In this document: positions 1-64,000 of the stretch, piece after piece
Numbering within the stretch: position 1 is the first letter of the stretch
Layout of the letters: the number at the start of each line of letters is the position of its first letter
IMG/VR virus record: IMGVR_UViG_3300037467_000723
Origin: a virus
Direction: 5' to 3' (one strand)
Length of the DNA stretch: 64,000 nt
The notes under the pieces: model-generated
What the model saw: only the letters and a program-made list of their open reading frames with translations
Databases searched by the model: none
What the model was told of the DNA's origin: nothing
Translations under genes and position numbers: made by a program

Positions 1-143
1 AATATCGTGTTCTAACTCCTAGCTGTTGGGTATCGCCAAAGTTATTCGAAATCAACGGCAAGCAATGTTATGAAATCAGCATCAGCTTTCATTCTAACTT
101 AGCATACGACATGTATGTACCAATCGCATAGGAGGAAATAGTC

Positions 144-518
144 ATGCAGTCATTCAAAGGACGTCAAGTCAATCAAGAAAAGCCGGTACGAGCTTACTTC
201 AATCTACACACAAAGCTCTGGAGCATCATGCAAGACGGTTTAGTAGTCGGTCACGCTAAAAGCCTTTTTCTAACAGGCATCAAGTTTAAAGTCAGCGAGT
301 CAGGTCGTCAGCGAGTCATCAAAGAAGGTCGCAAAAACGTTCACGCCTTCATTGAAGGATTTTACGCCGGGGAATCGTATGAGCTCGAGGGAGCACGGTC
401 ACTGTATTACAACCCGTACAAAGTCAGCACATTCGTAGACGCTGAAACACGCAAGGAACCGGGAAAAGTTAGTGCTGTATTACTTACATCAAATAAACAA
501 GCTATGTACGTAGCATAG
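144..518 (+). CDS. hypothetical early protein (124 aa)
   Basis: ORF with AGGAGG ribosome-binding site at about 130; first gene of the + strand early operon. Confidence 0.5.
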   Translation: MQSFKGRQVNQEKPVRAYFNLHTKLWSIMQDGLVVGHAKSLFLTGIKFKVSESGRQRVIKEGRKNVHAFIEGFYAGESYELEGARSLYYNPYKVSTFVDAETRKEPGKVSAVLLTSNKQAMYVA

Positions 519-529
519 GAGGAATCACG

Positions 530-658
530 ATGAGAGAGTTTTTAGAAACAGCCGGTTTAACAGGAAAAGAGTTCACATGGTGCATGGTTGCGGCAGTCGC
601 TAGTCTACCGATTGGATACGGACTAATAATGTTAGCTTGGTTGATAAGACCATGACAC
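530..658 (+). CDS. small hydrophobic hypothetical protein (42 aa)
   Basis: ATG preceded by taggaggaatcacg; hydrophobic C-terminal half; not in the >=60 aa track. Confidence 0.3.
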
Positions 659-670
659 TTGATCAAATAG

Positions 671-720
671 CCACGCTGAAGAGCTGTAATGACAGCGAAA
701 CGGCTTTTAGCCGTCCGTGG
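671..720 (+). ncRNA. hammerhead ribozyme, type I (HH1)
   Basis: ccacg-CUGAAGAG-cugu/aaug/acag-CGAAAC-ggc/uuuua/gcc-GUC-cgugg: stem I ccacg/cgugg, conserved core, predicted cleavage after C715. Confidence 0.75.
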
Positions 721-754
721 ATTCAACCACTACAAATTTTAGGAGGTCATTACA

Positions 755-1381
755 ATGACAAACGTACAAACAGAACAATACGAAGGAAAATTCGAAAGCC
801 TTAACTTTAAGTTAGACCATCCGGAACTCAGCTTTGTTGGATACGAGTTCGAAGGAGCCGAGTTTGTAATCGAAGAGTCAGGTTGTGAACAGTCACTATT
901 CAGAGTTCACGTAGAAAAAGGAACTGGATACACCGAAGTTTATGCAGCATACTCCCAGGATTTCGACGTCATGGAAGATGTTACTCACTACTTCGACATT
1001 GAACAGCTACAAAAAGATATTGAAGCATGGGAAGCTACACACGAAGTCAGCAACCAAGGCGAAGCATTCGTTAGATACTGTGCGCTCTGCGATAAGGGTT
1101 GGGACTGTGACGATGCAATCATCAAGTGCTACGACGATGAAGATAATGACTGGTGTACTGAACCTGTTGAACAGTTCCTTCTCATAAGAATCGGTAAAAA
1201 CGAAACACGACAAGTCACACTAAGCGAGGCAAAAAACTTCTTCTTAGTTGACAAATGGGGAGACGTTGAGTTCACCAACTTTGAAAGCTCTGACAGTCTA
1301 CGAAAAGCCATCATCACTGCAAAAGATGAAAACGAGCTTAACTTAATAGTCCGAGACACTTTCGGATATATCCTAGTATAG
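755..1381 (+). CDS. hypothetical acidic protein (208 aa)
   Basis: ORF with ribosome-binding site aggaggtcattacaATG. Confidence 0.55.
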   Translation: MTNVQTEQYEGKFESLNFKLDHPELSFVGYEFEGAEFVIEESGCEQSLFRVHVEKGTGYTEVYAAYSQDFDVMEDVTHYFDIEQLQKDIEAWEATHEVSNQGEAFVRYCALCDKGWDCDDAIIKCYDDEDNDWCTEPVEQFLLIRIGKNETRQVTLSEAKNFFLVDKWGDVEFTNFESSDSLRKAIITAKDENELNLIVRDTFGYILV

Positions 1382-1430
1382 TCACACTGATGAGCCGTAA
1401 AGACGGCGAAACGCCTTGGGGCGTCTGTGA
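1382..1430 (+). ncRNA. hammerhead ribozyme, type I (HH2)
   Basis: ucaca-CUGAUGAG-ccgu/aaag/acgg-CGAAAC-gcc/uugg/ggc-GUC-uguga, starting directly after the upstream stop codon. Confidence 0.8.
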
Positions 1431-1460
1431 ATACAAAAAACTTACCAGGAGGTCATTCAC

Positions 1461-1631
1461 ATGAAAAAAGTCAAACAGTACAAAGGTTTTGTAATCGCAT
1501 TAAATCGCTCTGATTGTTCATACGTAGTCTTCACGAAGGATGAATGGGCTTACGGTGAAGGATGCCGTTACCCAGAGCACGACGGATGCGGAAGCATCGA
1601 AGAAGCCATGGATTTCATCAAATCTTACTAG
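1461..1631 (+). CDS. hypothetical small protein (56 aa, Cys-containing)
   Basis: ATG with ribosome-binding site ccaggaggtcattcac; translates MKKVKQYKGFVIALNRSDCSYVVF... Confidence 0.4.
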   Translation: MKKVKQYKGFVIALNRSDCSYVVFTKDEWAYGEGCRYPEHDGCGSIEEAMDFIKSY

Positions 1632-1642
1632 GAGGAACCACG

Positions 1643-1780
1643 ATGAGAACATTCACTTTCAAGTTAGGTACCGGCAAGCACATCCACATAACAGCGGATT
1701 CACTGCCAATAGCTGTGAACGATTTAAAAGCCACTTTCGATGAGTCCATCTTGTATGAATTAGTCGAAGTACACGCATAG
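1643..1780 (+). CDS. hypothetical small protein (45 aa)
   Basis: ATG with ribosome-binding site taggaggaaccacg; the track's longer form (start 1562) overlaps the upstream gene. Confidence 0.4.
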   Translation: MRTFTFKLGTGKHIHITADSLPIAVNDLKATFDESILYELVEVHA

Positions 1781-1829
1781 CCACTCTGACGAGTCCTAGC
1801 GAGGACGAAACGGGGAAACCCGTCAGTGG
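1781..1829 (+). ncRNA. hammerhead ribozyme, type I (HH3)
   Basis: ccacu-CUGACGAG-uccu/agcg/agga-CGAAAC-ggg/gaaa/ccc-GUC-agugg. Confidence 0.8.
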
Positions 1830-1860
1830 ATAAACCACAACTACTAGGAGGTTTTACATT

Positions 1861-2115
1861 ATGAAACCAACATACGAACAATTATTAGAATTAGTACAGG
1901 AGTTAAGTCTTGCGCTAGACGATGCAGTCGACTTCATGGGGACTTTCGAGTCTACCGGATGCGAGGTTGAAAGCTTCGGTTGCACATGCGGTTACGAGGA
2001 CGGCGAGGATGGCATCGAGGAGTGCCAGTGCATGCAAGACGACACACACATCCGAGTCGGAGAAAAACGTCAGGTGCTCGATAAAGTCGAAGCTATTTTA
2101 GGGAGGAACGAATAA
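1861..2115 (+). CDS. hypothetical Cys-rich protein (84 aa)
   Basis: ORF with ribosome-binding site aggaggttttacattATG; the C-terminal LGRNE codons encode the next gene's ribosome-binding site. Confidence 0.5.
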   Translation: MKPTYEQLLELVQELSLALDDAVDFMGTFESTGCEVESFGCTCGYEDGEDGIEECQCMQDDTHIRVGEKRQVLDKVEAILGRNE

Positions 2116-2414
2116 TGGAATTTTTCACAGTCACAGCTAATTTTGATATGAGTGCTCACAGCGATTTAAAAGTCAAGTCATTCAAACATTGGACGAACGC
2201 TTACCTGTTTGCCGATTCACAACGCATCGAGTTCCTAAATTGCATCAGCGGCGGCGAGTTAGATTGGGAGGACACTGAGTACGAAGTCAACCAAGAAAGA
2301 CAGAAATACTTTCACTACGGTGTATCCAAGTCAGGCGAGGACTTCGTCACCATCCGAATTACAAAGACCACCTTCGCCGACGATGAGGTCGGTTTGCTAG
2401 GGAGGAACGAATAA
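2115..2414 (+). CDS. hypothetical protein (99 aa)
   Basis: translationally coupled (tagggaggaacgaataATG); same LLGRNE C-terminus as the upstream gene. Confidence 0.5.
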   Translation: MEFFTVTANFDMSAHSDLKVKSFKHWTNAYLFADSQRIEFLNCISGGELDWEDTEYEVNQERQKYFHYGVSKSGEDFVTIRITKTTFADDEVGLLGRNE

Positions 2415-2478
2415 TGTACGAATACTGTCCGGTATGCGGCTCCAGGTGCGAATCTGGTCAGCCATGCGATGATGATAG

Positions 2479-2525
2479 CCACACTGACGAGCTGTAAACA
2501 GCGAAACGCCTTAGGGCGTCTGTGG
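2479..2525 (+). ncRNA. hammerhead ribozyme, type I (HH4)
   Basis: ccaca-CUGACGAG-cugu/aa/acag-CGAAAC-gcc/uuag/ggc-GUC-ugugg. Confidence 0.8.
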
Positions 2526-2560
2526 ATCCCCACTAACTAAATTACTCGGAGGTTTTACCT

Positions 2561-3034
2561 ATGGAAAACTTAAAAAATCAATTATCAGCAATCTACCGTG
2601 CAAAGGAGCAAGAGCTTCAAGCTATGAGCGATGACGGTAAAGACGGTTTAATCGATTTCGCCATCTTAGACCAAGAAATTGACGATGTTAATCGTGCTCT
2701 AGAAGTTATCAACTCTGATAAGGATATTGACGATAAGCTGAACGACTTAGATAGCGTCTTGAGTGAAACAACGTCAAACTCACTTTACAACGCCCTTCAT
2801 AGCTTCCTAGATAACGTCATCTGCGTGGAAACTTACGGTACCTACATCGAGGAAACCGATACTCAGCACATCAAAATTGTAGCAGTTACAAAACCGTTCC
2901 TGGGAGCATTTGCGGCAGACAATTACGAGTGGACAATGGAGCAGTTTTTAGGCGAGTTCACTTGGGACCACACGGAAGACATTGACGTCCTAGCACAGGA
3001 GCACGGGGCTCTAGTAGGAGTGTGTGAGCGATGA
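2561..3034 (+). CDS. hypothetical acidic protein (157 aa)
   Basis: ORF with ribosome-binding site ggaggttttacctATG. Confidence 0.5.
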   Translation: MENLKNQLSAIYRAKEQELQAMSDDGKDGLIDFAILDQEIDDVNRALEVINSDKDIDDKLNDLDSVLSETTSNSLYNALHSFLDNVICVETYGTYIEETDTQHIKIVAVTKPFLGAFAADNYEWTMEQFLGEFTWDHTEDIDVLAQEHGALVGVCER

Positions 3035-3249
3035 GAGGCGTTAAACGTATCAAGTTAGTTACCTATTACAAAGGCAAAGAAATCCACAAAAAGGATTCCA
3101 CGACATTCTCAGTCCCTATGGAATGGTTAAAGGAGCTTCTACGTGTAGTGTTCGAAACAACATTAGACGACTTCAAAGAGGATTACACCTGGGACGATTC
3201 AGAGTGGATTTACTACGAAGCAAAACGAGCAGGATTACTTGCCTACTAG
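3031..3249 (+). CDS. hypothetical protein (72 aa)
   Basis: ATGA start/stop overlap with the upstream gene. Confidence 0.45.
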   Translation: MRGVKRIKLVTYYKGKEIHKKDSTTFSVPMEWLKELLRVVFETTLDDFKEDYTWDDSEWIYYEAKRAGLLAY

Positions 3250-3311
3250 TTGCACTGAAGAGTCGTTAATCGACGAAACCTAGTACACATTGTGTGTACG
3301 ATGGTCTGCAA
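3250..3311 (+). ncRNA. hammerhead ribozyme, type I (HH5)
   Basis: uugca-CUGAAGAG-ucg/uuaa/cga-CGAAAC-[long stem III containing GUACACAUUGUGUGUAC]-GUC-ugcaa. Confidence 0.7.
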
Positions 3312-3341
3312 CACCATTAAAACTACTTGGAGGCATTACAT

Positions 3342-3506
3342 ATGAAAACAACTTTAGAAGTCACTCACACAATCGAAATCACCGTGATCAAGACACCATT
3401 TGAAATGATAGTTTTAGTTGAAGAATCAATCGAAATCGTTGAAAGAGTCGAGCTACAACTCGATGCGGCAACATCATTAATTTTATCTCAGGAGGCGTTA
3501 GTATAA
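3342..3506 (+). CDS. hypothetical small protein (54 aa)
   Basis: ATG with ribosome-binding site ggaggcattacat. Confidence 0.35.
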   Translation: MKTTLEVTHTIEITVIKTPFEMIVLVEESIEIVERVELQLDAATSLILSQEALV

Positions 3507-3796
3507 TGGGCTGGAAAATTATCAAAGACCACGGTTATGAAAAAAGCGTGAAACGTGCTGAAAAATACGGCACTTCGGTTTATGGCACTAGCTATGAAGG
3601 CAAGGAACGTGACTACCAGGGCGGTAAGATGCAAGTCCGTACTTGGGATGATGACGGCAACCTATATTACACAGCGGTATGTGACGATGAGAACAGCGCA
3701 GAAGCCTTCCACGATTGGAGCCAATATGATTCCGGTTCTGTTCGCTCACAAATTAGAGTCAAAGGCAACGCCAAATGGGAGGAATTTATATCATGA
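3506..3796 (+). CDS. hypothetical protein (96 aa)
   Basis: coupled start ATAATGG; ORF. Confidence 0.5.
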   Translation: MGWKIIKDHGYEKSVKRAEKYGTSVYGTSYEGKERDYQGGKMQVRTWDDDGNLYYTAVCDDENSAEAFHDWSQYDSGSVRSQIRVKGNAKWEEFIS

Positions 3797-3921
3797 GTAA
3801 TTCACCAGCAACTCCTACAGTTGATGAACAGTGGTTACAGCTGATAATCGAAGCGAAACGTCTAGGAATCAGCATCGAAGAAATAAAACAGTTTCTAAAG
3901 GAGGCTAAATCAAATGAATAA
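3793..3921 (+). CDS. SinI-like antirepressor peptide (42 aa)
   Basis: DEQWLQLIIEAKRLGISIEEIKQFL resembles the SinI/SinR dimerisation helix (DQEWVELMVEAKEANISPEEIRKYL in B. subtilis SinI). Confidence 0.4.
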   Translation: MSNSPATPTVDEQWLQLIIEAKRLGISIEEIKQFLKEAKSNE

Positions 3922-4039
3922 ATGTACGTTTTGCGGCTGTACTTCCGACTTCTTTGATACGAAGATAGTCGGAGGTTACACGATCTTGGAATGCTGCAAC
4001 AATTGTGAAGATGAGATTTTGGAGGATGATTCAGAATGA
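3914..4039 (+). CDS. small zinc-ribbon-like protein (41 aa)
   Basis: CxxC...CCNNC pattern; overlapping coupled start. Confidence 0.3.
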   Translation: MNKCTFCGCTSDFFDTKIVGGYTILECCNNCEDEILEDDSE

Positions 4040-4179
4040 TTACAAAACGTTACCTGTTCGATCTAAATAAGTGGGAGGTCGTCGTCCTGGCTGAGAAAGC
4101 CAAGGATGATCGCCTTCTAGCTCGGTTCGATACGGAAGCCGAAGCCAATGCGGCAATAATCGGATTCACACATGCATAG
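4036..4179 (+). CDS. hypothetical small protein (47 aa)
   Basis: ATGA-coupled to the upstream gene; ribosome-binding site ggaggatgattcag. Confidence 0.3.
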   Translation: MITKRYLFDLNKWEVVVLAEKAKDDRLLARFDTEAEANAAIIGFTHA

Positions 4180-4239
4180 TTACGCTGATGAGCCCTTAAT
4201 GGGCGAAACGCCTCTCCCCTATCGGTTAGGCGTCCGTGA
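4180..4239 (+). ncRNA. hammerhead ribozyme, type I (HH6)
   Basis: uuacg-CUGAUGAG-ccc/uuaa/ggg-CGAAAC-gcc...ggc-GUC-cguga. Confidence 0.75.
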
Positions 4240-4325
4240 CAATATCAATTAGGAGGTCACTATGGGTATTAAATTAGGTAGTTTCAATTACACGCCAACC
4301 CATACAATTAAAGGAGGAAAAACCG

Positions 4326-4718
4326 ATGCAAGTAGGAATGAAGCACAGCGCAATTACAGCAATAAATCGGGGCGACGAGCTCCTGGAGACCAAGAAACGC
4401 TTTGGTCGCGCATTAAAAAAGCTACGAAGCGAACGTAAAGCTCACTCACTAAGAAGCCTTGGTGAGGCGGTTGGCGTCAGCGCTAAGTATTTATCGGAAA
4501 TCGAAAACGGGATCCACCTTCCACAGGATGAACTGATCTATAAAATAGCTCGTGAGTTTCGGATCAGCGAGGTTAAATTGTTCAAGATAGCCAAGCGAGT
4601 TCCACACACTGTTCGACAAGCAATCGAGCGTGACGGGGATCTAAACGAATTAGTCGCTAAGTTGGTAAAAGCTGATGCGTCAACGTTAGAGGCAATCTCT
4701 CAGCTACTGTCGAAATAG
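4326..4718 (+). CDS. XRE-family helix-turn-helix transcriptional regulator (130 aa)
   Basis: LRSLGEAVGVSAKYLSEIENG helix-turn-helix; strong ribosome-binding site aaaggaggaaaaaaccgATG. Confidence 0.7.
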   Translation: MQVGMKHSAITAINRGDELLETKKRFGRALKKLRSERKAHSLRSLGEAVGVSAKYLSEIENGIHLPQDELIYKIAREFRISEVKLFKIAKRVPHTVRQAIERDGDLNELVAKLVKADASTLEAISQLLSK

Positions 4719-4721
4719 GCA

Positions 4722-4751
4722 TTGACTTTAGATGTCGACAAGTAATACAAT
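4722..4751 (+). promoter_or_regulatory. sigma-A-like early promoter with embedded operator half-site
   Basis: TTGACT-18-TACAAT; spacer contains GTCGACAAGTAA. Confidence 0.5.
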
Positions 4752-4786
4752 AAGTCTAGGTACTTCACATAAGGAGATGTTACGTT

Positions 4787-5446
4787 ATGATTAAAACATT
4801 AGTTGGCGTCTTAGCTATCGGTGGTTGGGCGCTGTATACCATGAGTCACCACGTTGAGGATCCGAAAATTACCGAGAAAGATAAGCAGCAAGCTGCAGCC
4901 GTTCATCATCTCAGCAAAGCGGATGAGGAAGTGTTAGCCGTCAGCAATATGTCCCACGATCAGTTCTGGGCATGGGTTTCAAAACAGAATCCTCATGAGG
5001 AGCTTCCTCCAGAAAAGGATACATTCGAGCACTACGACCAAGCAACCTTGGACGGGATCACGGCAATGATGAATAAGGATGGCGACTCTGACTCCCCTAC
5101 TTCTAGTTCGGCTCAGGATACGTTGAACAGCGGTGATGCTAATTACACCGGTTCAAGTGATGACTCCTCTGTAGGATCCGTTCAAGACGAGTCAGGAAGC
5201 AAGGTTACTGTCCCGGCCGGTTATCACTGGGTTAGCGGATACACGACCAAGCGCGGAGTACACGTCAAGGGCCATCTCTCCAGGAACAAAGGCACCAAGA
5301 AGAAGTCGTCAGCCAGCACTGATCTGTCGAAGCCTACCTTCACTCATCACCATGACGTAGAGCAACGATCCATCACCAGTAAGCAAGACTTCCCTAGTGC
5401 GACCATCAGCGGTAGCGATCCAACAATAATCATAGGTACACATTAA
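4787..5446 (+). CDS. membrane-anchored/secreted protein with Ser/Asp/Thr-rich low-complexity region (219 aa)
   Basis: N-terminal hydrophobic helix MIKTLVGVLAIGGWALYT; low-complexity C-terminal half. Confidence 0.55.
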   Translation: MIKTLVGVLAIGGWALYTMSHHVEDPKITEKDKQQAAAVHHLSKADEEVLAVSNMSHDQFWAWVSKQNPHEELPPEKDTFEHYDQATLDGITAMMNKDGDSDSPTSSSAQDTLNSGDANYTGSSDDSSVGSVQDESGSKVTVPAGYHWVSGYTTKRGVHVKGHLSRNKGTKKKSSASTDLSKPTFTHHHDVEQRSITSKQDFPSATISGSDPTIIIGTH

Positions 5447-5468
5447 GTGTACGTAGGAGGAACCGATA

Positions 5469-5606
5469 ATGTGTATTGAATACATTTGTGAAAATAAAGA
5501 TTGCGGCTACACGTTCCTGGACGTGAAAGTCCTCCCCTTCTGTATGTGTCCGAAATGCGAAAGTTCAACGGAACATCACGAATGGGAAGGTCTTCCGGAT
5601 GACTAG
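5469..5606 (+). CDS. small zinc-ribbon protein (45 aa)
   Basis: CxxC...CPKC; ribosome-binding site ggaggaaccgataATG. Confidence 0.35.
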   Translation: MCIEYICENKDCGYTFLDVKVLPFCMCPKCESSTEHHEWEGLPDD

Positions 5607-5616
5607 TCGACAAGTA

Positions 5617-5650
5617 ACGAGGGGTTAATTCCCCTCTTTTTTCTTTTTAT
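5617..5650 (+). terminator. rho-independent terminator
   Basis: gaggggttaattcccctc hairpin followed by a T-run. Confidence 0.7.
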
Positions 5651-5685
5651 TCGTAAAGTTTTCTAATACTTTTACGAACAATCCG

Positions 5686-5715
5686 TTGACTAAGTGTTTA
5701 CTTGTCGTCTATACT
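5686..5715 (+). promoter_or_regulatory. sigma-A-like promoter with operator TTACTTGTCGTC in the spacer
   Basis: TTGACT-18-TATACT. Confidence 0.55.
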
Positions 5716-5751
5716 GTAACTAATATACCAATTATTAGGGGTGGTTTAGGC

Positions 5752-6006
5752 GTGAATAGGCCAGAAGACATAATTAAGATGACTAAACTAGAAATAGAAT
5801 CTTCATCAGAAAGAGCAGCTAAACTATTTGATAAGTTTACAATAGAAACTAGGACTAAGATAACGATAAAGCAATCTTTTATACTAGGGTACCTACATGG
5901 ACGTGAGCAAGCGTTGGATGAAGTGGGAATATTCGATGATGAAGATGACGATAGTAAGATATATGAGATACTAAAAAGTGATAAATATAATAAAAATAAT
6001 AGATGA
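5752..6006 (+). CDS. hypothetical protein in an AT-rich moron-like segment (about 84 aa; alternative start 5779)
   Basis: GTG with ribosome-binding site aggggtgg; the track start 5686 would overlap its own promoter; low local GC; acidic C-terminal DDEDDD. Confidence 0.4.
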   Translation: MNRPEDIIKMTKLEIESSSERAAKLFDKFTIETRTKITIKQSFILGYLHGREQALDEVGIFDDEDDDSKIYEILKSDKYNKNNR

Positions 6007-6035
6007 GTGTCAACGTACATACTTATAGACAAAAG

Positions 6036-6066
6036 GATCAGACGGAAATGTCTGGTCTTTTTTTGT
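6036..6066 (+). terminator. rho-independent terminator
   Basis: gatcagac-ggaaat-gtctggtc hairpin plus T9. Confidence 0.65.
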
Positions 6067-6068
6067 GT

Positions 6069-6097
6069 TTGCATGTACACATCATGTACCGTATAAT
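6069..6097 (+). promoter_or_regulatory. sigma-A-like promoter
   Basis: TTGCAT-17-TATAAT; spacer contains ATGTACACATCATGTAC. Confidence 0.5.
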
Positions 6098-6107
6098 GGA
6101 CATATAG

Positions 6108-6386
6108 ATGGGAGGAATCACAATGACTGAAGAAATACCAAAAATTAATCGTGAAGGCAAGTACACGGACACTTTCGTCCGGAAAACGGTATATATCGAG
6201 GAGAAGCTCCTGGAGATCATCCAGGAATTAGCGTCCAATCGTAAAGGTGAGCAGACGCGGATCATAGACGCAGCTCTACGGAGTTACTTGTCGAATCCGG
6301 ATAACATCGCTAAGCACTCATCTGTAGAAGATTGGTGGAAGAAACCGTTCTGGAAAGGAATCACCATCCACCCTACCGACGAATAG
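6108..6386 (+). CDS. putative ribbon-helix-helix (CopG/Arc-like) DNA-binding protein (92 aa)
   Basis: RIIDAALRSYL-type segment; weak inference. Confidence 0.4.
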   Translation: MGGITMTEEIPKINREGKYTDTFVRKTVYIEEKLLEIIQELASNRKGEQTRIIDAALRSYLSNPDNIAKHSSVEDWWKKPFWKGITIHPTDE

Positions 6387-6742
6387 TCGTTGTCAATTTA
6401 TCTCGAATGGTGGTACAATTTAGACAAAAGAAAAAACGCTGTTTCATCTTGGGGACGAGGACAGCGCTTCTCTAGAGCTTTAAAAATCACAGACAAAGAC
6501 AAAAAAACAAAAACAAAAAAATATCGCACCGAACGAAGCAAAAACAGGTTGGCAGCCGGTTTTAGTTCGTGACCATCAATTGGCAGTTGATAGTCGAGGT
6601 ACAAACAGAGTAAGTCGCAACAAAGGGACTAGTCTGTAGTTATAGTATTCGTTATTTACGTTTATTATAACACGCTTCTACCTCCCCTATCAACCCCACT
6701 CGACTCTTGTTCTGGTGCAATTTACTTAAAGGAGCAAGTCAC

Positions 6743-7681
6743 ATGCAAATCACAGACAAAGACACTTCATTATTAGGCTTATTATTCAACGAAGCACCGT
6801 TACTGATCCGTAAGGAGTTAGCTACCAGGCTCGGTCTTAACGAGGCAATCGTACTTCAACAGGTTCACTTCCATATCCAAGGCAAATATAAAACCGTAAA
6901 AGAAAAAGATCGTGCAGATGATCGTTCATGGATTGAGGGTACGTTCTGGACATATAACAGTTACCCAGAGTGGCAAGAGTCCGACTTCCCTTTCTGGTCA
7001 GCTAGTACAATTGAACGTACTTTCAAGAAACTGGAAAAACAAGGTATTCTACGGTCAGGAAGTTTCAACAAGATGAAAACGGATCGTACTAAGTGGTACA
7101 CAATCAATTACGAAAAGTTATCCACAGTATTAACAGGTGAGGAAACAGCTGAAAACGTTGATGTAGAGCAATCCATCAAAATGATGGGAAGCGCCGTTGA
7201 GCAATCCGTCAAATTGACAGAATGCGTGGTTGAGCAATCCGTCAAAATGACAGATTCCAATCCGTCAGATTGCCGTGAACCAATCCGTCAAATTGACAGC
7301 ATCTTACCTAAGAAGTCCTTAGAGGTCTTTACAAAGAACTTAGAAGAAGAAGATTATAATAAGCGCATGCAAAATTATCGTTTGGTTCGAATTGAATCTA
7401 TGAAACTATCAATTGAATCCGTGACCAACTTCCCTTCTTCTGTTTGTGAAGATGTCGCTACTATTCTATTTGATGAGAAAGAAATAAAGACTGTGTCATT
7501 GAGAGCAGTTAAAAGTGCGTTTGGTAAGTATAAGAAAAACAAAAAGAACGTGGGTAACTTAGTACCATGGTTTATTACTACGTATGTGAATGCAGAAATT
7601 GAAGTTTCAGTGGATGATTCAGAAACTGAGCAACCTGTAGCAACTGGATCAGTCCCCTTCTATAACTGGTTAGAACAATAA
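6743..7681 (+). CDS. replication initiator / replisome organiser with internal origin iterons
   Basis: start MQITDKD with ribosome-binding site aaaggagcaagtcacATG; N-terminal winged-helix-like region; five CAATCCGTCAAAWTGACAG iterons inside the coding sequence (VEQSVK repeats at protein level). Confidence 0.55.
   Translation: MQITDKDTSLLGLLFNEAPLLIRKELATRLGLNEAIVLQQVHFHIQGKYKTVKEKDRADDRSWIEGTFWTYNSYPEWQESDFPFWSASTIERTFKKLEKQGILRSGSFNKMKTDRTKWYTINYEKLSTVLTGEETAENVDVEQSIKMMGSAVEQSVKLTECVVEQSVKMTDSNPSDCREPIRQIDSILPKKSLEVFTKNLEEEDYNKRMQNYRLVRIESMKLSIESVTNFPSSVCEDVATILFDEKEIKTVSLRAVKSAFGKYKKNKKNVGNLVPWFITTYVNAEIEVSVDDSETEQPVATGSVPFYNWLEQ
7163..7299 (+). repeat. iteron array (candidate origin of replication)
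   Basis: about 5 direct repeats of (GTTGAG)CAATCCGTCAAA(A/T)TGACAG with about 23-33 bp period, followed by AT-rich DNA. Confidence 0.6.
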
Positions 7682-7707
7682 AATATGTACTTGTCGACAG
7701 TTTTCCG

Positions 7708-7737
7708 TTGACGTGTTTACTTGTCGTCGAGTATAAT
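7708..7737 (+). promoter_or_regulatory. sigma-A-like promoter with operator in the spacer
   Basis: TTGACG-18-TATAAT; spacer TGTTTACTTGTCGTCGAG; a second half-site at 7684-7699. Confidence 0.55.
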
Positions 7738-7775
7738 GAAGACATTAGCAAATACATATAACGGAGGTTATCGAC

Positions 7776-8576
7776 ATGGAAACTAAAAAGGTTATCGGTT
7801 ATGTACGTGTATCAACGGAGGAACAAAAGAAGCATGGTGGCGGCCTGGAAGTACAGATCGCTGCCATTGAAAACTATTGTGCAGCCATGGGTTGGGAGTT
7901 ACTATACATCGTAAAGGAACCGGCTGAGTCCGGATCATCTATCGAGAAGCGTAAGAAGTTCATGAACATCTTAAACAGCCTTAAGGATCCTAATCGTGGC
8001 TTCGATGGTGTTATCTCTACTAAGCTAGATCGTTTTGCACGTAATCTGAAAGAGTTATTGATTATTCACGATGATATGTTCGAACCGAATAACTGTGCTC
8101 TAATCAGCATCAAAGACCAATTCGATACAAGCACGGCTCAAGGTCGTTTGTTCTTCCAGATCATCGGAGGCTTTGCCGAGTTCGAACGTTCTGTAATCAC
8201 TGAGCGTACTATGGACGGCATCACTCAAAAGGCCGAGCGTGGCCAGCATGCCTCTGGTCGAATCGCATTAGGTTACAAGTCAGTGATGGTTGACGGTAAG
8301 AAAACGTTAGAGGTAGATGATTCCGAAAAAGAAATCGTTGAGTTGATCTTCCGTCTCAAAGACCAGAACCACCTGTCATTCGGTAAGATCGCGGACTATC
8401 TGAACGACAACGGTTATAAGCCAAAGCGCTGGACTCCAGAAAAGCCGGTGCAGTTCCACAATAGTTCCGTCCAAGTCATCTATAAGAATCCAAAGTACAA
8501 AGGCATCTATACGTTTAATCGACGTGGCGAAGACCAAATCGTAGTTGAAAACGAAGCATTACGTATCTTATCCTAG
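7776..8576 (+). CDS. serine recombinase (resolvase/invertase-type N-terminus plus partial recombinase domain, 266 aa)
   Basis: GYVRVSTEEQ catalytic-serine motif; C-terminal VIYKNPKYKGIYTF recombinase-domain-like; no zinc-ribbon/coiled-coil extension. Confidence 0.8.
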   Translation: METKKVIGYVRVSTEEQKKHGGGLEVQIAAIENYCAAMGWELLYIVKEPAESGSSIEKRKKFMNILNSLKDPNRGFDGVISTKLDRFARNLKELLIIHDDMFEPNNCALISIKDQFDTSTAQGRLFFQIIGGFAEFERSVITERTMDGITQKAERGQHASGRIALGYKSVMVDGKKTLEVDDSEKEIVELIFRLKDQNHLSFGKIADYLNDNGYKPKRWTPEKPVQFHNSSVQVIYKNPKYKGIYTFNRRGEDQIVVENEALRILS

Positions 8577-8587
8577 GAGGAGTTTTA

Positions 8588-8953
8588 ATGAAAAAGTATG
8601 AAAATAGTCTGGATGGGTTTAAACAGTACTGTAAGAATAATCCGTTAATGTTTGCTGTTAAGCCTGTGCATTATGTTAAGAATGAAGAACCAACACTTTA
8701 TGGAGATGACTACTATATCGCTTTGTCTATAAACCCTAGAAGTAAAGAAAAATCGAAAAAACCAGTAGGCACTTTAGGCAGAATGGAAGGAAAAGTAGAT
8801 GTTATATTAAGAGTTTACGATAAGAAAAATAATACATTTAAGAAATTTGACGGAATTGAAGCCGGAATCTTTCATGCTTACTTTTCTGAAGAAATACACA
8901 AATTTGCAGTTGTCAATTTTCTCTTTATCGAAGATTTGTTTGAAATCAAATAA
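8588..8953 (+). CDS. hypothetical protein, AT-rich (121 aa)
   Basis: ORF with ribosome-binding site aggaggagttttaATG. Confidence 0.5.
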   Translation: MKKYENSLDGFKQYCKNNPLMFAVKPVHYVKNEEPTLYGDDYYIALSINPRSKEKSKKPVGTLGRMEGKVDVILRVYDKKNNTFKKFDGIEAGIFHAYFSEEIHKFAVVNFLFIEDLFEIK

Positions 8954-8957
8954 CGAT

Positions 8958-8997
8958 GATCCGTGTCCCCTACTCCGGGATGCGGATTTTTTTTTAT
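8958..8997 (+). terminator. rho-independent terminator
   Basis: 11-bp stem atccgtgtccc/gggatgcggat plus T9. Confidence 0.7.
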
Positions 8998-9002
8998 TTC
9001 TG

Positions 9003-9032
9003 CGTTACAAATCCCCAATTGGGCCGGACTGT
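9003..9032 (+). promoter_or_regulatory. phage-specific promoter-like motif, copy 1 (CGTTACAAA-N9-GGGCCGGACTGT)
   Basis: exact bipartite motif 34 nt upstream of the 9066 start, after a terminator. Confidence 0.6.
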
Positions 9033-9065
9033 CTATCAGAAACAAATATGTAAGGAGCGATAGTC

Positions 9066-9761
9066 ATGGTCGAATTAGAACAATCCACTGCAATTGAAGC
9101 AATTAACTCTGTAGGCAAAGAAGCTTGGTTCCTGTACTCAGGCCTCCGGTTTATGGCGATTGATTCCGTAGTGAACATCACACATGCGGAAATGGCCGAG
9201 CTACTGGGAGTGTCGTTGAAATTCGTACAGCGGCACATCAAGACTCTCCAGGACTTCAGAGTTGGTGATGAAACATTAGTCCGTGCAGTTCGCACAGCCG
9301 AAGGTTATTCCTATGAGGTTACTGCGATCAAAGTAAAGCGCGGCACCACTCCTTTATTGAAACCCAAAAAGAAACAAACCAAGGTCTCCCCTACTAACGA
9401 GTTGTTCGATTACTGGTTGCAGAAGTATCACGATGCTTATGGTGCTCCGTACCAAGTCACTAACTTCGGTAAGGAAAAAGGCCATGTCCGTACCCTAGCG
9501 TCACGTTACGGTGCTGACGTCGAGATGATTAAAGCAATCATGGATGTTGTCATTCGCCTATATCCGACCAAATGGAAGACTGCACAGTTCGCACGTCCTA
9601 CCTTGGGTGCGTTAGTGTCGTGGTTGGCAGCTCAAGCAGAACCGATGGCACGAGCTAACCTGGAAGCGGCCAACGATGCAGATGTTGTGATCACGAGTGA
9701 AGACGGCGAGGATGTATTCGCGGCTTACGATAAGCATTGGAACATTGGAGGGATTGAGTAA
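9066..9761 (+). CDS. putative helix-turn-helix replication/DNA-binding protein (231 aa)
   Basis: N-terminal helix-turn-helix AEMAELLGVSLKFVQRHIKTL; position immediately upstream of the helicase-loader/helicase genes. Confidence 0.45.
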   Translation: MVELEQSTAIEAINSVGKEAWFLYSGLRFMAIDSVVNITHAEMAELLGVSLKFVQRHIKTLQDFRVGDETLVRAVRTAEGYSYEVTAIKVKRGTTPLLKPKKKQTKVSPTNELFDYWLQKYHDAYGAPYQVTNFGKEKGHVRTLASRYGADVEMIKAIMDVVIRLYPTKWKTAQFARPTLGALVSWLAAQAEPMARANLEAANDADVVITSEDGEDVFAAYDKHWNIGGIE

Positions 9762-10084
9762 TGAAGGCACCAGTATTAGTACCGAAAAATGTAGCAGAGG
9801 CATTAGAACACATGCTGAAAATACACGATACGAAATCAGCAACATTAAAAGCCATTCAGCAAAATGGTGATATTGGCAAAAATAGCACGTTGATTTACCA
9901 ACACTTCAATCGTGATATGGAACAGGTATTTGATGCACTGGCTTACGGTTATATTGTCGAGATGACTCCTGAGGAAAAGCTCCGTGAGTACTATAGCTCC
10001 CCTAGTACGAAGCTCTACGAACAGGCGGTTATGCGTACCACACTGACCATTATGGGTCTCAAAGTCGAAGGAGTGAATGCGTAA
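9761..10084 (+). CDS. hypothetical protein (107 aa)
   Basis: ORF, ATGA-coupled. Confidence 0.5.
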   Translation: MKAPVLVPKNVAEALEHMLKIHDTKSATLKAIQQNGDIGKNSTLIYQHFNRDMEQVFDALAYGYIVEMTPEEKLREYYSSPSTKLYEQAVMRTTLTIMGLKVEGVNA

Positions 10085-10278
10085 TGAACGAAACTACTAA
10101 ACGTCTAAAGCAAATCAAAGCCAACTGTAAACGTGGTCGCATGTCCTTTGAAGATATGGATTGGTTGATTGGTGAGTTGGAATTGTTAGATGCAATGACC
10201 ACATTACAGAGTCATGTAATTGAAAGTGCCAATAAACGCATCAAGGAGTTGGAGTCTGATGGACGAAAAGATCGCTAA
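10084..10278 (+). CDS. hypothetical coiled-coil protein (64 aa)
   Basis: ORF, coupled. Confidence 0.4.
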   Translation: MNETTKRLKQIKANCKRGRMSFEDMDWLIGELELLDAMTTLQSHVIESANKRIKELESDGRKDR

Positions 10279-10960
10279 GGTCTGCCCAGCACGGCACACT
10301 TGCAAGCAGCATAACATCCTTTGCGGCAGTGGCTGTCCCCTGTTCGTTGAGTTACGGTATCAAACCGAACTCTCCGGGATCCCGAGGCGGCACCGTAAGT
10401 TCACGATAGAGTCCTTACCGGAAGATACAATTCGACTTGCGGCACTAAAGACATATAACGAAAACATCATTCAACGTGTTAAAGCCGGTCAAGGGCTGTA
10501 TCTACACGGCAACACGGGATCCGGTAAGACCACTGCCCTTGCGGCCCTGGCTATGAGCTACATCGTTGAGGCCTCCAAAACAGCGTTACGAACCGGTCAA
10601 CGTTCAGTTCAGATGGTTCTGTTCCTAAACGTCCCTGAGTTACTGGCTGGGTTGAAACGTGGGTTTGACGATCCAGCCGAGCAGATCATTTGGGCGTCAA
10701 AGTTATCCCTAGCACGTAGGGTTCCCCTATTAATTCTCGATGACATCGGTGCAGAAAAGCCGACAGAGTGGGCCCGGGAACGCCTAACAGAGATTATCGG
10801 AGCTAGGTATGATAACGAACGCACTACCCTAATTAGCAGTAATTTAACCTTACCGGAGCTCAAAGAGCACATCGACCCTATAGGGCGCATCACGAGTCGG
10901 ATCAGCGGCATGACGATCCCGATGGAGTACAAAGGTAAGGATCGGAGGAAGCCTATATGA
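10258..10960 (+). CDS. DnaC/IstB-like AAA+ helicase loader
   Basis: Walker A HGNTGSGKTT; Walker B LLILDDIGAEK; N-terminal Cys cluster; start chosen at MDEKIAKV with ribosome-binding site aaggagttggagtctg. Confidence 0.7.
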
Positions 10961-12231
10961 TTGAGTTACTACTATTAAATGCCTTGATTGCCACTCGTGA
11001 TTATCACGCCTTACAACGACATGCTTTGAACTCGCCTTACCATTTCCAGGAGCAACGTGCGGCGTACGATTTCATTATCGACCATCTAGAAAAATACAGT
11101 GAGCTCCCCTCTCTGGAAAGTGTCGTTGCTGCATGCGATGACTTCGAGGCCATGGAAGTTACGGAGTCCATCGATACACTGTGTATGAAGCTGGCAGAGC
11201 GTAACCTAAAGATAGAACAAAAGGACACTTTGAAAAAGTTGGCGGCACTGTTCGGTGAGAAAGATGGTTACGAGATCCAGGACGAATTTAAGAAGCATAT
11301 GGAGCGCCTCGAGAAGAAAGCATCAGCACGAACCAAGAACGGATCCAACTGGGCTGTCAATGGGGATGACCGTGAGGCCGAGTACAAGCGTCGACAGTCG
11401 CAAGATTTCAGTGTCAAGATCCCCTTCTTCTTTGACGAGTTTACGCAAGCAACCGGTGGTGCCGAGCGCGGCGATGTGTGCGCGATCATGGCGTCAACAT
11501 CAATGGGAAAATCGTGGCTAGGTTTGAAACAAGGATTAGTCGCGCATAAGGCTGGCTTTAAGGTGCTCGTTGAGTCCGGTGAGATGTCTAAGCCAGAGAA
11601 CGAATTCCGATTAGATACGCTCGATGCTGGCTTCTCTAATAAAGGGCTATGGACAGGTGAACTTGATGACGAGCACGACTACTTACAGTATCTGAAACAG
11701 TTCAGTAAGGGCAACGGTAAGGCCGACCTAATTATTAAGACGGCACAGGATTGGCCGAAAGGATTAACGCTCGAGCAGATCCAGTACGATGCTGAACAGA
11801 GCAAGGCTGACGTCATTGTCATTGACCAATTCTCGTTACTACGATTCAAGTCGGGATCCAAGGAAGATAAAACCACCTTCTCTCGTCAGCTAAAACAATT
11901 GGCAGCCAAATTAGGCGTAGTGATCGTGCTGCTGTACCAGACAAACGGTGCTTACCTTAAGAAAATTAAAGAAGACGATGAAGGCATTACCGAGCTCGTA
12001 CTGCCGACCTTAGACGACTATTCAGAATCCATCGCAGTGATCCAGGACTCCTCCTTCGTATTCGGTTGGGCCAGTGTCACCTGGAAAGATGAAAAGACAG
12101 GACGACGTCGCGGTAAGGGCATCGCCGGTATCCTTAAGGCGCGGTACGGAGGTGCTGGCACGGAATGTGATGTTGAGTTCTGCCCTAACGATGGCATCAT
12201 AAGGCCACGTCAAGCAACGGATATCTTCTAG
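10957..12231 (+). CDS. DnaB-like replicative helicase (424 aa)
   Basis: RecA-fold Walker A ASTSMGKSWLGL; DnaB-like N-terminal domain; operon context. Confidence 0.7.
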   Translation: MIELLLLNALIATRDYHALQRHALNSPYHFQEQRAAYDFIIDHLEKYSELPSLESVVAACDDFEAMEVTESIDTLCMKLAERNLKIEQKDTLKKLAALFGEKDGYEIQDEFKKHMERLEKKASARTKNGSNWAVNGDDREAEYKRRQSQDFSVKIPFFFDEFTQATGGAERGDVCAIMASTSMGKSWLGLKQGLVAHKAGFKVLVESGEMSKPENEFRLDTLDAGFSNKGLWTGELDDEHDYLQYLKQFSKGNGKADLIIKTAQDWPKGLTLEQIQYDAEQSKADVIVIDQFSLLRFKSGSKEDKTTFSRQLKQLAAKLGVVIVLLYQTNGAYLKKIKEDDEGITELVLPTLDDYSESIAVIQDSSFVFGWASVTWKDEKTGRRRGKGIAGILKARYGGAGTECDVEFCPNDGIIRPRQATDIF

Positions 12232-12271
12232 ACGGCCTTGACACAAAAGACGACGCACAGGGAGTGATTAA

Positions 12272-12571
12272 ATGCAGAATTGGCACGTTCTCAAAAAGGA
12301 TGAATACGGCAATAAGTACGATATAAGGATTCTCTTTAGAGACAACAAATTATTGATTGACGATGTAGGTTATATTCCAAAAGGTAAAAGAAAACCACAG
12401 TTTTTAGGCGCGAAATTAACTGATGATTATGGTTGGAGAGTGTTAGCGTGGGAAGGTAGGCGAGAAGCGGTAAAGAAAGAAATATTGAAAGTAGTACCTA
12501 AACACCTGCTTTTAGAAGCGCTGACCGAAACATGGACACAGTTACAACCAACTGAAATCGAATTTAACTAG
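12272..12571 (+). CDS. hypothetical protein (99 aa)
   Basis: ORF with ribosome-binding site. Confidence 0.5.
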   Translation: MQNWHVLKKDEYGNKYDIRILFRDNKLLIDDVGYIPKGKRKPQFLGAKLTDDYGWRVLAWEGRREAVKKEILKVVPKHLLLEALTETWTQLQPTEIEFN

Positions 12572-12606
12572 TGTCGTCTTACGACTAAATTATGCAGGAG
12601 GATTCT

Positions 12607-12762
12607 ATGGAACAGTTAGTGTTTATCGTAATTATCGGAGTTATTCTTATGGTCGTTGGTATATTTGTACTTGGGTTTTTGGTAGCGAAATTCGGAATTA
12701 TGGTGCTCGTATTCGCACTGGCCTTCATCGGCTTAGTGGTGGTACTAGCGACTCTACTATAA
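12607..12762 (+). CDS. small membrane protein (51 aa)
   Basis: ribosome-binding site gcaggaggattctATG; almost entirely hydrophobic (two transmembrane helices). Confidence 0.35.
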   Translation: MEQLVFIVIIGVILMVVGIFVLGFLVAKFGIMVLVFALAFIGLVVVLATLL

Positions 12763-12829
12763 GAGTTAAACGAGGCGATCCGATAAGGGTCGTCTTTGAC
12801 CCAAAGTGTGTCGGAAAGGAGGAAGTAAA

Positions 12830-13018
12830 TTGAGATTCAGATTAGGTGACATTGTTCGGTTTAAGCCTGAAAAAGAAATATTAGGACTACACGAAGTTAC
12901 AGGAATTGGTGAAGGTAGTGAAGTCACACTAACCTTTGATGAATGTAATTCCGAATTTTATGCGGATGAAAATGATTTAATATTAGTTTGTCCTGAGTAC
13001 GAAAGAAGAGATGTCTAG
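12830..13018 (+). CDS. hypothetical protein (62 aa, TTG start)
   Basis: ribosome-binding site aaggaggaagtaaaTTG. Confidence 0.4.
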   Translation: MRFRLGDIVRFKPEKEILGLHEVTGIGEGSEVTLTFDECNSEFYADENDLILVCPEYERRDV

Positions 13019-13040
13019 TTCACACTACGATGATAAGGCG

Positions 13041-13068
13041 TCCCTTCGTCAAGGGTCGTCTTTTTTCG
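13041..13068 (+). terminator. rho-independent terminator
   Basis: cccttcgtcaaggg hairpin plus T6. Confidence 0.5.
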
Positions 13069-13074
13069 TGTCTC

Positions 13075-13205
13075 CCCTCCCCTATTCGATATCGAAAAAT
13101 GTTTAAAAAATGTTTAGAGAATGTATGGACATTCATTTGGGCGTTATGCTATATTGGTAACACAGGAAACATTTTCTATACAGTGTTTAAACATTCATTT
13201 GATAA
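13075..13205 (+). repeat. parC-like centromere candidate (repeated ATGTTTAAA / ACATTCATTTG motifs flanking the parM promoter)
   Basis: aaaatgtttaaaaaatgtttaga ... acattcatttg ... aaacattttc ... gtgtttaaacattcatttg; extended -10 TGcTATATT at 13157-13165. Confidence 0.45.
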
Positions 13206-13220
13206 TTGGAGGAGAAACTA

Positions 13221-14252
13221 ATGACAAACGTAAGCAAAAGAGCAGCTGTAACAGTGGGTAAGGAGAAGAAAGCAACATCATTATACGCAATCGACCTGGG
13301 GAACGGCTTCACTAAAAGGGTATTCGATGGCAGTGACGTCATCGTCGAGCCAAGCGTATTTTCCGAGGTTCCACGAATCAACAATTCAGATCGTAACTAT
13401 TTTACTCTTGATAATAAGCTTCAATATTTTGTCGGGCAAGATGTATTCGACCTAAATTTAGATCCGGAAGTTGCAGTCAACGACAGGGAACGGTACTTCA
13501 CGGATGAGTACAAACAGATGCTGCTGGGATTCATCGCAAAGGACTTTGGTACATTCGATATAATCGAGATTCCGGTTCTAGTGCTGGGCGTACCGAACAC
13601 AGATCACGAAGCAATCGGACCACAGCTTGAGGATTTCTATAGAGGAAAGTCCATCATCAAGATCGATGGGCATCACCAGTTAACTATCGATATCAAGCTT
13701 TGCATCGTACTTCCACAGCCACTCGGGACTTATGCTTATGCCGTTGCTAACGGAATCGTTGAAGAGTGGGGAGACAACGTACTAGTGTGTGATGCTGGTA
13801 CGGGATCCTTCGATGTGGCGTCAATCACAGGTGACCTAATCAAACGTGACGAAGGTTTAACTCTCGGAGCCCTGGATGCGTATATGGAAATTCGTAAGTA
13901 TCTGATTAGACAGCACGGCAATTTATCGGCAATCACTGTAGAGAACATGCCTAACATCTTAGCTAACGGTGTTCGAAAAGACGGTGCTGCCACGGTTATT
14001 AACGATGATCCGAGGGTTATCGAAATCCTAGACAAGAACTTCAATGAGATGTACAAATTCGTCAAGCAAGCTAAGTTCGATTTCGACGCCCATACTACTG
14101 TACTATGGACGGGAGGAACATCTCTATTGCACCAGGAACGCATCGAGGCTAAGAAGAAGAATACATTCGTTGTCCTGGCTGAAGCACAAACGGCCAACGT
14201 TCTAGGCTTCTATGCTATCGCCAAGGATATTGCTGAAGAGGAGAATTTATGA
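13221..14252 (+). CDS. actin-like ATPase of the ParM/Alp family (344 aa)
   Basis: phosphate-1 motif AIDLGNGFTKRV; DAGTGSFD (phosphate-2/adenosine-like); ribosome-binding site ggaggagaaactaATG. Confidence 0.65.
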   Translation: MTNVSKRAAVTVGKEKKATSLYAIDLGNGFTKRVFDGSDVIVEPSVFSEVPRINNSDRNYFTLDNKLQYFVGQDVFDLNLDPEVAVNDRERYFTDEYKQMLLGFIAKDFGTFDIIEIPVLVLGVPNTDHEAIGPQLEDFYRGKSIIKIDGHHQLTIDIKLCIVLPQPLGTYAYAVANGIVEEWGDNVLVCDAGTGSFDVASITGDLIKRDEGLTLGALDAYMEIRKYLIRQHGNLSAITVENMPNILANGVRKDGAATVINDDPRVIEILDKNFNEMYKFVKQAKFDFDAHTTVLWTGGTSLLHQERIEAKKKNTFVVLAEAQTANVLGFYAIAKDIAEEENL

Positions 14253-14596
14253 TGGAGCAAAAGAAGTTTCAGATGTACGTGAATCCGGAAACGGATCCCA
14301 AGCTATACAGCTTCATCGAGTCTATCGAGAAGGGTGCTCCGTCCAAGAAGGGTTATGTAGTTGACCAGATCAAAGAGATCTTACGTGCTTGGTCAGGACT
14401 AGTCGATATCTACGGAGAGAGGGACGTCCTTACCCTCGCTCTCCACCTTGCGGCCGGCAACCCACCAAAACCACCGGAAACGGTACCACTGGTAGTGGGG
14501 GAGAGGGAAGATGTTAAGTCCGAAAGAGGGACGTCTTTGCCGAAAGGAATCGGAGGAAAGTTTGCACAGAATCGGTTTAATCGTGATATAAAATAA
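14249..14596 (+). CDS. putative ParR-like adaptor (115 aa)
   Basis: small ATGA-coupled gene downstream of the ParM-like gene; no sequence-level proof. Confidence 0.35.
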   Translation: MMEQKKFQMYVNPETDPKLYSFIESIEKGAPSKKGYVVDQIKEILRAWSGLVDIYGERDVLTLALHLAAGNPPKPPETVPLVVGEREDVKSERGTSLPKGIGGKFAQNRFNRDIK

Positions 14597-14634
14597 AAAA
14601 GCGACTCCATTGTGGGGTCGCCTTTCTTTTTATC
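14596..14634. terminator. bidirectional terminator
   Basis: aaaaaa-gcgac-tccattgtgggg-tcgc-ctttcttttt between convergent genes. Confidence 0.6.
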
Positions 14635-15145
14635 TGTGATATACTCCATAACCACCGTGGCCATCTGGCAGTATGACATTTGAGTCCAACAATATATTAA
14701 ATACCAGGATACCGACTACAAGAAGCAAGATAATCGAACCTGTAATTCGGATTCGTCGACTGTCGATGAACTTAAGTCTTTTTATCGGTAAAAACTTTAT
14801 TAGCATTGCGTATATCCACATCACAAACCCTGTAATAAACGACAATCTACCGGCTTCATACTGTGGTACGGTAACAAATAGTTTAGTGCGTTCATTCTTC
14901 TTAAGTTTGGTTACATGAATCTCCTCTGCGTCTGGATCCGGTACCATGCGTGTATCCTTTAGTACATAAACCATGATCGCCATACCGATAATAATACCTA
15001 GAAGAACGGCCGAGACGTCAGTAGCTGTGTTCTTGATGATAACTGCCGTGTGATAATCGAAATTTCTCAGCAACCAGTTTAATACATCAACAATTGGCCC
15101 ATCATTGTTTACTTTATAATGACCTTCAAAATGCTTGGGGTTCAT
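14630..15145 (-). CDS. multi-pass membrane protein (171 aa); candidate superinfection-exclusion/RexB-like function
   Basis: 3-4 predicted transmembrane helices; co-oriented downstream of the CI-like repressor. Confidence 0.5.
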   Translation of the reverse strand: MNPKHFEGHYKVNNDGPIVDVLNWLLRNFDYHTAVIIKNTATDVSAVLLGIIIGMAIMVYVLKDTRMVPDPDAEEIHVTKLKKNERTKLFVTVPQYEAGRLSFITGFVMWIYAMLIKFLPIKRLKFIDSRRIRITGSIILLLVVGILVFNILLDSNVILPDGHGGYGVYHR

Positions 15146-15168
15146 ATGTCAACTCCTAAGATGGAAGA

Positions 15169-15606
15169 TTAGTCTGGAAAGTTTTTGTATAGCTTGTACA
15201 TCTGGTCAAATAGCTTTTGTTTCTTTTCATCTGTAAGCTTTTTATCACGTTTGATTTCTACTAATAGATCCTGGAGACTATTTGCTTCATCAAGTTGCTC
15301 TCGCGCCAACAAGGGAACCCGACCAAGCAGTTCAAACAAGCAGGTTTCGTCTATTTCATAGTAATCCGATATCTGACGTATGAAATGGTCACTCATTGAT
15401 TTTACACCCTGTTCGATATTTGACAAGTAGGCAGCAGAAACTCCCAATTTTTTACCTAAGTCAGCTAATGATAAGTCGTTGTCCGTCCTAAGTTGCTTCA
15501 AATAGGCCCCGGCTCTTAACTGCCCCATTAGCTTCTCTTGTTGGTTGTGCATGTCAGCGTCAATTTTTTCTATATCAATACTTTTTTTCCCCTGTGACAG
15601 TTTCAC
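15169..15606 (-). CDS. CI-like XRE-family repressor (145 aa)
   Basis: helix-turn-helix LSLADLGKKLGVSAAYLSNIEQG; divergent from the replication genes; palindromic operators in the upstream intergenic region. Confidence 0.65.
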   Translation of the reverse strand: MKLSQGKKSIDIEKIDADMHNQQEKLMGQLRAGAYLKQLRTDNDLSLADLGKKLGVSAAYLSNIEQGVKSMSDHFIRQISDYYEIDETCLFELLGRVPLLAREQLDEANSLQDLLVEIKRDKKLTDEKKQKLFDQMYKLYKNFPD

Positions 15607-15640
15607 CAGCTCCTCTCTAAGAACTATGTACGAATTTTTA

Positions 15641-15800
15641 TTATAACATTATTATAACATAACTTCTTAACCTTGTGGTTAATGGCAAAAATTGCATCTA
15701 ATATTACTCGCGGTTGTTATTGCTATGTAACATTTGTAATTATATAATAATATAGTTCCAACACGTTAACCACTTGGTTAACATGGTTACGTTAGCGGAT
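15641..15800. promoter_or_regulatory. divergent promoter/operator region
   Basis: direct repeat ttattataaca x2; palindromes TTAACCttgtGGTTAA (15667-15682) and GTTAACCacttGGTTAAC (15765-15782); AT-rich with TTGCAT/TATAAT-like hexamers. Confidence 0.5.
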
Positions 15801-15873
15801 TAAAGTATAATTATCATTGATTTTGCGAACGGTTGTTCGTATAATTAAGAAAGAAAATATTTTTTGAAAATCG

Positions 15874-15903
15874 CGTTACAAACCTCGAAATGGGCCGGAC
15901 TGT
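15874..15903 (+). promoter_or_regulatory. phage-specific promoter-like motif, copy 2
   Basis: CGTTACAAA-cctcgaaat-GGGCCGGACTGT, 23 nt upstream of the primase GTG. Confidence 0.6.
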
Positions 15904-15925
15904 TATGGCGAAGGGGTGAAGTGAC

Positions 15926-16894
15926 GTGATCATACGTTCTATCCGTATCGAATTAGACATACATGATTATCTCGAATCGAAAGGCCTACATAAAGTCCGG
16001 CCGGTTGGTGATAACGTAATGGCTTGCTGCCCGTTTCATGACGAACGAGCGCCAAGCTTCGGTGTAAACAGCGAGACCGGGGTTTACAATTGCTTCGGCT
16101 GCGGTGCTCGTGGGACTATCGGCCATCTGGTGAAAGTACTAGACCGATTCGACACGGTATTCGACGCAGAAACATTTTTGATTCATACCTATGGTCGTTA
16201 TGCTGTTGATCTAGACGATGAATTAACATTAGAATTTGGGGACGAGGCGAGACGTCAGGACTATTTCATCAGCACGGACGTCCTTGATGCTTACAAGTTT
16301 AGACATCCGTACTTAGATGGACGGGGTATTGAAGAATCGTGGCAGCGTTTCTTTGGTATTGGCTACTCGAAACAGCATCGAGCAATTACGATTCCTTGGT
16401 ATGACGAGGATAGTAGATTAATAACTGTAAAGTTTCGTAGTGTACTAGATAAGAAGTTTTGGTACGATCCACCATTGCCTCCTGGTCTAAAGGCAGAAAC
16501 GTTATGGGGCTTCAACAAGATACTGCGGCACGGCTTCACTAAGGTGGCACTTACTGAGGCTGAGATTGATGGCATATCCGTTTGGCAAGGCGGTGCTCCA
16601 CGAAAGATCGGAGCAGCTGGCATAGGAGGCAATCAATTTAACCGAGCACAAGCAGATAAGTTAATACGTAATTTACCGACCTACTCAGAAATCATCACCT
16701 TCACGGATAACGATAAGGGTGGGGAACACGCAAAGGAACTAATATCCGATTACTTATCGGGGAGATTTCGTCTGTCAGAAGTCGATTGGTCGTTAATTGA
16801 TCGAGAGGTCAAGGACGCTAACGATCTTACTAAAGAAGAAATCGGTTTGTTGCTGGACAATAGAAAGCCGATGGGCGTTAAATTATTCTTCTAA
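15926..16894 (+). CDS. DnaG-type DNA primase (zinc-finger plus TOPRIM, 322 aa)
   Basis: CHC2 zinc finger CCPFHDERAPSF...CFGCGARG; TOPRIM-like EAEIDGISVWQGG...DNDKGG. Confidence 0.7.
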   Translation: MIIRSIRIELDIHDYLESKGLHKVRPVGDNVMACCPFHDERAPSFGVNSETGVYNCFGCGARGTIGHLVKVLDRFDTVFDAETFLIHTYGRYAVDLDDELTLEFGDEARRQDYFISTDVLDAYKFRHPYLDGRGIEESWQRFFGIGYSKQHRAITIPWYDEDSRLITVKFRSVLDKKFWYDPPLPPGLKAETLWGFNKILRHGFTKVALTEAEIDGISVWQGGAPRKIGAAGIGGNQFNRAQADKLIRNLPTYSEIITFTDNDKGGEHAKELISDYLSGRFRLSEVDWSLIDREVKDANDLTKEEIGLLLDNRKPMGVKLFF

Positions 16895-16921
16895 CACAAT
16901 AGACAAAGGGGTCAGCTCAAA

Positions 16922-17587
16922 ATGACAAAACCATACACTGAAATGACAGACGAACGTTTAGTAACACTTGCACAGCAAGGGGATGATGATGCGTTCTCAA
17001 CCATCTTCCTACGCTACCAAAAAGGATTACAGGTTCAAGCTGAAAGGGCAGCAATACGGTTCCCATCGTTTTACGAGGATGAGTTCTTCGGATACTTCCA
17101 GGAACGATTCATTCAGATAGTACAGAAATTTGACGTCAACAGTGGCGTGTACTTCGCTAAGTACTGCAGCTTTAAATTCCCGAAACTAGCGCATGACTAC
17201 GTACGTAGACGGTTATTCCCAAGGAACCCGGATGGTACGCAAAGGGAATCAGCTAGGGATCGTCATAAGGTAATTCCAAGCGACTTAAGGCAGACTAAAA
17301 TGCCGGACAATCGCTATACGTTTGATTACCAGCAACCTATTGAGGATACGGAATTGTACGAGTATCTCTGCTCGATCAGTGATATCAACGCAAAGGTTAT
17401 TGCTCTGCTGGTACAAGGTTACACTCATCATGAGATTGCTCTGAAGATGGGAAGAACCGGCAATGCTGCGGCTTTACGAAATTGGACAGGCCGTGTTGTT
17501 CGAAAAATGAAGGAAGACACACTTGCGTTCTATAGTGAGAGCGACAGCCTCGGTGAGGTCAGTACTTACGCAAGAATGCTAGGGTAA
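16922..17587 (+). CDS. phage-encoded sigma-70-family (ECF-like) sigma factor (221 aa)
   Basis: region 2-like LVTLAQQGDDDAFSTIFLRYQKGL; region 4 helix-turn-helix HHEIALKMGRTGNAAALRNWTGRVVRKM. Confidence 0.6.
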   Translation: MTKPYTEMTDERLVTLAQQGDDDAFSTIFLRYQKGLQVQAERAAIRFPSFYEDEFFGYFQERFIQIVQKFDVNSGVYFAKYCSFKFPKLAHDYVRRRLFPRNPDGTQRESARDRHKVIPSDLRQTKMPDNRYTFDYQQPIEDTELYEYLCSISDINAKVIALLVQGYTHHEIALKMGRTGNAAALRNWTGRVVRKMKEDTLAFYSESDSLGEVSTYARMLG

Positions 17588-17625
17588 CATACATCACCAC
17601 AATCACTACACCAAACCATACACAT

Positions 17626-17660
17626 TCAGTCTCGGCCAATCGGTCGGGATTTTTTTTTTG
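17626..17660 (+). terminator. terminator (T10 run)
   Basis: GC-rich segment plus tttttttttt. Confidence 0.4.
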
Positions 17661-17667
17661 CCTTTTT

Positions 17668-17697
17668 CGTTACAAAACCGTAATTGGGCCGGACTGT
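17668..17697 (+). promoter_or_regulatory. phage-specific promoter-like motif, copy 3
   Basis: CGTTACAAA-accgtaatt-GGGCCGGACTGT. Confidence 0.6.
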
Positions 17698-17745
17698 TCT
17701 ATTGACAGTGGCCATAGAGGCAAATAAAAAACTAGGAGTGATGTA

Positions 17746-18351
17746 ATGAAGAAGCTAGTAGCGCCGATGTTAGCAGCTGGACTGTTAATGGCGGCATCTC
17801 CGGCATTTGCGTACAACGTGAGTCCTGGGGATACACTTAGCCAAATCGCTGTAAATGAACATATCACGTTAATCGACCTAATTAAATTAAATCCACAAAT
17901 TAAAGATCCGAACATGATCTTTCCAGGCGATGTGATAAAGACAACAGAAACACCGGATGTAGCGAATCCAACAACTACGGTGAATACTACCTATTCTGCC
18001 CGTGATCTTGACGTAATGTCTCGGATCATCGAGGCAGAGGCTGGGGGTGAGCCGTACAAAGGGAAAGTAGCAGTCGCAGAAGTGATTATGAATCGTGTTG
18101 CTTCACCGAAATTCCCGGACTCAGTCGAGGCAGTCGTTTATGCGCCTCACCAGTTCTCTCCGGTAGCAAACGGCATGATTAATAAGCCAGCTTCCGACGA
18201 TTCAATCCGTGCTGCCAAAGAAGTACTAAGCACATACCATGGTGATTCAAACGGAGCCATCTATTTCTTCAACCCAGGAGCAACATCCGACCACTGGATC
18301 CGTACTCGACAAGTTGTAGAAAGAATCGGAAATCATATTTTTTCAAAATAA
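17746..18351 (+). CDS. secreted LysM-domain cell-wall hydrolase (SleB/CwlJ Hydrolase_2-like, 201 aa)
   Basis: signal peptide MKKLVAPMLAAGLLMAASPAFA; LysM YNVSPGDTLSQIA...IFPGDVIK; C-terminal SRIIEAEAGGEPYKGKVAVAEVIMNRV. Confidence 0.6.
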   Translation: MKKLVAPMLAAGLLMAASPAFAYNVSPGDTLSQIAVNEHITLIDLIKLNPQIKDPNMIFPGDVIKTTETPDVANPTTTVNTTYSARDLDVMSRIIEAEAGGEPYKGKVAVAEVIMNRVASPKFPDSVEAVVYAPHQFSPVANGMINKPASDDSIRAAKEVLSTYHGDSNGAIYFFNPGATSDHWIRTRQVVERIGNHIFSK

Positions 18352-18354
18352 TGC

Positions 18355-18384
18355 GTTACAAACGCCTCTATGGGCCGGACTGTT
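18355..18384 (+). promoter_or_regulatory. phage-specific promoter-like motif, copy 4
   Basis: CGTTACAAA-cgcctctat-GGGCCGGACTGT. Confidence 0.6.
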
Positions 18385-18433
18385 ATAGTGTAGGGCGTCA
18401 AGCCCATCAAACGAAAATAATGGAGGTAAACGA

Positions 18434-19078
18434 ATGAGCGAAGAATTAAACGATCTACTATTAGCCGAGGGAGACGATGCGCGTAAAGAGGCCGAAAAGA
18501 AAAACTCTCGTAAAAAAGTAAACTATGTAAAGTTGAAAGATGGTGGCCAATTACGAGGATTTCTGTTAACGACTGATTTCAAAATGTATTTCCGTCACGG
18601 TGACTTCGAGAAGGGAATCAAATCCCACACTTGTAAGGATCCAAAAACCGGTAAGAACTGCTTGAGCTGCCAGCACGGAGTGAAGCGTACTAAGAGTACC
18701 TTGGTACCATTCTTCAACGTTGATACTCAACAAGTCGAAGTGTTCGATGCTAGTAACAAGGCGATGAAAGTGATCTATGCTTACACGGATCAATACGAAG
18801 AGGACAGCACAGTAACTGCTATTGCGTTAATTCGCTCCGGCGATGACACTGGTACCACTTACAGCCTAATGCCGATTCGCGTTAAGAAAGCAGAAGAAGC
18901 TTTGTTCACTGTTCCAGAAGGCGTTGTAATCGATGCTGAGTTCTATATGGGAGCACTTAATCCACCAGATGACGACTATGTTCGTAAGCTAATCGGATTA
19001 GAAGCTGCTGCAGACGAAAAAATCGAATCTATCCCGGATGGTCAAACAGACATCAAGGAAGACGATCTGCCGTTCTAA
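18434..19078 (+). CDS. putative single-stranded-DNA-binding protein (T4 gp32-like architecture, 214 aa)
   Basis: zinc-site-like H...C...C..C..H pattern; acidic C-terminal tail ending DDLPF (SSB-type tip). Confidence 0.4.
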   Translation: MSEELNDLLLAEGDDARKEAEKKNSRKKVNYVKLKDGGQLRGFLLTTDFKMYFRHGDFEKGIKSHTCKDPKTGKNCLSCQHGVKRTKSTLVPFFNVDTQQVEVFDASNKAMKVIYAYTDQYEEDSTVTAIALIRSGDDTGTTYSLMPIRVKKAEEALFTVPEGVVIDAEFYMGALNPPDDDYVRKLIGLEAAADEKIESIPDGQTDIKEDDLPF

Positions 19079-19218
19079 AAGGTAAATACGAATGGGAACC
19101 GAAGCCGATGATGGGGCGATGGCAGAGAGTTGACAGGCGGGTTAGGCTCTCACAATTTCGGTTCGCACTAAACCGTAAAAGTGCATTAAACGTTTTTGAC
19201 GATTAGGGGGATTATAAA

Positions 19219-19608
19219 ATGGATTTCGAACAATTTCAAGAAGAATCAGTAGCCGGTGAATTAGCAGCTTGTTACGTAACTTACTCCGTTACTTATGCAG
19301 TATTTGAAGGCGAGGAAATCGGTAAAGTTACTGTTACTGGTGAGCGTGATGAACTAGTAGACTTTGAATCTGCATTATCCGACGAAGCTACTGATCCAAT
19401 CGCTGATGAGCTAGAAGAGTTTCTTTCAGAGCAACACGATATTGACATCGAAGTTACTGAGTTCGAAGTAAAACACATCCTGGTTCGTACTGATAACGAA
19501 GATCTTACTAGTACTTATATCGCATTCACTCCAGATGGACGTACTCTTTCTTACCAGATTTCTGCCGAAGAAAACTTCGAAACATTTCTACAATCCTTAT
19601 TGAAGTAA
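19219..19608 (+). CDS. highly acidic hypothetical protein (129 aa)
   Basis: composition rich in D/E; between the SSB and polymerase genes. Confidence 0.5.
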   Translation: MDFEQFQEESVAGELAACYVTYSVTYAVFEGEEIGKVTVTGERDELVDFESALSDEATDPIADELEEFLSEQHDIDIEVTEFEVKHILVRTDNEDLTSTYIAFTPDGRTLSYQISAEENFETFLQSLLK

Positions 19609-19609
19609 T

Positions 19610-22024
19610 ATGAGCGATATTTTAGCGGATGTACTAGACGTTCTAGAAACGGCAGAGAAGAAAGAACGTAAGGCGACTAAACGTGCGACCAAGGCGGCAA
19701 AGGAAAAGAAAAAGCCTGAGACGCTCCAGGAAGCTTTTGACCGAATATTTACGACTAAACTGAAAGAAGACGAGAGGGCGATTGTTTTCGAAGTGAAACA
19801 GTTGCTAGAGACGAGCAGAGTTGAGCGTAGTGATAGTACTAAGAAACTATCGAAAAAAGAAGTCTTTGAGTTATGGGAACGGCACCGGTTAGCTAAACGT
19901 GAGGAGTTGAAACAGCACGTTATAGACACCAAACCAGCTAACTTCTGGGTCGTACAAGACATCATCACCCTCGGTAAGATCCGAGAGATGCTGCAGACCG
20001 AGCCTGAGACGGCATGGGACACTGAAACGACAGGACTAGACTTATTTAACGATAAGGTTGTCGGATACTCAGCGTACCTACCAAACCATGACATAGCCTT
20101 CTACGTTGCATTCGGCCACACTACGGGCCAGGCGCAAGTACCGGAGGATATTGCACTCAGCATGGCACGGTGGTACTTAAGTAATCCGAAAAACAAAACC
20201 ATTTGGCATAACTATGCTTACGATGGTCACCTGTTCCTAAACAGTAAAATTGTCGTTGCCAATCCGTTCTGGGACACATGTATCGTATCCAAGATCCTAA
20301 ACGAAAAGGAACCGAACCACAAGTTGAAGTCGTTGTACGATTTCTATGTACTTGGTAAAGAGGATAAATCTCCTCAGTTCGCTGATCTATTCGATGGAGC
20401 GACCATTTACGATAAGGATGTGGTATTGTCCGGGATCTATGCTGCTGGTGATGCCTATAAGACTTACAAACTATATAAATTCCAGAAGCCTCATATCGAC
20501 ACTAGGGATAACCTAAAGACGGTATGGTATAAAATCGAGCAGCCATTGATGGTTGTAGATTTGGCGATGGAGCGCACCGGATTCCGTATCGATTGGGAAA
20601 GAGTCGAACGGTTACGAGTGGAGCTGAAGCCACGCCTGGAAGAAGCCGAGAAGAACATCATTGCAGCCTTTAACATCGATGCGGCATTTCTTGAAGAGAT
20701 GTCTAGTGTTCTAGGGCGTACTGAAACGGAATTCAACGTAAACAGTCCCCAGCACTTAGCGTATTTAATATACGATCATCTAGGCGTAGATGAGAAAATC
20801 GGATTGAAATTCGGCAAAGCAGTTAGAACGACTGCTTCCGATGTAATCGATGCTCTGTGTGAGGATCACGAGTCGTTAGCGCCAATGTTGGAATATCGCA
20901 AACTAAGCAAGATCGTCTCTACTTATCTAGAGAAGATGCCGAAAGCGTTAGAACCAGCAACCGGACGTCTGCACTCGAAGTTCAACAACATGGCATCAGA
21001 AACGGGGAAGATGGCTGGTACCGAAACCGGCCGTTACTCCTCGAGTACTTACGTCAAAGGTAAGCACTCAAAAACGGGAGATGACGATAAGGGGACCAAT
21101 CTTCAAAATATTCCTAGTAAAGGATTCGGAGCAGAAGTTCGCTTGTGCTTCATACCAGATGAGGAATGGATACTGTTATCTGCCGATTTGTCCCAAATTG
21201 AGCCAAGGGTTATTGCGGCCATCTTAGCACAGTCCTATGACGACAGCTCGATGCTGCAGTTCTACCTGGATCAAAAAGATTTATATACGGAAATGGCAAT
21301 GTTCGCATTCGGATTCCCACGAGAGAATTGCGTTGATAAAGCGTACTCACCGGATGGTTCATTCCAACCAAGAAAGCTAATGAAGCAAGGCGTACTTTCG
21401 TATCTTTACGGATCCAGCGCCAAATCGTTCGCACGATCTATGAAGGTATCAGAGGAGATTGCGGCCAACTTCTTCGAGAAGATGATCCAAGCGTTCCCAG
21501 GCCTTGAGAGATTCCGTGCAGACGTAATCAATAAGTTGCTTAAACGTGGAAGTGTAGCCTATGCGGAAACTCTCTTTGGCCGTAAGCGTAGGTTCCCCGA
21601 TTACCGTAAGAATCATGCAGAGCTACAACGGTTGAACAAGATGAAGCCGTGGGAAATGAAAGCTGACCAAAAGGCTAGACGTAACAAGCTTTGGGGCCTA
21701 GTTGCTGGAGCTGAACGTGCTGCATTAAACATGATCGTTCAAGGATCAGCTGCTGACGTGCTCAAGCAAAACATGGTTAAGATGTATGACTTCGTAAAGG
21801 AAAACGGCTATAAGCTACACGCATCGATCCATGACGAATTAATCCCGTCAGTACCACTAAAGGCGCTGACACCGGAGCTGATCGAGAAGATCCGTTCTAT
21901 CATGTGTGATACCGTCGACCTCGGTGTTCCACTGAAAACAGACATTGCAATTATGCCGAGATGGTCAGAAGAGTACGGCCCATCAGAATGGGATTTCGAG
22001 AACCACTGTCCAATAGCGGCGTAA
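19610..22024 (+). CDS. family-A DNA polymerase with 3'-5' exonuclease domain (804 aa)
   Basis: Exo I AWDTETTGLD; motif A DLSQIEPRVIAAI; motif B RKLMKQGVLSYLYGSS; motif C IHDELI. Confidence 0.85.
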   Translation: MSDILADVLDVLETAEKKERKATKRATKAAKEKKKPETLQEAFDRIFTTKLKEDERAIVFEVKQLLETSRVERSDSTKKLSKKEVFELWERHRLAKREELKQHVIDTKPANFWVVQDIITLGKIREMLQTEPETAWDTETTGLDLFNDKVVGYSAYLPNHDIAFYVAFGHTTGQAQVPEDIALSMARWYLSNPKNKTIWHNYAYDGHLFLNSKIVVANPFWDTCIVSKILNEKEPNHKLKSLYDFYVLGKEDKSPQFADLFDGATIYDKDVVLSGIYAAGDAYKTYKLYKFQKPHIDTRDNLKTVWYKIEQPLMVVDLAMERTGFRIDWERVERLRVELKPRLEEAEKNIIAAFNIDAAFLEEMSSVLGRTETEFNVNSPQHLAYLIYDHLGVDEKIGLKFGKAVRTTASDVIDALCEDHESLAPMLEYRKLSKIVSTYLEKMPKALEPATGRLHSKFNNMASETGKMAGTETGRYSSSTYVKGKHSKTGDDDKGTNLQNIPSKGFGAEVRLCFIPDEEWILLSADLSQIEPRVIAAILAQSYDDSSMLQFYLDQKDLYTEMAMFAFGFPRENCVDKAYSPDGSFQPRKLMKQGVLSYLYGSSAKSFARSMKVSEEIAANFFEKMIQAFPGLERFRADVINKLLKRGSVAYAETLFGRKRRFPDYRKNHAELQRLNKMKPWEMKADQKARRNKLWGLVAGAERAALNMIVQGSAADVLKQNMVKMYDFVKENGYKLHASIHDELIPSVPLKALTPELIEKIRSIMCDTVDLGVPLKTDIAIMPRWSEEYGPSEWDFENHCPIAA

Positions 22025-22106
22025 CTACCAGGGCGTTCGTGCTGGTTTAGGAGTCAGCATGAGCGTCTTTTAACGTACACATTATGTATCTATAGGGGGA
22101 GTAACA

Positions 22107-22361
22107 ATGAAAAAGTCAGCATTAACAGTACACGAGAAAGCCGTAACCAGGATCCAAAGCCAAGCCGACAAGGCGTTGGGAACATTCAGAAAAACAGAGT
22201 TAGACATCATAGAAGCTAATGCGGAACTACACAGTGTAGTAACGGCTATCGATATTGAAATGGATAAATTGGCTGCTCTACGTATCAAGACGCAGAAACA
22301 GATCTCTGTGAATGATGCCGTATTGAAAAATATTTCAGCACTATTAGGAAAGGGGAATTGA
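22107..22361 (+). CDS. hypothetical coiled-coil protein (84 aa)
   Basis: ORF with ribosome-binding site gggggagtaacaATG. Confidence 0.45.
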   Translation: MKKSALTVHEKAVTRIQSQADKALGTFRKTELDIIEANAELHSVVTAIDIEMDKLAALRIKTQKQISVNDAVLKNISALLGKGN

Positions 22362-22362
22362 T

Positions 22363-22578
22363 TTGAAGAGAGATAACTCAGTCGAGGATTTCTTTGCAGT
22401 ATTGCAAGGTAAGAAAGACACGCAACAACAGGAGTTAGCGACTGCCGTTTCTACATTAGTAGGTTTATCACGTCAAGTATATCTACAAGCGATTAAAGAA
22501 GGCTTTACCGAAAAGGTAGCGGCACAAATGGCAATTGAGTTAGTGGTTGAAGTATTTAAAGGGGGCATCTCGCAATGA
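22363..22578 (+). CDS. hypothetical protein (71 aa, TTG start)
   Basis: ORF coupled to the upstream gene. Confidence 0.4.
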   Translation: MKRDNSVEDFFAVLQGKKDTQQQELATAVSTLVGLSRQVYLQAIKEGFTEKVAAQMAIELVVEVFKGGISQ

Positions 22579-23417
22579 GCGTAGATGTCTTTTTTGATGC
22601 AAAAGATGCTGCTAAGTACGCTGACGTCCCACCAAATAACACGGATCAGACGTTAGCACAAGAGTTTACGGAACAGGTCGAGGATTTCTACAGCTTACCA
22701 CGGAAAAAACGTCATCGCGAAGAGGTTGTTTTCAGCCCTAGTGGCGTTAATTCCTGTGCAAGGGAGCTGTATTACATCAACACGAATGCCGAGACTGATG
22801 TGACTCCGTTGGTTCCTTGGCGTGAACGGATGTCCAGGAATGGTACCGGAGCTCACGATGTAACCCAAGCAGACTATCTAAATATGGAAGAGAAATTACG
22901 TGCTGCTGGTAAGCCGGTTAAGTTTCGTTTCTTAGAAGCTGAGATTAACGGTGAGAAGTCCTATAAGGTTGGTGACGTAGTAGTCAAACTTCGAGGCCGG
23001 TCTGACGGTAAGATGGCGCTATTAGACTCGGAAGGTAACGAGGTTGCTATCATTGGTTACGAGAAAAAGACCAAGGACAAGCGGAAGAATCTGAACAAGA
23101 TCGTGAAAGCTGGTCAACCTCAACCTGAGCATCGGGCCCAAGCAACATCTTATTTCCTTATCTTCGGCATTAAAAATTGGATGTTCGAATACGAAGCTCT
23201 CCAGAAGCCGGAGTGGAAGGAAATTATCCCAGAAAAACCAGACCAAGCACATTTCTACGTTGAGGTATCAGAGGAAGAGGCACGGGCGTTGCTGATCCGT
23301 CTAGCTAAGATTGTACGTGCAATCGAGAAGGGCGAACTACCGGCACCTGAGTTAGAGAAGTGTGGGTTCTGTGTATTCAAAGGTCAATGCGCCAAGGACG
23401 GCGGCTACAAGGAATGA
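22575..23417 (+). CDS. Cas4/RecB-like PD-(D/E)XK exonuclease with Fe-S Cys cluster (280 aa)
   Basis: one N-terminal Cys (NSCAREL) plus three C-terminal Cys (CGFCVFKGQC); D...E.K core LLDSEGNEVAIIGYEKK. Confidence 0.5.
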   Translation: MSVDVFFDAKDAAKYADVPPNNTDQTLAQEFTEQVEDFYSLPRKKRHREEVVFSPSGVNSCARELYYINTNAETDVTPLVPWRERMSRNGTGAHDVTQADYLNMEEKLRAAGKPVKFRFLEAEINGEKSYKVGDVVVKLRGRSDGKMALLDSEGNEVAIIGYEKKTKDKRKNLNKIVKAGQPQPEHRAQATSYFLIFGIKNWMFEYEALQKPEWKEIIPEKPDQAHFYVEVSEEEARALLIRLAKIVRAIEKGELPAPELEKCGFCVFKGQCAKDGGYKE

Positions 23418-23466
23418 CGGTAACTTCGGTTGCCGTCTTTTTCGTTCCTGAGAGGAGGTGAACAGA

Positions 23467-23835
23467 TTGACAGAAGTTCGCCAATTCACTGTCCCAGGAC
23501 GACCACAAGCGAAGCAACGACCAAGGCTATATCGAGGTACAGCTTACACGCCCGAGGCAACTAAGAACTATGAACTGAAAATGCGTAATGCATACGTGGA
23601 CGCGTATGAAGATTGTGAGCCTTTTACCGGTGATTTGTACGTTGAAGTAAAGGTTTATTTCAACAAGAAAAATCACGGTGATCTCGATAACTACGTCAAA
23701 TGCGTTGATGGTTTAAATAAGGTCGCATGGCACGACGACAAGCAAATCAAGGAAATTCATGCCTATCTAATAATCGATAAGACAGAACCAGAACGGATGG
23801 AAATTTCAATTTCTCCGTTACAAAAGCCATTATAG
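23467..23835 (+). CDS. RusA-family Holliday-junction resolvase (about 122 aa, TTG start)
   Basis: TVPGRPQAKQRPR...GDLDNYVKCVDGLNKVAWHDDKQI conserved RusA acidic motifs. Confidence 0.6.
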   Translation: MTEVRQFTVPGRPQAKQRPRLYRGTAYTPEATKNYELKMRNAYVDAYEDCEPFTGDLYVEVKVYFNKKNHGDLDNYVKCVDGLNKVAWHDDKQIKEIHAYLIIDKTEPERMEISISPLQKPL

Positions 23836-23845
23836 GCCGGACTGT
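23816..23845 (+). promoter_or_regulatory. phage-specific promoter-like motif, copy 5 (variant aGGCCGGACTGT)
   Basis: CGTTACAAA-agccattat-AGGCCGGACTGT overlapping the RusA 3' end. Confidence 0.55.
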
Positions 23846-23863
23846 ATAGAAGGAGGTACTTTA

Positions 23864-24268
23864 ATGAACTCAGCGCAAGTCGGTAGCATCTCCGAAGCGG
23901 CCGTTGAGTGGGATCTTCTAGGGCGAGGTTTCAATGTCCTTAAGCCTTCCGTCACTACACGGTATGACCGTATGGTGGAGATGGCAAATAAAGAGGTAGT
24001 CCGTGTGCAAGTCAAAACAGCTAGGACCGATGTTAGAGACGGGAACTTACGGGTGTCTTACGATACCCCGTATGACCCGTCCGAGGTCGATATTATCGCA
24101 GTTTTTGATCCTAATACTCGAGACATCTATTATATCCCAATCAACGACATACCAGCTGGAGCTAAAGGTTTTACGTTACGTGTTACAAGGCGAGTGTATA
24201 ACCGGAGGAAATCAGCCGGACTAGATGCGTCACAATACAAAAAATACCCACCTAAGGAGGACAACTAA
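23864..24268 (+). CDS. putative PD-(D/E)XK-type nuclease (134 aa)
   Basis: D-x10-E-V-V-R-V-Q-V-K pattern (YDRMVEMANKEVVRVQVK); located just before nrdE, as free-standing endonucleases often are. Confidence 0.4.
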   Translation: MNSAQVGSISEAAVEWDLLGRGFNVLKPSVTTRYDRMVEMANKEVVRVQVKTARTDVRDGNLRVSYDTPYDPSEVDIIAVFDPNTRDIYYIPINDIPAGAKGFTLRVTRRVYNRRKSAGLDASQYKKYPPKEDN

Positions 24269-24273
24269 TCACA

Positions 24274-26568
24274 ATGACTGTTATTACGAAAGAAGATGGT
24301 AGGCGTCAATTACCATTTGACCAACCACGTCTAGAGAGATTTATAGATTCCGTCACAGAGCGTTACCCACACCTGGATGCACAGGAATTTAAGACATATA
24401 TCACCAATTTTGTTGCTAGTAAAAAGGAATTCAAGGCACAGCAAATCACTGACCGTTTAATCGGTTATGCGCTCGATCATACGGGCAAAGACGTTGGAGA
24501 GCATCCGGATTGGACATTCGTTGCTGCTGAAATCTATATGCGCCAATTATACAAAACAGCTGCCACAAACCGTGTCTACAATCCAAACGATAAGTACGGC
24601 GATTTCTTTGCGTTAATCCGTACACTAACTGGCAAAGGTATCTATACGAAAGATCTGTTGAAGAATTATTCAAACGAAGAGATCGATGAGCTCGAGGCTA
24701 CTATCGTTCCAGAACGTGACTATCTGTTCAACTACCTTGGATTGTTCCAACTAGCAGACCGTTACCTAGCGAAGGATCACGACAAGAATCTGTACGAGCT
24801 TCCTCAGGAACGATTCATGCTCATCGCTATGACGTTGATGATGAATGAGCCGAAAGATAGGCGGCTGACTCTCGTTAAGGAAGCGTACTGGGCCCTATCA
24901 AACTTGTATATGACCGTTGCAACACCGACTCTATCGAATGCCGGTAAAACATTCGGCCAGTTATCCAGCTGTTTCATTGAAACCGTGGACGACAGCCTAG
25001 ATGGTATTTATATGGCAGACCACGATATCGCACGTCTTAGTAAAGATGGCGGCGGTATCGGGATGTATCTCGGATATGTCCGTACCAAGAAGTCTTACAT
25101 CAAGAACTTCAAAGGCATCTCAAACGGCATTGTACCGTGGGCTAAGAAGTATAACCAAACTGGCGTATCAGTCGACCAACTCGGCACCCGTGCTGGGTCC
25201 ATCGCATTGTACTATCCATTATTCGGAAAAGATACATTCGATTTCCTAGACTTGAAGCTGAACAATGGTGACGATAGATTCCGTGCTCACGATGTTTTCT
25301 TAGGCGCTTGTATCCCGGATCTATTCATGGAGCAAGTTGATAAGCGTGGAGATTGGGCAATGTTCGATCCTAAGGAAGTCTTTGACGCCAAGGGTTGGTA
25401 CTTAGATGATTTCTTCGATGAAGAGCGTGGCAACGGTACATTCCGTAAGAAGTACTATGAGCTGCTGAACGACCCTAACATTAGCAAAACGATTGTACCA
25501 GCAATCGATATTATGAAGCGTATTTTGATTAGCCAATTAGAAACGGGCGTACCATACATGTTCTATCGTGATGAAGTTAACCGTGCTAATCCGAATAAGA
25601 AATATCGTCCGGATGGAACGGCAATCTGTACTATTCTGTGCAGTAACTTATGTACCGAGATCATGCAAAACATGTCTCAGACAGTAATCGTATCCGAAGT
25701 CATAGAAGACGGCGAGATCGTTGTTCGTAAGAAGCCAGGAGACTTCGTTGTATGTAACCTGTCGTCTATTACTCTATCAAGAGCTGTACAGGCTAACGTG
25801 CTGGAGCGGTTGATTCCGATTCAAGTTCGTATGCTAGACAATGTTATCGACATCAACGAGAACAAAATGACAGTGCTGCAAGCTGTGGCATCTAATCGTA
25901 AATACCGTGCTATTGGCTCGGGCACGTCTGGGTGGCATCACCTGTTGGCCCTTAAAGGAATTCGTTGGGAATCCGACACTGCCGTTGAATATGCGGATGA
26001 GCTTTATGAGCGTATCAACTATTTAACTATTAAAGCTTCTGCCGACTTAGCTCGTGAGAAGGGCAGCTATCCGGCCTTTGAAGGTTCAGAATGGCAAAGC
26101 GGTAAGTACTTTGAGCGCCGTGGCTATACGTCACCAGAATGGTTGGCCCTGGCTGAATATGTTTCCGGCGGTCTACGTAATGGTTGGTTACTTGCGACAG
26201 CCCCAACTATGTCAACTGCTGGAATATCTGGTACCAGCGCTGGTATCGATCCTGTGTTCAAACTGGAGTATGCCGAGGAGAAGAAGAACTTTAAGATTCC
26301 TGTTACGGCTCCAGACTTGAGTCCGAAAACAATCTGGTTCTATAACCCGACTGCATACGCTTTGGATCAGCACTGGAGTATTAAACAAACGGCTGCACGT
26401 CAACGCCACATCGACCAAGGTCAATCTTTCAATCTATATGTATCAAACGAAATTAAAGCCGGTGAACTATTAGCGTTGCACATCGATGCGTGGAAGTCCG
26501 GTTTGAAATCGACTTACTACGTACGCTCTAAGGCAATCGAAGTAGAGGACTGTGAATTCTGTCAGTAA
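24274..26568 (+). CDS. nrdE: ribonucleotide reductase large subunit (class Ib NrdE-like)
   Basis: 764 aa; C-terminal ...STYYVRS and ...CEFC redox tail; nrdF downstream. Confidence 0.8.
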   Translation: MTVITKEDGRRQLPFDQPRLERFIDSVTERYPHLDAQEFKTYITNFVASKKEFKAQQITDRLIGYALDHTGKDVGEHPDWTFVAAEIYMRQLYKTAATNRVYNPNDKYGDFFALIRTLTGKGIYTKDLLKNYSNEEIDELEATIVPERDYLFNYLGLFQLADRYLAKDHDKNLYELPQERFMLIAMTLMMNEPKDRRLTLVKEAYWALSNLYMTVATPTLSNAGKTFGQLSSCFIETVDDSLDGIYMADHDIARLSKDGGGIGMYLGYVRTKKSYIKNFKGISNGIVPWAKKYNQTGVSVDQLGTRAGSIALYYPLFGKDTFDFLDLKLNNGDDRFRAHDVFLGACIPDLFMEQVDKRGDWAMFDPKEVFDAKGWYLDDFFDEERGNGTFRKKYYELLNDPNISKTIVPAIDIMKRILISQLETGVPYMFYRDEVNRANPNKKYRPDGTAICTILCSNLCTEIMQNMSQTVIVSEVIEDGEIVVRKKPGDFVVCNLSSITLSRAVQANVLERLIPIQVRMLDNVIDINENKMTVLQAVASNRKYRAIGSGTSGWHHLLALKGIRWESDTAVEYADELYERINYLTIKASADLAREKGSYPAFEGSEWQSGKYFERRGYTSPEWLALAEYVSGGLRNGWLLATAPTMSTAGISGTSAGIDPVFKLEYAEEKKNFKIPVTAPDLSPKTIWFYNPTAYALDQHWSIKQTAARQRHIDQGQSFNLYVSNEIKAGELLALHIDAWKSGLKSTYYVRSKAIEVEDCEFCQ

Positions 26569-26631
26569 CAACGGGGGGGGGCCTTCGGGCCTCCTTTGAC
26601 TATAAATTGTGGCGTAAAGGAGATTGTGAAA

Positions 26632-26745
26632 ATGGAATCAGAACAACATCTACTTGACTTAACGACACTGGAATTAATCAGGATTATTCAAGATTTGAAA
26701 GATGAAAACGAACGATTAGAAACGGAACTTATGATGTTACGTTAA
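26632..26745 (+). CDS. small hypothetical protein (37 aa)
   Basis: ribosome-binding site gtaaaggagattgtgaaaATG. Confidence 0.3.
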   Translation: MESEQHLLDLTTLELIRIIQDLKDENERLETELMMLR

Positions 26746-26790
26746 GTCATCTTACGAAACAAATTATGTACCAACGAAAGGAGAACGAAA

Positions 26791-26928
26791 ATGAAAGAAA
26801 AAGTATTAGAGATTTTAAGTGAACTAGAGGACGATGTTCAGTCTATGCGTGAAGAAGGGGAGACAGATTTAAGAACCGTTCTGAACTATATAAGAAACGC
26901 TTATTACGCAGTCAAGAAACTGGACTAA
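26791..26928 (+). CDS. small hypothetical protein (45 aa)
   Basis: conserved ribosome-binding site cgaaaggagaacgaaaATG shared with nrdF and the thioredoxin-like gene. Confidence 0.35.
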   Translation: MKEKVLEILSELEDDVQSMREEGETDLRTVLNYIRNAYYAVKKLD

Positions 26929-26943
26929 CGAAAGGAGAACATC

Positions 26944-27978
26944 ATGGAATTACAAAAGCGTAAGCTGTACGATACTACAGCACCAAACCGAAGCACCGGA
27001 ATTATTAACGGAGAATCATCAAACGTACTAAATTGGGATGATGTCGCATTCCCGTGGGCATACGGCCTATACAAGAATATGCTGGCGAACTTCTGGATTC
27101 CTAACGAGATTAATATGAACGACGATAAGAAACAGTTCCCAGAAATGAAACCAAAAGAACAATTCGCGTTCAAACGCATCATCGGACTACTAGCTTTCCT
27201 AGATAGTATTCAGACGGATTACTGCGGTAAAATCGCTGACTATCTCACAGACTCATCACTATCAGCTTTAATGATGGTAACTGGGTTCCAAGAAGTAGTG
27301 CACAACCAATCGTACAGCTACATCTTGTCGTCGCTATGCACGAAGGCTGAACAAGAAGAGATATTCGAATACTGGAAGCACGATCCTATATTGAAGAAAC
27401 GGAATGAATTCGTTGCTGAGACTTACGAGGAGTTCGTAAATAACCCGACCCCATACACAATGTTCCGTTCCATCGTTAAAGATATCGTTCTAGAGGGATT
27501 GTACTTCTATGCCGGCTTTGCGTTCTTCTATAACCTGGCTCGGGACCAGCGCATGCTATCGACATCTAGAATGATTAACTACATCAATAAGGACGAGCAG
27601 CTGCACGTTAGATTATTCACGGAAATCTTAAAAGCGTTGTTCGCTCAGTATCCGGAGTTAGACGTTCCTGAGAATCATCAGTACATCATCGATACATTCC
27701 GTGAAGCTGCCGAGCTCGAGATCGAGTGGGGTTATTACGTTATCTCAGATACTTTCGACAACATCGATATGGGCGACCTAGAAGCATACATCAAGTTCAT
27801 CGCTAATAAGCGTGTGGGCCAATGTGGCATCCAGGAGAAACCATTCGAAGGTTATAAAACGAATCCACTGAAATGGATTAAGATCTTCGAGGATACGAAT
27901 GAATCGAAGCAAGACTTCTTTGAAGGTAAATCACGTCAATATTCTAAGCCGATTGATAACGGCTTCGACGAACTATGA
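26944..27978 (+). CDS. nrdF: ribonucleotide reductase small subunit (NrdF-like)
   Basis: 344 aa; di-iron ligand pattern (E...EVVH...E...EQLH); adjacent to nrdE. Confidence 0.8.
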   Translation: MELQKRKLYDTTAPNRSTGIINGESSNVLNWDDVAFPWAYGLYKNMLANFWIPNEINMNDDKKQFPEMKPKEQFAFKRIIGLLAFLDSIQTDYCGKIADYLTDSSLSALMMVTGFQEVVHNQSYSYILSSLCTKAEQEEIFEYWKHDPILKKRNEFVAETYEEFVNNPTPYTMFRSIVKDIVLEGLYFYAGFAFFYNLARDQRMLSTSRMINYINKDEQLHVRLFTEILKALFAQYPELDVPENHQYIIDTFREAAELEIEWGYYVISDTFDNIDMGDLEAYIKFIANKRVGQCGIQEKPFEGYKTNPLKWIKIFEDTNESKQDFFEGKSRQYSKPIDNGFDEL

Positions 27979-28016
27979 CGCTATTGATGAAAAGTATTCA
28001 CTAAGGAGGTTTAACA

Positions 28017-28211
28017 ATGGTCATTACAAAGGATTATTTAGATATGCGAATTTGTGATGTTGAAAAGCTGACAACTAACACACAAACATATAGGGAATTC
28101 ATTAGCGAAAGCGAAGAAGAATTTGGTTTAATTCCAAAAGATTTAGATGGTATGAGTGACAAACACCTTGTTGAGTACCTAGATTTCTTGGATTATTTGT
28201 GGACTAAGTAA
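28017..28211 (+). CDS. hypothetical protein (64 aa)
   Basis: ORF with ribosome-binding site. Confidence 0.45.
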   Translation: MVITKDYLDMRICDVEKLTTNTQTYREFISESEEEFGLIPKDLDGMSDKHLVEYLDFLDYLWTK

Positions 28212-28258
28212 TGTTGCACCCTACGAGAAAATAATGTAACAACGAAAGGAAGGATAAA

Positions 28259-28534
28259 ATGGAAATCGTAATTAAAGACTTTTACTCAGACAATTGCGGC
28301 GCATGTAAATCGTTGGTGCCGGTACTGGATCAAATCAAGGAGGAATACGTCGACACCGTCAAGATCGAAAAGATTAACGTCATGGAGGATCCACAGCAAG
28401 CTGCTGACTTCAACGTAATGGGTGTACCATCCGTGTTCATCTTAGTGGACGGAAAAGAGGTTCACTTCGGCAAAGGGTTCCATCCGTATGAGCTGTTGAA
28501 AGGTAAACTAGACGAGCTCCTGGAGGGGAACTAA
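28259..28534 (+). CDS. thioredoxin/glutaredoxin-fold redoxin (NrdH-like candidate, 91 aa)
   Basis: CGAC dithiol motif near the N-terminus; thioredoxin-like length and position next to the ribonucleotide reductase genes. Confidence 0.5.
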   Translation: MEIVIKDFYSDNCGACKSLVPVLDQIKEEYVDTVKIEKINVMEDPQQAADFNVMGVPSVFILVDGKEVHFGKGFHPYELLKGKLDELLEGN

Positions 28535-28815
28535 TGAAAGTATTATTAGATAACATGGGTTTTGACACAGCTGTAAGAGCGTTGAAACACGGGCATCCTG
28601 TTGCTAGAGCTGGCTGGAACGGCAAGGGGATGTACTTATATTACGTACCAGCTGCTAGTTACCCGGCCACAACCGACATAGCCCGTAGAGAAATCGGTGA
28701 GATGGTTCCTTACGGTGCTTATATCGCAATGAAAACGGCTCAAGGGAACGTGGTTCCGTGGCTTGCGTCTCAGACTGATATCTTAGCGGAAGATTACATC
28801 ATCTATGAACGATGA
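28534..28815 (+). CDS. DUF2829-like protein (candidate Tad2-type anti-Thoeris sponge, 93 aa)
   Basis: N-terminal GFDTAVRALKHGHPVARAGWNGKGMYL closely resembles the DUF2829 signature (...EALKAMKEGKKVRRKGWNGKG...). Confidence 0.45.
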   Translation: MKVLLDNMGFDTAVRALKHGHPVARAGWNGKGMYLYYVPAASYPATTDIARREIGEMVPYGAYIAMKTAQGNVVPWLASQTDILAEDYIIYER

Positions 28816-29119
28816 CGATATCAAATCGTTAATTCGTCGCCGTAGACGTCAGATCCTGGTTCACAGCTGCTTATATTACCGGCTAAACGAATCAATCGTT
28901 CCGGACCATGTCTATGACGGCTGGGCACTGCAATTAGCGGTTCTACATGAAAACTTCCCCGAAGAGGCGTCCGAGGTCGAGTATCACGAATACTTCCAGG
29001 GCTTTACGGGTGAGACCGTCTCTGGCTTTGATCTGCCGGTGCATCTACCGGAGATTATCGCTATCGCACACAGCCTATTAAAATATCATAAGCAACTAAA
29101 AGCGTCTACCAAACGGTAG
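28805..29119 (+). CDS. hypothetical protein (104 aa)
   Basis: ORF overlapping the upstream gene by 11 nt. Confidence 0.45.
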   Translation: MNDDDIKSLIRRRRRQILVHSCLYYRLNESIVPDHVYDGWALQLAVLHENFPEEASEVEYHEYFQGFTGETVSGFDLPVHLPEIIAIAHSLLKYHKQLKASTKR

Positions 29120-29142
29120 GCGCATTTTTTTTTGTTTATTCG

Positions 29143-29172
29143 CGTTACAAACGTCGATATGGGCCGGACTGT
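29143..29172 (+). promoter_or_regulatory. phage-specific promoter-like motif, copy 6
   Basis: T9 run then CGTTACAAA-cgtcgatat-GGGCCGGACTGT. Confidence 0.6.
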
Positions 29173-29205
29173 ATATATGAAGTTACTTAATAGGAGGAAA
29201 ACGAA

Positions 29206-29496
29206 ATGACGAAAAAACGTAGAACAGTTAAAGATTTGGCTGCAGACCCAGTGGTAGAGGCTCCACAACAACAGGAGCAATTATTCACTATCAAACTAGA
29301 AGTAATCGGAGCAGAGGAAGTCGTTGTTAACGGATTAAACAATCATTCAGTTCAACAAATCCGTCAATGGTTCTCTGGATTAGGACACGGTGTATTCGAA
29401 CTAGTGGTTGGAACGGGCTTATTGGTATTTGATCGTGCGAAGATTGCTTACTTAGTAATCGGCCCACAACAAGTCGAAGCACCTAAAGGAGAATAA
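29206..29496 (+). CDS. hypothetical protein (96 aa)
   Basis: ORF with ribosome-binding site taggaggaaaacgaaATG. Confidence 0.5.
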   Translation: MTKKRRTVKDLAADPVVEAPQQQEQLFTIKLEVIGAEEVVVNGLNNHSVQQIRQWFSGLGHGVFELVVGTGLLVFDRAKIAYLVIGPQQVEAPKGE

Positions 29497-29497
29497 C

Positions 29498-29854
29498 ATG
29501 GGCGAAGTTGCTTTTATTCACGCTGGTAAAGCTGACCGTGGTGGTCTTAAGGTAGCGATAAAGATTCAAAGCAAGGAACGTTTCATGGAGTGGGTAGACG
29601 AGTGGAACGAAAGAAACGCTGGCAGACATATTGGGTTTTACGGTTATCCGAAGATCAGATATGCATACATCGATGGCAGCTATAGTGAGTTGTTCAAGTT
29701 TATGTCTATCAACGAATTCGAAGCGATCTTTAACGAAGAGGATCGTAAGCGTCTCGGTAGATTGCTAGAGTATCGCAAAGGCGACTATCCGATTTTTCTA
29801 AAAGAAATTTACGTAAAACACGGAATATTACAGGGGGGGGAATTAGATGAATAA
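29498..29854 (+). CDS. hypothetical protein (118 aa)
   Basis: ORF coupled to the upstream gene. Confidence 0.5.
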   Translation: MGEVAFIHAGKADRGGLKVAIKIQSKERFMEWVDEWNERNAGRHIGFYGYPKIRYAYIDGSYSELFKFMSINEFEAIFNEEDRKRLGRLLEYRKGDYPIFLKEIYVKHGILQGGELDE

Positions 29855-30245
29855 ACAGTTTGAAATGGTTAAGCAGTTCCAATTAGCGATGAACCAACCG
29901 GTTGCCAATAAGCCAACGGTAATGGACGAGGTTCGTCAGCAACAACGTTATGAATATATGGCTGAAGAATTAATGGAGTTTCTCGGTAGCTCCGAATTAG
30001 TAGACCAGGCGGACGCAATGATCGACCTTATCTACTTAGCTATCGGAACCATGGTCGAGCTGGGCGTACTACCAGAGCCACTGTTCCAGATCGTACAGGA
30101 CGCCAACATGTCTAAGCTGTGGGAAGACGGCAAGCCACGATTGAATCCGGACACAAACAAGGTGATGAAGCCTCCCACGTTCGTGCGCCCGGAGCCATTA
30201 TTGGAAGCTGAGATAGAACGTCAAATTGCGGAGGCTAATCGATGA
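29847..30245 (+). CDS. putative MazG-like nucleotide pyrophosphohydrolase (132 aa)
   Basis: all-alpha EE..E motif (YEYMAEELMEFLGS...DAMIDLIYLAIG); weak inference. Confidence 0.4.
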   Translation: MNKQFEMVKQFQLAMNQPVANKPTVMDEVRQQQRYEYMAEELMEFLGSSELVDQADAMIDLIYLAIGTMVELGVLPEPLFQIVQDANMSKLWEDGKPRLNPDTNKVMKPPTFVRPEPLLEAEIERQIAEANR

Positions 30246-30409
30246 TCGTTTTATCTTGGATCGTATTAGTTATGTGTTTCCTATTGGGACTGTTGGAGTT
30301 CCTAAACATGTTAGCGAATCAGAACGGAGTAAGACGTTTCTTATCGTTTATGTTCGTAGCATTCTACATTATCACAGCTATAACAGCATTTGCGGATATT
30401 TTCGCATGA
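30242..30409 (+). CDS. small membrane protein (55 aa)
   Basis: two hydrophobic helices; ATGA-coupled. Confidence 0.3.
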   Translation: MIVLSWIVLVMCFLLGLLEFLNMLANQNGVRRFLSFMFVAFYIITAITAFADIFA

Positions 30410-30651
30410 TTTACACGATTGAAAGTATCGTAGATAGACGCACAGGTGAACCGACCGAACGTGATGCCCGACGAAAAGGGCATCGCATTGAGGTCATCTG
30501 GTTATCTCCGGGAGAGCCGATGCTGCTGAAATACGTCGATGAAGGATCGATATTAACGACTTCTGGCGTGTGGGAGCACCATCACCTACCAGATAGCTTA
30601 GTAGTTAAAACACGGAATTCAATTTATACATTCAAATCGGAGGGAAAGTAA
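30406..30651 (+). CDS. hypothetical protein (81 aa)
   Basis: in-frame internal ATG of track ORF 30226..30651; coupled. Confidence 0.4.
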   Translation: MIYTIESIVDRRTGEPTERDARRKGHRIEVIWLSPGEPMLLKYVDEGSILTTSGVWEHHHLPDSLVVKTRNSIYTFKSEGK

Positions 30652-30882
30652 ATGAACGAATTAACAGTGAGAGAAAAGTTAGCGTTATTCTCAGCTCTAC
30701 AGTTTTTCTTGGGAGAGAATTTCGGAAGAAACATCCTTGAACCAGAGGAGTACACCAAGTTACGTGATTTATTCGTTGATTATATGGGCGAGATTGATGG
30801 CGATGATGACGCTGAATTCGGAAACATCATGCTTGAGTTAGCTAATACGCTTAAAGCTGATCTATTGGAGGCTGCAGAATAA
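30652..30882 (+). CDS. hypothetical acidic protein (76 aa)
   Basis: ORF. Confidence 0.45.
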   Translation: MNELTVREKLALFSALQFFLGENFGRNILEPEEYTKLRDLFVDYMGEIDGDDDAEFGNIMLELANTLKADLLEAAE

Positions 30883-31157
30883 TGATTATCGTCGGCGCTA
30901 AAAACAAAGGTAAGAAACTAGTAAATGCAATTATCCGTGAATTAAACGCAAAGGGCACCGTTGAAGTAGCAGCAGTATCCGATAGAGGCGTTCACCAGAT
31001 CAATTTCGCTGGACAGAAGGTTGCTAACCAGATTAGAGAAAAGATCTCGGCTACACCGGCAGAAGGCGAAGTAACCATTGATGGCGTACATCGCGTGGCT
31101 CTAGTCGTAACTATCAAGAAAGCCGTAGAAGGTACGTATAGCGAGGTGACCGAATAA
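30882..31157 (+). CDS. hypothetical protein (91 aa)
   Basis: ORF. Confidence 0.45.
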   Translation: MIIVGAKNKGKKLVNAIIRELNAKGTVEVAAVSDRGVHQINFAGQKVANQIREKISATPAEGEVTIDGVHRVALVVTIKKAVEGTYSEVTE

Positions 31158-31325
31158 TGACACCATCATTGTTACAACTACTCGGTGATAAGCGTCCATA
31201 TTACGCTGCTTTACGTAATCCACGTAACAAAAAGTCTGGAAAGCGTATCTACGTAAATCAGATTATGCGTGCTATAGCAAAAGATACAAGGAAGGCTAAG
31301 AAGGTGATTAGCGTTGGAAACTAAA
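31158..31325 (+). CDS. small basic protein (55 aa)
   Basis: TAATG-coupled; Lys/Arg-rich. Confidence 0.3.
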
Positions 31326-32057
31326 TTAAACGTTAAACGTATAGCCGTTCCTAAGTTAGACCCAGCGTTTCTTGGGGAGCTGCTTGACGCCGAGGATTTC
31401 GGTAGTCTCAGCTTCTCAGAAGCGCAAGTTATCGCATTAACTGCGATTCGTACATGCTATAGCCATCTGAAGCCGTCAGAGATCGCTATGAGCGAAGGTG
31501 TGAAGTACTTCGGTACTCCGTCACAGGATGATCCATCACAATCAGACGCAACACGCCTTTTCTTACAGATTGTACGCTCGGGCCATACCTCAACTTTAGA
31601 GCATCTGCAATTTACATTCAGCGTTGAGGGGCTGTCTAGAGCGGCACTCGCACAGCTGACGAGGCATCGTCACCAATCATTCAGCGTTCAATCGCAGAGG
31701 TATGTAAAATTTGGTTCTGACGATAGGTCAGGAGGATTCGATTATATCATACCAGAAAAGGTCGCTAATAATCCAGAGGCGTTAGAGTACTTTGAACGAT
31801 TTATGGATATTACGCAAGCTTACTACGATACATTACGTGCAGTTGGTATTCCAGCGGAAGACGCACGATCAGTCTTACCTCAGGCGTCAGCTTGTAACTT
31901 AACGTTATCAGCGAATCTACGATCTTTACTAGATTTCTATAGTAAGCGTAAAAAAGGTAGAGGCGCTCAAGGCGAGATAGCCAACCTAGCGGAAACATTA
32001 CGTGCTCTGGTCGTAGAGGTCGAGCCATGGACAGACAAATTTTTCGAGGAAGCTTAA
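31314..32057 (+). CDS. thyX: flavin-dependent thymidylate synthase ThyX (247 aa, TTG start)
   Basis: ThyX signature RHRhqSfsvqSQRY (RHRX7S). Confidence 0.75.
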   Translation: METKLNVKRIAVPKLDPAFLGELLDAEDFGSLSFSEAQVIALTAIRTCYSHLKPSEIAMSEGVKYFGTPSQDDPSQSDATRLFLQIVRSGHTSTLEHLQFTFSVEGLSRAALAQLTRHRHQSFSVQSQRYVKFGSDDRSGGFDYIIPEKVANNPEALEYFERFMDITQAYYDTLRAVGIPAEDARSVLPQASACNLTLSANLRSLLDFYSKRKKGRGAQGEIANLAETLRALVVEVEPWTDKFFEEA

Positions 32058-32097
32058 TAGACTAATAACTTAATTATCGAATAGGGGACGATTAATA

Positions 32098-33024
32098 ATG
32101 ACAAATTTAACAGCAAACACAGTGGAATTTAAAGTTGGAGATAAAGCACGTCAATTAGAATTATCTAAGTATGGTAACGGAAAAGTCGATGGAATCGTTG
32201 TGATCGAACAAACAAATTTCGTTTGTTCGGATGGTACACATCCTATCGCTGCTAGACCGGTAGAAGGTGGAACCGGGATGTTATTCCGTCCAAGCGATCT
32301 AGAGAAGTATGAGGCTCCAGAAGATCGTATCGAACAGCTGGAACGTCTGTTATCGATGACTCAGGACGAGTTACTGGATCTTAGCTTACGTGTTAGAGCG
32401 TTGGAAGATAAGTTTGAGCCGGCCCAATCTGTTGAACTGTTCCCGGAACCAGCGGAAGAACCAGCTCGTGTAGCAACGGATCAAGACATTCGTGACATGG
32501 CTATCGAGCAAGCCAAACAGGACGTAGAACGATTAATGAAAACTCCTATCACTATGGGCGTTAGAAACTTCAAAGGCCAACGTGAGTCGTTCTATCCGAA
32601 GAGTCACGGCAGCACTGATAAAGTTGAATTCGTTGTGAACCGTGAAAAGCGTACTGTTGTCGCTCTAATTAAGTATATGAACGAAAATCGCGCCTGGGCG
32701 AGAGGTGTCGCTAAGTGTGACCCAACTGACGTCTTCAACGAGCATATCGGTAAAGCAATCGCATTACGCCGTGCTTTCGGACTAGAGATTCCGTCTGAGT
32801 ACATCCATGCTCCAGAACCAACTGAGATCCGTGTAGGTGACGTGATTGAACGTACTGGTAACGGGATTTTTGATAATCCATTCCGTACTGTAACAGAAAT
32901 CAAAAAACGTGAGAATGGTGACCTCTTCTATAAGACGAAGGAAGGCCAAGGCCATTTCGCTGGTGTTACTGACCACGAGAATGTTCGTAGAATAGTCGAT
33001 GATTCACGAGAGGCGATCCTGTAA
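32098..33024 (+). CDS. hypothetical protein (308 aa)
   Basis: ORF with ribosome-binding site ggggacgattaataATG; central coiled coil. Confidence 0.5.
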   Translation: MTNLTANTVEFKVGDKARQLELSKYGNGKVDGIVVIEQTNFVCSDGTHPIAARPVEGGTGMLFRPSDLEKYEAPEDRIEQLERLLSMTQDELLDLSLRVRALEDKFEPAQSVELFPEPAEEPARVATDQDIRDMAIEQAKQDVERLMKTPITMGVRNFKGQRESFYPKSHGSTDKVEFVVNREKRTVVALIKYMNENRAWARGVAKCDPTDVFNEHIGKAIALRRAFGLEIPSEYIHAPEPTEIRVGDVIERTGNGIFDNPFRTVTEIKKRENGDLFYKTKEGQGHFAGVTDHENVRRIVDDSREAIL

Positions 33025-33629
33025 TGGAAGTCTTAGTAAAAGGTGAGTCGGTTCAACTAACCAACGAGCAAGTCGTAGAGATGAAGATGGATGCGTTGAT
33101 TAAAAGTGAAAGATTCATGGAGTTGATTGTCAACGACCATTTACGCTCAGTCGCTCGTCGATTCTTTTTAGAGGCCCCGGATTACTTCTTTGTAATCCCG
33201 GCTTCATCGTCAGGAAAATACCACTGGGCGACAGAGCTTGGTGGACTAGTAGATCACGTTCTCATGGGCATGCACTGTGCACACGAATTGGCCCGTACAT
33301 TCGGACTAAGTCGGCGTGAAACGGATCTTGCTATCGTAGCCATGGCTGGTCACGACTGTTTAAAGTACGGGATTGATTATGGTTACGAATACCACGACAT
33401 GCATCCGTTCTTACCACGTAGTTATTACAAAAGACGTTTAGATGATTTATTAACGAATCCAGCCGAGTTGGACATCATATTTAACGCAATCGAACGTCAT
33501 ATGGGTAATATCGCTAACGGTGATTGGACGTCTGTTGGTCGAATCAAACCGGATACTTACCTGGAACAAGTCGTTCACTTAGCGGACTTCATGGCAAGCC
33601 GTAAGGACATTCGTTTAACAACATTATAA
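33024..33629 (+). CDS. HD-domain phosphohydrolase (201 aa)
   Basis: KYHWATELGGLVDHVLMGMHCA...AMAGHDCLKYG (H...HD metal-binding pattern). Confidence 0.55.
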   Translation: MEVLVKGESVQLTNEQVVEMKMDALIKSERFMELIVNDHLRSVARRFFLEAPDYFFVIPASSSGKYHWATELGGLVDHVLMGMHCAHELARTFGLSRRETDLAIVAMAGHDCLKYGIDYGYEYHDMHPFLPRSYYKRRLDDLLTNPAELDIIFNAIERHMGNIANGDWTSVGRIKPDTYLEQVVHLADFMASRKDIRLTTL

Positions 33630-33638
33630 CGATAAATG

Positions 33639-33670
33639 CGCTCACCTAAATGGTGGGCGTATTTTTTTTT
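33639..33670 (+). terminator. rho-independent terminator
   Basis: cgctcacc-taaa-ggtgggcg plus T9. Confidence 0.65.
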
Positions 33671-33679
33671 GTTTTCTCG

Positions 33680-33709
33680 CGTTACAAATGGCGTTATGGG
33701 CCGGACTGT
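33680..33709 (+). promoter_or_regulatory. phage-specific promoter-like motif, copy 7
   Basis: CGTTACAAA-tggcgttat-GGGCCGGACTGT. Confidence 0.6.
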
Positions 33710-33745
33710 ATGTATGAAGAAACGTTAACAGAAAGGAGTTATTGG

Positions 33746-34255
33746 ATGGCAAACTACTTCGTTTTCGGATTAGCCGGTACGGGGAAGGACACGTTCGCTC
33801 ATTTGATGACGCATAACCACGATATAACAGCCGTGGCTTTAGCAGACCCAATTCGCAGTGAGTACGTCCGACACCTGATGAGAACGGATTATAAAACGAA
33901 TAGGCCACAGATGATTAAGATTGGCGAGGGTTACAAAGATATCTACGGGCAAGACATATGGTGCGCTTTAGCTGAAAGAGCATTCGTATGGAGCGATGGA
34001 CGTCTGATTATGGATGGTCGCTATGTGCATGAGTACGAATACTTCGTAAACCAACGTGGATACACGCCAATTAGATTAGTGGCCGATGACGATGTACGGT
34101 TTGAACGATTAAAACGACGAGACGGAAACATACAACGAGAGGCGCTAGAATTCGAGAAACAGCACTTCATCCCTGACGACTTTGACGCAATTAACGTAGA
34201 CACCAACGGTTCTGTAAAAGACCTAGAAAAAATCGTGAGGGAGCAATTCAAATGA
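33746..34255 (+). CDS. P-loop (deoxy)nucleoside monophosphate kinase-like protein (169 aa)
   Basis: Walker A GLAGTGKDT at the N-terminus; start at MANYF with ribosome-binding site aaaggagttattggATG. Confidence 0.5.
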   Translation: MANYFVFGLAGTGKDTFAHLMTHNHDITAVALADPIRSEYVRHLMRTDYKTNRPQMIKIGEGYKDIYGQDIWCALAERAFVWSDGRLIMDGRYVHEYEYFVNQRGYTPIRLVADDDVRFERLKRRDGNIQREALEFEKQHFIPDDFDAINVDTNGSVKDLEKIVREQFK

Positions 34256-34405
34256 CACCTATTCCAATTAAACATCGTGAAACAGAAGAATATGCATTAA
34301 ATCAGCCGGATATGATTCGTGTCTCCATTTCAGATGGTGCCATCCTAGTAGATCGTCGAAACGAGTTTTTCGGGATCCACGCACCTAAGAAAGGGGATCG
34401 TCACA

Positions 34406-34846
34406 ATGGCTAACGGTAGAGTGCGTATTACTAGAATACTAAATGGGATGAAAACCCGTTGTAATAACCCTAAAAGAAAAGATTATCCGGCATACGGAGG
34501 TCGAGGTATTAAAGTCTGTGAAGAATGGTCAAACAGCGTTGATGCGTTTGTTGAGTGGTCTTTAGGTAATGGCTATTCCGATGAATTAACAATAGATCGT
34601 ATCAACAACGATAAGGATTATTCTCCAGAGAATTGTAGATGGGTTACTAAGAAAGTACAGCAACGCAATCAATCTAAAAATGTTTTCGTAACGATTAATA
34701 ATGAAAAGAAGACGTGCTCAGAGTGGGCCGAAATAGCTGGTATATCTAGGTCGACATTTCACGATAGATTAAAAGCCGGTTGGTCAGGATTAGCATTATT
34801 AAAAGCGCCAAAAGGTAAGGAGGCTGTCTATCATGGGGTCAGTTAG
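34406..34846 (+). CDS. HNH homing-type endonuclease (HNH_3/AP2-like, 146 aa)
   Basis: GYSDELTIDRINNDKDYSPENCRWVTKKVQQRNQ. Confidence 0.65.
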   Translation: MANGRVRITRILNGMKTRCNNPKRKDYPAYGGRGIKVCEEWSNSVDAFVEWSLGNGYSDELTIDRINNDKDYSPENCRWVTKKVQQRNQSKNVFVTINNEKKTCSEWAEIAGISRSTFHDRLKAGWSGLALLKAPKGKEAVYHGVS

Positions 34847-35210
34847 AGTTGATCTACATCGCAAAGAACGTGCATACGAGGAACAGTTCCCGATGCATAC
34901 ACCAGAAGGCGTTGAAGTCTTCTTAGAAAATTTAATTTACATCCAGAGTCGCAGATTAAAAGGCGACCTTGACGCCAGCTTATTGCTGCTAGATTTCGAG
35001 AGTACTAAGAACCAAGCGCCATTAACGAAGAGGGAACGTGAAGTCCTGTATTGGCGTTACGAGCGAGAGTTCACCGAAAAAGAAACGGCTAAGATGCTGC
35101 AGATCAGTATGAAAGCTGTTGAGGAGTACTCACGCCGGTTAGTCCGTAAGATCGCGGACACAGTCGCAGTCCAGGAGGGTTATAAGAATGCAGCACCTCA
35201 TACAGACTGA
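34833..35210 (+). CDS. sigma-70 region-4-like helix-turn-helix protein (candidate late transcription regulator, 125 aa)
   Basis: LTKREREVLYWRYEREFTEKETAKMLQISMKAVEEYSRRLVRKI resembles sigma region 4.2. Confidence 0.45.
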   Translation: MGSVRVDLHRKERAYEEQFPMHTPEGVEVFLENLIYIQSRRLKGDLDASLLLLDFESTKNQAPLTKREREVLYWRYEREFTEKETAKMLQISMKAVEEYSRRLVRKIADTVAVQEGYKNAAPHTD

Positions 35211-35550
35211 GCCAGCAGTAAGTGTTCAACCGTTCAGTAACGATTTGGCCCTTGCTAAAGAGCAGCTGAAGTCGGTTGTTAAACAGTTAATTAAAGCCGA
35301 CAACAAGCCGGATTTAGACACTAGAGTATTCGTCGCTGACTTAGTTATCGAAGAGTACGTTCACGCAACCAACCAGCGTCCGGATTCGTTTCAGCTGTAT
35401 GGACTCGGTGGATACATCCTGGCCGATTATCTGGGCGATCAATACAAACATCTTCGTAAGAACGAAGAGAATACGTTCCAAACGGATAATCGAGTGAAAA
35501 AGAATCATGCCCGTCAACGGACGGTCTTCTTGGGGGATACAAATGTTTAA
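35188..35550 (+). CDS. hypothetical protein (120 aa)
   Basis: ORF. Confidence 0.45.
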   Translation: MQHLIQTEPAVSVQPFSNDLALAKEQLKSVVKQLIKADNKPDLDTRVFVADLVIEEYVHATNQRPDSFQLYGLGGYILADYLGDQYKHLRKNEENTFQTDNRVKKNHARQRTVFLGDTNV

Positions 35551-35686
35551 GATACTTTTACTGGGTGCCGTGCTAACGATTATCGGTATGGCCCTAATGT
35601 TTGTCCTGTTTGGAGGACTATTTAAAACGATTGGAAAAATCGTAACCAAAATGATTACTAACGTGAAAAAGAATATGGAGGAATAG
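35543..35686 (+). CDS. small membrane protein (47 aa)
   Basis: hydrophobic helix; ATGtttaa overlap with the upstream stop. Confidence 0.3.
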   Translation: MFKILLLGAVLTIIGMALMFVLFGGLFKTIGKIVTKMITNVKKNMEE

Positions 35687-35690
35687 AACA

Positions 35691-36560
35691 ATGAGAACAG
35701 ATAACCAAGGTAAAAAAGGCGTAGGAATTATCGGAGCAGTAGTAGTAGGAATCGGATTAATCGGTGGGGCAATCTTTTCATGGGGTGGTTCGTCTCACAT
35801 TCCGGTAGGTTCCGTAGGTATCGTAAAGCACATGAACGGTCAGGTAACTGAAATATCACAAGGCTGGCACTGGACAGGTTGGACTACCGGTGTTCAAGAA
35901 TATCCGACGTATAAGCAATCTCTAGTGCTTAGCGACAAATCTAGCGAAGGCGGCGAAGGAAATTCGTCTTGGAAAGTTGGCACGATGGATCAACAGGAGC
36001 TACCGGTTAACACGTCTCTAACATGGTCTATCTCAACTAAGGATGCTAAAGCGTTGTATCAAGCAGTTGGCGGTAAGGACATCGATTATATCCGTGACTC
36101 TATCGTTTCTCCAACAATGAAAAATATCGTTAACCAAATAACACATCAATACGGCTGGAACGAAATTAAAGGTTCTAAGCAAGCGGAAGTAGCGCTTAAG
36201 ATCAATGCAGCGTTAAAGGCCGAGCTATTGAAGTCAGGTATCGATGTAGGAACATTCGGATTCACACACGTTGGCTCTCCAGGAGGAATGGCTGCTGCTC
36301 AATCTGCACTAGCGACTGCTGAATTAGGAAAGCAAAAAGCTTTAGCTACGCAACAAACAGCTAAGATTACGAATGAGACAATGATTTCAAACGCAAAGGC
36401 GAAAGCAGAAGCTAAGAAAATCGAATCTCAAGCGACTAAGGCGCAAGCTGCAGCATTAAACGAATTGGTCATCCAAGAGAAGATGATCGAAAAGTGGAAC
36501 GGTCAGTTACCTCAAGTATCCGGTTCTAATACGATCATGCAACTTCCAGGACTGAAGTAA
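35691..36560 (+). CDS. membrane-anchored SPFH/band-7-like protein (289 aa)
   Basis: N-terminal transmembrane helix GVGIIGAVVVGIGLIGGAIF, then an SPFH-like beta-rich region and an Ala/Lys/Gln coiled-coil tail. Confidence 0.45.
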   Translation: MRTDNQGKKGVGIIGAVVVGIGLIGGAIFSWGGSSHIPVGSVGIVKHMNGQVTEISQGWHWTGWTTGVQEYPTYKQSLVLSDKSSEGGEGNSSWKVGTMDQQELPVNTSLTWSISTKDAKALYQAVGGKDIDYIRDSIVSPTMKNIVNQITHQYGWNEIKGSKQAEVALKINAALKAELLKSGIDVGTFGFTHVGSPGGMAAAQSALATAELGKQKALATQQTAKITNETMISNAKAKAEAKKIESQATKAQAAALNELVIQEKMIEKWNGQLPQVSGSNTIMQLPGLK

Positions 36561-36814
36561 TGAAGTTAATCGGCGTACTAACACATAGACGCGATAGATC
36601 TCAAGGGCTGCTGGCACATACGGCAGTCGTTGAGGTCGAAGATTACAATCCAAAGACCGACAAAGAAGCGTTGGTCGAAGCGGTCAGTATTAGAGTTAAC
36701 TACCATCCGTTAGGGTACGGGATCTACGGGCTTACAACTGTTGCTCCTTATAAAGGTGACGGAAAGGAAAACCGGTATTACGTATGCTGGCGAACAGGTA
36801 CGCACTGTGACTAG
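36560..36814 (+). CDS. hypothetical protein (84 aa)
   Basis: ORF. Confidence 0.45.
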   Translation: MKLIGVLTHRRDRSQGLLAHTAVVEVEDYNPKTDKEALVEAVSIRVNYHPLGYGIYGLTTVAPYKGDGKENRYYVCWRTGTHCD

Positions 36815-36953
36815 AGACGAGAAGATTAAGTTTATTACTCAAGCGATTTGGGACATTGAAGGTGCCTCGGTACTTCCGGGGTACTTCGATAAATATACGG
36901 ATGATGAATTAGATAAAGAGGTCGATTGGTACGACCATCTGCTGGATAAATAG
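36741..36953 (+). CDS. hypothetical protein (TTG start uncertain)
   Basis: ORF overlapping the upstream gene by 74 nt; start unclear. Confidence 0.25.
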   Translation: MLLIKVTERKTGITYAGEQVRTVTRDEKIKFITQAIWDIEGASVLPGYFDKYTDDELDKEVDWYDHLLDK

Positions 36954-36966
36954 GGAGGAAACGAAA

Positions 36967-37158
36967 ATGTATTTTGTATGCCATACAACGAAAGAACCGT
37001 TTTTCACGAAAGGTTATGCGTACGTAATTGTTGATGAATTCGAGAACGAGTACCAGATCGAAGATGATGAGGGCACCCCACACTTTCTAACGAAGGAGCC
37101 GGATTATGCTGGCAATTCTTATGCGACCTTCATGGATAAGCACGGAGAGGACGACTAG
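36967..37158 (+). CDS. hypothetical protein (63 aa)
   Basis: ribosome-binding site gggaggaaacgaaaATG. Confidence 0.45.
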   Translation: MYFVCHTTKEPFFTKGYAYVIVDEFENEYQIEDDEGTPHFLTKEPDYAGNSYATFMDKHGEDD

Positions 37159-37160
37159 TA

Positions 37161-37451
37161 GTGAGCGCAATAGCAGCAGAAATACGTGATTCGTTATCTG
37201 AGATGAACGAAGAGGCGTTGGTCTGGGACGGATTCGACGAAGCATTAATCGGCTATGGTCAGCGATGTGGCCTAGAGTCCGTTGCCATTTACGATTATGA
37301 AAAGATGATCGAGATCCTAATGGAAGATATGACCGTCGATGAGGCGCATGAGTACCTGGAGTATAACGTGCTTGGTGCTTTTATCGGTGAGTATACGCCA
37401 ATCATCGTGAATGTGATGAGACGTGACATGAGTAAGGAGGTGTCATTTTAA
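37161..37451 (+). CDS. hypothetical acidic protein (96 aa, GTG start)
   Basis: ORF. Confidence 0.4.
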   Translation: MSAIAAEIRDSLSEMNEEALVWDGFDEALIGYGQRCGLESVAIYDYEKMIEILMEDMTVDEAHEYLEYNVLGAFIGEYTPIIVNVMRRDMSKEVSF

Positions 37452-37452
37452 T

Positions 37453-37668
37453 ATGCCTTATTATGATTATAGATGCGATAATGGCCATGAGATGCCGATG
37501 CAGCTACGTAAATACGAAGAGCGCGTGATCCAGTGCAGTGAATGCGACTTAGAGTCACACCGTTTATATAACTTCAGATTCGTTGCCCACGGCTTGCCGA
37601 ATGGATTCAATACAACGCCGAGAACTAAATCAGACGTTCCAAACGGAACACCGAAGAAAAGACGCTAG
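37453..37668 (+). CDS. zinc-ribbon protein (71 aa)
   Basis: CDNGH...CSEC. Confidence 0.45.
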   Translation: MPYYDYRCDNGHEMPMQLRKYEERVIQCSECDLESHRLYNFRFVAHGLPNGFNTTPRTKSDVPNGTPKKRR

Positions 37669-37689
37669 GAGAGATCCTGGCGTCCTTTT

Positions 37690-37857
37690 TTATTTGTATC
37701 GATAAAACGAATATAAGTCTTTCCACGGTAAAGTTGCGATGTTGGATCTCACTTCTGGTAAACACCGGTCACAATAATGATCGACGTAATCCTTGCCTTT
37801 CTCACGCATAATCGTCATATCTAATACAGGGAACCATTTAGCACAATAAGTGCACAT
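37690..37857 (-). CDS. small Cys-containing protein (about 55 aa)
   Basis: MCTYCAKWF...HYCDRC; not in the track (<60 aa); no strong ribosome-binding site checked. Confidence 0.2.
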   Translation of the reverse strand: MCTYCAKWFPVLDMTIMREKGKDYVDHYCDRCLPEVRSNIATLPWKDLYSFYRYK

Positions 37858-37865
37858 TTCTTTTT

Positions 37866-38231
37866 CTATCGCTCGACACCTAGCTTGTAACGTATCTTAA
37901 TGCCTTGGAGCGCTGCTGGTGCCCAATCGTCTCCTAGTGATTGGAAGACTTGGTGTGTAGTAATATCATCGTAAGAACTGTTGAACAGCTGGATTGCCAA
38001 CCTCGCCATTGCCTTTTCCCCACTTGACCAAACACCGATTTTCTCTTGAAGCATACCGATTTGGATGCCTTCCTCGTCGAAATAGTCCATTGCGTATTCC
38101 TTTTGAATAGCAGCCATTAGATAAGCGAATGCTCCGTACTCTGGATCAAGACCACCTGTACCTCTGAAGCCGAGATGGTCGTAAAACTTACGGAATAATT
38201 GCTCGTGGTAATCGTTAATGAAATACATTAT
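37866..38231 (-). CDS. hypothetical protein (121 aa; internal ATG start chosen)
   Basis: start MYFINDYH avoids overlap with the upstream gene. Confidence 0.4.
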   Translation of the reverse strand: MMYFINDYHEQLFRKFYDHLGFRGTGGLDPEYGAFAYLMAAIQKEYAMDYFDEEGIQIGMLQEKIGVWSSGEKAMARLAIQLFNSSYDDITTHQVFQSLGDDWAPAALQGIKIRYKLGVER

Positions 38232-38422
38232 GCCACCATCCTTTTGAATACGGCTTGAACGCCAGCTACCGTACTTCCACCGGCTCCTAGTCCGACCATA
38301 TGAACTAGCTCCCAACCTTGAGCGCCAAGCTCGTTGAACGTTTTCTCCAGGTCGATTCCTTTTTGCATGAACAATCCTTTTGCTGGTTCGGTTTTAATTG
38401 ACTTGTACTCCCACTTCGGCAT
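38228..38422 (-). CDS. hypothetical protein (64 aa)
   Basis: start MPKWEY with ribosome-binding site aggagga. Confidence 0.4.
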   Translation of the reverse strand: MPKWEYKSIKTEPAKGLFMQKGIDLEKTFNELGAQGWELVHMVGLGAGGSTVAGVQAVFKRMVA

Positions 38423-38436
38423 TCGTTCTCCTCCTA

Positions 38437-38688
38437 TCATTTAAAAGCATCTAATACGCTAGTGTACCACCAATGAACTTTCGTCAAATCAACGTCCACC
38501 GAACCTGTGTCGTTTAACAGTATATCCAGGGACGTCCTCGCATCTGGAGAATCCGTCTTATATTTAACGGGCACTAATATTGTGTCACCGTTGTCAATAA
38601 ACTTGAAATCCCAGACATGTAATTCGTCTTCCATGCCTAGATAGGTAATCTCAACGGTTAATTCCTGATCCAGAGCGATTGTCTCCAT
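38437..38688 (-). CDS. hypothetical protein (83 aa)
   Basis: ORF. Confidence 0.45.
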   Translation of the reverse strand: METIALDQELTVEITYLGMEDELHVWDFKFIDNGDTILVPVKYKTDSPDARTSLDILLNDTGSVDVDLTKVHWWYTSVLDAFK

Positions 38689-38999
38689 TACTCAGTTTCC
38701 TCGGTTTTCTTCGCGCCTTTACGTCTAAGCTTGGTGTAGTACTCAACGTGCAGCTTACGTTCAGCTGCTTTGACGTGATCATCCTTTGTCATCTGTTCCT
38801 CAGGTACAAACTCGAACAAGTCACTCAGTGTGCAGTTGAATGCGGTACAGATCGAATCGAGCGTATCCATGTTCACATTAACGACTTCATTACGATATAA
38901 CCTGGTTAAGCTAGACCTGGATATTTTAGTCGCATGATGCGCGATAGGTATCGTGATGCCGTTAGCGTCAAAATACTGTTGAACCTTATTGCGTATCAT
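38688..38999 (-). CDS. XRE-family helix-turn-helix regulator (104 aa)
   Basis: helix-turn-helix ATKISRSSLTRLYRNE; ribosome-binding site ggaggtgacactATG. Confidence 0.5.
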   Translation of the reverse strand: MIRNKVQQYFDANGITIPIAHHATKISRSSLTRLYRNEVVNVNMDTLDSICTAFNCTLSDLFEFVPEEQMTKDDHVKAAERKLHVEYYTKLRRKGAKKTEETE

Positions 39000-39079
39000 A
39001 GTGTCACCTCCATCTGCCGACTGTGGTGTCGACATCTCAATAACTAGATTGTACACTATGGACGATTACTTGTAAACAA

Positions 39080-39310
39080 TTACATATCCCAGAAATCAGA
39101 CATTTTTGCGTCCGGATCCATTTTTCTTACGGCCCTCAGTATCTTTTTCATTACGTCCTGGCGTGGAATATAGTCACTATCGTTACATGCTTTAGATACC
39201 GTATTTTTATTTACCTTCGACTCTTGAATGAGATCCTGTTGATCCAGGCCGTTCCTATCCAACCACTTACCTAATTTGCTACGAGGCTTACCGAATCCCC
39301 ACATTTTCAT
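39080..39310 (-). CDS. small helix-turn-helix DNA-binding protein (Cro/XRE-like, 76 aa)
   Basis: LDQQDLIQESKVNKNTVSKACN helix-turn-helix-like. Confidence 0.45.
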   Translation of the reverse strand: MKMWGFGKPRSKLGKWLDRNGLDQQDLIQESKVNKNTVSKACNDSDYIPRQDVMKKILRAVRKMDPDAKMSDFWDM

Positions 39311-39685
39311 CTCTCCTTAATAGAATATGTACCACCAGCCTTGCCCAAAAATCCTAAATATATAAGCACTTTTACGAAAGTTTTAGGAATATGGGACGAG
39401 CCTTGGCTCATACCTTTTATCAGAGACGTCGAGAAAGGGTGAATTTATTGTATAGACCAACTGTCCGATATGATGATGTATTCAAGAATTACGTAGATGA
39501 AATGTTCCATGCAACTAAGTTAGACCGGAACCAAATCATACGAGCTGCACTTTTTGCGGCGGCCCACTCCGAACAGTTCCTGGAGATCTTAGAACCGTAT
39601 ATGAAGAAAGAAGCACCGGCTCCAAAATGGTCGTTATCAGACAATAGTTACTGGTTGGCACAGAAGGCGAAAGGGGAGGACGTTA

Positions 39686-39970
39686 ATGATGATGGATCAA
39701 CGGAAGTTAAGAAGGGTGATGGCGATAATGGAGATGATGGACGAGGACGAGTCGAGTCCATGGGAGAACCGGCTGAGAGACGAACAGGGACGATTCCTTC
39801 CGGATCAATACGAGTCACCGGAGGAGCCTTGGTCTACAAGGTCAATTAGGTTAGTTCGTCAAAGAGGGAAGTATCATTCGTATGACGTCAAGGATGCTGA
39901 TTCATTCCTCAGACTGCTGGGGGCGCTTACTACCGTATGTATAATGGTCATAATGTATTTTATCTCATAA
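39686..39970 (+). CDS. hypothetical protein (94 aa)
   Basis: ribosome-binding site aaggggaggacgttaATG; overlaps the alternative-frame ORF 39391..39849. Confidence 0.35.
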   Translation: MMMDQRKLRRVMAIMEMMDEDESSPWENRLRDEQGRFLPDQYESPEEPWSTRSIRLVRQRGKYHSYDVKDADSFLRLLGALTTVCIMVIMYFIS

Positions 39971-40008
39971 AAAAAAGTCGCCCCAGCGTAAGCCAGGGCG
40001 TTCTTTCG
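39971..40008. terminator. bidirectional terminator
   Basis: A8-cgccc-cagcgtaagcca-gggcg-ttctttcg between convergent genes. Confidence 0.55.
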
Positions 40009-40236
40009 TTATGCAGACTTTTTCTCGTCAGCGTAAAATTTACCTTCTTTAGGGTTAGATACTACGCCAAGCACAGTAAGAACTCCAAGTAATGCGGTAA
40101 CAGCAGTTGATACCTTCACGTCAATTCCAGCCGGTAAGTGGAACCCAAATAACGGTGCCAACGCTTGAGCGCATAAAACCAAAGCTGATGCTAATGACAT
40201 CCAAAAACCGTAATTGTGTAATCTTGCTTTCATCAT
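40009..40236 (-). CDS. holin-like membrane protein (75 aa)
   Basis: two transmembrane helices; adjacent to the lysis genes. Confidence 0.55.
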   Translation of the reverse strand: MMKARLHNYGFWMSLASALVLCAQALAPLFGFHLPAGIDVKVSTAVTALLGVLTVLGVVSNPKEGKFYADEKKSA

Positions 40237-40724
40237 TTATCATTCTCCTTTAACTTTTTTACGGCTGCTTCGAATTTATCGAGTGCTGCCGGTGTTAGAT
40301 ATTTCTGCAGCTCCCATGTTGGGTAGTCCGTTGTATGGATTCCTGTCCCGATCCCACGATGATGTTTGCTACACAAGACCATCATGCCGTCGATATCCTC
40401 GGGAGTCGTGATGTTCGGATGATCGGCCTTCACTTTTTCCCAATCGACTTCAGTCATAGCTGAGTACTCGACCACGTTGTGGTGAACCTCTAGGTCGCCT
40501 TCACAGCGTCCGTTTCCGATCCAGCACCCAACACCCTCGGCATGAAGTTTCTTCTTTACAGCACGGAATTCTGCGGACTCAGAACGTTCCTCGTGGGCCT
40601 CATAATGGGTGACAGTCTTCAGCGTCTGGAACTGGTCATGAGCTGGAACGACCTTGGCGTAATTCCCGGGCCCATATTGCTTTAAATGTTTCCTTAACTG
40701 TTCCATCGACATATTTACCTCCAT
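40233..40724 (-). CDS. HNH endonuclease (163 aa)
   Basis: CWIGNGRCEGDLEVHHNVV...LCSKHHRGIGTGIH HNH/zinc motif. Confidence 0.6.
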   Translation of the reverse strand: MEVNMSMEQLRKHLKQYGPGNYAKVVPAHDQFQTLKTVTHYEAHEERSESAEFRAVKKKLHAEGVGCWIGNGRCEGDLEVHHNVVEYSAMTEVDWEKVKADHPNITTPEDIDGMMVLCSKHHRGIGTGIHTTDYPTWELQKYLTPAALDKFEAAVKKLKENDK

Positions 40725-40787
40725 AAAAAGACGGACGCCACGAAATGTAGCGCCCTGTAATATGTGTACATAATGTACACTTTAATG

Positions 40788-41573
40788 CTATCCAAGTAAC
40801 TTCCTCCAAGTGTAAAGGCCACAGATACCGTCAGCTGCTAAGCCTAGTTTCTTTTGGAATCCCTTTAGAGCTGCCTCAGTGTGTGGTCCGAATGAGCCAT
40901 CTGGCGTACCTAACTCGAAACCTTTCTTTTCAAGCAACGTTTGCATAAGCTTAACTTCAGCACCTGTATCTCCCTTGCGTAAAACAGAGTGGGTTACCGG
41001 TTTAGCGACAGGAGCCGGATGTAGGCGTTTGTGAACCTCAGCTTTGAAGCGAACTAATTCAGATGGTTTCTTAATCCATGGAAGAGGGCAGTCTTTCCAA
41101 CCAACGACAGCTTTATGAGTCGTGATATCTCCCTCGTCTAATCCGTATAGCTTACATAGGTAAGCAGCTAGATCAGCAGCGTTCTGGAACGTTTTCTCAG
41201 TGATATTACCGTGCTCGTCTAAACACATTTCGATACCGACTGTGCAGTTATTCGGATATGAACCGAATTTCTTTAACGCTTCTGGCGTATAAGTTTTAGA
41301 TCCAACGTGGTACGCCATTTCAACGACACCTGGCTTATAAGGAAGGGCAGCAACGATAGCTACATCATCAACCTCGAATGTGGCCGAAGCAAAACGGGAT
41401 CTCTCATCGTTAGGATCTTGTTTGCGTAGATTAGCGAAGTATTTCGCAATTGCTACAGCAGACGCTCCAGGATCGGCAGTATAGTGCATTACAATTCCTT
41501 TCACTTTTTCGATCTTCGTTCCTTTACGTGAAAATCGGTTTACTGGAATAAACATTTCTGTAATTGGTAACAT
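40788..41573 (-). CDS. endolysin: N-acetylmuramoyl-L-alanine amidase plus PG_binding_1 domain (261 aa)
   Basis: amidase_2-like N-terminus (HYTADPG...E); C-terminal LRKGDTGAEVKLMQTLLEKKGF...DGSFGPHTEAALKGFQ. Confidence 0.8.
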   Translation of the reverse strand: MLPITEMFIPVNRFSRKGTKIEKVKGIVMHYTADPGASAVAIAKYFANLRKQDPNDERSRFASATFEVDDVAIVAALPYKPGVVEMAYHVGSKTYTPEALKKFGSYPNNCTVGIEMCLDEHGNITEKTFQNAADLAAYLCKLYGLDEGDITTHKAVVGWKDCPLPWIKKPSELVRFKAEVHKRLHPAPVAKPVTHSVLRKGDTGAEVKLMQTLLEKKGFELGTPDGSFGPHTEAALKGFQKKLGLAADGICGLYTWRKLLG

Positions 41574-41594
41574 TTCAATACCTCCGTTTAATTG

Positions 41595-41885
41595 TTATTT
41601 GAAAAATCCTGGTAATACAGCAGCACCGAGAGTGATAATCGCAGTAACTAGACCACCGACAATCTTGCCGTTACGGTCTTTCATCGCCGTCATCTCTTCG
41701 TCTTGGTTAGCTATTTTCTCTTCCAGACGCTTGACGGTTGCTTCGAGCTCAGTTCTCGGGACGTACTTTTTATCAATGTTGTCTAATAGGGTGTCTAATT
41801 TTGATTCCATACGACCCATCCCTTTTTCGATGTTTTCGACTGCCTTCTCGACTACTGCAATACGCTCGTTGTTTTCGTGCTCCAT
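41595..41885 (-). CDS. XhlA-like hemolysin/lysis-accessory membrane protein (96 aa)
   Basis: coiled-coil N-terminus plus C-terminal transmembrane helix IVGGLVTAIITLGAAVLPGFF; position as in PBSX-like lysis cassettes. Confidence 0.55.
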   Translation of the reverse strand: MEHENNERIAVVEKAVENIEKGMGRMESKLDTLLDNIDKKYVPRTELEATVKRLEEKIANQDEEMTAMKDRNGKIVGGLVTAIITLGAAVLPGFFK

Positions 41886-41935
41886 CGTTTCACCTCCCTT
41901 CGAGTCAATATAAAAGACGGCCTAGTTATAGACCG

Positions 41936-42166
41936 TCAATCACTAAAGGGTTCGCCCTCATCGTATTCAATTGACTTGACGCAATGGTCTTTCTGGAACA
42001 GGTTTAAAAACTTACAGACGAGATTGCAAAAAGGGCAGTTGTCGTGTTTGGCAACATGCTTACCCAATCTGCTTGAAATCGTTTCGTCCGGATACCCGTT
42101 AAACAGAGCAACATTGAAGAATTGGTCGATGGCAATTAGTAGATTCCAAAAATATCTTTTTACCAT
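41936..42166 (-). CDS. hypothetical small Cys-containing protein (76 aa)
   Basis: ORF between the tail fiber and lysis genes. Confidence 0.4.
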   Translation of the reverse strand: MVKRYFWNLLIAIDQFFNVALFNGYPDETISSRLGKHVAKHDNCPFCNLVCKFLNLFQKDHCVKSIEYDEGEPFSD

Positions 42167-42693
42167 ATGACTGTACTCAACTCGTCTAGGGATTGTGCTG
42201 CGTTAACTTTCGGCCCCAGGTCGTCACGAAGTTTAGAGACGTTACCTGAGATGTGGTACAGATGCGCCACGTAGACCGACTCGAATTTCATTGCATCTAG
42301 AGTTAGACGCACCACATTACCGTCGCTATCGTAAGCAGTCCATTTCTCCTCAGTTATACGACCTTTTTCGAAAGCACGATCCAATTTCTCGAAGTTTTTC
42401 TGTGCTTCATTGTCGCATGAGAATTGATATTCAACGCCAGCAACCGTTGCAGTGAAACGACCTAGGATGGCTTCATCACATGCTACTTTTAGCTTTCTCA
42501 TCTTACTGTTCCGAGCAAGACGTAAATGCGTTTCTTCGTTATAAGTTAGTGCACCATTTTCGTAATGATGAACGAACGGGTTACTGAAAAACGAGTGATC
42601 GTCCGGAACGGAGACCAGAATTGAATTCTGATCCTCCGAACTAGACCACCCGATCACTCGTTTTGTTTCGTCTATCTGAATGAAAATATCCAT
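42160..42693 (-). CDS. hypothetical tail-fiber-associated protein (177 aa)
   Basis: ORF immediately downstream of the tail fiber gene. Confidence 0.45.
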   Translation of the reverse strand: MDIFIQIDETKRVIGWSSSEDQNSILVSVPDDHSFFSNPFVHHYENGALTYNEETHLRLARNSKMRKLKVACDEAILGRFTATVAGVEYQFSCDNEAQKNFEKLDRAFEKGRITEEKWTAYDSDGNVVRLTLDAMKFESVYVAHLYHISGNVSKLRDDLGPKVNAAQSLDELSTVIW

Positions 42694-42706
42694 CGTATTC
42701 TCCTTT

Positions 42707-45583
42707 CTAGTACTCTAGGACATAGCGTAAAACAACGTCATTCGCAGTTGTGGTAGCCGAGCTGTTAGCTGCGTTTCCTGTGATAGTAGTGTTAGTAGGC
42801 GTGAAAGCTTTCGTGATAATAGTGTCCGTCGATGCACTTACATAGGCTCCAATTGCTTCATTATGCATATACCCAAGTGCAGGACTGTTCTTCGGTATAT
42901 AAGTGTAATCAAAGTCAAAGTTGTTAGCCGTAGAGGTTGAAGCATCGTAGTCCGACCACACAAGGATCCAACCGTTTGCACATTGACTTAACGATTTACT
43001 AGGCGTAATAGTCTGAGTATCCGTTAAATAGTAACCACCCGACCATAAAGTTCCTCTAGCTCCAGTTATGACAGGCTCACTGTTTAGGAACACTTGTCCA
43101 TCTAGTACACGTAACGTATCGTAATCATTCGTGAAATCGGTTGACCCAGATGTCTTACCTGACTTAAGCCATTGCATCCCCTCGGTATCTGAAGTAGCTT
43201 CATCATTCATTACGATGTTATTGGCACCGATGATATCGGAGTTATTCAGATTCAATCCATATGACTGCATAGCAGCCGTCCAAAACAAACTAGTACCCGT
43301 AGCAATTCCTCCGGCATAGTTAACGGTGAATTTTGTACTACCGGCAACGTTTAACCCAATAGCGTTTCCTGTGAAAGGGGATGGCGTAAAATAGTTATAA
43401 GTAGCACCCGTAGTGAATGCAACAGTTACTTTTGCACGGATCCAATACAGTACAGCCGTTGAAGCACCGGCCGGAATATTTGCTGTAGTACTCGAAGGCA
43501 TGAATGGTGTACTGTTTGAAACGGCTGCTTTTGCCGTCCAATCGGCTGGAGCAATGAACGTGAATGTCGCATCAGAGCTGAAGTTGTTTCCGGTTGGTGT
43601 AACACCGTTTAAAGTAGTCCAAGCCGTTCCATTCCAATACTCCCATGCGATGACCCCATTAACACCAGCTGTTATGATATCGACTATCTGTCGAGTGACT
43701 TTTGCAGTGTTACCGATGTACAAGTAATGACCAATTGCAGACGGTAATACCTGTGATTGACCAGGTAAACTGACGTTGGCCGAAGGCGTTTGATCTGCAA
43801 ATGCGGATCCATTCCAGTACCAGACTGCCGAGTTATAGTCGGTATTTAATGGCATATAAAGCATGGTGAACCAATTGGCTGAGCCTTTTTGTTCTAGTCT
43901 AATACCATCGGCATTGGCGTCTTGGAAAACGTGCATTAACGTTGCCGGCATGTTTGTATTAACACCAACACGTTGATTCGTTGTGTCAACGTTGAATACC
44001 GGATTCGCGGAGGAGTCCTGTACTTGGAACGTTGTTGTTCCGTTTGTGGACGCTTTGATTAAACCACCAACGAAAGTCGGACTGTCTGTCGTTTGAACGC
44101 CTTGGTTCATATGATAACCATCGACCATATCAGCGTTCAGATTCGCAACAGCTGTTGTTGATGTTACGGTAAACGGTGCTGTACCGGTAGCCACTGTGGA
44201 AGTTAACCGGTTGAATGACGGGCTATCCGTTGTCTGAAGAGCCTGGTTAAAGTTATATCCATCGACCAGATCAGCATTTAGGTTTGTTACTTTTGTAGTT
44301 GAAGCAACGATTAAAGGCGCTGTCCCCGTTGCCACAGCAGATACGATTTGTCCATCCGTTGATATCCCGTCATAGAACGTAATTCCGTATGAGGTATATC
44401 CAGCTGGAATGGAGCCGGCCGTATTTGGTGAAATCAACGACCAACCTAGAGCGCTAATCATCTGAACATTAAGCGTGATGGCGTCAGCACCAGCGTTATA
44501 AACTTCAAGGTACGCATAGTTACCAGAGTAAGTCGTGTGGTAAACAATACGAGCTTGGGTGATTCCGTGTCCAGCAACATAGTTTGAGAACATTACCTGG
44601 TTAATCGTTGCAGATGAAGTGTTTCCGTACATGATACCAGCGTTAAATGTAGCCTGACCGTGAACACCAGACAGAGTCCAATCTAATTCAAACCGTGCTG
44701 CGTTACGAGCGATGCTCGATGCGGACTGAGCAATACGGTACCAACCAGCTGTAGCCGGTAATGTTGCCGATTGTGACGTCTGCTGAGTAAAGCCAGCTGA
44801 ATCGATTCCATCCAACAAGTCAGCGTTCAAATTCGTTACTTTCGTCGTTGATGCTACAGTGAATGGTGCTGTGCCCGTTGCCACGTTTGAGACGAATACA
44901 CCGCTGTTGGAAATCGATGCTTTTGAGACCCCAGCAACTTGGAAGTCAGCAATGACCCCTGTGCCTAACTGGTTAATGTATAAGTTCGGGTTCGGAGAGT
45001 TTCGTTCAATATAGTTAGGACTTACATTACCCTGACCGTTGTTCGAGATAAACCCTTTGACCGTTAAGTCTCCGGTTATTAACGATCCGAACCGTGTTCC
45101 AGTTGTGTTGGATCCTGGAGGGGCTGCTCCACGGCTTGCATCAGCCGTGCTATCTGTATAAATAGTTGTTCCATCTTTGACTGTTGCGATTAAGCCATAC
45201 GTTGCTCCACCCACGGCAGTACGATAGATCCTCGTTGCTACCACGGAAGCAGCTGCTGGGACCGGTAGTGTTACCTTAACTGTCGTGTTTGCACTGGCGG
45301 TTGTGATCGCTAGGGAAGGGGAGACCGTTGTTTCTCCCGTTAATACTAATGTGCCGTCAGATTTGTAATATCCGGTCACGTACGTAAACTGATAGTTATA
45401 TGCTCCGACACCAAGCGTTGATCCAGCTTGACCAACCAAAGAGAAGCCAGTTGTTGTCGGTGCAACCACCGTAGGAGCGAATGTAATCGTTCCAATATCG
45501 TGGGTGCCTTTAAATACATCTACTAGCTGGTTTAAATCCGATGCTTGCGGTAGGCCTCCGACTGTTATGTTATATAAAGCCAT
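42707..45583 (-). CDS. tail fiber / receptor-binding protein (958 aa) with three internal about 27-aa repeats
   Basis: Gly/Thr/Ser/Asn-rich; repeats VATGTAPFTVASTTKVTNLNADLLDG x3; ribosome-binding site aaggaggttaataaATG. Confidence 0.7.
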   Translation of the reverse strand: MALYNITVGGLPQASDLNQLVDVFKGTHDIGTITFAPTVVAPTTTGFSLVGQAGSTLGVGAYNYQFTYVTGYYKSDGTLVLTGETTVSPSLAITTASANTTVKVTLPVPAAASVVATRIYRTAVGGATYGLIATVKDGTTIYTDSTADASRGAAPPGSNTTGTRFGSLITGDLTVKGFISNNGQGNVSPNYIERNSPNPNLYINQLGTGVIADFQVAGVSKASISNSGVFVSNVATGTAPFTVASTTKVTNLNADLLDGIDSAGFTQQTSQSATLPATAGWYRIAQSASSIARNAARFELDWTLSGVHGQATFNAGIMYGNTSSATINQVMFSNYVAGHGITQARIVYHTTYSGNYAYLEVYNAGADAITLNVQMISALGWSLISPNTAGSIPAGYTSYGITFYDGISTDGQIVSAVATGTAPLIVASTTKVTNLNADLVDGYNFNQALQTTDSPSFNRLTSTVATGTAPFTVTSTTAVANLNADMVDGYHMNQGVQTTDSPTFVGGLIKASTNGTTTFQVQDSSANPVFNVDTTNQRVGVNTNMPATLMHVFQDANADGIRLEQKGSANWFTMLYMPLNTDYNSAVWYWNGSAFADQTPSANVSLPGQSQVLPSAIGHYLYIGNTAKVTRQIVDIITAGVNGVIAWEYWNGTAWTTLNGVTPTGNNFSSDATFTFIAPADWTAKAAVSNSTPFMPSSTTANIPAGASTAVLYWIRAKVTVAFTTGATYNYFTPSPFTGNAIGLNVAGSTKFTVNYAGGIATGTSLFWTAAMQSYGLNLNNSDIIGANNIVMNDEATSDTEGMQWLKSGKTSGSTDFTNDYDTLRVLDGQVFLNSEPVITGARGTLWSGGYYLTDTQTITPSKSLSQCANGWILVWSDYDASTSTANNFDFDYTYIPKNSPALGYMHNEAIGAYVSASTDTIITKAFTPTNTTITGNAANSSATTTANDVVLRYVLEY

Positions 45584-45618
45584 TTATTAACCTCCTTAAA
45601 ACGTACACATAATGTGTA

Positions 45619-46110
45619 CTAATTTCCTTTCATTAAAACTTGCCATTGAATCGACAGAGTCGTAGTGTTATCGTGTGATACACCATTTAATGCTACATGA
45701 CTCCATAAATTACCGGCAGAATCGAATAAACCGGCCTCAGTTAGATCAATCGAGCCAGTAGGGTTATTTACGGGATCCACCGTACCCAAGGCGTCAGTTT
45801 GTTGGTAAGTTATCGAGTACTGAACGTAATAGGTTAAGAATGTAGTAGCGTAATCTACACCAAATCTCGTGTTAGCTAATTCGGCCCAAAGTGCTACATC
45901 GGAAGGGGAGGTACCGTTAACGTTGGTTCCCGTACCAACAGCGATTGAGCTAGGAACCGGTACTTGAACGCCTGTCCACATTTGAGCGACTTGGCCCCGT
46001 GCAAAGTTCGTGATCTGGTTTTTAAACACCTGGTCAAAAACGACCTCGCCCGTTTCTTTATCGTGCTTCATTACACGAACGTAACCAACGGCTTCTAAAC
46101 TATCGTTCAT
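45619..46110 (-). CDS. tail/baseplate protein (163 aa)
   Basis: ORF in the tail module. Confidence 0.45.
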   Translation of the reverse strand: MNDSLEAVGYVRVMKHDKETGEVVFDQVFKNQITNFARGQVAQMWTGVQVPVPSSIAVGTGTNVNGTSPSDVALWAELANTRFGVDYATTFLTYYVQYSITYQQTDALGTVDPVNNPTGSIDLTEAGLFDSAGNLWSHVALNGVSHDNTTTLSIQWQVLMKGN

Positions 46111-46380
46111 TTATGTCCACCTCCCGTTAGATCCCCATAACCAGCCACAGGAAGGAGCATTCCAAACCTCGCCTTGGACGTCAGTAGCTACATATGTAGT
46201 ACCGTCCCCCCAAACTTTTGCGGCTGGTGTACTTTGAATGAGGCGAGTGGACTCGACATTCTCCATAGTATCGAAAGGATTCGTATACATTTGGATGAGC
46301 GTGTTACTCGGATCATCATCACTTTCTAGCTGGCCTTTTCTAAGGTCGTTTATTAGCTGAATAAAAGTATCTATTTTCAT
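46111..46380 (-). CDS. hypothetical tail protein (89 aa)
   Basis: ORF. Confidence 0.45.
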   Translation of the reverse strand: MKIDTFIQLINDLRKGQLESDDDPSNTLIQMYTNPFDTMENVESTRLIQSTPAAKVWGDGTTYVATDVQGEVWNAPSCGWLWGSNGRWT

Positions 46381-46391
46381 TTTGTGTCCTC

Positions 46392-47855
46392 CTAAACGAG
46401 ATAAGGTGAGTCAGCGAATTCTATGTTATAGAAAACTATCAGACTACCAGAATCGTTCTTTACAACCGACTTAGAGACACGCTGCACGAACATCACATCG
46501 TTAAGCCCTCCAAAGCGTTTAGTACTTTTTAAGGTAAAGTTCTGACCGGCAACCCAACCACTTTTAGTTGTGGCGTTGAAGTACGCTTCGAATGTTCCGG
46601 AAATTTGCGGAAATCTATACTTTGATAGAATCAATTGGCCCTTTGCCTGTACTGCTGACAACGTAGAATTGGTCAAAGACTTATCTGAATAAACCTCTTC
46701 GTAAACGCCGTCAGTATTGCCTTCAACCTTGGCCGTTACCCCTTGAGCTTCCGGATCCTGACCGAGCCATACCATGTCTTTCAAATAGTGAAAACGTACG
46801 ACAACGACCTTACCAGAAGGTACTGCCCCGTTACCGGAAAAGTTTGGAATTCGAATTAAATGCTGGGTATAGTGGATGTAAGCAGTATTACTATCTCCAC
46901 CACGGTCAGGTGCTCCGTCGATGATGTCACGCTTCAAAGTCAATTTCGTTCCAGCAGTATTGTTATTACCATTTTTGAATGATGTATCTGCGTTATACTG
47001 AGCCATCGAATCGTAAACAACGACTGTTACGTCCCCAGCCACGGAAGAAACACGATATCCCATAGACCATTGGAGCGTTTGCCCATCGCCGGTAAACGGA
47101 AGGTAATACAGTTCGGCTGAACGTGTTTTAAATCCCTTAATGAAGATCTTGTTTACTTGCTGCTCGGAGTTCTCGACAATCTCCAGGTTACCGTAGTTGG
47201 TTATGTCAGTTTCGACATCTAACAGGTTATTCGGTAGGGGAGAGTTAAATGCCTCGAGCGTATACATATGGACGTCCTTATAGTAATCCACGTACCAACC
47301 CATCTGCACCTGATCTGCCACTGACTTAATCGCATCTGACGGTTTTTGATAGTCGGAATATACTGGCGCAATCGTTGTCCCCGAATTTTTTACGTTATAA
47401 GTAGTAAACCCAGGACAGAACGCACTGACCATGGCTTTTACGGTTGTTTCCGGAGCTTGCTGTTGATACCATCCTTGAATAAGATGTCGGTCTAGCCATT
47501 GGACATAAGACTTACAGTGAACCGTGTATATACGTGCTTGGCCCTCCACGGTCTCGTGAACTTCAACGACCACTCCACCAAATTCACGGTAAGGTTTATT
47601 TGAACCATCCGGAGCCGTGATAATAGCGTTTGGATTTTGCCAGACAATTTCGTTACCACACTTTGGTCGAACGAAAGAGACGTTTGTGGACGTCTTGGTG
47701 TCGAGTACGGTGTCGCCAGAATTAATGTACATAGTAAAATCCATAACATCCGAAGTCATAATTACGTTGTTGTCAACGTGAATTGATTCGTACTCAACCA
47801 ATGGAGTAACGTCTAATGTATTTAATAGTATCTGGACTGAGTTTGTTGCTGCCAT
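46392..47855 (-). CDS. baseplate/distal tail protein (487 aa)
   Basis: position downstream of the tape measure gene; preceded by promoter-like motif copy 8. Confidence 0.55.
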   Translation of the reverse strand: MAATNSVQILLNTLDVTPLVEYESIHVDNNVIMTSDVMDFTMYINSGDTVLDTKTSTNVSFVRPKCGNEIVWQNPNAIITAPDGSNKPYREFGGVVVEVHETVEGQARIYTVHCKSYVQWLDRHLIQGWYQQQAPETTVKAMVSAFCPGFTTYNVKNSGTTIAPVYSDYQKPSDAIKSVADQVQMGWYVDYYKDVHMYTLEAFNSPLPNNLLDVETDITNYGNLEIVENSEQQVNKIFIKGFKTRSAELYYLPFTGDGQTLQWSMGYRVSSVAGDVTVVVYDSMAQYNADTSFKNGNNNTAGTKLTLKRDIIDGAPDRGGDSNTAYIHYTQHLIRIPNFSGNGAVPSGKVVVVRFHYLKDMVWLGQDPEAQGVTAKVEGNTDGVYEEVYSDKSLTNSTLSAVQAKGQLILSKYRFPQISGTFEAYFNATTKSGWVAGQNFTLKSTKRFGGLNDVMFVQRVSKSVVKNDSGSLIVFYNIEFADSPYLV

Positions 47856-47876
47856 CTGTAACCTCCTCTCATATAT

Positions 47877-47906
47877 ACAGTCCGGCCCAAATCAGCGTTT
47901 GTAACG
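47877..47906 (-). promoter_or_regulatory. phage-specific promoter-like motif, copy 8 (minus strand)
   Basis: reverse complement reads CGTTACAAA-cgctgattt-GGGCCGGACTGT-atatatgagaggaggttacagATG. Confidence 0.6.
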
Positions 47907-47944
47907 GATAAACAGAAAAAAAAGGGAGCACAAGGCCCCCAGTT

Positions 47945-50900
47945 TTAACGCAATACCATAGACATTTGCGTACGGAACTGCTTTGCGATATTCTCAGCCA
48001 ATTCTTTGTCGGACTTAGCAGAACGGCCTTCTATGTTGATGTTCACGACCACTTGACGATTGTTCTTGTGGTTATTCATAACTGCCGTAGCTTTTGGTGA
48101 TGTGGCACCGGCAGCGTTATAAACGTGCTCCTGAGTACCAGAGAACGTTTGTTGAATACCAAGAGCAACGCCCATAGTCGCTTGTTGGATCTTGTGCTTG
48201 TTATCATGGATACCTTTTGCTAACATTTTCATCATGTTCGGCATCCACTGGTCAGATTCACCTTTAGCAGCTGGCCCTTCCTTAGTTGGAGAATGGAATC
48301 CGAGTATGTCTTTGATCTTAGCGGCAGCACCGGATACTGCACCGGCAATCTTGCCAATACCAGACTTAATACCGGACACGAACATGTTCATCGCGTTTGT
48401 ACCCCATTTCAACATCTTAGAAGGTAAGCCACCAAGGATACCGTCAATCATTCCACCGATACCACTTAGGACGCCTCTAGCTGTGCTGATACCAGTTTTA
48501 AACGCATTCTTCAATGCAGTCATAGCAGCACCGGAATGCCCGGAGATCAGCGACTTGATTGCAGAGAACACGCTAGAAACCACGGACTTGAATCCGTTGA
48601 TGGCTGTCTTAGCAATGTTAATCTCGGATTGGAACGTTTTCTTCAAGAACGATAGAGCTGCTTTAATCGGCCCCTCAATGTTAGACTTGATGGTGTTAAA
48701 AACAGACTTGACCGATGAACCCCATTTGCTAAGTAGACTCTTAACGAAATTTACGCCGGTATTGAACGCATTTTTCATGTTAGTCATCGCCTGAGTTGCG
48801 TGAGTCTGAATAAATGATTTGACAGTAGTGAACACTGTCTTAACCCCAGAGAACCATTTATCCATTAAAGACTTCACCGTATTGAAACCGGTTTTGAACG
48901 CATCCATTAGGAACTTCATCGCCTTCCCTGGTTCACCAGAGAACAGAGATTTGATCGCCATTAAGATGTCTTTGACCTCAGTCCACAATCCTTTAAGCAA
49001 CGTCTTGGCAACATTCAGACCGACTTGGAACGCCTTCTTCAAGAAATTCATTGCGGCACCAGAGTGTTCGCTAATAAACTTAGCAATGCCTTTGAACATC
49101 GCCTGGATAAATTTCGATAGAGGACGAACGAGACTTTCGATAACCTTGATAGCGCCGTTAAAGATTTTCTCGACGTACTTCCACGCTTTATCAGCAATCT
49201 GACCCATGTGAGTGAACGCCCAGCTCAGTATCTTAGAGAAACTCTTACCGAATATGTTCGTGTGAGCAAGGAACCTACCGAACCATCCGAACGCCTTACC
49301 AACAAATCCACCCATCAGATCAAGCGCTAATAGGAATGCGTTTTTAACGATTTGCCACAGATCCTGGAATACTTTCTTCCACTGACCGTTTATGATGTGG
49401 ACGAATAATTGGATTATGCCGGAGAAAAGACCCCATGCATGTTTGATGATCCCAATTATAAAATCCCATGCAAATTTCACGACGAATTTAAAAGCCACCC
49501 ATAGTGCGTTCCAGACAGCTGAATGCTTCGTGAAGAACGCCACGATGTTGTGCATCGCCTTGTTGATGTCTGGAGCCATCTTCTTAAACCAGCCTGTAAC
49601 CGTAGTGATACCGGTAGAAACGGCTTTAACAACGGTCTTTAATCCATCAACAAATGCATGTAGAATGCTGTTAACAGTTTTATTAATCGGTCCCATAACA
49701 TCCTTGTTCCACCCGGTGAAACCTTTTGTGATCGTGTGAAGGGCGTCCATCACGTCCTTTTTAGCCTGGTTGAACGTGTGGCCAAAGATCGGTTTGAACC
49801 AGTTAAGGAACTTAGAAGTTATTTCACGGATACCACCGATGTCGTGATCCCACGCATACTTCAATGCGGCAATTACAGCAATGACAGCTAAGACAGGAGG
49901 GGACATCAATCGTAGTACACCGAGTAACCGAGAGATCCCGGCAACAGCGGCACCAGCGGAAGTTATAAACATGCCAAATAGGCCCAGCATAGTTAATACT
50001 GTTCCACCGACTACCAATAAAACTGACGCAATAGCACCGAAGATTACGATTGCTTGCTTAACCGGATGACTTAGATGTTCCCACGCGTTCATCAACTTCT
50101 CAGCAAGAACGATGATCACGGCTAGAACAGGTCGTAACATTAAACCGATTTCCTTTTGAAGCGTCTCGAAGTGTGCTTTCAGCTTTTGGATTTGCATCGC
50201 TAAACCTTGAGACTTAGTATTCATGATGTCGGTCATAATGTTGTTATTGCCCATTTCTCGAGTCAGCGTTTGGAACTTATCATTGCTGGTGTTAACGATT
50301 GCCGTCATACCAGATAATGCGTACTGACCAAAGATGGTTTTAATCGCGAACTGCTGCATCTGAGGCGTTAATCCACCAAGCTTATCGTGAAGGATCTTCT
50401 GAACATCCGTAAATGATTTCATCTTACCGTGAGCGTCATAGAAGACATTCCCACCGTCTTTTGTAATCATACCGAGTTGCCTCATCATAGCACCGGCTTC
50501 TTTAGAGGCTGGAGTTAAGTTCGTCAACATACGACGAAGCGTTGTTCCGGCTTGGCTTCCACGGATACCGTGTTGGCCCAGAACGGCGATTGCTGCTGAA
50601 ACGTCTTGGATACTTACTCCAACGGCTGAAGCCTGGGGCCCAACGTATTTCATAGTTTGCAAGAAATCACCCATACTGATACGAGCGTGGTGCAACGCTA
50701 CAGTCATAGAGTTACCGATTTCCTGTGAAGCTTCTTGAGACGTTTTACCGGCTTTCTTAAACTCTTCGCCCATCTCATTGTAAATATCTGAAACTACGTT
50801 TGCGGTTTCTTCAAGGTCTTGCTGGTTGGCTGCAGCAACGTTCTTTACTACCTGGATACCACCGGACATGATATCTTGATAGGTTAGTCCTTGTTTCGCC

Positions 50901-51685
50901 ATCGTGTTCATCGCTTCAGCTATTTGATTTGCACTGAAAAACCCGTCTGAGCCCATCTGAAGCGCGGCATTACCCATAGCTTCGATTTGAGCTTTTGATA
51001 GTTTGGTTTTTTCTAAGTTGGCATTTAAAGAGGATGTTGCGTTCTTAATACTCTGGTCGAACTCGGCACCGGCTTCAACGGCAGATTCGAAGAATCCTAG
51101 CATGTGTTCACCGGTTTGTTGCAATTGCATACCGGCATCCATCATATCCCCGAAATGAAAGGCGTGAGTAGCAGTAGTGATCCGTTCTGCCATCGTAGAG
51201 GCATGTGTTGCAATACTGGAAAAATCACGGTTCATTGTCTCAGCTGTAGCATTAGCTTGAGTCGCCATTTCTCGTAGTTGCCCATCGACCCGTTCGCCAA
51301 CGTTTATGTTTGTAAGTTCCCTTGAAGACTCGTAGATACTTCTGAACGACTCCCCGATGCTGGTTGAATCCTCTCGGATAGTCTCAGCGGCATTATTGGA
51401 TTGAGACGCCATATCTTTAAGTTCCGTTTGAACCCTCTCACCAAAGTTTGCGTTACTTAATTCTCTCGTAGACTCGTAGATATTCTTGAACGACTCCTGG
51501 ATCTTTGTAGCGTCCTCTTGCACTGTTCTTGTAACGCCGTCCATCTTTAAGCCTTCCATAATGGACCTTTGAACTCGTTCCATATCTGCTGCTACGTTTC
51601 TCGCAAACTCCTCGAAAATCTTACTAGCTTCGTCCTTCGCCGAGATTAATAGACCGAGCTTTGCTTGTTGTTGCGTTTGTGCCAA
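47945..51685 (-). CDS. tail tape measure protein (1246 aa)
   Basis: length; central transmembrane-helix cluster; long alpha-helical repeats; position after the chaperone genes. Confidence 0.85.
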   Translation of the reverse strand: MAQTQQQAKLGLLISAKDEASKIFEEFARNVAADMERVQRSIMEGLKMDGVTRTVQEDATKIQESFKNIYESTRELSNANFGERVQTELKDMASQSNNAAETIREDSTSIGESFRSIYESSRELTNINVGERVDGQLREMATQANATAETMNRDFSSIATHASTMAERITTATHAFHFGDMMDAGMQLQQTGEHMLGFFESAVEAGAEFDQSIKNATSSLNANLEKTKLSKAQIEAMGNAALQMGSDGFFSANQIAEAMNTMAKQGLTYQDIMSGGIQVVKNVAAANQQDLEETANVVSDIYNEMGEEFKKAGKTSQEASQEIGNSMTVALHHARISMGDFLQTMKYVGPQASAVGVSIQDVSAAIAVLGQHGIRGSQAGTTLRRMLTNLTPASKEAGAMMRQLGMITKDGGNVFYDAHGKMKSFTDVQKILHDKLGGLTPQMQQFAIKTIFGQYALSGMTAIVNTSNDKFQTLTREMGNNNIMTDIMNTKSQGLAMQIQKLKAHFETLQKEIGLMLRPVLAVIIVLAEKLMNAWEHLSHPVKQAIVIFGAIASVLLVVGGTVLTMLGLFGMFITSAGAAVAGISRLLGVLRLMSPPVLAVIAVIAALKYAWDHDIGGIREITSKFLNWFKPIFGHTFNQAKKDVMDALHTITKGFTGWNKDVMGPINKTVNSILHAFVDGLKTVVKAVSTGITTVTGWFKKMAPDINKAMHNIVAFFTKHSAVWNALWVAFKFVVKFAWDFIIGIIKHAWGLFSGIIQLFVHIINGQWKKVFQDLWQIVKNAFLLALDLMGGFVGKAFGWFGRFLAHTNIFGKSFSKILSWAFTHMGQIADKAWKYVEKIFNGAIKVIESLVRPLSKFIQAMFKGIAKFISEHSGAAMNFLKKAFQVGLNVAKTLLKGLWTEVKDILMAIKSLFSGEPGKAMKFLMDAFKTGFNTVKSLMDKWFSGVKTVFTTVKSFIQTHATQAMTNMKNAFNTGVNFVKSLLSKWGSSVKSVFNTIKSNIEGPIKAALSFLKKTFQSEINIAKTAINGFKSVVSSVFSAIKSLISGHSGAAMTALKNAFKTGISTARGVLSGIGGMIDGILGGLPSKMLKWGTNAMNMFVSGIKSGIGKIAGAVSGAAAKIKDILGFHSPTKEGPAAKGESDQWMPNMMKMLAKGIHDNKHKIQQATMGVALGIQQTFSGTQEHVYNAAGATSPKATAVMNNHKNNRQVVVNINIEGRSAKSDKELAENIAKQFRTQMSMVLR

Positions 51686-51699
51686 CTAATTTCACCACC

Positions 51700-51900
51700 T
51701 TATGATTCTTGCTGTGATTTCTGATACTGTGCCTCACGACTTAAGAACAGAAATGCTTGCTCGATACGCCATGCCGGTTGGGACTCTAGATCAGTGAATG
51801 TCCACCCCATTTCCTTGCACAGCAAAAATTCGTTATACTCGAGTGGAGCTTCATCCGAGTAGCCCCGGAGAAGTTTGTCCACCCGATCCTTTAGTTTTTT
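51700..51900 (-). CDS. tail assembly chaperone frameshift extension (GT-like, via -1 frameshift)
   Basis: mRNA ...ACC UCA AAA AAC UAA: slippery heptamer A_AAA_AAC (plus 51894-51900); the -1 frame continues ...KKLKDRVDKLLRGYSDE into ORF 51700..51882. Confidence 0.55.
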   Translation of the reverse strand, partial: KKLKDRVDKLLRGYSDEAPLEYNEFLLCKEMGWTFTDLESQPAWRIEQAFLFLSREAQYQKSQQES

Positions 51901-52199
51901 GAGGTTGCCTCAGTACGTGCTTCTGCGAATGCTCCGGCTACTTTCTCGATAACCATCGCTGGTAATAGGTCAATGCTTTCAGCAGTTAACGGGAATGCGA
52001 TTGGTTGATTATTTTCGTCGAGTACGTATCCACCTTTTACTAAAGTCATAGTCAAGATCTCTGCTACTCCTAATTGGGACTCCATTGAATCATCCTTCAT
52101 AGCAGATGTAATTTTCTTTTGCTGCCCCCAAGAGAGCACCTTTGGGTTTTTGATTTCTACAAATTGTCCTTCGCCAAGTTCGTGTAATTCGATTTTCAT
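51891..52199 (-). CDS. tail assembly chaperone (G-like, 102 aa)
   Basis: position between the major tail and tape measure genes; ends at a slippery site. Confidence 0.6.
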   Translation of the reverse strand: MKIELHELGEGQFVEIKNPKVLSWGQQKKITSAMKDDSMESQLGVAEILTMTLVKGGYVLDENNQPIAFPLTAESIDLLPAMVIEKVAGAFAEARTEATSKN

Positions 52200-52239
52200 T
52201 AATAATTCCTCCAGTAGTTTAATAGTTTAGTTTCCGTGT

Positions 52240-52275
52240 AAAAAAAGAAGGAGCACGTCACGGAACGTACTCCCA
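52240..52275 (-). terminator. rho-independent terminator after the major tail gene
   Basis: minus-strand hairpin ggagtacg-ttccgtga-cgtgctcc plus T7. Confidence 0.65.
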
Positions 52276-52280
52276 CTAGA

Positions 52281-53210
52281 TTAGTAACTTGCTACAGCAT
52301 TAACCAAAGTGATTTGGCAAAGGCCAGCGTCAGTCGCGTTATACAAAGCTTTAAAGTCCATATCAACACGAACGAATTCGTTTGAACGGTCAATAGTAGC
52401 CTTGGTGATGTCTGTTTTACTCAATAAGATAGTTAAAGAGTTGTTGGCATCGATGGTGAACTGGATCTGAATTGATTGCTGTGTACCGTTAGAGTACAGT
52501 AACCATTCAGCTTCGGAGTCAACGTCGAACGTTAATTTGCCGTGGATCTCGATACGACCAGTTACGTACTTAGTAGGATCTTGGCTGTTGTTACCAGCAT
52601 AGATTAACTGATTAGCACGTTTGATAGAAAGGTCTCCACCAAGCATATTCACGTTTGATACACCACCAAGAGTAAGTGATGCCATCCAACCTTGGAACGG
52701 CTTAATCACGTTCTGAGTCGGAGTAGACTTAGTAGTCAACGCAGAAATCTTAGATTGATACTTTGCGGAAACTTTCATCATTCCGTCATCATCGAACTTA
52801 AGATCCACTTCATCAATGATCGCACCAGGATAGCGGCGTTCTTGAGCACCAGCAACTACGTTGTAGTCTGATAGGGTATAAGAATCACAGTTTGAATCCA
52901 GCACCTGGAACTTGTGAGTGTACGGGTTAGCAGCGCCAGTAACCGTATCTTTACCGAGGATACCTTTTAGGAAATATCCAAGTGTGTCCGGATAAGCTAG
53001 AGTGTCAATGTCGATCTTAGAATGACGAGTTGTATTGTAAACAGCGAAATCCTTAGATAGTACGCCACGGCGGCCTTCATCGACAGCCTTTTTAATCTCA
53101 TCTTCGTTTTTAATAGAATCATAAGGAATGTACATAGTAGGCGCTACAGCCGTACCGAAAGTTGTTTCCTTAGCGATTCCCAGGTAACCTAATGCACTTA
53201 ATTTAGCCAT
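52281..53210 (-). CDS. major tail (tube) protein (309 aa)
   Basis: position upstream of the G/GT chaperones; strong ribosome-binding site; followed by a terminator. Confidence 0.6.
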   Translation of the reverse strand: MAKLSALGYLGIAKETTFGTAVAPTMYIPYDSIKNEDEIKKAVDEGRRGVLSKDFAVYNTTRHSKIDIDTLAYPDTLGYFLKGILGKDTVTGAANPYTHKFQVLDSNCDSYTLSDYNVVAGAQERRYPGAIIDEVDLKFDDDGMMKVSAKYQSKISALTTKSTPTQNVIKPFQGWMASLTLGGVSNVNMLGGDLSIKRANQLIYAGNNSQDPTKYVTGRIEIHGKLTFDVDSEAEWLLYSNGTQQSIQIQFTIDANNSLTILLSKTDITKATIDRSNEFVRVDMDFKALYNATDAGLCQITLVNAVASY

Positions 53211-53230
53211 TAGTTAAATCATCTCCTCGT

Positions 53231-53386
53231 TTACTTACTAGATTTTTTTTCTACAACTTCTTCGAAATTAGCGTTGAAGAAATCATCCGGCACCTCGATC
53301 ACATCACCGTTTTTAACAACAACCGGAGCTTCCGGAAGCATAACGATCATGTCATCTTGTTGGCCGACATATTTAACTTTTTTCAT
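53231..53386 (-). CDS. small hypothetical protein (51 aa)
   Basis: ribosome-binding site AGGAGGttctatATG; MKKVKYVGQQDDMIVMLPEAP...; not in the track. Confidence 0.4.
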   Translation of the reverse strand: MKKVKYVGQQDDMIVMLPEAPVVVKNGDVIEVPDDFFNANFEEVVEKKSSK

Positions 53387-53396
53387 ATAGAACCTC

Positions 53397-53837
53397 CTAT
53401 CCGGTTACTTGCATAGAAACGTCGAACTGTTTTATTGCCAGATGAACGACGTTTTGCCCACCAACGATTTGAGGTGGGGTAGTAATCGTATTGATGTGGT
53501 CTACCGTTGCACTGAGAACTGCTCCACCCATGGTCGGATCCTTTCGTAGCTCAGCATCGATTGCGTCCAGTAAGTCATCAAAACCTAACTGGCCGGAACC
53601 ATCTGGTGACAAGTCAATAGTCGAAATTTCTAATTGTGCCGTAAACTCGATAATCTTCTTACCGTAAGGAGCACCTTGAGTCAGGCGTTCTTCCTTCGAT
53701 TTAGGTAATGAAATTACAACACTAGGGAAGTCCGTTTGTTGCATTAGCTTCGGCCGGTAGGTGAACACCTTTTTCACACCAGTAGCATCAGCTATAGTCG
53801 TTTTAATGGCGCTTTTAACATCTTGCCTAGTACTCAC
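53397..53837 (-). CDS. tail completion / tail terminator-like protein (146 aa)
   Basis: position in the head-tail joining module. Confidence 0.45.
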   Translation of the reverse strand: MSTRQDVKSAIKTTIADATGVKKVFTYRPKLMQQTDFPSVVISLPKSKEERLTQGAPYGKKIIEFTAQLEISTIDLSPDGSGQLGFDDLLDAIDAELRKDPTMGGAVLSATVDHINTITTPPQIVGGQNVVHLAIKQFDVSMQVTG

Positions 53838-54349
53838 GTAATCACCACCTCACGTAAAAAGTCAGCGAAATGATTCATCGCGATATCTATTGCAGCACCA
53901 TCGGAAGCCATGTGCTCAACGGTTTTCTCCGACCAGTGAGTAGGGACTCCTGGAGTGAAAGAACCCATGCCGTGAATGACCGGTGTAAAAATCGGAGACC
54001 CGAACCGTTTATCTACAGGGAATGCCGACATACCATACGACTTTGCCCACATTTCCTGACCAGCCGGAAAGTTACCGACATCCATGTAATAAGCGGATAA
54101 TAAACCATCGAAATCAATATCGAACCCATCGCCGTGGACATTGATATTGTGCTTGATGCTTTCCTTCGTGTCGCCGTTACCCCTTGGATTGGTACGGACG
54201 TTAAGCATCGGTTTAAAGTACTCTTCGGCGTATTTTGCAAGATCCTCGGAAGTGTGAATCATAAAACTGTTCCAATCGTCTCGGAAGCTCAAGAACCGAT
54301 TCGACTGATCCCAGGACTTTTGATCCCATTTACCAGTTACTTCGATCAT
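53834..54349 (-). CDS. head-tail joining protein (171 aa)
   Basis: position. Confidence 0.45.
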   Translation of the reverse strand: MIEVTGKWDQKSWDQSNRFLSFRDDWNSFMIHTSEDLAKYAEEYFKPMLNVRTNPRGNGDTKESIKHNINVHGDGFDIDFDGLLSAYYMDVGNFPAGQEMWAKSYGMSAFPVDKRFGSPIFTPVIHGMGSFTPGVPTHWSEKTVEHMASDGAAIDIAMNHFADFLREVVIT

Positions 54350-55221
54350 CAGCTCACCACCACTCGACGATAAGGAGCGAGTAGCTGCTTAGCGATACCG
54401 AGCTCATCCGTTTTATTTGGGGTAGCGTTCACATTCATCACGGACGTTTCTTGCATCGTGATAGCCAAGGCACCACGGTCTTTAATTAATGCACAAGCTA
54501 ACATAATAGTCGCTTGCTTGACGGCTTCCGGGATTGCCGAAACACCAGTACCAACTACGTGAGCAAATAGTAGGGGATTCTTCAGCGTTAAAACATTACC
54601 GTTAATCGCTGTTACGACAACCGATTCTTGTAAAGCGCCATCATAGATTGATAGTCTTTGGTTTACCACAATACCCGTTGAATCCACGACAGTAACCGTA
54701 GTTGCTCCAGCAGAAGCAGCAAGAGCCAATGTTGTGTTTGTCCATCCGTTTAAATAGGTATACTTAACCGTTATCGGGATTTCTGTTTGGCGATTATATA
54801 ATGGCTCACCATATCCATAGAGGGTTGCAGCATCTTGACCGAGAGCGGTATTGTAGAACAAATCATAGATCGTGAACCAATTGTCACGAACTTCAATACT
54901 GTTCAAGTCGACTTGTTCATACGGTTCACGAGGGTGAGAACGATATTGTACGCTCTGTAGCGCAATAATAGGGACTTGGTCGACGTGGACGTTAACTCGC
55001 CCATCACGCCCCATTCGCACTTCCTTGAGCTCCGTATTCACTGTTGCCTCAAGCGATTCTTGCTGGACAATAGTGTCAACCCATGCCGAAGCACGTCTAA
55101 GGATGTTCAGCAGCGCACCATCTTGGGCCTGTTGATTTCCGTAAGCTGTCTGGTCTAGTGTGGAAGTATCGATTCCCGTAGGTGCTTGTTTGAACTCATT
55201 AGCTGTAACATAGAGTGACAT
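54349..55221 (-). CDS. structural protein (290 aa)
   Basis: position. Confidence 0.45.
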   Translation of the reverse strand: MSLYVTANEFKQAPTGIDTSTLDQTAYGNQQAQDGALLNILRRASAWVDTIVQQESLEATVNTELKEVRMGRDGRVNVHVDQVPIIALQSVQYRSHPREPYEQVDLNSIEVRDNWFTIYDLFYNTALGQDAATLYGYGEPLYNRQTEIPITVKYTYLNGWTNTTLALAASAGATTVTVVDSTGIVVNQRLSIYDGALQESVVVTAINGNVLTLKNPLLFAHVVGTGVSAIPEAVKQATIMLACALIKDRGALAITMQETSVMNVNATPNKTDELGIAKQLLAPYRRVVVS

Positions 55222-55686
55222 CTAGTCGATTACCTCCTTTCGGTACTTGTTAATAACATCGAGTACAGAGACAGGTAAGATACAATTCCACTCTGTAATC
55301 ACGCCTTGTTTTAATAGACTTTCAATCTCTTGAATTGCATCGAGCATGTCGTCTGGGACACTTTGATGACCGGATATATACGTTACCTCAACTTCTGAAT
55401 ACGCAGTCCCGAATAGGGTAGGAGGGAGGTTAATATAAAGGTAGCCGTCTTTCTCGTGGATTACCGTTTGAGCCAGATCAATGTCTTCCCATTCGGTTCC
55501 TCCGAAGAAGTTTTCGAACACCCAGGCAGCTGCCTTTGCACGTATTGAAAGGATTTCTATCACCTTATCATCACGAATCACAGCGCCTTTATCGCCGTAA
55601 TGTAATACCTCGGTGTAGGTGTTTAGTTGAATCTTGTAGCCGACATAGCGTTCAAATAACAATTCGGCACGTTCTAATAACGTCAT
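55222..55686 (-). CDS. head-tail adaptor/connector-like protein (154 aa)
   Basis: position after the capsid gene. Confidence 0.45.
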   Translation of the reverse strand: MTLLERAELLFERYVGYKIQLNTYTEVLHYGDKGAVIRDDKVIEILSIRAKAAAWVFENFFGGTEWEDIDLAQTVIHEKDGYLYINLPPTLFGTAYSEVEVTYISGHQSVPDDMLDAIQEIESLLKQGVITEWNCILPVSVLDVINKYRKEVID

Positions 55687-55868
55687 TATTTAATCAGCTT
55701 CGCTTCCTTAAGTTCCTGTACGAATGCGGCCGGAACAAGTGCTTTACCATCTACGAAATGAGCACGAAATCCATCGCCAACATATACAGCATCTTTAGCA
55801 TCTGCGAAATGTTCAACCTCAACGAATTCCGGTTCTAATGAAGCTTCTTTTGCTTTTGCTTTTGCCAT
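55686..55868 (-). CDS. small structural protein (60 aa)
   Basis: ORF. Confidence 0.4.
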   Translation of the reverse strand: MAKAKAKEASLEPEFVEVEHFADAKDAVYVGDGFRAHFVDGKALVPAAFVQELKEAKLIK

Positions 55869-55902
55869 TTTGCTAATCCTCCTTTAAAACGTCATAATGT
55901 AA

Positions 55903-55930
55903 ATGAAAAAGGAGCGTCCGAAGACGCCCC
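55903..55930 (-). terminator. rho-independent terminator after the capsid gene
   Basis: minus-strand gggggcgtc-ttcg-gacgctcc plus T5. Confidence 0.6.
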
Positions 55931-55942
55931 CGATTACATTAA

Positions 55943-56947
55943 TTACGCACGTTGAATAACACCGATAGTATGAGCGTTACCAGCAAGCTTAGCTACAGGA
56001 GCACCGAAGTGGACACCAACGTAAGATTCGTTAAGGTTAGAAGTCTTACCAAGTTGGAACACACGAACGTCTTTAGAGCCAACGTAGTGGAATTCAACAA
56101 GGTCTTCAGTAACGATAGCGAATGGATAGTTGTGTAATCCAGCACCAGCAGCAGCGATACCAGGGATAGTCTGATCCATTGTTAAGAATGGTTCTGGGAT
56201 AATTGGAAGTAAGCCAGCAGCAGTTTGGATACCCATTACGCTTAGACCAGCTTTAACTTCAGCCATGTCAGTACCGATGTAACGGATTGCGTTGTTGCTG
56301 TTCTTCACCTCTTGCTCAAGGTAATCAAGCGCGATTGGGTTCATGTAGATCGCAGTTGGACGGATAGCGAACAACGGATCGTTAACCATGTTAGCAACTT
56401 GAGTACGGATGCCATCAAGGATAGAAGCAGAAGATCCGATTGTTTGAGTCTTAGTGATTTGGTTTACTAAACCTACGAACTGAATGCCACCATTACCAAC
56501 TTGGTTACCGGAAACAGTATCAGTACCAGCCCATAAACCTTTGTCACGTAAGCGAAGTACACCATTAACCATGTCCTTCAAATCTTTCGCCTTTAATTGA
56601 GCGAATACGTTTCCTTGCTGACCAACTGTTTCTAGGTCGAATAAGCTGTAGTTGATTTGGTTAGTGATCGCCTTAACAACTAGAGACTTTTCAACACGAG
56701 TTGGTGATGTTGCTGTTGGAGCGATAGTACGAGGGTCAGTGTATTGACCATCAGCAATCGCAGTTTGATCGAACCAGCGAGAGATAGAACCGGTAGCTGG
56801 GACATACTCAATACGTTGTCCTAAAACACCAGCACGACGAACAAGGTCGTTGATTTCGCTTTGGAATTCTGGAACGATGATAGCACCGTTGCCCATATAG
56901 TCAGCAGCGGCATTTAAGTTAGTGAATTGTGCAATTTGATTTGCCAT
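55943..56947 (-). CDS. major capsid protein (334 aa)
   Basis: position after the scaffold gene; size; strong ribosome-binding site; flanking terminator. Confidence 0.7.
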   Translation of the reverse strand: MANQIAQFTNLNAAADYMGNGAIIVPEFQSEINDLVRRAGVLGQRIEYVPATGSISRWFDQTAIADGQYTDPRTIAPTATSPTRVEKSLVVKAITNQINYSLFDLETVGQQGNVFAQLKAKDLKDMVNGVLRLRDKGLWAGTDTVSGNQVGNGGIQFVGLVNQITKTQTIGSSASILDGIRTQVANMVNDPLFAIRPTAIYMNPIALDYLEQEVKNSNNAIRYIGTDMAEVKAGLSVMGIQTAAGLLPIIPEPFLTMDQTIPGIAAAGAGLHNYPFAIVTEDLVEFHYVGSKDVRVFQLGKTSNLNESYVGVHFGAPVAKLAGNAHTIGVIQRA

Positions 56948-56985
56948 TAATTAATTTCCTCCTGTGTGTACATAATGTGTACTAA

Positions 56986-58107
56986 TTAGTTTTGTTTTGC
57001 TAAAGCCTCGATTTTTAATGCAAGGCGCTCTTCAATAGTTAAATCTTTGTTGTTCTCGATGGAAGCCATTAACTTCGTTTTGTCATCAGCTGCGTCAACT
57101 TCATACTTTGCTAGAGCTGACGTAGGGTAGAGGATTGATTTACGAGCAGACGCTTGTAAACTTGTTTCTTCCTTAAGTGACTTCAATTCAGCTTTAACGG
57201 CCTCAAGTTCAGCTTGTAAACTAGATGCGTTTAATGTTGCTTCTTCAGCAACTGGTTCAGCTACCGGCTCTGCAACTGGTTCTGCTGGAGCAGCTTCTGG
57301 TTCCGGAACAACCTCTTGGTCTGGAGTAGGGTCGGCTTCTGGCTCGACTACAACTTCCGGCTCAGCTTGTGCTGGTTCAGCCTCAACTACTGGCTCAGCG
57401 GCTGGTTCAACAACCTCAGGCTCAGCAACAGGTTCAGCTTCGGGAGCAACCTCGGCTTGTGGTTGTAATTCATCTTTCAGCGCTTTGATTTCGCCACCGA
57501 CGAATTCCTTTAATTGGGCTAACAATTCTTCTAAATTCAATTCTGTTTCCTCCTTTGTTTTATCTGCTGAAGCGGCGAGGGAGGTGTCAGCGTATGAAGC
57601 TGAATGACGGTATAAAATTGAAGCGCCTGTGAAGTATCCTAGACTAGTAACTACAGCGGCTGGAACACCATCGATTTCTCCTTTAACGAGTTGCGTTTGC
57701 GCCGTCTCGTACGAGAATCCTAGAGTCGATTGACTTGCTTTGATTGACATCGCAGCGTCCTCAAAATCTAGTGCGTACACGTATCCTTCGATCATAACCG
57801 GCACAGCGCCGTCACTTTGCGTTTCTCCGAGATAGGCCTCGGTAATTACGCCTACTTTTGCCTTAGGATCGTGTCCAGTTGGGTTTCCTTCCACATAGTT
57901 AACAGCCATTCCTTTAAGAGATGCTACTGCCGGTGCTCCGACTTCAATAGGGATATAAACCCGTAAACCGTTTGCTCCGTGAGGAGGCTCTGTTGATAGA
58001 CGGTTCAGATAAGTCATTACACCTGAGAAAGGCATTCTATTGGGATGTTCTAGTGCGCTAATACTCAATTTTCCGTTAGCAGATGCTTTTAAAGCGATCT
58101 TTTTCAA
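56986..58107 (-). CDS. scaffolding protein with Pro/Glu/Ala/Val-rich repeat region (373 aa)
   Basis: repeated (A/V)EPE(V/A)V segments; coiled-coil C-terminus; position between the portal and capsid genes. Confidence 0.5.
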   Translation of the reverse strand: MKKIALKASANGKLSISALEHPNRMPFSGVMTYLNRLSTEPPHGANGLRVYIPIEVGAPAVASLKGMAVNYVEGNPTGHDPKAKVGVITEAYLGETQSDGAVPVMIEGYVYALDFEDAAMSIKASQSTLGFSYETAQTQLVKGEIDGVPAAVVTSLGYFTGASILYRHSASYADTSLAASADKTKEETELNLEELLAQLKEFVGGEIKALKDELQPQAEVAPEAEPVAEPEVVEPAAEPVVEAEPAQAEPEVVVEPEADPTPDQEVVPEPEAAPAEPVAEPVAEPVAEEATLNASSLQAELEAVKAELKSLKEETSLQASARKSILYPTSALAKYEVDAADDKTKLMASIENNKDLTIEERLALKIEALAKQN

Positions 58108-58126
58108 ATACTCACCCCCTTTCGAG

Positions 58127-59557
58127 CTATGCGTTCAATCCAGCGTCATGGGCTTTGGTCTCGGATTTTTTCTCCTTGATCTTCTTAGCGCCATCAACAC
58201 CGTTATTCTTTTCTTCATTTCCTGTCTTACCTTTATCGCCATTTACTTGACCCTTCGCTGCTTCCGGATCATTCGGATCTTCACCGTCTGTCGGAGCTGG
58301 TGGGGGACTTCCGTATTTAGCTCGATAAGCACTGACTGTACAGTCGCCCATCGATTTGCCGGTTTCTGGATCCTTTTCTAGATCCGGTAAACCAATCTCA
58401 CGGCGCATTTCGTTAATGGTCATTACATCTAATTGGCCGTATAATTGATGCACAGCACCAATCGATTTTTTATCGTCCATTGATGTGATAAACATAAACT
58501 GGAATTCAGCAACGCCATCTAGATCGAATAGACCTAGTAATTGCGTCATGTAATGCTCAATTGAGTGCGCCATCGGACGTACAGCACCTTCGTCAGACAT
58601 GGAATCCATTGTCTCACCGGCACCACGGCCCATTGCCATCGTCGCACCGAATTTCATCGCATCGAGGCCGAATGCATTTGCAATGACCGTAATCAAGAAT
58701 GATTGCCATTGTAGGTACAATGATTGGTCGTTTGCAGCACCTAGCTCGACAGATTTAACATCGTCTGTGCCACCAATGATTGGCGTGTTACTTCGTCCTT
58801 CGACGCTATCTTGCCAGTAAGCACGAAATTCCTTCAGTTGAGGATCTGTGATTTCCTGACCCAAGAATAATAGTTTCTTAGGTGTAGCATTCGAAGCGGT
58901 TTTCCCAGCATACGACTGAGCATCTAATAGGTACTGAATCTGTTGATATGCTGCTTCCACTGGTCCGAGACCGAACGGTGTATTCGTCCGTGGTGTATAC
59001 TTCATCATCATCAGTTCTTGAGGAGTGAAGTCAACATGGCGACCTTGTAAGTCTTCTTGAGCATATCGTCTTTGGTTAGGTGAACCGTTCCAATCCAGGT
59101 AAATCTGAATGGAAGCAGAGTCCACAGGGTAGAGCAAGTAGGGATTATCGGCATTGCCGTCCCATTTTTTAATCTCGAACGTCCCGGATCCGACAACTAA
59201 CATATCCTCGATCAGCTGGCCCAGGAACGTCATAAAGTTATCGTCGACATTTGGTCGCCTAAACACGTTCTTTGCTAACTCCACTTGCTTTTTATTAGCA
59301 GCGGTGAATTTCTTTCCAGGTAGGGGAGTGATGTCCCAATCGAGTTTTGATACCTGGTTACGGATATAATCGATTGCGTGACGAACAACTGCCGTCTCAC
59401 TGAAGGCCCGTAGCCTTTGTGGGTTAACTTTCATGTTCGGTGTAGACTGATTTGTACCAGAGTAACCATAGAAGAAAGGATTATCCTCGGCTTTACCGAC
59501 AGGTGCTTTCCCCGTAAATGCGTTAAACGCAGCTTGTATCCTATCTCGAAATCCCAA
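58127..59557 (-). CDS. portal protein (476 aa, TTG start)
   Basis: size and position downstream of the large terminase; acidic C-terminus. Confidence 0.7.
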   Translation of the reverse strand: MGFRDRIQAAFNAFTGKAPVGKAEDNPFFYGYSGTNQSTPNMKVNPQRLRAFSETAVVRHAIDYIRNQVSKLDWDITPLPGKKFTAANKKQVELAKNVFRRPNVDDNFMTFLGQLIEDMLVVGSGTFEIKKWDGNADNPYLLYPVDSASIQIYLDWNGSPNQRRYAQEDLQGRHVDFTPQELMMMKYTPRTNTPFGLGPVEAAYQQIQYLLDAQSYAGKTASNATPKKLLFLGQEITDPQLKEFRAYWQDSVEGRSNTPIIGGTDDVKSVELGAANDQSLYLQWQSFLITVIANAFGLDAMKFGATMAMGRGAGETMDSMSDEGAVRPMAHSIEHYMTQLLGLFDLDGVAEFQFMFITSMDDKKSIGAVHQLYGQLDVMTINEMRREIGLPDLEKDPETGKSMGDCTVSAYRAKYGSPPPAPTDGEDPNDPEAAKGQVNGDKGKTGNEEKNNGVDGAKKIKEKKSETKAHDAGLNA

Positions 59558-59600
59558 CGGCTAACCTCCTTTCTACTAAAGTGTGTGTACATTATGTGTA

Positions 59601-61244
59601 CTAAATATTTGCGAACTTAAGGCCAGATGATCGTTTCCTTGCGAGATCCACAGCCATATTAAGACCGTCGAGTAAGTCATCCGTTGAACTTTTTGGGAAG
59701 CGCTCCAGCTCCTCAATGAGGTCTTTCTGGGTTGCTAAGAAGCGGACTTGACCGTTACTCACGAGTGGCTCGAGAGCAGAGATACGAACTTCTTTTTTAA
59801 CCGTAGATTTGAACTCTCTGACCGGCAAATAAACGCCTTGCTCAGCGGATCGTTTGGTGACTTCATCTTTAAACATTTGCTGGAATGCAATCGTTTCGAT
59901 GTTAAAATTGAGATATTCGTAGATACTCGCTTTATTAAAGATGTCCTGGATGGTTTGATCCGGTGTTCGACGTTTCCTGTCGGTGTCTAAAACATAAAGG
60001 ATGCCGGTCTTTCGATGACGTCCTAAAGTCAAGATGACTGATGGATCTGCACGTTTTGTCTTTCCAAGACTCGGGTCGCATGCTCCGAAAATATCTAATT
60101 CGTCTAGTGACACGTCCTCAGGTGTGTAGTACCAAATCTTCTTGAAAATACGTGAATTTTCATCAATTGGTAGATTTTGATATTCTGATCCAAAGGCCAA
60201 TCTATTAGTCGCTCTGATAATCATCAAGCTTAATAGATCCATACGTTCGGGCCACAATACCTTTGAACCCTCGTTCATTTCAGCGTAGTTTTCCTTATAG
60301 TAATCTAGCGCCTTCTGACGTGCGATCCTCGATGCTTCCATCGGATTTTCGCCTTCATCACGAGAGTGATAGATACGCTCGAATTCGTTCCAGAGATCCA
60401 TACGGTCAGGGAATGTTTCAATAGCTTGATATCTAAAAGACTCAAAGTCACCGTGCTGGTTGATAAGAGTGTTCAAAACACTACCGAAGTGGATTACCGT
60501 ACCAACAACGAAAAACTTCATTTTCTTCGGATCACCAAGCGGAGCCACGGTTCTAAGAAGCCAGTTATACATCTTATCGATTCGTTCCGGTGTTGAAGTA
60601 CTTTCGTCGGACTCGATATCGTCACAAATAACATTCGGACGCTCGGACCCGTATCGCAAACCCCTCAATCCTTCGCCACCACCGGCTGCTTGAATTTTCA
60701 CTTGATTACTAGTGATGATTTCTAAGCTGTTCCAGGTCGGCCCCTTTAATTTACCGAAGTCGGCAATAAGTAGGGGATTGTCTTCCATCTCACTTTTGAT
60801 AACGTCCAAGAAACGTCTTGCGTTATCTTGCTTATCGGCAATCAGCAGCCAATAGCGCTTCTCAACGTCTTCGGCATAACAGATACACCAAAGCGGAAAG
60901 ATATTTGTTATAATAGTAGATTTTGCATGCGAACGTGGAGCTGCTATAGCAAACTTTCGTTCTAATGGATCCAACGTTGATTCACGTAGAAATGCTGCCA
61001 AATCGTAATGAAACGGTGGGCTCGGTGTGTCTGCCTTCAATAGATCGTGTGGAGGAGCACCCGTGAAATACGTTTTTGCAAACACCATAATGTCCTGGAA
61101 ACCGGCCTCGATACGTTGCAGTTTTGCAATCTCTTGCAGCAGCTCATAGTACCGAGACAGATTCGTAGGATCGATGTTTTGCTTCATTAACTCAGCTTGT
61201 CGTTTTAATAAGGAGATACGCTCAATGCGCTCTGCCGACTTCAT
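59601..61244 (-). CDS. terL: terminase large subunit (547 aa)
   Basis: N-terminal ATPase then C-terminal nuclease with acidic residues; overlaps terS by 4 nt. Confidence 0.8.
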   Translation of the reverse strand: MKSAERIERISLLKRQAELMKQNIDPTNLSRYYELLQEIAKLQRIEAGFQDIMVFAKTYFTGAPPHDLLKADTPSPPFHYDLAAFLRESTLDPLERKFAIAAPRSHAKSTIITNIFPLWCICYAEDVEKRYWLLIADKQDNARRFLDVIKSEMEDNPLLIADFGKLKGPTWNSLEIITSNQVKIQAAGGGEGLRGLRYGSERPNVICDDIESDESTSTPERIDKMYNWLLRTVAPLGDPKKMKFFVVGTVIHFGSVLNTLINQHGDFESFRYQAIETFPDRMDLWNEFERIYHSRDEGENPMEASRIARQKALDYYKENYAEMNEGSKVLWPERMDLLSLMIIRATNRLAFGSEYQNLPIDENSRIFKKIWYYTPEDVSLDELDIFGACDPSLGKTKRADPSVILTLGRHRKTGILYVLDTDRKRRTPDQTIQDIFNKASIYEYLNFNIETIAFQQMFKDEVTKRSAEQGVYLPVREFKSTVKKEVRISALEPLVSNGQVRFLATQKDLIEELERFPKSSTDDLLDGLNMAVDLARKRSSGLKFANI

Positions 61245-61657
61245 TCAGATAAACCGGCTTTCTTCTCCATCTCAGCTACTTCAGCCATAAGCTCTTCATT
61301 CGACTTATCGCCAACGCCACTTACCGTGACATCCACGTCACTAGAAATTTCTTTCTTATCGACAAGCTTACCAGAACGCTTATATGCTAGTTCCATAGCT
61401 TTTACGGATCCTTGCTTAACGCTCTTCATAACAGCTTTATCGACTTCAGAGATGAACGTTTTCATAATCCTATCGGACAATGATTCTAGTAATTCTGCAT
61501 AATCTTCCTTTTCTCGCCAGCGATACAACGTGCGCTCTGAAATACCGACCTGTTCGGCAATCTGCGCGTTTGTCAGCTTAGCTTCGGGATCAGTAATTAA
61601 CCTTGCAGCGGCGAGTTGTTCGGACGAGAATTTCGAGTAATCTACATTCTTTGCCAT
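61241..61657 (-). CDS. terS: terminase small subunit (138 aa)
   Basis: N-terminal helix-turn-helix TNAQIAEQVGISERTLYRWRE; position. Confidence 0.6.
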   Translation of the reverse strand: MAKNVDYSKFSSEQLAAARLITDPEAKLTNAQIAEQVGISERTLYRWREKEDYAELLESLSDRIMKTFISEVDKAVMKSVKQGSVKAMELAYKRSGKLVDKKEISSDVDVTVSGVGDKSNEELMAEVAEMEKKAGLSE

Positions 61658-61719
61658 GGTTGTTGTCTCCTTTCTAGTAATAAGTTCTGAGAATTCTCGG
61701 AATCCGGCTCAGATTAAGT

Positions 61720-61760
61720 AGAAATAAAAAATACCGTGGCGCTCGGAAGCAATCCACGGC
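61720..61760 (-). terminator. rho-independent terminator between the tRNA cluster and terS
   Basis: minus-strand ccgtgg-attgcttccgagcg-ccacgg plus tattttttattt. Confidence 0.55.
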
Positions 61761-61787
61761 TGATCGTTTTCTATAGGGGAGGGAGCT

Positions 61788-61862
61788 GACGGCTGGAATC
61801 GAACCAGCAACGGAATCCACCATATTGGATGCGTTTTACCATTAAACTACGTACAGCATGTA
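61788..61862 (-). tRNA. tRNA-like gene A
   Basis: reverse-complement T-arm GCTGG-TTCGATT-CCAGC and D-arm GTTT-AATGGTA-AAAC; acceptor has a bulge and the anticodon loop looks like 6 nt by hand. Confidence 0.4.
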
Positions 61863-61924
61863 TGCGCCCTTGGATGGTTCCCCCTAATTGTGAGGAACGG
61901 GCAGCATACTAAAAACCGTCTGCA

Positions 61925-62000
61925 CGATTCGAACGTGCGACCTTTCTCTCGAGATACTCGATTGCTCTACCAGACTGAGCTAAGACGGCAAGCTGTACTT
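61925..62000 (-). tRNA. tRNA-like gene B
   Basis: reverse complement GCCGTCT-TA-GCTCAGTCTGGTAGAGC ... GCACG-TTCGAAT-CGTGC-AGACGGT; canonical acceptor, D and T arms; anticodon arm could not be folded canonically by hand. Confidence 0.45.
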
Positions 62001-62081
62001 AACCACACTAACTGACAGCACCCTTCGTCAAGGAGTTTTCCCTATTCTTGCCTATACCTATTGGCTACTCGGTGGCTTCAC

Positions 62082-62160
62082 CACAAAGGTTGGATTCGAA
62101 CCAACGTATGAGAATAGGATTCCGTTACCCAACTACAGGTTCGTAGAAGTTGTTTTAAAA
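62082..62160 (-). tRNA. tRNA-like element C (T-arm only clearly resolved)
   Basis: reverse-complement GTTGG-TTCGAAT-CCAAC T-arm; remainder non-canonical. Confidence 0.25.
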
Positions 62161-62179
62161 CGGAGAATGTGGAAATAAC

Positions 62180-62255
62180 GGAGAGAAGGGATTTGAACCC
62201 TCGAACTAGACACCTGCACGATGTCCGCTTTAACCAAACCAGCTAATCTCCCATA
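62180..62255 (-). tRNA. tRNA-like gene D
   Basis: reverse complement ...GACAU-CGUGCAG-GUGUC anticodon arm; GAGGG-TTCAAAT-CCCTT T-arm; acceptor stem only 5/7 paired. Confidence 0.4.
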
Positions 62256-62599
62256 TTAGTTTGCGGCTACTCTGCGCCACCGCACGGGCTACTAAAAAGT
62301 CCGACTAGCTTGGCTGGGCGATCGTAATGCTCCAGCTTGGGTCGGTTCCAGGTTGAGTCTTCACGACTCGTTTCATAGTTTCTTCTTGACTGTGATGCGA
62401 TTAGGTCACAATCGGCTTGAACATCAATGAATCGCTTCACCCTATAAATAGAAGAAGAATAGTTGACGCAACCTACAGCTTGTGGCCGTAATTACCGTCT
62501 GGGCAAGGCATTTACACGACGAGGTCGACACCTTGGATGAACTCTACCCACGATCATAGATATACCGCTATGCCGGTAAAATAAAAACGCCCCACATCG

Positions 62600-62880
62600 G
62601 CCCCTTCGAATCGGGTCGATATAGAACGTTTAATTAACGTGTTTCTAATATGTGAGAGTACTAGACGTATATAACGTATATTACGTATGTCTCTAATAAT
62701 GTTATACCAACAAGACATTAATGACTTCGTAATAGAATTGCCACAGGCAATTCAATTAAATAAGTGATTTTCTTATTTAATTTATAACGTATCTTTAAAG
62801 ACGTTTTAACGTTTAACGTTATTACGTTTACCCCCTCATATATATAAACAATGACGGGCCTGTTTTCCTTACAAGAAATC
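62600..62880. repeat. AT-rich terminal region with AACGT(A/T) repeats and a palindrome (gaattgcc-aca-ggcaattc at about 62731-62749)
   Basis: acgtatataacgtatattacgtatg; ttaacgtttaacgttattacgtttaccc; candidate packaging/regulatory region. Confidence 0.4.
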
Positions 62881-63079
62881 GAAAGTTTTTTTCGACAAAA
62901 TGTTGCACGAGGGCAAACCCCTTACGTACCAAGGGTTACAGAAGTTGTCTGAAAATATAAACTTTTTAACGCTTGTAAGGAAACTTTCCGCGCCTGAACG
63001 TCCAACCCGTCATTTCGATGCTGCAACAGGTCACTCGTGTCCAGTGGTCATTCGTGTCCAGGACGTTTATGTCTACTTG

Positions 63080-63454
63080 CTAACTGAGCTCACGGATCTT
63101 CTGGGCCAGGTAATCGATAGCGACCATTACGTCAATTTCACGCTTCAACGCATCCTCGATCACATGCAGCACACCACCGGCTTGTTTCGAGTTTTTAACC
63201 GGGATCCCGATATAACGTTTGCCGCCAATTCCGAATTCAACCGCTGGTCTATGTAGATGATTGACTTCGACGTCCTGGATGTCTACTGCAGCATAAATGT
63301 CTGATCCACCATCGGTGTCTTTGGTAGCGACCAACGCCAATCTACCGTGCTCTCCCATTTTCAGCGGCACAACCACGGCCCCGGGATCGCCCACCTTCGT
63401 ATGCATTTCCACTTTCTCCCACGCAACGTCCATCGGTAACTTGATTGTTATCAT
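63080..63454 (-). CDS. hypothetical protein (124 aa)
   Basis: start MITIKL with ribosome-binding site gggagatgg; preferred over the antisense + ORF 62900..63256. Confidence 0.4.
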   Translation of the reverse strand: MITIKLPMDVAWEKVEMHTKVGDPGAVVVPLKMGEHGRLALVATKDTDGGSDIYAAVDIQDVEVNHLHRPAVEFGIGGKRYIGIPVKNSKQAGGVLHVIEDALKREIDVMVAIDYLAQKIRELS

Positions 63455-64000
63455 GTAAACCATCTCCCATTCGTCTATTTACGTATATCATACCACATAT
63501 TATCGACATGTAAACACCATCGAGTTTTGAAATTTATAAAAAATTTTTAAAATCGTTTTTGCGTTTTGACGTTTACCCTTTTTGCGGCAACGGGGGGGCC
63601 TCGTTTAACCAGTTGGTTGACGACATTGATCAGTCATCAGCAGCCATCACCGTCCATCGGACGTCCATCTTCGTCATCGGCCGCTTCGTCCGCAGATTCG
63701 AGTTTTGATAATGACGTTTATTTTACACCAGGCATGGTCTTTTTTCGGCTCGTCGGCTTGGCGTGATGGGGTACCCCGGGTAGGTATAGTTGTAAATAAA
63801 TGTTAATATTAAACAATAATCGTTCGATAACTGTTTATTATACGTGAAAATCCTTATTTATCAACGTTTTCGGTGCCTGGTAACGAATATTCGTTCTATT
63901 TTGTTCCGGATCGTTTGTTTTTCTTTTTTCCGGATCTCTCTTTTTTCGTTTGGTCGGGCCCGGGGTTTTTTGTTCTATATGTCCATGGCCGCTATACACC

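What the first reader, a model, noticed from the sequence alone, without database searches (positions are those of the whole stretch)
671..4239. Six type I hammerhead ribozymes, one in each of six consecutive intergenic gaps of the early operon
Six same-orientation elements fit the full hammerhead consensus (671-720, 1382-1430, 1781-1829, 2479-2525, 3250-3311, 4180-4239). Each has a 5-bp stem I made from the element's 5' and 3' ends, the CUGA(N)GAG core, a stem II hairpin, CGAAAC, a stem III hairpin, a GUC cleavage triplet, and then the stem I 3' strand. Each starts at or within a few nucleotides of the upstream stop codon and ends 20-40 nt before the next ribosome-binding site. Self-cleavage would cut the polycistronic early mRNA into monocistronic pieces with 2',3'-cyclic phosphate and 5'-OH ends. 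Such a dense, regular array used as cistron separators is unusual. It could set differential stability or translation of the early genes.
Basis: partly seen in the sequence, partly recalled or inferred. Interest (0 to 1): 0.85.

Follow-up and report, generated by a model that had tools for sequence, protein, structure and literature searches.

The report
Hammerhead ribozyme array in phage operon
Six self-cutting hammerhead RNA motifs, plus a seventh just outside the window, really do sit between gene blocks at the start of a phage genome, but such arrays have been described in phages since 2011, so this is a clear new example and not a new kind of element.

Summary
Six type I hammerhead motifs lie on the + strand at 671-720, 1382-1430, 1781-1829, 2479-2525, 3249-3312 and 4179-4240. 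All have consensus cores and the predicted cleavage sites. They are the only such motifs in 64 kb, where chance predicts about 0.01-0.05. Rfam misses them at gathering score. A covariance model built only from unrelated viral-contig hammerheads scores them at 41-57 bits, and the next best hit scores 8.8. Natural variants and an 82%-identical relative show compensatory stem changes. A seventh member lies 256 nt left of the window. In a third relative, two of the same gene junctions carry pistol ribozymes instead, which suggests that self-cleavage itself is the selected function. Three details of the finding are wrong. The elements do not fill consecutive gaps; they separate blocks of 1-5 translationally coupled genes. 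They end 10-22 nt before the ribosome-binding site, not 20-40. The arrangement is not unusual: Perreault et al. 2011 described and tested clustered phage hammerheads, and 44 of 120 viral contigs I sampled hold two to six. Verdict: a new member of a known kind. Cleavage and its biological effect remain untested.

The parts
671..720 (+). HH1. Type I hammerhead: stem I CCACG/CGUGG, core CUGAAGA, stem II GCUGU-AAUG-ACAGC, GAA, stem III ACGGCU-UUU-AGCCGU. Cleavage predicted after C715.
   Evidence: Descriptor. Folds as a hammerhead by minimum free energy. Independent model R1 scores 44.0 bits, E 6e-12. A hammerhead sits at the same junction in L127 and a pistol ribozyme in L133.
1382..1430 (+). HH2. 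Type I hammerhead directly after the TAG stop of the 208-aa gene. Cleavage predicted after C1425.
   Evidence: R1 scores 56.7 bits, E 3e-16. The hammerhead at the same site in L127 (3548) has a compensatory C-G to U-A change in stem II.
1781..1829 (+). HH3. Type I hammerhead directly after a TAG stop. Cleavage predicted after C1824.
   Evidence: R1 scores 41.2 bits. Best Rfam hit is Hammerhead_1 at 26.2 bits, below the gathering score of 34.
2479..2525 (+). HH4. Type I hammerhead. Its 5' third overlaps the last six codons and the TAA stop of a possible 27-codon ORF (2415-2496). Cleavage predicted after C2520.
   Evidence: R1 scores 51.7 bits.
3249..3312 (+). HH5. Type I hammerhead of the second subtype: 6-bp stem I, 4-bp stem II with a UUAAU loop, and a long stem III. 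Cleavage predicted after C3306.
   Evidence: Found only with the relaxed descriptor because stem III has an internal loop.. R1 scores 46.4 bits. No Rfam hit. Conserved before the orf54 homologue in L133.
3283..3299 (.). Palindrome GTACACA-TTG-TGTGTAC, which forms the tip of HH5 stem III. It is one of about 10 copies of this palindrome in the phage.
   Evidence: Kept in the matching L133 hammerhead with a different loop.
4179..4240 (+). HH6. Type I hammerhead of the second subtype, after a TAG stop and before the XRE-type regulator gene. Cleavage predicted after C4234.
   Evidence: R1 scores 50.7 bits. Variant contig L126 carries two compensatory double changes in stem II: C4193U with G4203A, and C4195G with G4201C.
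144..655 (+). Gene block between HH0 and HH1: a 124-aa gene (Phage_L5_gp82 family) and a 41-aa membrane-like peptide. The block's first gene, a 117-aa gene, starts upstream of the window.
755..1381 (+). Single-gene block (208 aa, function unknown) between HH1 and HH2.
1461..1780 (+). Two-gene block (56 aa and 45 aa) between HH2 and HH3.
1861..2496 (+). Block of an 84-aa gene, a 99-aa gene and a possible 27-aa Cys-rich peptide between HH3 and HH4.
2561..3249 (+). Two-gene block (157 aa and 72 aa, overlapping by 4 nt) between HH4 and HH5.
3342..4179 (+). Five-gene block (54, 96, 42, 41 and 47 aa, all overlapping or abutting) between HH5 and HH6.
4262..4718 (+). Last block after HH6: a possible 58-aa ORF and a 130-aa XRE-type helix-turn-helix regulator. 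A promoter-like site follows at 4722-4751.

Best explanation
The window is a roughly 66.8-kb tailed phage that is probably uncultured. Its rightward operon of small genes starts at three tandem promoter-like sites about 1.8 kb left of the window. The operon carries seven type I hammerhead ribozymes, six of them in the window.

**Shown by computation**
- The motifs are present and have consensus cores.
- The stems covary.
- Relatives carry ribozymes at the same junctions.

**Inferred**
- Each ribozyme folds as it is transcribed and cuts itself after C17. This splits the long RNA into eight pieces of one to five translationally coupled genes.
- Because the topology is type I, almost the whole ribozyme stays on the 3' end of the upstream piece. 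It forms two hairpins ending in a 2',3'-cyclic phosphate.
- The downstream piece starts with a 5'-OH, the 5-6 nt of the stem I 3' strand, and a short leader of 10-22 nt before a strong ribosome-binding site.
- The likely effect is to uncouple the blocks. Each would get its own decay rate and a defined leader that is insulated from upstream sequence and ribosome traffic.
- In a related phage, two of the same junctions hold pistol ribozymes instead. So the selected property is most likely self-cleavage at that position, not the hammerhead sequence itself.
For: - **Motif and chance:** six of six consensus motifs on one strand, with about 0.01-0.05 expected by chance.
- **Folding:** each folds alone into the hammerhead junction.
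- **Independent model:** model R1, built from 69 hammerheads of unrelated viral contigs, scores the six at 41-57 bits (E 3e-16 to 5e-11). The next hit scores 8.8 bits.
- **Covariation in this lineage:** 16 distinct sequences, 94.5% of cells paired, 10 of 14 pairs changed on both sides. The covariation score is 0.56, against 0.20 for shuffles and at most 0.085 with slid partners.
- **Variant contig:** two compensatory double changes in HH6 stem II.
- **Relatives:** an 82%-identical relative has seven hammerheads, four of them at the same junctions. A 63% relative has pistol ribozymes at 59-60 bits (gathering score 34.5) at the GP88 and orf208 junctions, plus a hammerhead at the HH5 junction.
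- **One transcription unit:** no strong promoter or terminator on the + strand between the upstream promoters and 4720.
- **Shared layout:** 53 independent hammerheads show stop codons clustered at the ribozyme's 5' edge and a ribosome-binding site a median of 16 nt downstream.
- **Precedent:** clustered phage hammerheads cleave in vitro and in E. coli (PMC3088659).
Against: - No cleavage data exist for these sequences.
- Rfam's hammerhead models do not reach gathering score (16-26 bits), and HH5 gets no hit at all.
- Stem I is only 5-6 bp. With 30-100 nt of native flanks, the energy model keeps stems II and III but often loses stem I to competing pairings. With upstream context only, HH4 keeps 0 of 14 pairs. 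Efficient cleavage would therefore depend on co-transcriptional folding and on an unproven tertiary contact.
- The model's training set was chosen with a descriptor that requires pairing, so its own covariation statistics are partly circular.
- 'Early' timing is inferred from gene position only.
- The effect of a 5'-OH end on decay is not predictable here. In Bacillus subtilis, RNase J1 degrades the 5'-OH product of the glmS ribozyme (my own knowledge, Collins et al. 2007). Cleavage could therefore destabilise downstream blocks instead of protecting them.
Confidence: 0.72

Rival explanations
1. Cleavage is gated and not constitutive. The upstream stop codon abuts or lies inside the ribozyme, so a terminating ribosome would cover stem I and the core. 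The stem I 3' strand can also pair with a downstream CCAC or with the spacer between the ribosome-binding site and the AUG. Together these would set the fraction of transcripts cut according to upstream translation or folding kinetics.
For: - Stop codons sit at 0 to +1 nt for four of seven ribozymes here.
- In 53 independent hammerheads, stop codons cluster at -2..+1, +6 and +10, the last two inside the ribozyme.
- Stem I is lost in context folds.
- The 3' strand is complementary to the next 30 nt in 73 of 162 cases, against 52 +/- 5 for permuted partners and 47 for the upstream control.
- Five of the seven released 5' ends are predicted to begin with a hairpin.
Against: - Tight packing of stop codon, ribozyme and ribosome-binding site is also what plain genome compaction gives.
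- The predicted alternative hairpins are weak (-4 to -7 kcal/mol).
- The enrichment test uses related sequences and is modest.
- Published phage arrays cleaved efficiently during transcription without any translation.
Confidence: 0.15
2. The ribozymes mainly mark the boundaries of exchangeable gene cassettes. A conserved module of about 85 nt (ribozyme, spacer, ribosome-binding site) would act as a joint for recombination between phages, with cleavage as a side effect or a selfish trait.
For: - Gene content between ribozymes differs strongly between this phage, L127 and L133, while the ribozymes persist at block boundaries.
- The spacers after HH0, HH1, HH3 and HH4 resemble one another.
- Arrays in other contigs often share an identical stem I.
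- Perreault et al. also noted that the flanked genes are not constant.
Against: - Identical stretches between the seven copies are short (about 12 nt or less), which is poor substrate for homologous recombination.
- Replacement by a non-homologous pistol ribozyme at the same junction cannot be explained by sequence-homology joints. It points to selection for cleavage.
- Perfect cores and compensatory changes show purifying selection on catalysis.
Confidence: 0.08
3. The excised pieces are joined into circular or spliced RNAs. The 5' end of a piece would pair with the next ribozyme's stem I 5' strand and be re-ligated, as in viroid-like RNAs and retrozymes.
For: - Hammerheads catalyse the reverse reaction.
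- Type I topology places the catalytic body and the cyclic phosphate on the same piece.
- Some arrays in other contigs have an identical stem I throughout.
Against: - In this phage, cross-pairing between neighbouring ribozymes is mismatched at the critical 1.1-2.1 pair in three of six pieces and is a G-U wobble in two.
- Perreault et al. looked for circular or spliced products from phage arrays and found none.
- The pieces are ordinary mRNAs with ribosome-binding sites.
Confidence: 0.03
4. The motifs are inactive relics, or they serve only as RNA hairpins such as stabilisers or protein-binding sites, without self-cleavage.
For: - Short stem I, sub-threshold Rfam scores, and loss of stem I in context folds.
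- One stem III carries a palindrome that recurs elsewhere in the genome and may bind a protein.
Against: - Every one of the 13 invariant core positions is intact in all seven copies and in the relatives. In L127 6136 and L133 4552, I read an extra U before stem II from the sequence.
- The stems change by compensation.
- Relics would decay first in the unpaired core.
- The pistol swap points to cleavage as the selected function.
Confidence: 0.02

Closest known systems
Clustered hammerhead ribozymes in prophages (Perreault et al. 2011, PLoS Comput Biol, PMC3088659). Examples: Clostridium scindens, Azorhizobium caulinodans, Agrobacterium tumefaciens.
   Same: Several same-strand hammerheads flank single genes or short gene blocks of variable identity in phage DNA. 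The proposed role is the same: processing long phage transcripts into operon-length or gene-length mRNAs. Both have consensus cores.
   Different: The arrays tested in vitro had three members; this one has seven in 4.6 kb. All members here are type I with a very short open stem I. Those arrays were shown to cleave, and this one has not been tested.
Schistosoma-type (Rfam RF00163) and HH9 (RF02275) type I hammerheads
   Same: They share the type I topology, a core-proximal stem I helix of about 6 bp, a 4-bp stem II, and an A-rich loop II (UNAAU here, CAAAUA in the Rfam Hammerhead_1 consensus).
   Different: Here stem I does not continue into a distal helix. Instead, a conserved unpaired A flanks it on each side (52 of 53 and 47 of 53 in independent examples). 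Scores against both Rfam models stay below gathering.
Pistol ribozymes and the gene neighbourhoods shared by hammerhead, twister, pistol and hatchet ribozymes (Weinberg et al. 2015; Harris et al. 2015, PMC4604425)
   Same: Different self-cleaving classes occur near the same phage genes and near each other, mainly in Firmicutes and phages. In relative L133, three pistol ribozymes and one hammerhead share one operon.
   Different: The window itself holds only hammerheads. The replacement of hammerhead by pistol at two junctions flanked by homologous genes is more specific than the general co-association stated in the papers I read.
Engineered ribozyme insulators and cistron separators, such as RiboJ (Lou et al. 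2012) and RNA processing in synthetic operons (Qi et al. 2012). Cited from my own knowledge.
   Same: A hammerhead just upstream of a ribosome-binding site removes the upstream RNA, so translation of the next gene no longer depends on context. RiboJ also adds a small hairpin after the ribozyme, as predicted here for HH0, HH1 and HH4.
   Different: Those are synthetic designs. An insulating role for the natural array is only an inference.
Type I hammerheads in 5' UTRs of fungal and plant RNA viruses (bioRxiv 10.1101/2024.05.16.594327)
   Same: Viral type I hammerheads lie upstream of coding regions, and the self-cleaving activity itself is needed for translation. Other ribozyme classes can substitute.
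   Different: Those are eukaryotic RNA viruses using cap-independent translation. This is a DNA phage that uses Shine-Dalgarno initiation.

Membership tests
Hammerhead ribozyme | Conserved core: C3 U4 G5 A6 N7 G8 A9, G12 A13 A14, A15.1-U16.1, and H17 not G. | tested here: met
   All six window elements and HH0 have CUGANGA, GAA, an A...U pair closing stem III, and C17.
Hammerhead ribozyme | Three helices around the core, with standard pairs directly next to it (1.1-2.1, 10.1-11.1, 15.1-16.1). | tested here: met
   Stems are 5-6, 4-5 and 3-6 or more bp. All core-adjacent pairs are standard. The minimum free energy fold of each isolated element is the three-way junction.
Hammerhead ribozyme | The helices are supported by compensatory variation. 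| tested here: met
   In the lineage alignment, 10 of 14 pairs change on both sides and 94.5% of cells are paired, well above the slid-partner controls. Variant L126 has two double changes in HH6 stem II.
Hammerhead ribozyme | Reaches the curated Rfam gathering score of a hammerhead model (RF00163, RF00008, RF02275, RF02276, RF02277). | tested here: not met
   There is no hit at gathering score. Five of six score 16-26 bits against thresholds of 34-52, and HH5 has no hit. A model built from 69 independent viral hammerheads of this variant scores 41-57 bits. The failure therefore reflects what the Rfam seed alignments cover.
Hammerhead ribozyme | A tertiary contact between stem I and loop II that gives fast cleavage at physiological Mg2+. 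| tested here: inconclusive
   Loop II is conserved (UNAAU or ANNG), and a single A flanks stem I on each side in independent examples. This fits a contact, but no structure or kinetics can be obtained here.
Hammerhead ribozyme | Site-specific self-cleavage that gives 2',3'-cyclic phosphate and 5'-OH ends. | not testable with these tools
   This needs in vitro transcription or end-specific RNA sequencing.
Type I hammerhead topology | Stem I is open (5' and 3' ends), and stems II and III are closed by loops. | tested here: met
Clustered phage hammerhead arrangement (Perreault et al. 2011) | Several hammerheads on the coding strand flank genes or short gene blocks in phage or prophage DNA. | tested here: met
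   Phage identity comes from terminase, portal, tape measure, PolA and RNR matches. Seven same-strand ribozymes bound blocks of 1-5 genes.

The most novel reading that the evidence does not exclude
In phage operons, self-cleavage sites may act as a generic, class-interchangeable kind of genetic punctuation. The ribozyme would be packed against or over the upstream stop codon, so that ribosome occupancy gates cleavage. The released downstream RNA would then refold its 5' end into a small hairpin, which makes the cut irreversible and sets a defined, insulated leader for the next ribosome-binding site.

Three observations hint at such a translation-coupled natural insulator:
- the hammerhead-to-pistol swap at homologous junctions;
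- the non-random placement of stop codons;
- the enriched downstream complementarity.

None of these proves it.
Probability: 0.18. Interest if true: 0.7.

Novelty: new member of a known kind. Interest (0 to 1): 0.4.

Why it matters
What self-cleaving ribozymes do in bacteria and phages is still an open question. A 2019 review says more work is needed (PMC6765202).

This locus adds no new concept, but it is a clean comparative system:
- It has seven consensus hammerheads in one operon.
- A close relative also has seven, some at shifted positions.
- A more distant relative has pistol ribozymes at two of the same junctions.

That set could be used to test three things: whether cleavage itself is what matters, whether ribozyme classes are interchangeable, and whether cleavage changes the stability or translation of the neighbouring gene blocks.

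There is also a practical point. Rfam's gathering thresholds miss this abundant short-stem-I type I variant entirely, so routine annotation under-reports it in viral metagenomes.

Tried and rejected
**Searches that found nothing**
- A megablast of window 1-8000 against GenBank phages found nothing.
- The terminase is under 40% identical to any listed phage.
- Back-translated patterns of the 208-aa protein found no relative in IMG/VR.
- The terminase search found only one 8.8-kb contig, and that contig has no hammerhead.
- A subtype-specific pattern scan of 185,579 species genomes returned only a 516-nt MAG contig with two hammerheads, so it gave no host clue.
- Homologues of the 208-aa protein in a Margalitia (Bacillaceae) genome (L130) and in contig L131 sit in regions with no hammerhead by the model.
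- PHROGs gave no functional annotation for any gene between the ribozymes.
- No other ribozyme class is present in this phage.

**Ideas I considered and rejected**
- The invariant UAG before stem I is not simply the stop codon. It is the real stop for four of six elements. In independent hammerheads the conserved feature is a single A at -1.
- The hairpins are not terminators, because no T-run follows them.
- Circularisation is unlikely in this phage.

Full report
**1. The observation**

I read window 1-5000. Each of the six intervals can be parsed the same way: a stem I 5' strand, CUGANGA, a stem II hairpin closed by G10.1-C11.1, GAA, a stem III hairpin closed by A15.1-U16.1, C17, and the stem I 3' strand. 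My descriptor encodes these rules. It finds five elements at strict settings and all six at relaxed settings, because HH5 has an internal loop in stem III. It finds nothing else on either strand of the 64-kb window. In 300 dinucleotide-preserving shuffles the strict descriptor hit twice in total and the relaxed one 16 times, which is 0.007 and 0.053 per window. Each element folds on its own into the hammerhead three-way junction by minimum free energy.

**2.

- **Rfam.** At gathering thresholds Rfam reports only one tRNA in the window. At permissive thresholds five of the six elements give weak hits of 16-26 bits to Hammerhead_1, HH9 or Hammerhead_3. All are below gathering, and HH5 gives none.
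- **Independent sequences.** My descriptor found 180 hammerheads in those loci.
- **Custom model.** I aligned 69 of them, none from this phage, and built covariance model R1 with an explicit hammerhead structure.
- **Result.** With filters off, R1 scores the six window elements at 41.2-56.7 bits (E 5e-11 to 3e-16). The seventh-best hit in the window scores 8.8 bits (E 3.4).
- **Conclusion.** The Rfam seed alignments do not cover this short-stem-I type I variant.
- **Caveat.** The training sequences were chosen with a descriptor that demands pairing, so the training set's own pairing statistics are partly circular. The clean separation of scores in the window is not.

**3. What the window is, and the full extent of the array**

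- **Phage identity.** The window encodes a large terminase, a portal, a tape measure protein, a family A DNA polymerase, a ribonucleotide reductase, a DnaB-type helicase and a DnaD-like loader. It has no close relative among GenBank phages.
- **Same phage on other contigs.** Looking up the first complete protein by exact sequence found several metagenomic contigs of the same phage. L121 is identical to the window over 10,518 nt and extends 9.9 kb to the left. The longest contig carrying the identical 208-aa protein is 66,841 nt, which is probably the genome size.
- **Operon start.** The packaging genes lie divergently upstream. The rightward operon starts at three tandem promoter-like sites with extended -10 elements at L121 7693, 7858 and 8022. 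A long leader, a 62-aa gene and a GP88-family gene follow.
- **Seventh hammerhead.** Model R1 finds HH0 at L121 9553-9601, which is window -304..-256, right after the GP88-like gene.
- **One transcription unit.** Between those promoters and about window 4720 there is no strong promoter-like or terminator-like site on the + strand. A promoter-like site follows at 4722-4751 and a good terminator at 5619-5636. A single transcription unit fits this layout. 'Early' is an inference from gene position and content.

**4. Anatomy, and corrections to the finding**

The order of genes and ribozymes is:

- orf62, GP88-like gene
- HH0
- orf117, orf124, orf41
- HH1
- orf208
- HH2
- orf56, orf45
- HH3
- orf84, orf99, possible orf27
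- HH4
- orf157, orf72
- HH5
- orf54, orf96, orf42, orf41b, orf47
- HH6
- possible orf58, then the XRE-type regulator

- **Gaps.** Genes within a block overlap or are about 11 nt apart, and those junctions have no ribozyme. From the GP88-like gene onward, every gap of about 64 nt or more has one. Upstream of it, the 75-nt gap between orf62 and the GP88-like gene holds only the palindrome (see section 9). So 'consecutive gaps' and 'monocistronic pieces' are both inaccurate.
- **Stop codons.** The distance from the stop codon to stem I is 0 or +1 nt for HH2, HH3, HH5 and HH6. It is -15 for HH1 and -30 for HH0. HH4 overlaps the last six codons and the TAA stop of a 27-codon ORF that has a strong ribosome-binding site but was not called by the source annotations.
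- **Downstream spacing.** Stem I ends 10-22 nt before the ribosome-binding site and 21-35 nt before the start codon.
- **Two subtypes.** HH0-HH4 have a 5-bp stem I (C/U)CACN and mostly a 5-bp stem II with a four-base loop. HH5 and HH6 have a 6-bp stem I starting with G, a 4-bp stem II with loop UUAAU, and a long stem III.
- **Spacing.** Successive cleavage sites are 977, 710, 399, 696, 786 and 928 nt apart.

**5. Conservation and covariation at the same sites**

- **Variant contig L126.** It differs from the window at nine positions in its last 1.5 kb. Four of them lie in HH6 stem II and form two compensatory double changes: C4193U with G4203A, and C4195G with G4201C.
- **Relative L127.** Its orf208 homologue is 82% identical to the window's. 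It carries seven hammerheads by R1. Protein comparison places four of them at the junctions of HH0, HH1, HH2 and HH6.
- **Compensatory changes in L127.** Their stems differ from the window's by compensation. HH1 stem II changes from GCUGU/ACAGC to GUCGU/ACGAC. HH6 stem II changes from GCCC/GGGC to GGCU/AGCC. HH0 stem II changes from GUCG/CGAC to GUCC/GGAC.
- **Lineage alignment.** An alignment of the 16 distinct hammerheads of this lineage has 94.5% of cells paired and 10 of 14 pairs changed on both sides. The covariation score is 0.56, against 0.20 for shuffles and at most 0.085 when partners are slid.
- **Caveat.** That alignment was fitted to the model, so it leans towards the structure. 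The comparisons at matching junctions do not depend on it.

**6. A different ribozyme class at the same junctions**

In relative L133 (orf208 homologue 63% identical), R1 finds only one hammerhead. It lies before the orf54 homologue, which is the HH5 position, and it has the same palindromic stem III. Rfam finds three pistol ribozymes there at 58.9-60.2 bits, with a gathering score of 34.5:

- one directly after the GP88 homologue, which is the HH0 junction;
- one between the small membrane peptide and the orf208 homologue, which is the HH1 junction;
- one after a 72-aa gene.

The flanking proteins are homologous. Pistol and hammerhead ribozymes are structurally unrelated but catalyse the same reaction. 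The simplest reading is that selection acts on self-cleavage at these positions. It is known in general that ribozyme classes share phage gene neighbourhoods (PMC4604425; PMC6765202). The swap at homologous junctions is a more specific illustration of that.

**7. How common such arrays are**

Among the 120 loci held when I ran the scan (119 from the pattern scan plus the terminase locus L001, which has no hammerhead), the descriptor found these counts per locus:

| Hammerheads per locus | Loci |
|---|---|
| 0 | 6 |
| 1 | 70 |
| 2 | 28 |
| 3 | 12 |
| 4 | 3 |
| 6 | 1 (L052, six on one strand in 5.3 kb) |

The loci are truncated to about 14 kb or less, so these counts are lower bounds. Many arrays share an identical stem I.

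Perreault et al. 2011 state that multiple hammerheads often flank individual genes or short gene blocks in prophages. [quoted passage not shown] The 2019 review repeats the processing hypothesis and says the purpose is undefined. Seven members is at the high end of what I saw.

**8. Mechanism: what is shown and what is inferred**

Shown by computation:
- the motifs, their covariation, their placement at matching junctions in relatives, and the layout.

Inferred:
- Co-transcriptional cleavage splits the RNA into eight pieces.
- The ribozyme body stays at the 3' end of each upstream piece.
- Each downstream piece gets a 5'-OH and a short leader.

Generality of the layout. In 53 independent hammerheads that my search pattern did not select, the base 5' of stem I is A in 52 cases and the base 3' of it is A in 47. 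Stop codons cluster at -2..+1, +6 and +10 relative to stem I. The ribosome-binding site is a median of 16 nt downstream.

Two further hints:
- The stem I 3' strand is complementary to the next 30 nt more often than expected. At least four Watson-Crick pairs occur in 73 of 162 cases, against 52 +/- 5 for permuted partners and 47 for the upstream control. Five of the seven released 5' ends here are predicted to start with a weak hairpin. This could trap the product or protect the new 5' end.
- With native flanks, the energy model often loses stem I while keeping stems II and III. Cleavage efficiency may therefore depend on folding kinetics, tertiary contacts or translation.

I cannot predict whether cleavage stabilises or destabilises the flanking blocks. 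In Bacillus subtilis, RNase J1 degrades the 5'-OH product of the glmS ribozyme (my own knowledge).

**9. Rival explanations**

- **Gated cleavage** is compatible with the data and is a refinement of the main reading, not an alternative to it.
- **Cassette-boundary or recombination joints** fit the variable gene content. They do not fit the non-homologous pistol swap or the short stretches of identity.
- **Circularisation** is disfavoured here. Neighbouring ribozymes mismatch at the 1.1-2.1 pair in three of six pieces, and Perreault et al. found no circles.
- **Inactive relics** are very unlikely, given intact cores with compensating stems.

**10. Verdict**

These are real type I hammerheads, and the array belongs to a kind that is already described. 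It is a good comparative system but not a surprise to specialists. I set interest at 0.4. The points in its favour are the hammerhead-to-pistol swap at homologous junctions, the general stop-codon-to-ribozyme-to-ribosome-binding-site layout, and the blind spot in Rfam.

Noticed in passing
L121 9553-9601 (window -304..-256, outside the window): A seventh hammerhead (HH0) of the same array, after a GP88-family gene. It is preceded by GTT instead of TAG and by a palindromic hairpin. R1 scores it at 42.2 bits.
   Followed up: yes
window 3283-3299, 5436-5452, 6075-6089, 40766-40778, 45603-45619, 56968-56982, 59587-59601; L121 8062, 8653, 9534: The palindrome GTACA(CA)-N3-(TG)TGTAC occurs about 10 times, with about 0.4 expected from my own estimate. 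Most copies are intergenic, in both the rightward and leftward operons. One lies just after the third promoter, one just 5' of HH0, and one forms the tip of HH5 stem III, where it is conserved in L133. It may be an operator for a dimeric phage regulator or a protein-bound RNA hairpin.
   Followed up: partly
L133 1881-1945, 2588-2655, 3462-3528: A related phage has three pistol ribozymes (59-60 bits, gathering score 34.5). Two sit at the junctions that carry HH0 and HH1 in this phage.
   Followed up: yes
window 2415-2496: A possible 27-codon Cys-rich ORF (MYEYCPVCGSRCESGQPCDDDSHTDEL) has the same ribosome-binding-site block as the preceding gene. Its last six codons and TAA stop are encoded by HH4's stem I, core and stem II. 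The source annotations did not call it.
   Followed up: partly
window 653-670: The 41-aa peptide gene ends in TGA and is followed four codons later by an in-frame TAG that abuts HH1. In both relatives the stop codon directly abuts the ribozyme, so this phage has a 12-nt insertion or a recent stop mutation.
   Followed up: partly
window 2097-2117 and 2397-2417: A near-identical 20-nt block covering the ribosome-binding site and start codon (TAGGGAGGAACGAATAATG) is repeated 300 nt apart, in front of orf99 and the possible orf27.
   Followed up: no
L127 6136-6193 and L133 4552-4616: These are hammerhead variants with an extra U between A9 and the first stem II pair (CUGAUGA-U-G...). They score lower (29.5 and 38.3 bits). 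L127's copy sits before the orf219 homologue, where this phage has a promoter-like site instead (window 4722-4751).
   Followed up: partly
window 61789-61852, 61914-61989, 62179-62253 (- strand): A small tRNA cluster lies next to the packaging genes. ARAGORN calls tRNA-Ile(UAU) and tRNA-Ala(UGC). Rfam's gathering scan of the whole window listed only a third, weaker tRNA at 61789-61852 and missed the 44-bit hit seen on L121.
   Followed up: partly
window 7776-8576: A 266-aa protein has Resolvase and Recombinase domains, so it is a serine recombinase. It lies among the replication genes, and the phage may be temperate or carry a DNA invertase.
   Followed up: no
IMG/VR loci L002-L120, e.g. L052 6752-12067, L004 6255-7748, L113 5739-8098: Short-stem-I type I hammerheads are abundant in viral contigs and often form same-strand arrays with an identical stem I. 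Independent examples have an almost invariant unpaired A on each side of stem I, and upstream ORFs often end inside the ribozyme, using the UAA of stem I or the UGA of the core.
   Followed up: partly

Follow-up and report, generated by a model that had tools for sequence, protein, structure and literature searches.

A conserved plasmid-type maintenance block suggests that an uncultured siphovirus-like phage lysogenises as a low-copy plasmid

Phage IEBH has been experimentally proven to form a circular plasmid prophage; it lacks an integrase, and headful packaging is listed for it (PMC8026635). IEBH, vB_BtS_B83, phiS58/Waukesha92 and phage 250 are all temperate siphovirus-type phages with circular-plasmid prophages, in which the gene for a ParM-like ATPase is followed by that for a small adaptor. 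In Rossellomorea phage phiT1, Halobacillus litoralis NZ_CP129017.1 and LC810155.1, parM and adaptor genes are paired with a 271-277-aa serine recombinase made of a catalytic NTD and a recombinase domain (RD); two of these three elements were deposited as plasmids of about 52-53 kb, the Halobacillus one (53.5 kb) as circular. Plasmid pYPD9-1 of a Paenibacillus hexagrammi isolate (NZ_CP090979.1) was deposited as a circular element of 70,482 bp.

Here, we have analyzed a stretch of 64 kb (the window) of a circularly mapping metagenomic phage genome of ~66.5 kb, for which an earlier note had proposed episomal lysogeny as a phage-plasmid. The elements listed in that note were confirmed at their coordinates by domain and profile matches and by repeat searches. 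The phage is uncultured and most likely temperate and siphovirus-like, with a probable host among spore-forming bacteria of the Bacillales type (Bacillota). The terminase arm is joined to the early arm on contigs from several samples, and no contig of the phage carries a bacterial or chromosomal flank. It should be noted that circularly mapping contigs are equally expected from headful-packaged virion DNA.

No close relatives were found among isolate genomes. The whole maintenance block is syntenic in five diverged relatives (six phages with the window phage), across which identity is 40-86% for ParM and 48-76% for the recombinase. The genes for these two proteins lie at the same positions in 6/6 family members, and the recombinase and a repressor module accompany the ParM/adaptor cassette in every relative. 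pYPD9-1, which is of similar size, has 29/73 ORFs in common with the phage in the same order, including TerS, TerL (41%), portal (45%), MCP (38%) and tail genes as well as DnaC/DnaB/primase (31-37%), PolA (54%), ThyX (58%) and an XRE regulator (36%). BLAST detected no homologue of the window ParM, adaptor, recombinase or initiator in this plasmid, which was counted against the phage-plasmid reading; pYPD9-1 has a probable, very divergent actin-like gene of its own (hhalign 70%, E 4e-5), and also encodes a Doc toxin and a tyrosine recombinase of 275 aa. Unlike the IEBH group (45-56 kb), with which it has no nucleotide similarity, the window phage has a different backbone, a genome of 66.5 kb, its own PolA, DnaB, primase, RNR, ThyX and sigma-like factor, and a dedicated promoter motif. 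Extensive autonomous gene sets for replication and nucleotide metabolism are typical of virulent phages as well, and this was likewise counted against a plasmid prophage.

The partition cassette consists of the following features:

13095..13205, unstranded: parC-like region with 11-bp direct repeats; a GAAT-N8-ATTC dyad covers the -35, and downstream of the -10 lies an inverted arm
13126..13155, plus strand: parMR promoter TGGACA-18-TATATT with TG, preceded by a terminator-like site at 13042-13055
13221..14252, plus strand: actin-like ParM/Alp ATPase
14249..14596, plus strand: candidate ParR-like adaptor, composed of a conserved N-terminal domain of ~70 aa, a linker rich in Pro and a basic C-terminal tail
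14601..14621, unstranded: terminator hairpin separating parR from the convergent gene for the membrane protein

As the earlier note had suggested, an actin-like ATPase is followed by an adaptor and preceded by repeats. The identity of ParM is secure at the sequence level: the protein matches ALP_N (1e-11), phrog_691 'partition protein' (7e-53) and NCBIfam ParM (4e-22, below the curated cut-off), and its phosphate-1 (D25-G29), phosphate-2 (D191-G195) and adenosine (T297-G299) motifs are invariant. It is 34-38% identical to ParM of Bacillales phage-plasmids, with 34% for IEBH and 36-38% for phiT1, NZ_CP129017.1 and LC810155.1, the closest among cultured phages. Almost all homologues in cultured phages belong to Bacillus cereus-group or Rossellomorea phages, and the plasmid homologues are found on Bacillales plasmids of 34-120 kb; matches to solved ParMs are weak, the best being those of Clostridium botulinum (E 1e-5). 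The adaptor is 34% identical (E 2e-14) to IEBH gp75, the product of the gene after IEBH ParM. An RHH fold was searched for in the adaptor and could not be confirmed, a further point counted against the phage-plasmid reading. The 11-bp unit AAAAATGTTTA is present 2.7 times at 13095-13124, and these direct repeats and the 27-nt inverted arm (13169-13195) flank the promoter-like site. The dyad and the TGnTATATT promoter are kept in 5/6 family members, and unrelated repeats lie upstream of the gene in L074, whose ParM is only 40% identical. This arrangement resembles the type II ParMRC systems of R1 and pSK41 in its repeats overlapping the promoter, its actin-fold ATPase and its small adaptor with an N-domain and C-terminal tail, but its repeat array, with about three direct 11-mers and dyads, is short, and the fold and binding of the adaptor are putative.

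The recombinase is encoded in a second cassette:

7689..7737, plus strand: promoter of the recombinase gene, TTGACG-18-TATAAT (11/12); one ACTTGTCGWC site lies upstream of it and a second within its spacer
7776..8576, plus strand: short serine recombinase of 266 aa with catalytic NTD and recombinase domain (Resolvase 2e-36, Recombinase 7e-13)
8588..8953, plus strand: 121-aa accessory ORF co-transcribed with the recombinase and followed by a strong terminator (8958-8988)

The product of this gene, previously described as a small serine recombinase, is indeed a serine recombinase, but not a classical small resolvase. Like the large serine integrases of phiC31, Bxb1, A118/LI and TP901-1, it contains a catalytic NTD (TP901-1 Int NTD, E 3e-21) and a recombinase domain; unlike them, it ends after the latter and has neither a zinc ribbon nor a coiled coil (PMC3783163). 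In serine integrases, the att half-site is contacted jointly by the recombinase domain and the zinc ribbon, and attP x attB synapsis and directionality depend on the coiled coil (PMC3783163). Short NTD+RD recombinases form a length-conserved family (250-290 aa); the same architecture adjoins parMR in phiT1, the Halobacillus phage-plasmid and LC810155, and is also present in small Priestia plasmid records, namely one linear 5.4-kb entry and plasmids of 13-27 kb. However, the phiT1-type recombinases are only 32-35% identical to that of the window, their phage backbones differ, and their genes lie directly upstream of parMR, whereas the window gene is 4.6 kb away and adjoins the initiator. Many Bacillus cereus-group phages, in contrast, have Xer-like tyrosine recombinases or none. 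The protein is a candidate multimer resolvase. For ACTTGTCGWC, five occurrences were counted in the window, with 0.34 expected, and the early promoters at ~4722 and ~5690 share it; the recombinase promoter is in the same class as other early promoters, which was counted against the phage-plasmid reading. The accessory ORF is absent in two relatives, and three others have different small ORFs instead. No other recombinase, tyrosine integrase or transposase was detected with Pfam and PHROGs in the other large ORFs or in the 2.5 kb by which the genome extends beyond the window, in agreement with the earlier statement that a tyrosine or large serine integrase is lacking.

Upstream of the recombinase lies the initiator region:

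6390..6419, plus strand: sigma-A-like promoter TTGTCA-18-TACAAT with TG, starting the initiator mRNA leader and conserved in 6/6 family members
6419..6477, minus strand: hairpin and U-run, the predicted intrinsic terminator (covariation and folding) of a leftward antisense RNA of ~230 nt
6664..6693, minus strand: convergent promoter TTGATA-18-TATAAT with TG (11/12), ~50 nt upstream of the initiator ATG
6743..7681, plus strand: replication initiator of the phage O/DnaD-like type with an N-terminal DNA-binding domain
7169..7295, unstranded: five iterons CAATCCGTCAAATTG inside the initiator gene, with spacing 33, 33, 23, 23

The initiator matches phage initiator/DnaD-like families (phrog_6493, 9e-34; phrog_11233, 1e-24), and its residues 6-131 show 43-49% identity with staphylococcal and Geobacillus phage initiators. 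Because this type is also common in integrative phages, it is no plasmid marker; the proposed iteron initiator holds as to the five iterons within the gene, but its description as a plasmid-type function and the notion of two separate replicons were over-read. Window-wide, CAATCCGTCAAATTG has nine matches at ≤3 mismatches versus 2.15 expected. An AT-rich stretch (31-36% GC) directly follows the array, and the relatives have different iterons at the same place within the gene. The array is the candidate origin. Lambda, with ori-lambda inside the O gene, lambda-dv plasmids and oop RNA, offers a parallel: the window initiator also has an N-terminal DNA-binding domain, its gene contains iterons and an AT-rich stretch, and a promoter for a leftward RNA lies just upstream of that gene. 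Unlike in lambda, however, the antisense RNA overlaps the leader of the initiator itself, a DnaC/DnaI-like loader and a phage DnaB take the place of the P protein, and no homology to lambda O is detectable beyond generic phage-initiator families. In the six phages, the terminator hairpin has 11 pairs, two with compensatory changes and none broken, with a predicted folding energy of -13 to -19 kcal/mol, and both hexamers of the convergent promoter are kept. The RNA that this promoter would drive is a candidate copy-control countertranscript.

The lytic replication genes and the repressor module comprise:

9020..9032, plus strand: promoter-like motif TGGGCCGGACTGT preceding the HTH / DnaC-like / DnaB operon
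9066..12231, plus strand: replication operon with an HTH protein (9066-9761), two small ORFs, loader and helicase
10259-10960, plus strand: DnaC/DnaI-like loader
10957-12231, plus strand: DnaB-like helicase
14630..15145, minus strand: membrane protein with ~3 TM segments, downstream of the repressor gene on the same strand
15169..15606, minus strand: candidate repressor of the XRE family (SinR/SlrR-like; HTH_31/HTH_3 1e-11)
15667..15781, unstranded: two 16-bp palindromes TTAACC-N4-GGTTAA, candidate operators in the repressor-primase intergenic region
15891..15903, plus strand: promoter-like motif TGGGCCGGACTGT preceding the primase (15926-16894) and sigma-like (16922-17587) genes

The phage-specific promoter motif, correctly placed ahead of the replication genes by the earlier note, has nine matches against 0.69 expected, and eight occurrences are intergenic. 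The parMR and recombinase cassettes lie within operons driven by this motif, and each has its own sigma-A-type promoter and terminators. The supposed CI-like repressor is of the XRE type and has no S24 peptidase (autocleavage) domain. The neighboring membrane protein had been called RexB-like by position alone; there is no homology to RexB, and this assignment was rejected. It has no family match in profile searches, but its position is conserved in all relatives (32-64% identity), and it is a candidate for an exclusion or defence protein expressed by the prophage. TTAACC-N4-GGTTAA has three matches versus 0.26 expected, the third at 63605; the pair is also found in L016 and in no other relative.

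Other explanations could be considered for these genes. The ATPase, adaptor and repeats might serve as a lytic-cycle cytoskeleton that positions or transports replicating phage DNA instead of partitioning a plasmid prophage, the phage being virulent or temperate by another route. AlpC/AlpA/alpS of the integrated Corynebacterium prophage CGP3 is such a case, in which lytic replication makes use of an actin-like protein and of an adaptor with binding activity for its own promoter region, and AlpAC is needed for efficient phage replication (PMC4446434). The full replisome, RNR, ThyX and sigma-like factor of the window phage would suit this role, and a ParM-family protein is also found in the 150 kb Bacillus myovirus H16. 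However, we consider this explanation unlikely: the nearest characterised relatives of ParM and adaptor are those of plasmid prophages (IEBH) and Bacillales plasmids rather than AlpC, parMR, with its host-type promoter, is insulated from the phage-motif operons by terminators, and repressor module and recombinase co-occur with it throughout the family.

It appears quite improbable that the phage is an integrative one, with the 266-aa recombinase acting as a minimal integrase, alone or with a host or partner factor, and ParMR used transiently or on the excised circle. The domains needed for attachment-site contact and synapsis are missing, the short architecture is shared by recombinases of small Priestia plasmid records and by those adjoining parMR in circular phage-plasmids, and a phage-chromosome junction is seen on no contig, even though the best profile match of the recombinase is the phage integrase family phrog_95 (2e-71), it shares ~32-33% identity with the N-terminal halves of proteins annotated as large serine integrases and its catalytic motifs are intact. 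Finally, the insulation of both cassettes, the variable small ORF adjoining the recombinase and the mosaic modules of the region (ParM identity down to 40%, initiators swapped) might indicate horizontally acquired plasmid 'moron' cargo with no role in maintenance of the phage itself. However, both genes are retained in place in all six diverged members, their active-site motifs are conserved and the upstream repeats co-vary. These observations point to selection for a function in the phage, and make such cargo very unlikely.

Because plasmid-style maintenance genes are conserved and a conventional integrase is absent, persistence as a free plasmid is most likely, and we assign a probability of roughly 0.65 to lysogeny of this phage as a low-copy circular plasmid. 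This reading, the episomal lysogeny originally proposed, remains the best explanation and is strengthened by the homology of ParM and adaptor to IEBH, the conservation of the block in a diverged family and a distant relative deposited as a circular plasmid, although the contigs would look the same from virion DNA. The gene identities, repeats, motif statistics, conservation, IEBH homology and flank-free circular map were observed directly, and for the life cycle we propose the following mechanism. In the prophage, the XRE-type repressor would act on the TTAACC-N4-GGTTAA operators and silence a lytic programme that depends on the phage sigma-like factor and TGGGCCGGACTGT promoters, while genes with host-type promoters would remain available. 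The O/DnaD-like initiator may then start theta replication from the five intragenic iterons with host or basal phage replisome parts, its expression possibly throttled by the conserved convergent antisense RNA. Sister copies would be segregated by the insulated parMR cassette, in which the adaptor would bind across its own promoter at the repeat/dyad region and the copies would be pushed apart by ParM filaments, and multimers may be resolved by the recombinase. Upon induction, the DnaC/DnaB/primase/PolA/RNR set driven by phage promoters would take over, followed by headful packaging. Such a plasmid-prophage lifestyle would be of an already known kind.

A complete set of phage genes (terminase, portal, capsid, tail, lysis and replication) was found on one replicon together with parMR, an iteron initiator and a recombinase, which is the combination expected of a phage-plasmid, and all elements that the earlier note had listed for the block 6743-15606 are present in the window. 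On the basis of sequence, the best explanation is a temperate phage that would be maintained as a low-copy plasmid, to which we assign a probability of roughly 65%. The repressor would silence a sigma-dependent lytic programme, the iteron initiator would keep replication going, ParM with its adaptor and upstream repeats would partition the copies, and the short serine recombinase would resolve multimers. The relevant features of the block are:

6743-7681: initiator, phage initiator/DnaD-like families (phrog_6493 at 9e-34)
7776-8576: serine recombinase, 266 aa, with a catalytic N-terminal domain and a recombinase domain (NTD+RD; PF00239 at 2e-36, PF07508 at 7e-13)
13095-13205: centromere-like region, 11-bp direct repeat (2.7 copies) and inverted arms around a promoter-like site
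13221-14252: actin-like ParM (ALP_N at 1e-11, phrog_691 at 7e-53)
14249-14596: adaptor candidate, 115 aa, overlapping the parM stop codon
14630-15145 (-): membrane protein with about three transmembrane segments, after the repressor gene on the same strand
15169-15606 (-): XRE-type helix-turn-helix (HTH) protein, repressor candidate

The window (GC 41-48%) consists of a rightward early/middle arm (about 1-37,500) and a leftward structural and lysis arm, which contains portal, capsid and tail tube proteins, a 1246-aa tape-measure-like ORF, an amidase and the terminase genes. Features outside the block are:

17746-18351 (+): LysM + Hydrolase_2 (SleB-like cell-wall hydrolase), middle region, kept in relatives
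35691-36560 (+): SPFH/Band-7 protein, end of the rightward arm
59601-61657: TerS/TerL, leftward arm
59601-61244 (-): TerL, closest (36-38% identity) to terminases of Mu-like/D3112-like transposable phages
61789-62253 (-): phage-encoded tRNA-Ile(TAT) and tRNA-Ala(TGC) (ARAGORN), adjoining the TerS gene

A Rfam search returned only a tRNA, a third tRNA-like match at 61789-61852, also adjoining TerS. The hydrolase and the SPFH/Band-7 protein are unusual accessory functions, and the former is a hint that the host may form spores; Paenibacillaceae or Bacillaceae are the suggested host families.

At the nucleotide level, megablast found no match to the block in phage or plasmid collections, and no relative could be confirmed when isolate-genome contigs were searched with TerL and then with a ParM alignment. 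Identical proteins were present on contigs of several JGI and Logan metagenomes, including a 66,841-bp contig that bears an identical adaptor. In addition, five diverged relatives were collected from other metagenomes (contigs of ~59-68 kb). In all five, the genes for initiator, recombinase, HTH protein, DnaC-like protein, DnaB, ParM and adaptor follow one another as in the window; next come, on the other strand, those for membrane protein and repressor, after which the primase follows. Identity to the window was 76-92% for DnaB, 63-74% for the repressor, 48-76% for the recombinase, 40-86% for ParM and 35-74% for the adaptor. A more distant backbone relative is pYPD9-1, a 70,482-bp circular 'plasmid' in the complete genome of Paenibacillus hexagrammi, with which 29 of 73 ORFs are common, in the same order and in both the structural and the replication arms (PolA 54%, ThyX 58%, portal 45% and TerL 41% identity). 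In contrast with the window, pYPD9-1 has no ParM at the BLAST level, and it carries a 275-aa tyrosine recombinase and a Doc toxin. However, one of its ORFs (359 aa, followed by a 114-aa ORF) aligned full-length with the ParM profile (hhalign 70%, E 4e-5), a moderate signal for an ORF to which Pfam gave no match. With its recombinase, Doc and probable actin-like gene, pYPD9-1 has maintenance parts of analogous function on a backbone related to that of the window.

The genome maps as a circle of ~66.5 kb, because two metagenomic contigs (L007 and L008) connect window positions 56671-63971 to position 1 via 2,555 nt that code only for a 62-aa ORF, a GP88-family protein and a 117-aa ORF. No bacterial flank was seen on the ~30 contigs inspected. 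A circular map without flanks fits a plasmid and fits equally well the circularly permuted DNA of headful-packaged virions, a packaging mode suggested by the TerL similarity to Mu-like/D3112-like phages. Evidence for extrachromosomal maintenance in lysogens is indirect and consists of this map, the lack of chromosomal flanks and the deposition of pYPD9-1 as a circular plasmid. It should be noted that TerL is of this type (Mu-like/D3112-like) although the phage replisome is a full, non-transpositional one. Exact-pattern scans of metagenome contigs for contig ends or terminal overlap gave no match. The contigs of three relatives (L014, L075 and L076; 59-67 kb) end in one shared non-coding region between the terminase and early arms, and that of L074 ends elsewhere; the shared ends could reflect true termini or terminal repeats, or else a region so rich in repeats that assembly stops there.

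Of the partition system proposed in the earlier note, the ATPase and the centromere-like repeats held up, and the adaptor is still a candidate. For the actin-like ATPase, the matches to ALP_N and phrog_691 are accompanied by nucleotide-binding motifs (DLGNG, DxGxG and GG) that are invariant in 15 homologs; its match to the NCBIfam ParM model PRK13917 (4e-22, 79 bits) lies under the 417-bit equivalog cut-off. The downstream adaptor candidate is homologous (E 2e-14) to gp75, the gene after ParM in IEBH, a Bacillus phage with a proven circular plasmid prophage. Although gp75 has been listed in the literature as a ribbon-helix-helix (RHH) protein, an RHH fold could not be confirmed for the adaptor, whose AF2 monomer has three helices at modest confidence (pLDDT 64) and gave no match by Foldseek or PDB sequence search. 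The centromere-like repeats upstream of parM overlap the operon promoter, as would be expected of repeated adaptor sites in a ParMRC centromere, and include a 27-nt inverted repeat (85%) and a GAAT-N8-ATTC dyad over the -35 element. All members of the family but L074 (five of six) have the dyad-over-promoter layout, and the repeats change where ParM and adaptor change. The parMR cassette has its own promoter (13126-13155) and terminators (13042-13055 and 14601-14621).

Among cultured phages, ParM homologs (33-36% identity) were found in Rossellomorea phage phiT1 and 15 Bacillus phage records, 14 of which are B. cereus-group siphoviruses of 45-56 kb; the myovirus H16 gave a weaker match. Homologs in PLSDB were mostly on Bacillales plasmids of 34-120 kb. 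No match was obtained when viral contigs were searched with the ParM sequence alone, and the ParM alignment recovered only relatives of at most 38% identity, mostly on ~41-56 kb contigs that resemble B. cereus-group elements. Several independent metagenomic contigs end alike at about 4061, 12307 (just after DnaB) and 12832-13001 (just before parM), and the relatives bear different small ORFs or a DNA methylase between DnaB and parM; the coinciding ends suggest strain-level variable cassettes at this place.

A serine recombinase is indeed encoded at 7776-8576, but it is not of the classical small type that had been claimed. The ~40-aa C-terminal HTH of small resolvases and invertases (Tn3, gamma-delta, Sin and Hin) is missing, and the C-terminal part is instead the larger recombinase domain of large serine recombinases (LSRs), ending at profile position 88 of 102. 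LSRs share with it the catalytic and recombinase domains and have in addition a zinc-ribbon domain with an embedded coiled-coil, which it lacks. The zinc ribbon (PF13408) is absent from the enzyme and from its 37 closest homologs (~195-335 aa), the first homolog that bears one being at rank 38, and an ORF downstream of the recombinase gave no match when searched. Since these homologs have the same two domains down to ~33% identity, and a length of 250-290 aa is retained in homologs down to 30% identity, the gene is not a decayed one, and a truncated integrase pseudogene was rejected. A weaker match was to phrog_125 'DNA invertase' (2e-41). Comparison with an archaeal or chromosomal integrase was also set aside, as the context of P0043 is archaeal, unrelated and uninformative.

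Two other explanations have to be weighed against plasmid maintenance, one of which is chromosomal integration by this short recombinase. In agreement with the earlier claim that no tyrosine or large serine integrase is present, the 266-aa enzyme is the only recombinase: neither the large ORFs nor the 2.5 kb of genome beyond the window yielded a second one or a transposase. Serine integrases contact the att half-site with their recombinase and zinc-ribbon domains together, and their attP x attB synapsis and directionality are mediated by the coiled-coil (PMC3783163). Because zinc ribbon and coiled-coil are absent here, an integrase role is unlikely, and we consider integration by this route quite improbable. 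The other explanation assigns the actin system to lytic growth. In the integrated Corynebacterium prophage CGP3, lytic replication depends on the actin-like protein and adaptor of the AlpAC system, whose layout is analogous to that of ParM and adaptor in the window (PMC4446434). On balance, we regard such a lytic function as unlikely.

Maintenance as a plasmid agrees with the distribution of the recombinase. NTD+RD enzymes were found directly beside parMR (phiT1, 271 aa; a circular 53.5 kb Halobacillus phage-plasmid, 277 aa; LC810155), and 266-aa representatives occur on small plasmid records of Priestia megaterium (one linear, of 5.4 kb, and plasmids of 13-27 kb). Their recurrence with parMR on plasmids therefore favors a plasmid-maintenance role, for example multimer resolution. 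With this predicted reaction, the gene content is that of a phage-plasmid, which has either no integration machinery or a recombinase confined to resolution. Two conserved TGTCGNC sites in the recombinase promoter region are candidates for a res/crossover site, but the same motif marks other early promoters, so that they may be an operator.

The origin is less informative about lifestyle. Five CAATCCGTCAAATTG copies at 7169-7295 lie inside the initiator gene and are followed by a stretch of 31-36% GC, so that initiator N-domain, iterons and AT-rich stretch are all intragenic. Lambda O and its ori are arranged in this way. The initiator also matches 'replication initiation O-like' families, and its N-terminal domain is 43-49% identical to initiators of integrative staphylococcal and Geobacillus phages. 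Thus, the iteron initiator described earlier is real, but it is not a plasmid-specific function, and the origin alone does not indicate a plasmid state. The genes and promoter motif sites of the proposed separate lytic replication module are present, and two separate replicons do not follow from the origin. The five relatives have unrelated initiators, whose genes carry iterons of their own at the corresponding position; from one member of the family to another, initiator and iterons are exchanged and the upstream leader and flanking genes stay conserved, which looks like a cassette-like origin exchange.

The non-coding leader upstream of the initiator is conserved in all six phages though their initiators differ. 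Its elements in the window are:

6390-6419 (+): rightward promoter
~6437-6466: hairpin, with a U-run after it on the minus strand
6693-6664 (-): convergent leftward promoter, 11/12 to consensus

Two of the 11 hairpin pairs have compensatory changes and none is broken. These elements predict a ~230-nt RNA antisense to the initiator leader, which, by analogy with plasmid countertranscripts, could set copy number. Lambda, an integrative phage, has a leftward RNA (oop) beside its O-type gene, and the antisense leader is therefore suggestive but not diagnostic of a plasmid. An exact 18-nt direct repeat, AAATCACAGACAAAGACA, is found at 6484-6501 in the leader and at 6747-6764 (initiator codons 2-7), and in L014 the start region of that phage's own initiator is duplicated in an analogous way. 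The repeat could have been left behind when initiator modules were exchanged, or it could be a target of regulation.

With regard to the lysogeny switch, the divergent CI-like repressor of the earlier note was retained in part. An HTH protein is encoded on the opposite strand (XRE HTH at residues 33-91, with a weak SlrR-like match), but no S24 peptidase domain was detected, so it is not of the autocleavable CI/LexA type. The RexB-like identity of the membrane protein was abandoned, as neither a significant match in Pfam, PHROGs, NCBIfam or PADLOC nor a RexA-like partner was found. No canonical leftward repressor promoter could be placed by consensus. TTAACC-N4-GGTTAA palindromes are located at 15667 and 15766 and recur in one relative only, a pattern expected of diversifying immunity specificities. 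A one-mismatch copy, TTAACCAGTTGGTTGA, at 63605-63620 sits in the long non-coding junction between the terminase and early arms, where it may act as operator for the leftmost of the early promoters. A 42-aa ORF at 3793-3921 (+) matches the anti-repressor SinI family (PF08671, 5e-10). SinI-like ORFs were also seen in L016 and L074, and the repressor is weakly SlrR/SinR-like; the two could form a SinI/SinR-style antirepressor-repressor switch.

The phage-specific promoter motif that had been placed before the replication module was confirmed there. This 13-nt motif, TGGGCCGGACTGT (9 matches, 0.69 expected), occupies eight intergenic positions and precedes eight operons for replication, nucleotide metabolism and tail, among them the HTH/DnaC/DnaB operon (site at 9020) and that of the primase (site at 15891). 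The motifs and the sigma candidate are:

9020, 15891, 17685, 18371, 23833, 29160, 33697 (+) and 47877 (-): TGGGCCGGACTGT sites
16922-17587: sigma-70-like protein, weak SigE/SigH-type matches
4734, 5606 (-) and 5700, 7689, 7719 (+): ACTTGTCGWC (5 matches, 0.34 expected)

Together, TGGGCCGGACTGT and the sigma-like protein suggest a phage-sigma-dependent middle/late promoter class. Both the recombinase cassette, with its own sigma-A-type promoter (7708-7737) and terminator (8958-8988), and the parMR cassette sit between operons preceded by TGGGCCGGACTGT; such insulation allows, and does not prove, expression independent of the lytic cascade. The recombinase promoter has the ACTTGTCGWC spacer motif in common with two other early promoters, and the motif lies mostly within spacers of sigma-A-like early promoters. 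It could be bound by an early regulator, for instance the HTH protein encoded at 4326-4718, or by the recombinase.

Phage-plasmids are common vehicles of gene flow, and those with ParMRC are already established in Bacillota, so that what is new here is an uncultured family. To our knowledge, few Bacillota phage-plasmids have been described outside the Bacillus cereus group and Clostridium. A broader proposal, which we hold to be less likely than not, is an undescribed ~66-68 kb family of Bacillota phage-plasmids with two-tier replication, whose NTD+RD recombinases form a distinct functional class. Maintenance would depend on a host-promoter-driven, antisense-RNA-controlled iteron initiator, ParMRC and the mid-size recombinase, and lytic growth on a phage-sigma-driven private replisome; the NTD+RD enzymes would be specialized for resolving multimers and would accompany ParMRC in several phage-plasmid lineages that are unrelated to each other. 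This recombinase class and the conserved antisense leader are modestly novel leads. If confirmed, the family would add a lineage that joins a virulent-style private replisome to plasmid maintenance. Three of its parts could then serve vectors in Paenibacillus- or Bacillus-like hosts: the compact parMRC cassette, the candidate iteron replicon under antisense control, and the class of short serine recombinases. The recombinase could also help to show how catalytic and recombinase domains operate without a zinc ribbon or coiled-coil.

Follow-up and report, generated by a model that had tools for sequence, protein, structure and literature searches.

Eight copies of a 30-bp bipartite sequence stand ahead of genes in this phage DNA, and the question is what these copies do and which protein reads them. 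The source phage is uncultured and of Bacillus type. The motif, CGTTACAAA-N9-GGGCCGGACTGT, has eight sites in the window (the whole stretch of 64,000 nucleotides that was analysed), seven of them exact and one with a single mismatch, and no match in 100 dinucleotide-preserving shuffles of the window. With eight matches against none expected, the motif described in an earlier sequence-only reading is real. When up to eight mismatches are allowed, the scan of the window is bimodal, with eight sites at 0–1 mismatch, none at 2–5 and approximately 41 at 6–8; the last group is at chance level (27–42 in shuffles) and lies almost entirely inside coding DNA. The coding fraction of the window is approximately 91% by crude gene calls. 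Seven of the eight copies are fully intergenic, and the copy at 23816 overlaps just the last 20 nt of ORF 23458–23835, whose homologues in two related phages (L001 and L004) are RusA. As previously proposed, the copies face the downstream gene, all eight being co-directional with it.

We compared the genes that follow each copy and the corresponding junctions in related phages. Copy 1 (9003–9032, + strand, exact, candidate +1 G at 9039) lies just 3′ of a terminator (8958–8988) and precedes an HTH protein gene (9066–9761), followed by a DnaC-like loader and the DnaB helicase; syntenic variant copies occur in L001, L004 and L005. Copy 2 (15874–15903, +, exact, candidate +1 G at 15910) precedes an operon of the primase (15926–16894) and a sigma factor (16922–17587), and variants are found at this junction in L001, L004, L005, L006 and L008. 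Copy 3 (17668–17697, +, exact, candidate +1 G at 17704) follows a terminator at 17628–17651 and precedes the LysM/Hydrolase_2 gene 17746–18351, with syntenic copies in L001, L004, L005, L006, L007/8, L009 and L010. Copy 4 (18354–18383, +, exact, candidate +1 G at 18390) precedes the SSB-like gene 18434–19078, with syntenic copies in L001, L004 and L005. Copy 5 (23816–23845, +, candidate +1 G at 23852) carries AGGCC for GGGCC, the first G being replaced by A, and precedes the PD-(D/E)XK nuclease gene 23864 and the RNR genes; L001 and L004 have syntenic copies. Copy 6 (29143–29172, +, exact, candidate +1 G at 29179) stands between a terminator (29102–29123) and the operon starting at 29206, which includes ThyX. 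Copy 7 (33680–33709, +, exact, candidate +1 G at 33716) follows a terminator (33634–33664) and stands ahead of the operon that opens at 33746 (AAA_18/dNMP-kinase-like) and includes a region-4-only gene (34833–35210); a syntenic variant lies before the AAA_18 gene in the Bacillus cereus contig L259. Finally, copy 8 (47877–47906, − strand, exact, candidate +1 G at 47870) is located after a terminator (47940–47924), between the tape-measure gene and a 487-aa distal-tail gene (46392–47855), and heads the tail-tip/fibre/lysis block; L257, L258 and L259 have variants at the equivalent junction. The sequence-only reading had seven of these positions right and placed copy 4 one base off, at 18355. Its calls of the primase, LysM hydrolase, SSB and nuclease genes agree with ours, and what it named a lytic replication gene at 9066 is itself an HTH protein that heads the DnaC-like/DnaB module.

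The geometry of the copies is that of a promoter read by a sigma factor. The motif ends 33, 22, 48, 50, 18, 33, 36 and 21 nt before the start codon for copies 1 to 8, so that the proposed range of 19–50 nt is corrected at its lower bound to 18–50 nt. A stem-loop with a T-run precedes five of the eight copies, which makes the statement that most copies follow a terminator a fair one; the copies at 15874 and 18354 have an upstream T-run without a stem-loop, and that at 23816 has neither. Within the N9 stretch, positions 2–5 are G/C-rich, positions 6–9 are A/T-rich and the final base is T in every copy. The seventh base 3′ of GACTGT is G in all eight. We would assign CGTTACA to the −35 element bound by sigma4 and GACTGT to the −10 element bound by sigma2. 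The spacer between them is always 17 bp, and its 3′ portion (T-GGGCCG) is under constraint as well. The second and sixth bases of GACTGT, A and T, would correspond to A−11 and T−7 of a sigma70-type −10 element, and the start site would be the G found 7 nt further on in all copies. Regarding placement, the phrase 'middle/late genes' was too broad. Among the virion genes only the distal-tail/lysis block has a copy, and the block of head genes from terminase to tape measure has none in the window or in the relatives. SigmaA-like promoter matches between 28.5 and 48.4 kb are also fewer than in shuffles (24 versus 36 ± 6).

The phage encodes a candidate reader. The gene at 16922–17587 (+ strand) specifies a 221-aa ECF-like sigma factor composed of sigma2, a linker and sigma4, and the assignment to the sigma-70 family made by the sequence-only reading is borne out by fold, NCBIfam and BLAST comparisons. 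The AlphaFold2 model (pLDDT 89) shows two domains of helices with a disordered stretch linking them, and the best 50 Foldseek matches in the PDB are all sigma factors; region-2 structures of sigmaE superpose with target TM scores of 0.62–0.69 and RMSD values of 2.6–6.7 Å. The NCBIfam model PRK13919 (sigmaE) matches the full length with an E value of 1.7e-8, tblastn against Thermus thermophilus sigmaE gives 29.8% identity over 198 aa (E = 4e-8), and distant full-length profile matches carry the Pfam domains Sigma70_r2 and r4. Pfam at its curated threshold makes no sigma call for this protein; the ECF models score below it.

Seven homologues of this sigma factor with readable contigs (44–74% identity) were all found in syntenic metagenomic phages. 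Each related phage has its own motif sequence in identical register and at the same gene junctions. The window and L006 share CGTTACAAA..GGGCCGGACTnT; L001 and L258 have CGTTACArA..ATACCGGACTGT; L009 and L010 have CGTTACAAA..AGA/TAGCCGGACTrT; L004 has TnACACrT..AGACCGGACTnT; L005 and L257 have CGTTAAA..GGACCTGAyATT; and L007/8 has TGACACG..GGACCTAACTGT. A further variant, CGTTACArA-N9-GGGTCGGATTTA, occurs twice, each time at a syntenic junction, on a contig from a related isolate of Bacillus cereus. The A at position 2 of GACTGT is kept in every variant and the T at position 6 in all but the B. cereus variant, which ends in A; some relatives differ by one base in the distance to the downstream G. 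The motif also forms multi-copy arrays in Neobacillus chromosomal contigs, beside host genes, e.g. DUF3231 and catalase.

The changes in the motif are matched by changes in the parts of the sigma factor that would contact DNA. The five sigma factors of the CGTTACA type have 71 invariant columns, ten of which differ in P0005, a sigma factor of the ACAC type. Six of these ten lie in the sigma4 HTH (residues 169–206; hypergeometric p = 0.003), and the two sigma factors with an altered −10 half share six changed columns, five of them in sigma2 residues 60–100 (p = 0.016); both p-values are indicative only, since the independent lineages are few (one or two ACAC-type clades and a single CGTTAAA type), the choice of residue windows came after the model was seen and divergent sigma factors differ everywhere. 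Residues L185, R186 and V193 are altered in both ACAC-type proteins. In the CGTTAAA type, where the −35 half has one C-to-A change, the sigma factor shows R186A. From the 'ALRNW' helix of P0004 a motif was predicted, and its contig, L010, indeed carries CGTTACAAA. Changes in the −35 half thus appear to track the sigma4 recognition helix and those in the −10 half to track sigma2, which points to the phage's own sigma factor as the reader. We therefore consider it likely that the eight copies are promoters for host core RNAP carrying the ECF-like sigma factor 16922–17587. The core of the sequence-only reading, a phage-specific promoter read by a phage sigma factor, is upheld by the sigma fold, the sigma-type geometry, the synteny and the co-variation.

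The region upstream of the sigma operon suggests how the programme could begin. A sigmaA-type promoter, TTGATT-N17-TATAAT (15817–15845, + strand), lies 29 nt upstream of copy 2, has a spacer containing the inverted repeat CGAAC-GGTT-GTTCG and is conserved in L001, L004, L005, L006 and L008; it may be the early entry point of host RNAP. Two 16-bp palindromes, TTAACC-N4-GGTTAA (15667–15682 and 15766–15781), sit between the divergent genes at a distance of 99 bp and are putative operators; L007 has a similar sequence, TTAACCACTGAGTTAA. The divergent gene at 15169–15606 (− strand) encodes an XRE/HTH_31-family repressor-like protein by NCBIfam HTH matches, its syntenic counterparts have HTH_31/HTH_3 domains, and its product could be the switch gating the sigma operon. 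Since the sigma gene lies behind both a motif copy and a conserved sigmaA-type promoter, we propose a circuit from sigmaA to the phage sigma factor, and from this to itself and seven other units. The first primase–sigma transcripts would come from the sigmaA-type promoter beside the repressor gene and operators. The new sigma factor would then act on copy 2, the presumed autoregulatory copy ahead of its own operon, as positive feedback, and on the units for the helicase loader and DnaB, SSB, PolA, nucleases, the cell-wall hydrolase, RNR, ThyX, the kinase, the region-4-only regulator and the distal-tail/lysis block. The terminators just 5′ of five copies would insulate the units from each other.

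The closest promoter likeness is to SPO1, whose late consensus, CGTTAGA-N17-19-GATATT, is a proven phage-sigma promoter (PMC3601020). The layouts are nearly superimposable (CGTTACA-N17-GACTGT here and CGTTAAA-N17-GA(C/T)ATT in L005), both phages have a small sigma factor without sigma3 that redirects, or here would redirect, RNAP of a Bacillus-type host, and in both the sigma gene adjoins the primase gene. In sequence, the 16922–17587 protein is weakly related to SPO1 gp34 (hhalign probability 47%, E = 2e-4); the gp34 family, phrog_1025, is matched by three relatives at E values of 3e-5 to 5e-3 and not by the window protein. SPO1 is a 132-kb herellevirus, whereas this phage is siphovirus-like (tape measure, tail tube), approximately 67 kb and equipped with plasmid-like genes, and its sigma factor is predicted to control its own gene as well as those for replication, but no head genes. 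No gp33 homologue was found in this phage and no gp28-type middle sigma factor was seen among the ORFs scanned. The SPO1 analogy proposed earlier holds at the promoter sequence, and the circuit proposed here is simpler than SPO1's three-sigma cascade.

In sequence and fold, the best matches of the protein are ECF sigma factors (E. coli sigmaE, B. subtilis SigW, Thermus thermophilus sigmaE), with which it shares the sigma2–linker–sigma4 architecture. Canonical ECF promoters carry AAC in the −35 and CGT in the −10 element; the motif here has neither hallmark. It resembles ECF promoters in rigid spacing, high-information −10 and −35 elements and a sigma gene behind its own promoter. Spacer sequence is reported to matter at ECF promoters (PMC5758882). 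No anti-sigma partner of the 16922–17587 protein was identified, and this phage-borne factor would be gated by a repressor-controlled sigmaA promoter instead of regulated proteolysis. Promoters of T7-type RNAP are likewise near-invariant long sequences that recur ahead of blocks of genes, in many cases directly behind a terminator; however, the T7 promoter is a continuous 23 bp, whereas this motif falls into two halves around 8 unconstrained nucleotides. The phage yielded no gene for a single-subunit RNAP: scanned ORFs above 400 aa (Pfam/PHROGs, 58127 excepted) are otherwise assigned, and the two without a family match, 46392 and 42707, both lie in the tail block. The system appears to be of a known kind, a phage sigma factor with cognate promoters, of which this would be a new set.

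The downstream half of the motif raises a point against a sigma reader. Within each phage a run of 12–14 bases in this half is invariant, GGGCC or ACC ahead of the hexamer among them; this exceeds known sigma2 reading, and recognition may involve a further factor or an atypical contact. The Neobacillus arrays keep this half far better than the degenerate −35 half, so the downstream half could be the main determinant. An activator might bind the motif, or mainly this half, with the 34833–35210 or the HTH 9066–9761 product bringing sigmaA holoenzyme to a weak extended −10 (TGT-TATAGT-like) that overlaps it on the downstream side; a TGnTAT-like sequence does follow several copies, e.g. that at 18354 (ACTGTTATAGT), and most L001 copies. 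The 125-aa product of 34833–35210 (+ strand) has only a region-4 HTH (Sigma70_r4, 2.5e-7; phrog_3512, 8e-15) and matches PRK06930, 'positive control sigma-like factor' (4.8e-5). Such Xpf-like, region-4-only proteins are described as late activators (RinA family, PMC3152322), and a Sigma70_r4-only gene lies approximately 3 kb from the L102 array. However, the TGnTATAAT-like reading fits only three of the eight window sites, its key final T is absent from most relatives, and the motif, its two halves always 17 bp apart, lacks the symmetry of a dimer site. The 34833 recognition helix of the window and that of P0243 differ at seven positions, yet the two phages have CGTTACA(A/G)A in common, and the L102 protein is unrelated to that of 34833. 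Furthermore, 34833 lies downstream of copy 7 and cannot start the programme, and the co-variation points to the 221-aa sigma factor. We regard an activator site as unlikely. Since its helix changes where the −35 class does not and no similarity to SPO1 gp33 was found, the 34833 product, once suggested as a possible reader, is probably a separate, perhaps late, regulator within the regulon. Its position would suit a next-tier regulator comparable with PBSX Xpf-type and RinA/ArpU activators, differing in that its gene is not adjacent to terS.

Reading by a host alternative sigma factor (e.g. sigmaD/sigma28-like or a host ECF), with the phage protein otherwise employed, is less probable still. 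The sigmaD consensus is TAAA-N15-GCCGATAT; the L005 variant, TAAA-N14-CCTGATAT, loosely resembles it, and the Neobacillus arrays stand beside ordinary host genes. However, the spacing and hexamers do not appear to fit the sigmaD, B, H, W, X, M and sporulation consensus sequences, and a host factor gives no account of syntenic phages with differing variants, each tracking its own sigma factor. The L102 array also opens with a terminator and promoter cassette homologous to window positions 29102–29172, which suggests that the array DNA is phage-derived. Slightly less credible again is an RNA-level element in read-through transcripts, serving processing, antitermination or as a leader. The motif does lie directly after terminators and at most 50 nt from start codons, and the phage clearly employs RNA-level devices at other sites, with six hammerhead-like cores between early genes; however, 42-nt motif windows form neither a stable nor a common fold, whichever strand is taken (z mostly at least 0 versus shuffles), the variable N9 has no compensatory pattern, and the 7 + 17 + 6 geometry and protein co-variation are promoter-like. 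Lastly, recently duplicated cassettes with a shared history and no shared function would account for the 88% identity over 72 nt, terminator included, between 29111–29182 and 33648–33719, yet this is hardly plausible for the set, as the remaining copies share nothing beyond the motif, 21 positions are fixed while N9 and flanks have diverged, and relatives at 44–74% protein identity retain copies at the same junctions.

A search for CGTTACAAA-N9-GGGCCGGACTGT at up to three mismatches returns exactly eight sites in the window, and no match occurs in any of 100 dinucleotide-preserving shuffles (0/100). Seven sites are exact, and the site at 23816 carries A for the first G. The positions given by the sequence-only reading are thereby borne out (9003, 15874, 17668, 18354, 23816, 29143 and 33680 on the + strand, 47877–47906 on the − strand), with the one exception that copy 4 starts at 18354 and not at 18355. 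When the scan is relaxed to eight mismatches, no site with two to five mismatches appears, and the approximately 41 sites at 6–8 mismatches, nearly all within genes, are at the level of the shuffles (27–42). The mismatch counts are thus bimodal, and therefore the motif set is discrete and without a degenerate tail. The window is about 91% coding by crude gene calls; seven of the eight copies nevertheless lie entirely between genes, and the remaining one shares just the final 20 nt of an ORF. All copies are co-directional with the next gene (8/8), as had been claimed, and a stem-loop/T-run terminator precedes five of them, in line with the earlier statement that most follow a T-rich terminator. 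The gap to the start codon, previously put at 19–50 nt, measures 18–50 nt, so that only its lower limit changes. In the aligned flanks, N9 is G/C-rich first and A/T-rich after, its final base is T in 8/8 copies, and the seventh base past GACTGT is G in 8/8. The spacing of CGTTACA, 17 bp and GACTGT is constant in the eight window sites and in about 30 sites of relatives, with zero indels. The exact motif is absent from IMG/VR and is not reported in the literature searched.

The 221-aa product of ORF 16922–17587, the proposed reader of the motif, scores below the Pfam threshold (Sigma70_ECF, E 0.008), and therefore the claim that the phage encodes its own sigma-70-family protein needed testing. 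NCBIfam PRK13919 ('putative sigma E') aligns with it end to end (E 1.7e-8), and tblastn finds sigma-70 family genes (sigmaE) of Thermus thermophilus plasmids with 29.8% identity over 198 aa (E 4e-8). A profile built from this protein together with seven homologues finds the N-terminal part of sigmaE region 2 among PDB sequences. No more than 27 proteins reach E <= 1e-10 in an exhaustive profile search, whose weaker full-length matches carry Pfam Sigma70_r2 and r4. The AlphaFold (AF2) model, calculated from an alignment of 40 sequences, has a pLDDT of 89 and shows two helical domains and a low-confidence linker. Foldseek with this model against the PDB gives nothing but sigma factors among its top 50 matches (SigH, SigB, sigmaE, SigW and sigmaS), and isolated sigmaE region-2 structures superpose with TM values of 0.62–0.69. 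The protein is a two-domain (sigma2 + sigma4), ECF-like sigma, and the claim is upheld by the fold and by the Foldseek, NCBIfam and tblastn matches.

We compared the motif in the phages that encode the seven homologues (44–74% identity), which come from metagenomic or SRA-derived contigs syntenic with the window wherever they are long enough. The relatives carry the 30-mer in identical register and at the same gene junctions, and its sequence differs from phage to phage. The −35 half is CGTTACAAA in the window and L006, both with the downstream half GGGCCGGACTnT, and also in L009 and L010, with (AGA/TAG)CCGGACTrT. It is CGTTACArA in L001 (downstream half (A/G)TACCGGACTGT), TnACACrT in L004 (AGACCGGACTnT), CGTTAAA in L005 (GGACCTGA(C/T)ATT) and TGACACG in L007/L008 (GGACCTAACTGT). 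Copy 2 (15874–15903) precedes the primase–sigma operon in the window, L001, L004, L005, L006 and L008, an arrangement of autoregulation. The tail-junction copy is kept in L257, L258 and the Bacillus cereus isolate contig L259, each with its own variant, which in L259 is CGTTACArA-N9-GGGTCGGATTTA at two syntenic junctions. In the 21-kb head/tail/lysis stretches of L257 and L258, the tail-junction copy is the only one, and therefore the lack of copies before the head genes is a conserved feature.

The variants are accompanied by substitutions in the sigma. The first residues of the predicted recognition helix (~184–188) are A/T-L-R-N/M-W in the five sigmas of CGTTACA phages, ALANW in the sigma of the CGTTAAA phage, and AKKGW and GRKAW in those of the two ACAC-type phages; R186A pairs with the change from CGTTACA to CGTTAAA. 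Because the residue windows were picked after the model had been seen and the independent lineages are few, two statistics are supportive and not conclusive: of the 71 columns invariant in the CGTTACA group, 10 differ in the ACAC-type sigma P0005, six of them in the sigma4 helix-turn-helix (residues 169–206, p=0.003), and of the six columns invariant in all CCGGACT-type sigmas and changed in both sigmas with an altered −10, five fall in sigma2 residues 60–100 (p=0.016). The −10 class tracks sigma2 residues 64–98. As a prospective check, the sigma P0004 has ALRNW, and its 1.2-kb contig (L010), read later, shows CGTTACAAA-N9-TAGCCGGACTAT. These sequence comparisons argue, with moderate strength, that promoter specificity follows the DNA-binding residues of the sigma.

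A host sigma as the reader of the motif would leave the phage-specific variants that track the phage sigma unaccounted for. A combination of an activator with sigmaA would read the motif through an extended −10, a reading that fits just three of the eight window sites. Action at the RNA level is unlikely, as the motif has no stable or shared RNA fold on either strand; Rfam at the gathering threshold gives no match at the motif. Mere duplication is contradicted by the divergence of everything except 21 fixed positions between copies and by the retention of copies at syntenic junctions in relatives. Besides the phage sigma, which we prefer as the reader, a region-4-like protein had been put forward as co-reader of the motif. 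This 125-aa product of 34833–35210 has 72–77% identity across the same phages and is more conserved overall than the sigma, but two phages with an identical −35 show seven differences in its recognition helix, and we reject the proposal because the helix varies among phages that share this half. The protein gives no alignment with SPO1 gp33, and for this lack of similarity we also reject it as a gp33 analogue. Most simply, since its gene lies downstream of copy 7, it would belong to the regulon and act on a separate target.

In the proposed promoter, CGTTACA would serve as the −35 and GACTGT as the −10 element across a 17-bp spacer, and transcription would start at the invariant G, seven bases past GACTGT. 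Base 2 of the −10 hexamer is A in every variant, and base 6 is T in all variants except that of B. cereus; we take A2 and T6 to correspond to A-11 and T-7, the flipped bases of sigma-70-type −10 elements. The 3′ end of the spacer is also fixed, as GGGCC in the window or ACC in relatives, with CC invariant. This block of spacer end and hexamer is longer than any stretch known to be read by sigma2. An influence of the spacer on the selectivity of ECF promoters has been described before (PMC5758882). Copy 2 has a sigmaA-type promoter on its upstream side, TTGATT-N17-TATAAT, which is kept in five relatives and whose spacer holds the inverted repeat CGAAC-GGTT-GTTCG. Two TTAACC-N4-GGTTAA palindromes, 99 bp apart, are found in the same 319-bp divergent region beside an XRE-type gene. 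The simplest circuit that we infer is a repressor-gated sigmaA promoter with an autoregulated sigma: repressor-gated host transcription would supply the first sigma, which would then drive the operon that encodes it and the seven other units, and terminators would insulate the motif-driven units from each other. The divergent region (15590–15935, between the XRE-type gene and the primase–sigma operon) is switch-like and also contains duplicated A/T-rich blocks.

The SPO1 late promoter consensus is CGTTAGA(N17-19)GATATT (PMC3601020). The window motif is strikingly close to it in layout and similar, but not identical, in sequence, with 6/7 and 3/6 matches at N17; the closest variant, CGTTAAA-N17-GATATT in L005, has 6/7 and 5–6/6 matches, also at N17. 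Only a weak relationship links the sigma to SPO1 gp34 (hhalign probability 47%, E 2e-4 over 105 columns). Three relatives match the gp34 family, phrog_1025, with E values from 2.8e-5 to 4.9e-3, and match the generic sigma family phrog_351 at least as well; in PHROGs, the window sigma matches phrog_351 alone (9e-4), and tblastn with it against all phage records gives no match. The SPO1 late system has gp33, for which no equivalent was found here, the 34833 protein giving no alignment. Because the gp34 relationship is weak and no gp33 equivalent was found, we do not place the system in the SPO1 family. Canonical ECF promoters have AAC in the −35 and CGT in the −10, whereas here the elements are CGTTACA, CGTTAAA or TrACACr and GACTGT or GAyATT. 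The autoregulation of canonical ECF systems is shared through copy 2, but their anti-sigma partner was not seen among the ORFs scanned; the primase–sigma operon holds just the primase and the sigma, followed by a terminator. We file the motif and the sigma as probable analogues that would work like the SPO1 late system and autoregulated ECF sigmas, as a member of neither family. A further difference is from T7-like phages with a single-subunit RNAP, as no RNAP domain was found in the large ORFs scanned, a set from which ORF 58127 (>400 aa) was left out. The large ORFs of the window encode DnaB, PolA, RNR, the tape measure, TerL and two tail proteins without a family match.

That phages encode sigma factors with promoters of their own is textbook knowledge (SPO1, T4). 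To our knowledge, however, very few phage sigma/promoter pairs have been defined, and a regulon of exactly eight sites without degenerate copies is a clean case. The related phages, in which altered −35 or −10 halves are paired with sigma4 or sigma2 substitutions, form a natural allelic series that provides directly testable hypotheses on the recognition code of two-domain sigmas, and the pairs could supply orthogonal expression parts for Bacillus. To judge by the likeness to the SPO1 late consensus, which is 40 years old, promoters of this type seem to reach beyond SPO1-like phages. The path from a repressor-gated sigmaA promoter to an autoregulated sigma suggests a route of lytic commitment for a phage with plasmid-like genes.

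Genome, metagenome and viral contigs were scanned with the relaxed pattern CGTTACARA-N12-CCGGACT (~15 specified bases). Among the matches listed, nearly all are single chance matches in unrelated taxa, and the only real ones are in two Neobacillus loci. Each has a seven-copy array within ~600 bp, at 1000–1700 (−) of L102 (N. bataviensis NZ_VIVN01000001, 808001–816000) and at 1530–2100 (+) of L046 (N. pocheonensis NZ_JBCNAD010000052). The arrays keep the downstream half (GACCGGACTnT + ATATGTGAgG) and have degenerate −35 halves. Each copy lies ahead of a tiny ORF or short transcript, the last ahead of an XRE-like HTH gene, and ordinary host genes (DUF3231, catalase, YolD) adjoin. The L102 array begins with a terminator + promoter cassette homologous to window 29102–29172. 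By hmmsearch, the sigma family has no match in the Neobacillus or Paenibacillus 8-kb blocks. A joint reading would make the motif and sigma a self-contained, co-evolving orthogonal system of an undescribed ~60–70-kb Bacillaceae phage-plasmid family with at least six natural specificity variants. Bacterial chromosomes would make use of this system, their arrays being not phage remnants but sensors, decoys or satellite switches triggered by the phage sigma, and the fixed 12–14 bp downstream block would imply a promoter contact (linker or extended −10) not known for two-domain sigmas; taken as a whole, we consider this reading improbable.

Among 50,697 phage records, no close relative was found by megablast with 9 kb of the window or by tblastn with the sigma, and therefore this is a phage without a described close relative. 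The left arm (+) carries small early genes, genes of a resolvase and an actin-like ALP protein, a DnaC-like/DnaB module and a divergent XRE-type repressor-like gene, and further contains the primase, the sigma-like gene, LysM hydrolase, SSB, PolA, nucleases, RNR, ThyX and a kinase; motif copies precede seven of its units. The right arm (−) carries genes for tRNAs, terminase, a capsid-like protein and the tape measure, with those of the distal tail and lysis after them, and its sole motif-led unit begins just past the tape-measure gene. The block from terS to the tape measure is without a motif copy, and no promoter was found for it. A tRNA cluster lies directly upstream of terS and includes tRNA-Ile(TAT) and tRNA-Ala by ARAGORN and a third tRNA by Rfam (61789–61852); an ACGTT(A/T)A-repeat-rich region precedes it (cluster and region together at 61789–62253 (−) and 62640–62830). 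The segment 62830–62875 (−), before the tRNA/terS block, is motif-like by eye and was discarded, having at least eight mismatches in register, the chance level. Matches that resemble sigmaA-type promoters are below the shuffle level at 28500–48400 (24 versus 36.2 +- 6.0) and at the expected level in window 1–20000 (38 versus 35). On the near-identical 4.1-kb contig L260, no motif copy occurs within ~2 kb beyond the right end of the window. Past the 127-aa gene 63080–63463, this contig continues with a long stretch of non-coding DNA in which CGGCTTTTTT(CC) is repeated many times, and then with a strong sigmaA-like promoter (TTGACA...) that adjoins another GGTACACATTATGTGTACA palindrome; this part of the contig may serve as an origin, in packaging or for early promoters.

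Several features of the window are plasmid-like: four ~31-nt iterons (7160–7302) inside ORF 6707–7681, a small serine recombinase/resolvase gene (7776–8576) and the gene of an actin-like ALP segregation protein (13206–14252). A RepA_N winged-helix gene occupies the matching place in L002. Tail proteins with 37% and 66% identity to that of the window are encoded by a 70-kb plasmid of Paenibacillus hexagrammi (NZ_CP090979.1) and a 63.8-kb contig of Bacillus cereus, respectively. Judged by gene content, these plasmid-like genes and plasmid- or contig-borne tail proteins suggest a phage-plasmid lifestyle.

The early small-gene operon contains six hammerhead-ribozyme-like cores (CUGAnGAG - hairpin - CGAAAC - hairpin), all on the + strand, intergenic and right after stop codons (676–731, 1387–1444, 1786–1831, 2484–2535, 3255–3300 and 4185–4250). 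The best of them (1779–1831) scores 26.2 bits with the full Rfam Hammerhead_1 model (gathering score 34, E 0.006), and self-cleavage may cut the early polycistronic RNA between its genes. The near-palindrome GTACACATTATGTAC has 12 strand-matches at <=3 mismatches in the window versus 2.0 expected. Its copies are in both arms (3283, 6075, 22075, 40766, 45605, 56968 and 59587), usually just 5′ of a ribosome-binding site, for example ahead of the capsid-like gene and in the gap from TerL to the ORF that follows downstream (58127–59557). This element might act as an operator or form a small RNA hairpin, and one copy sits within the spacer of a sigmaA-like promoter (6068–6097).
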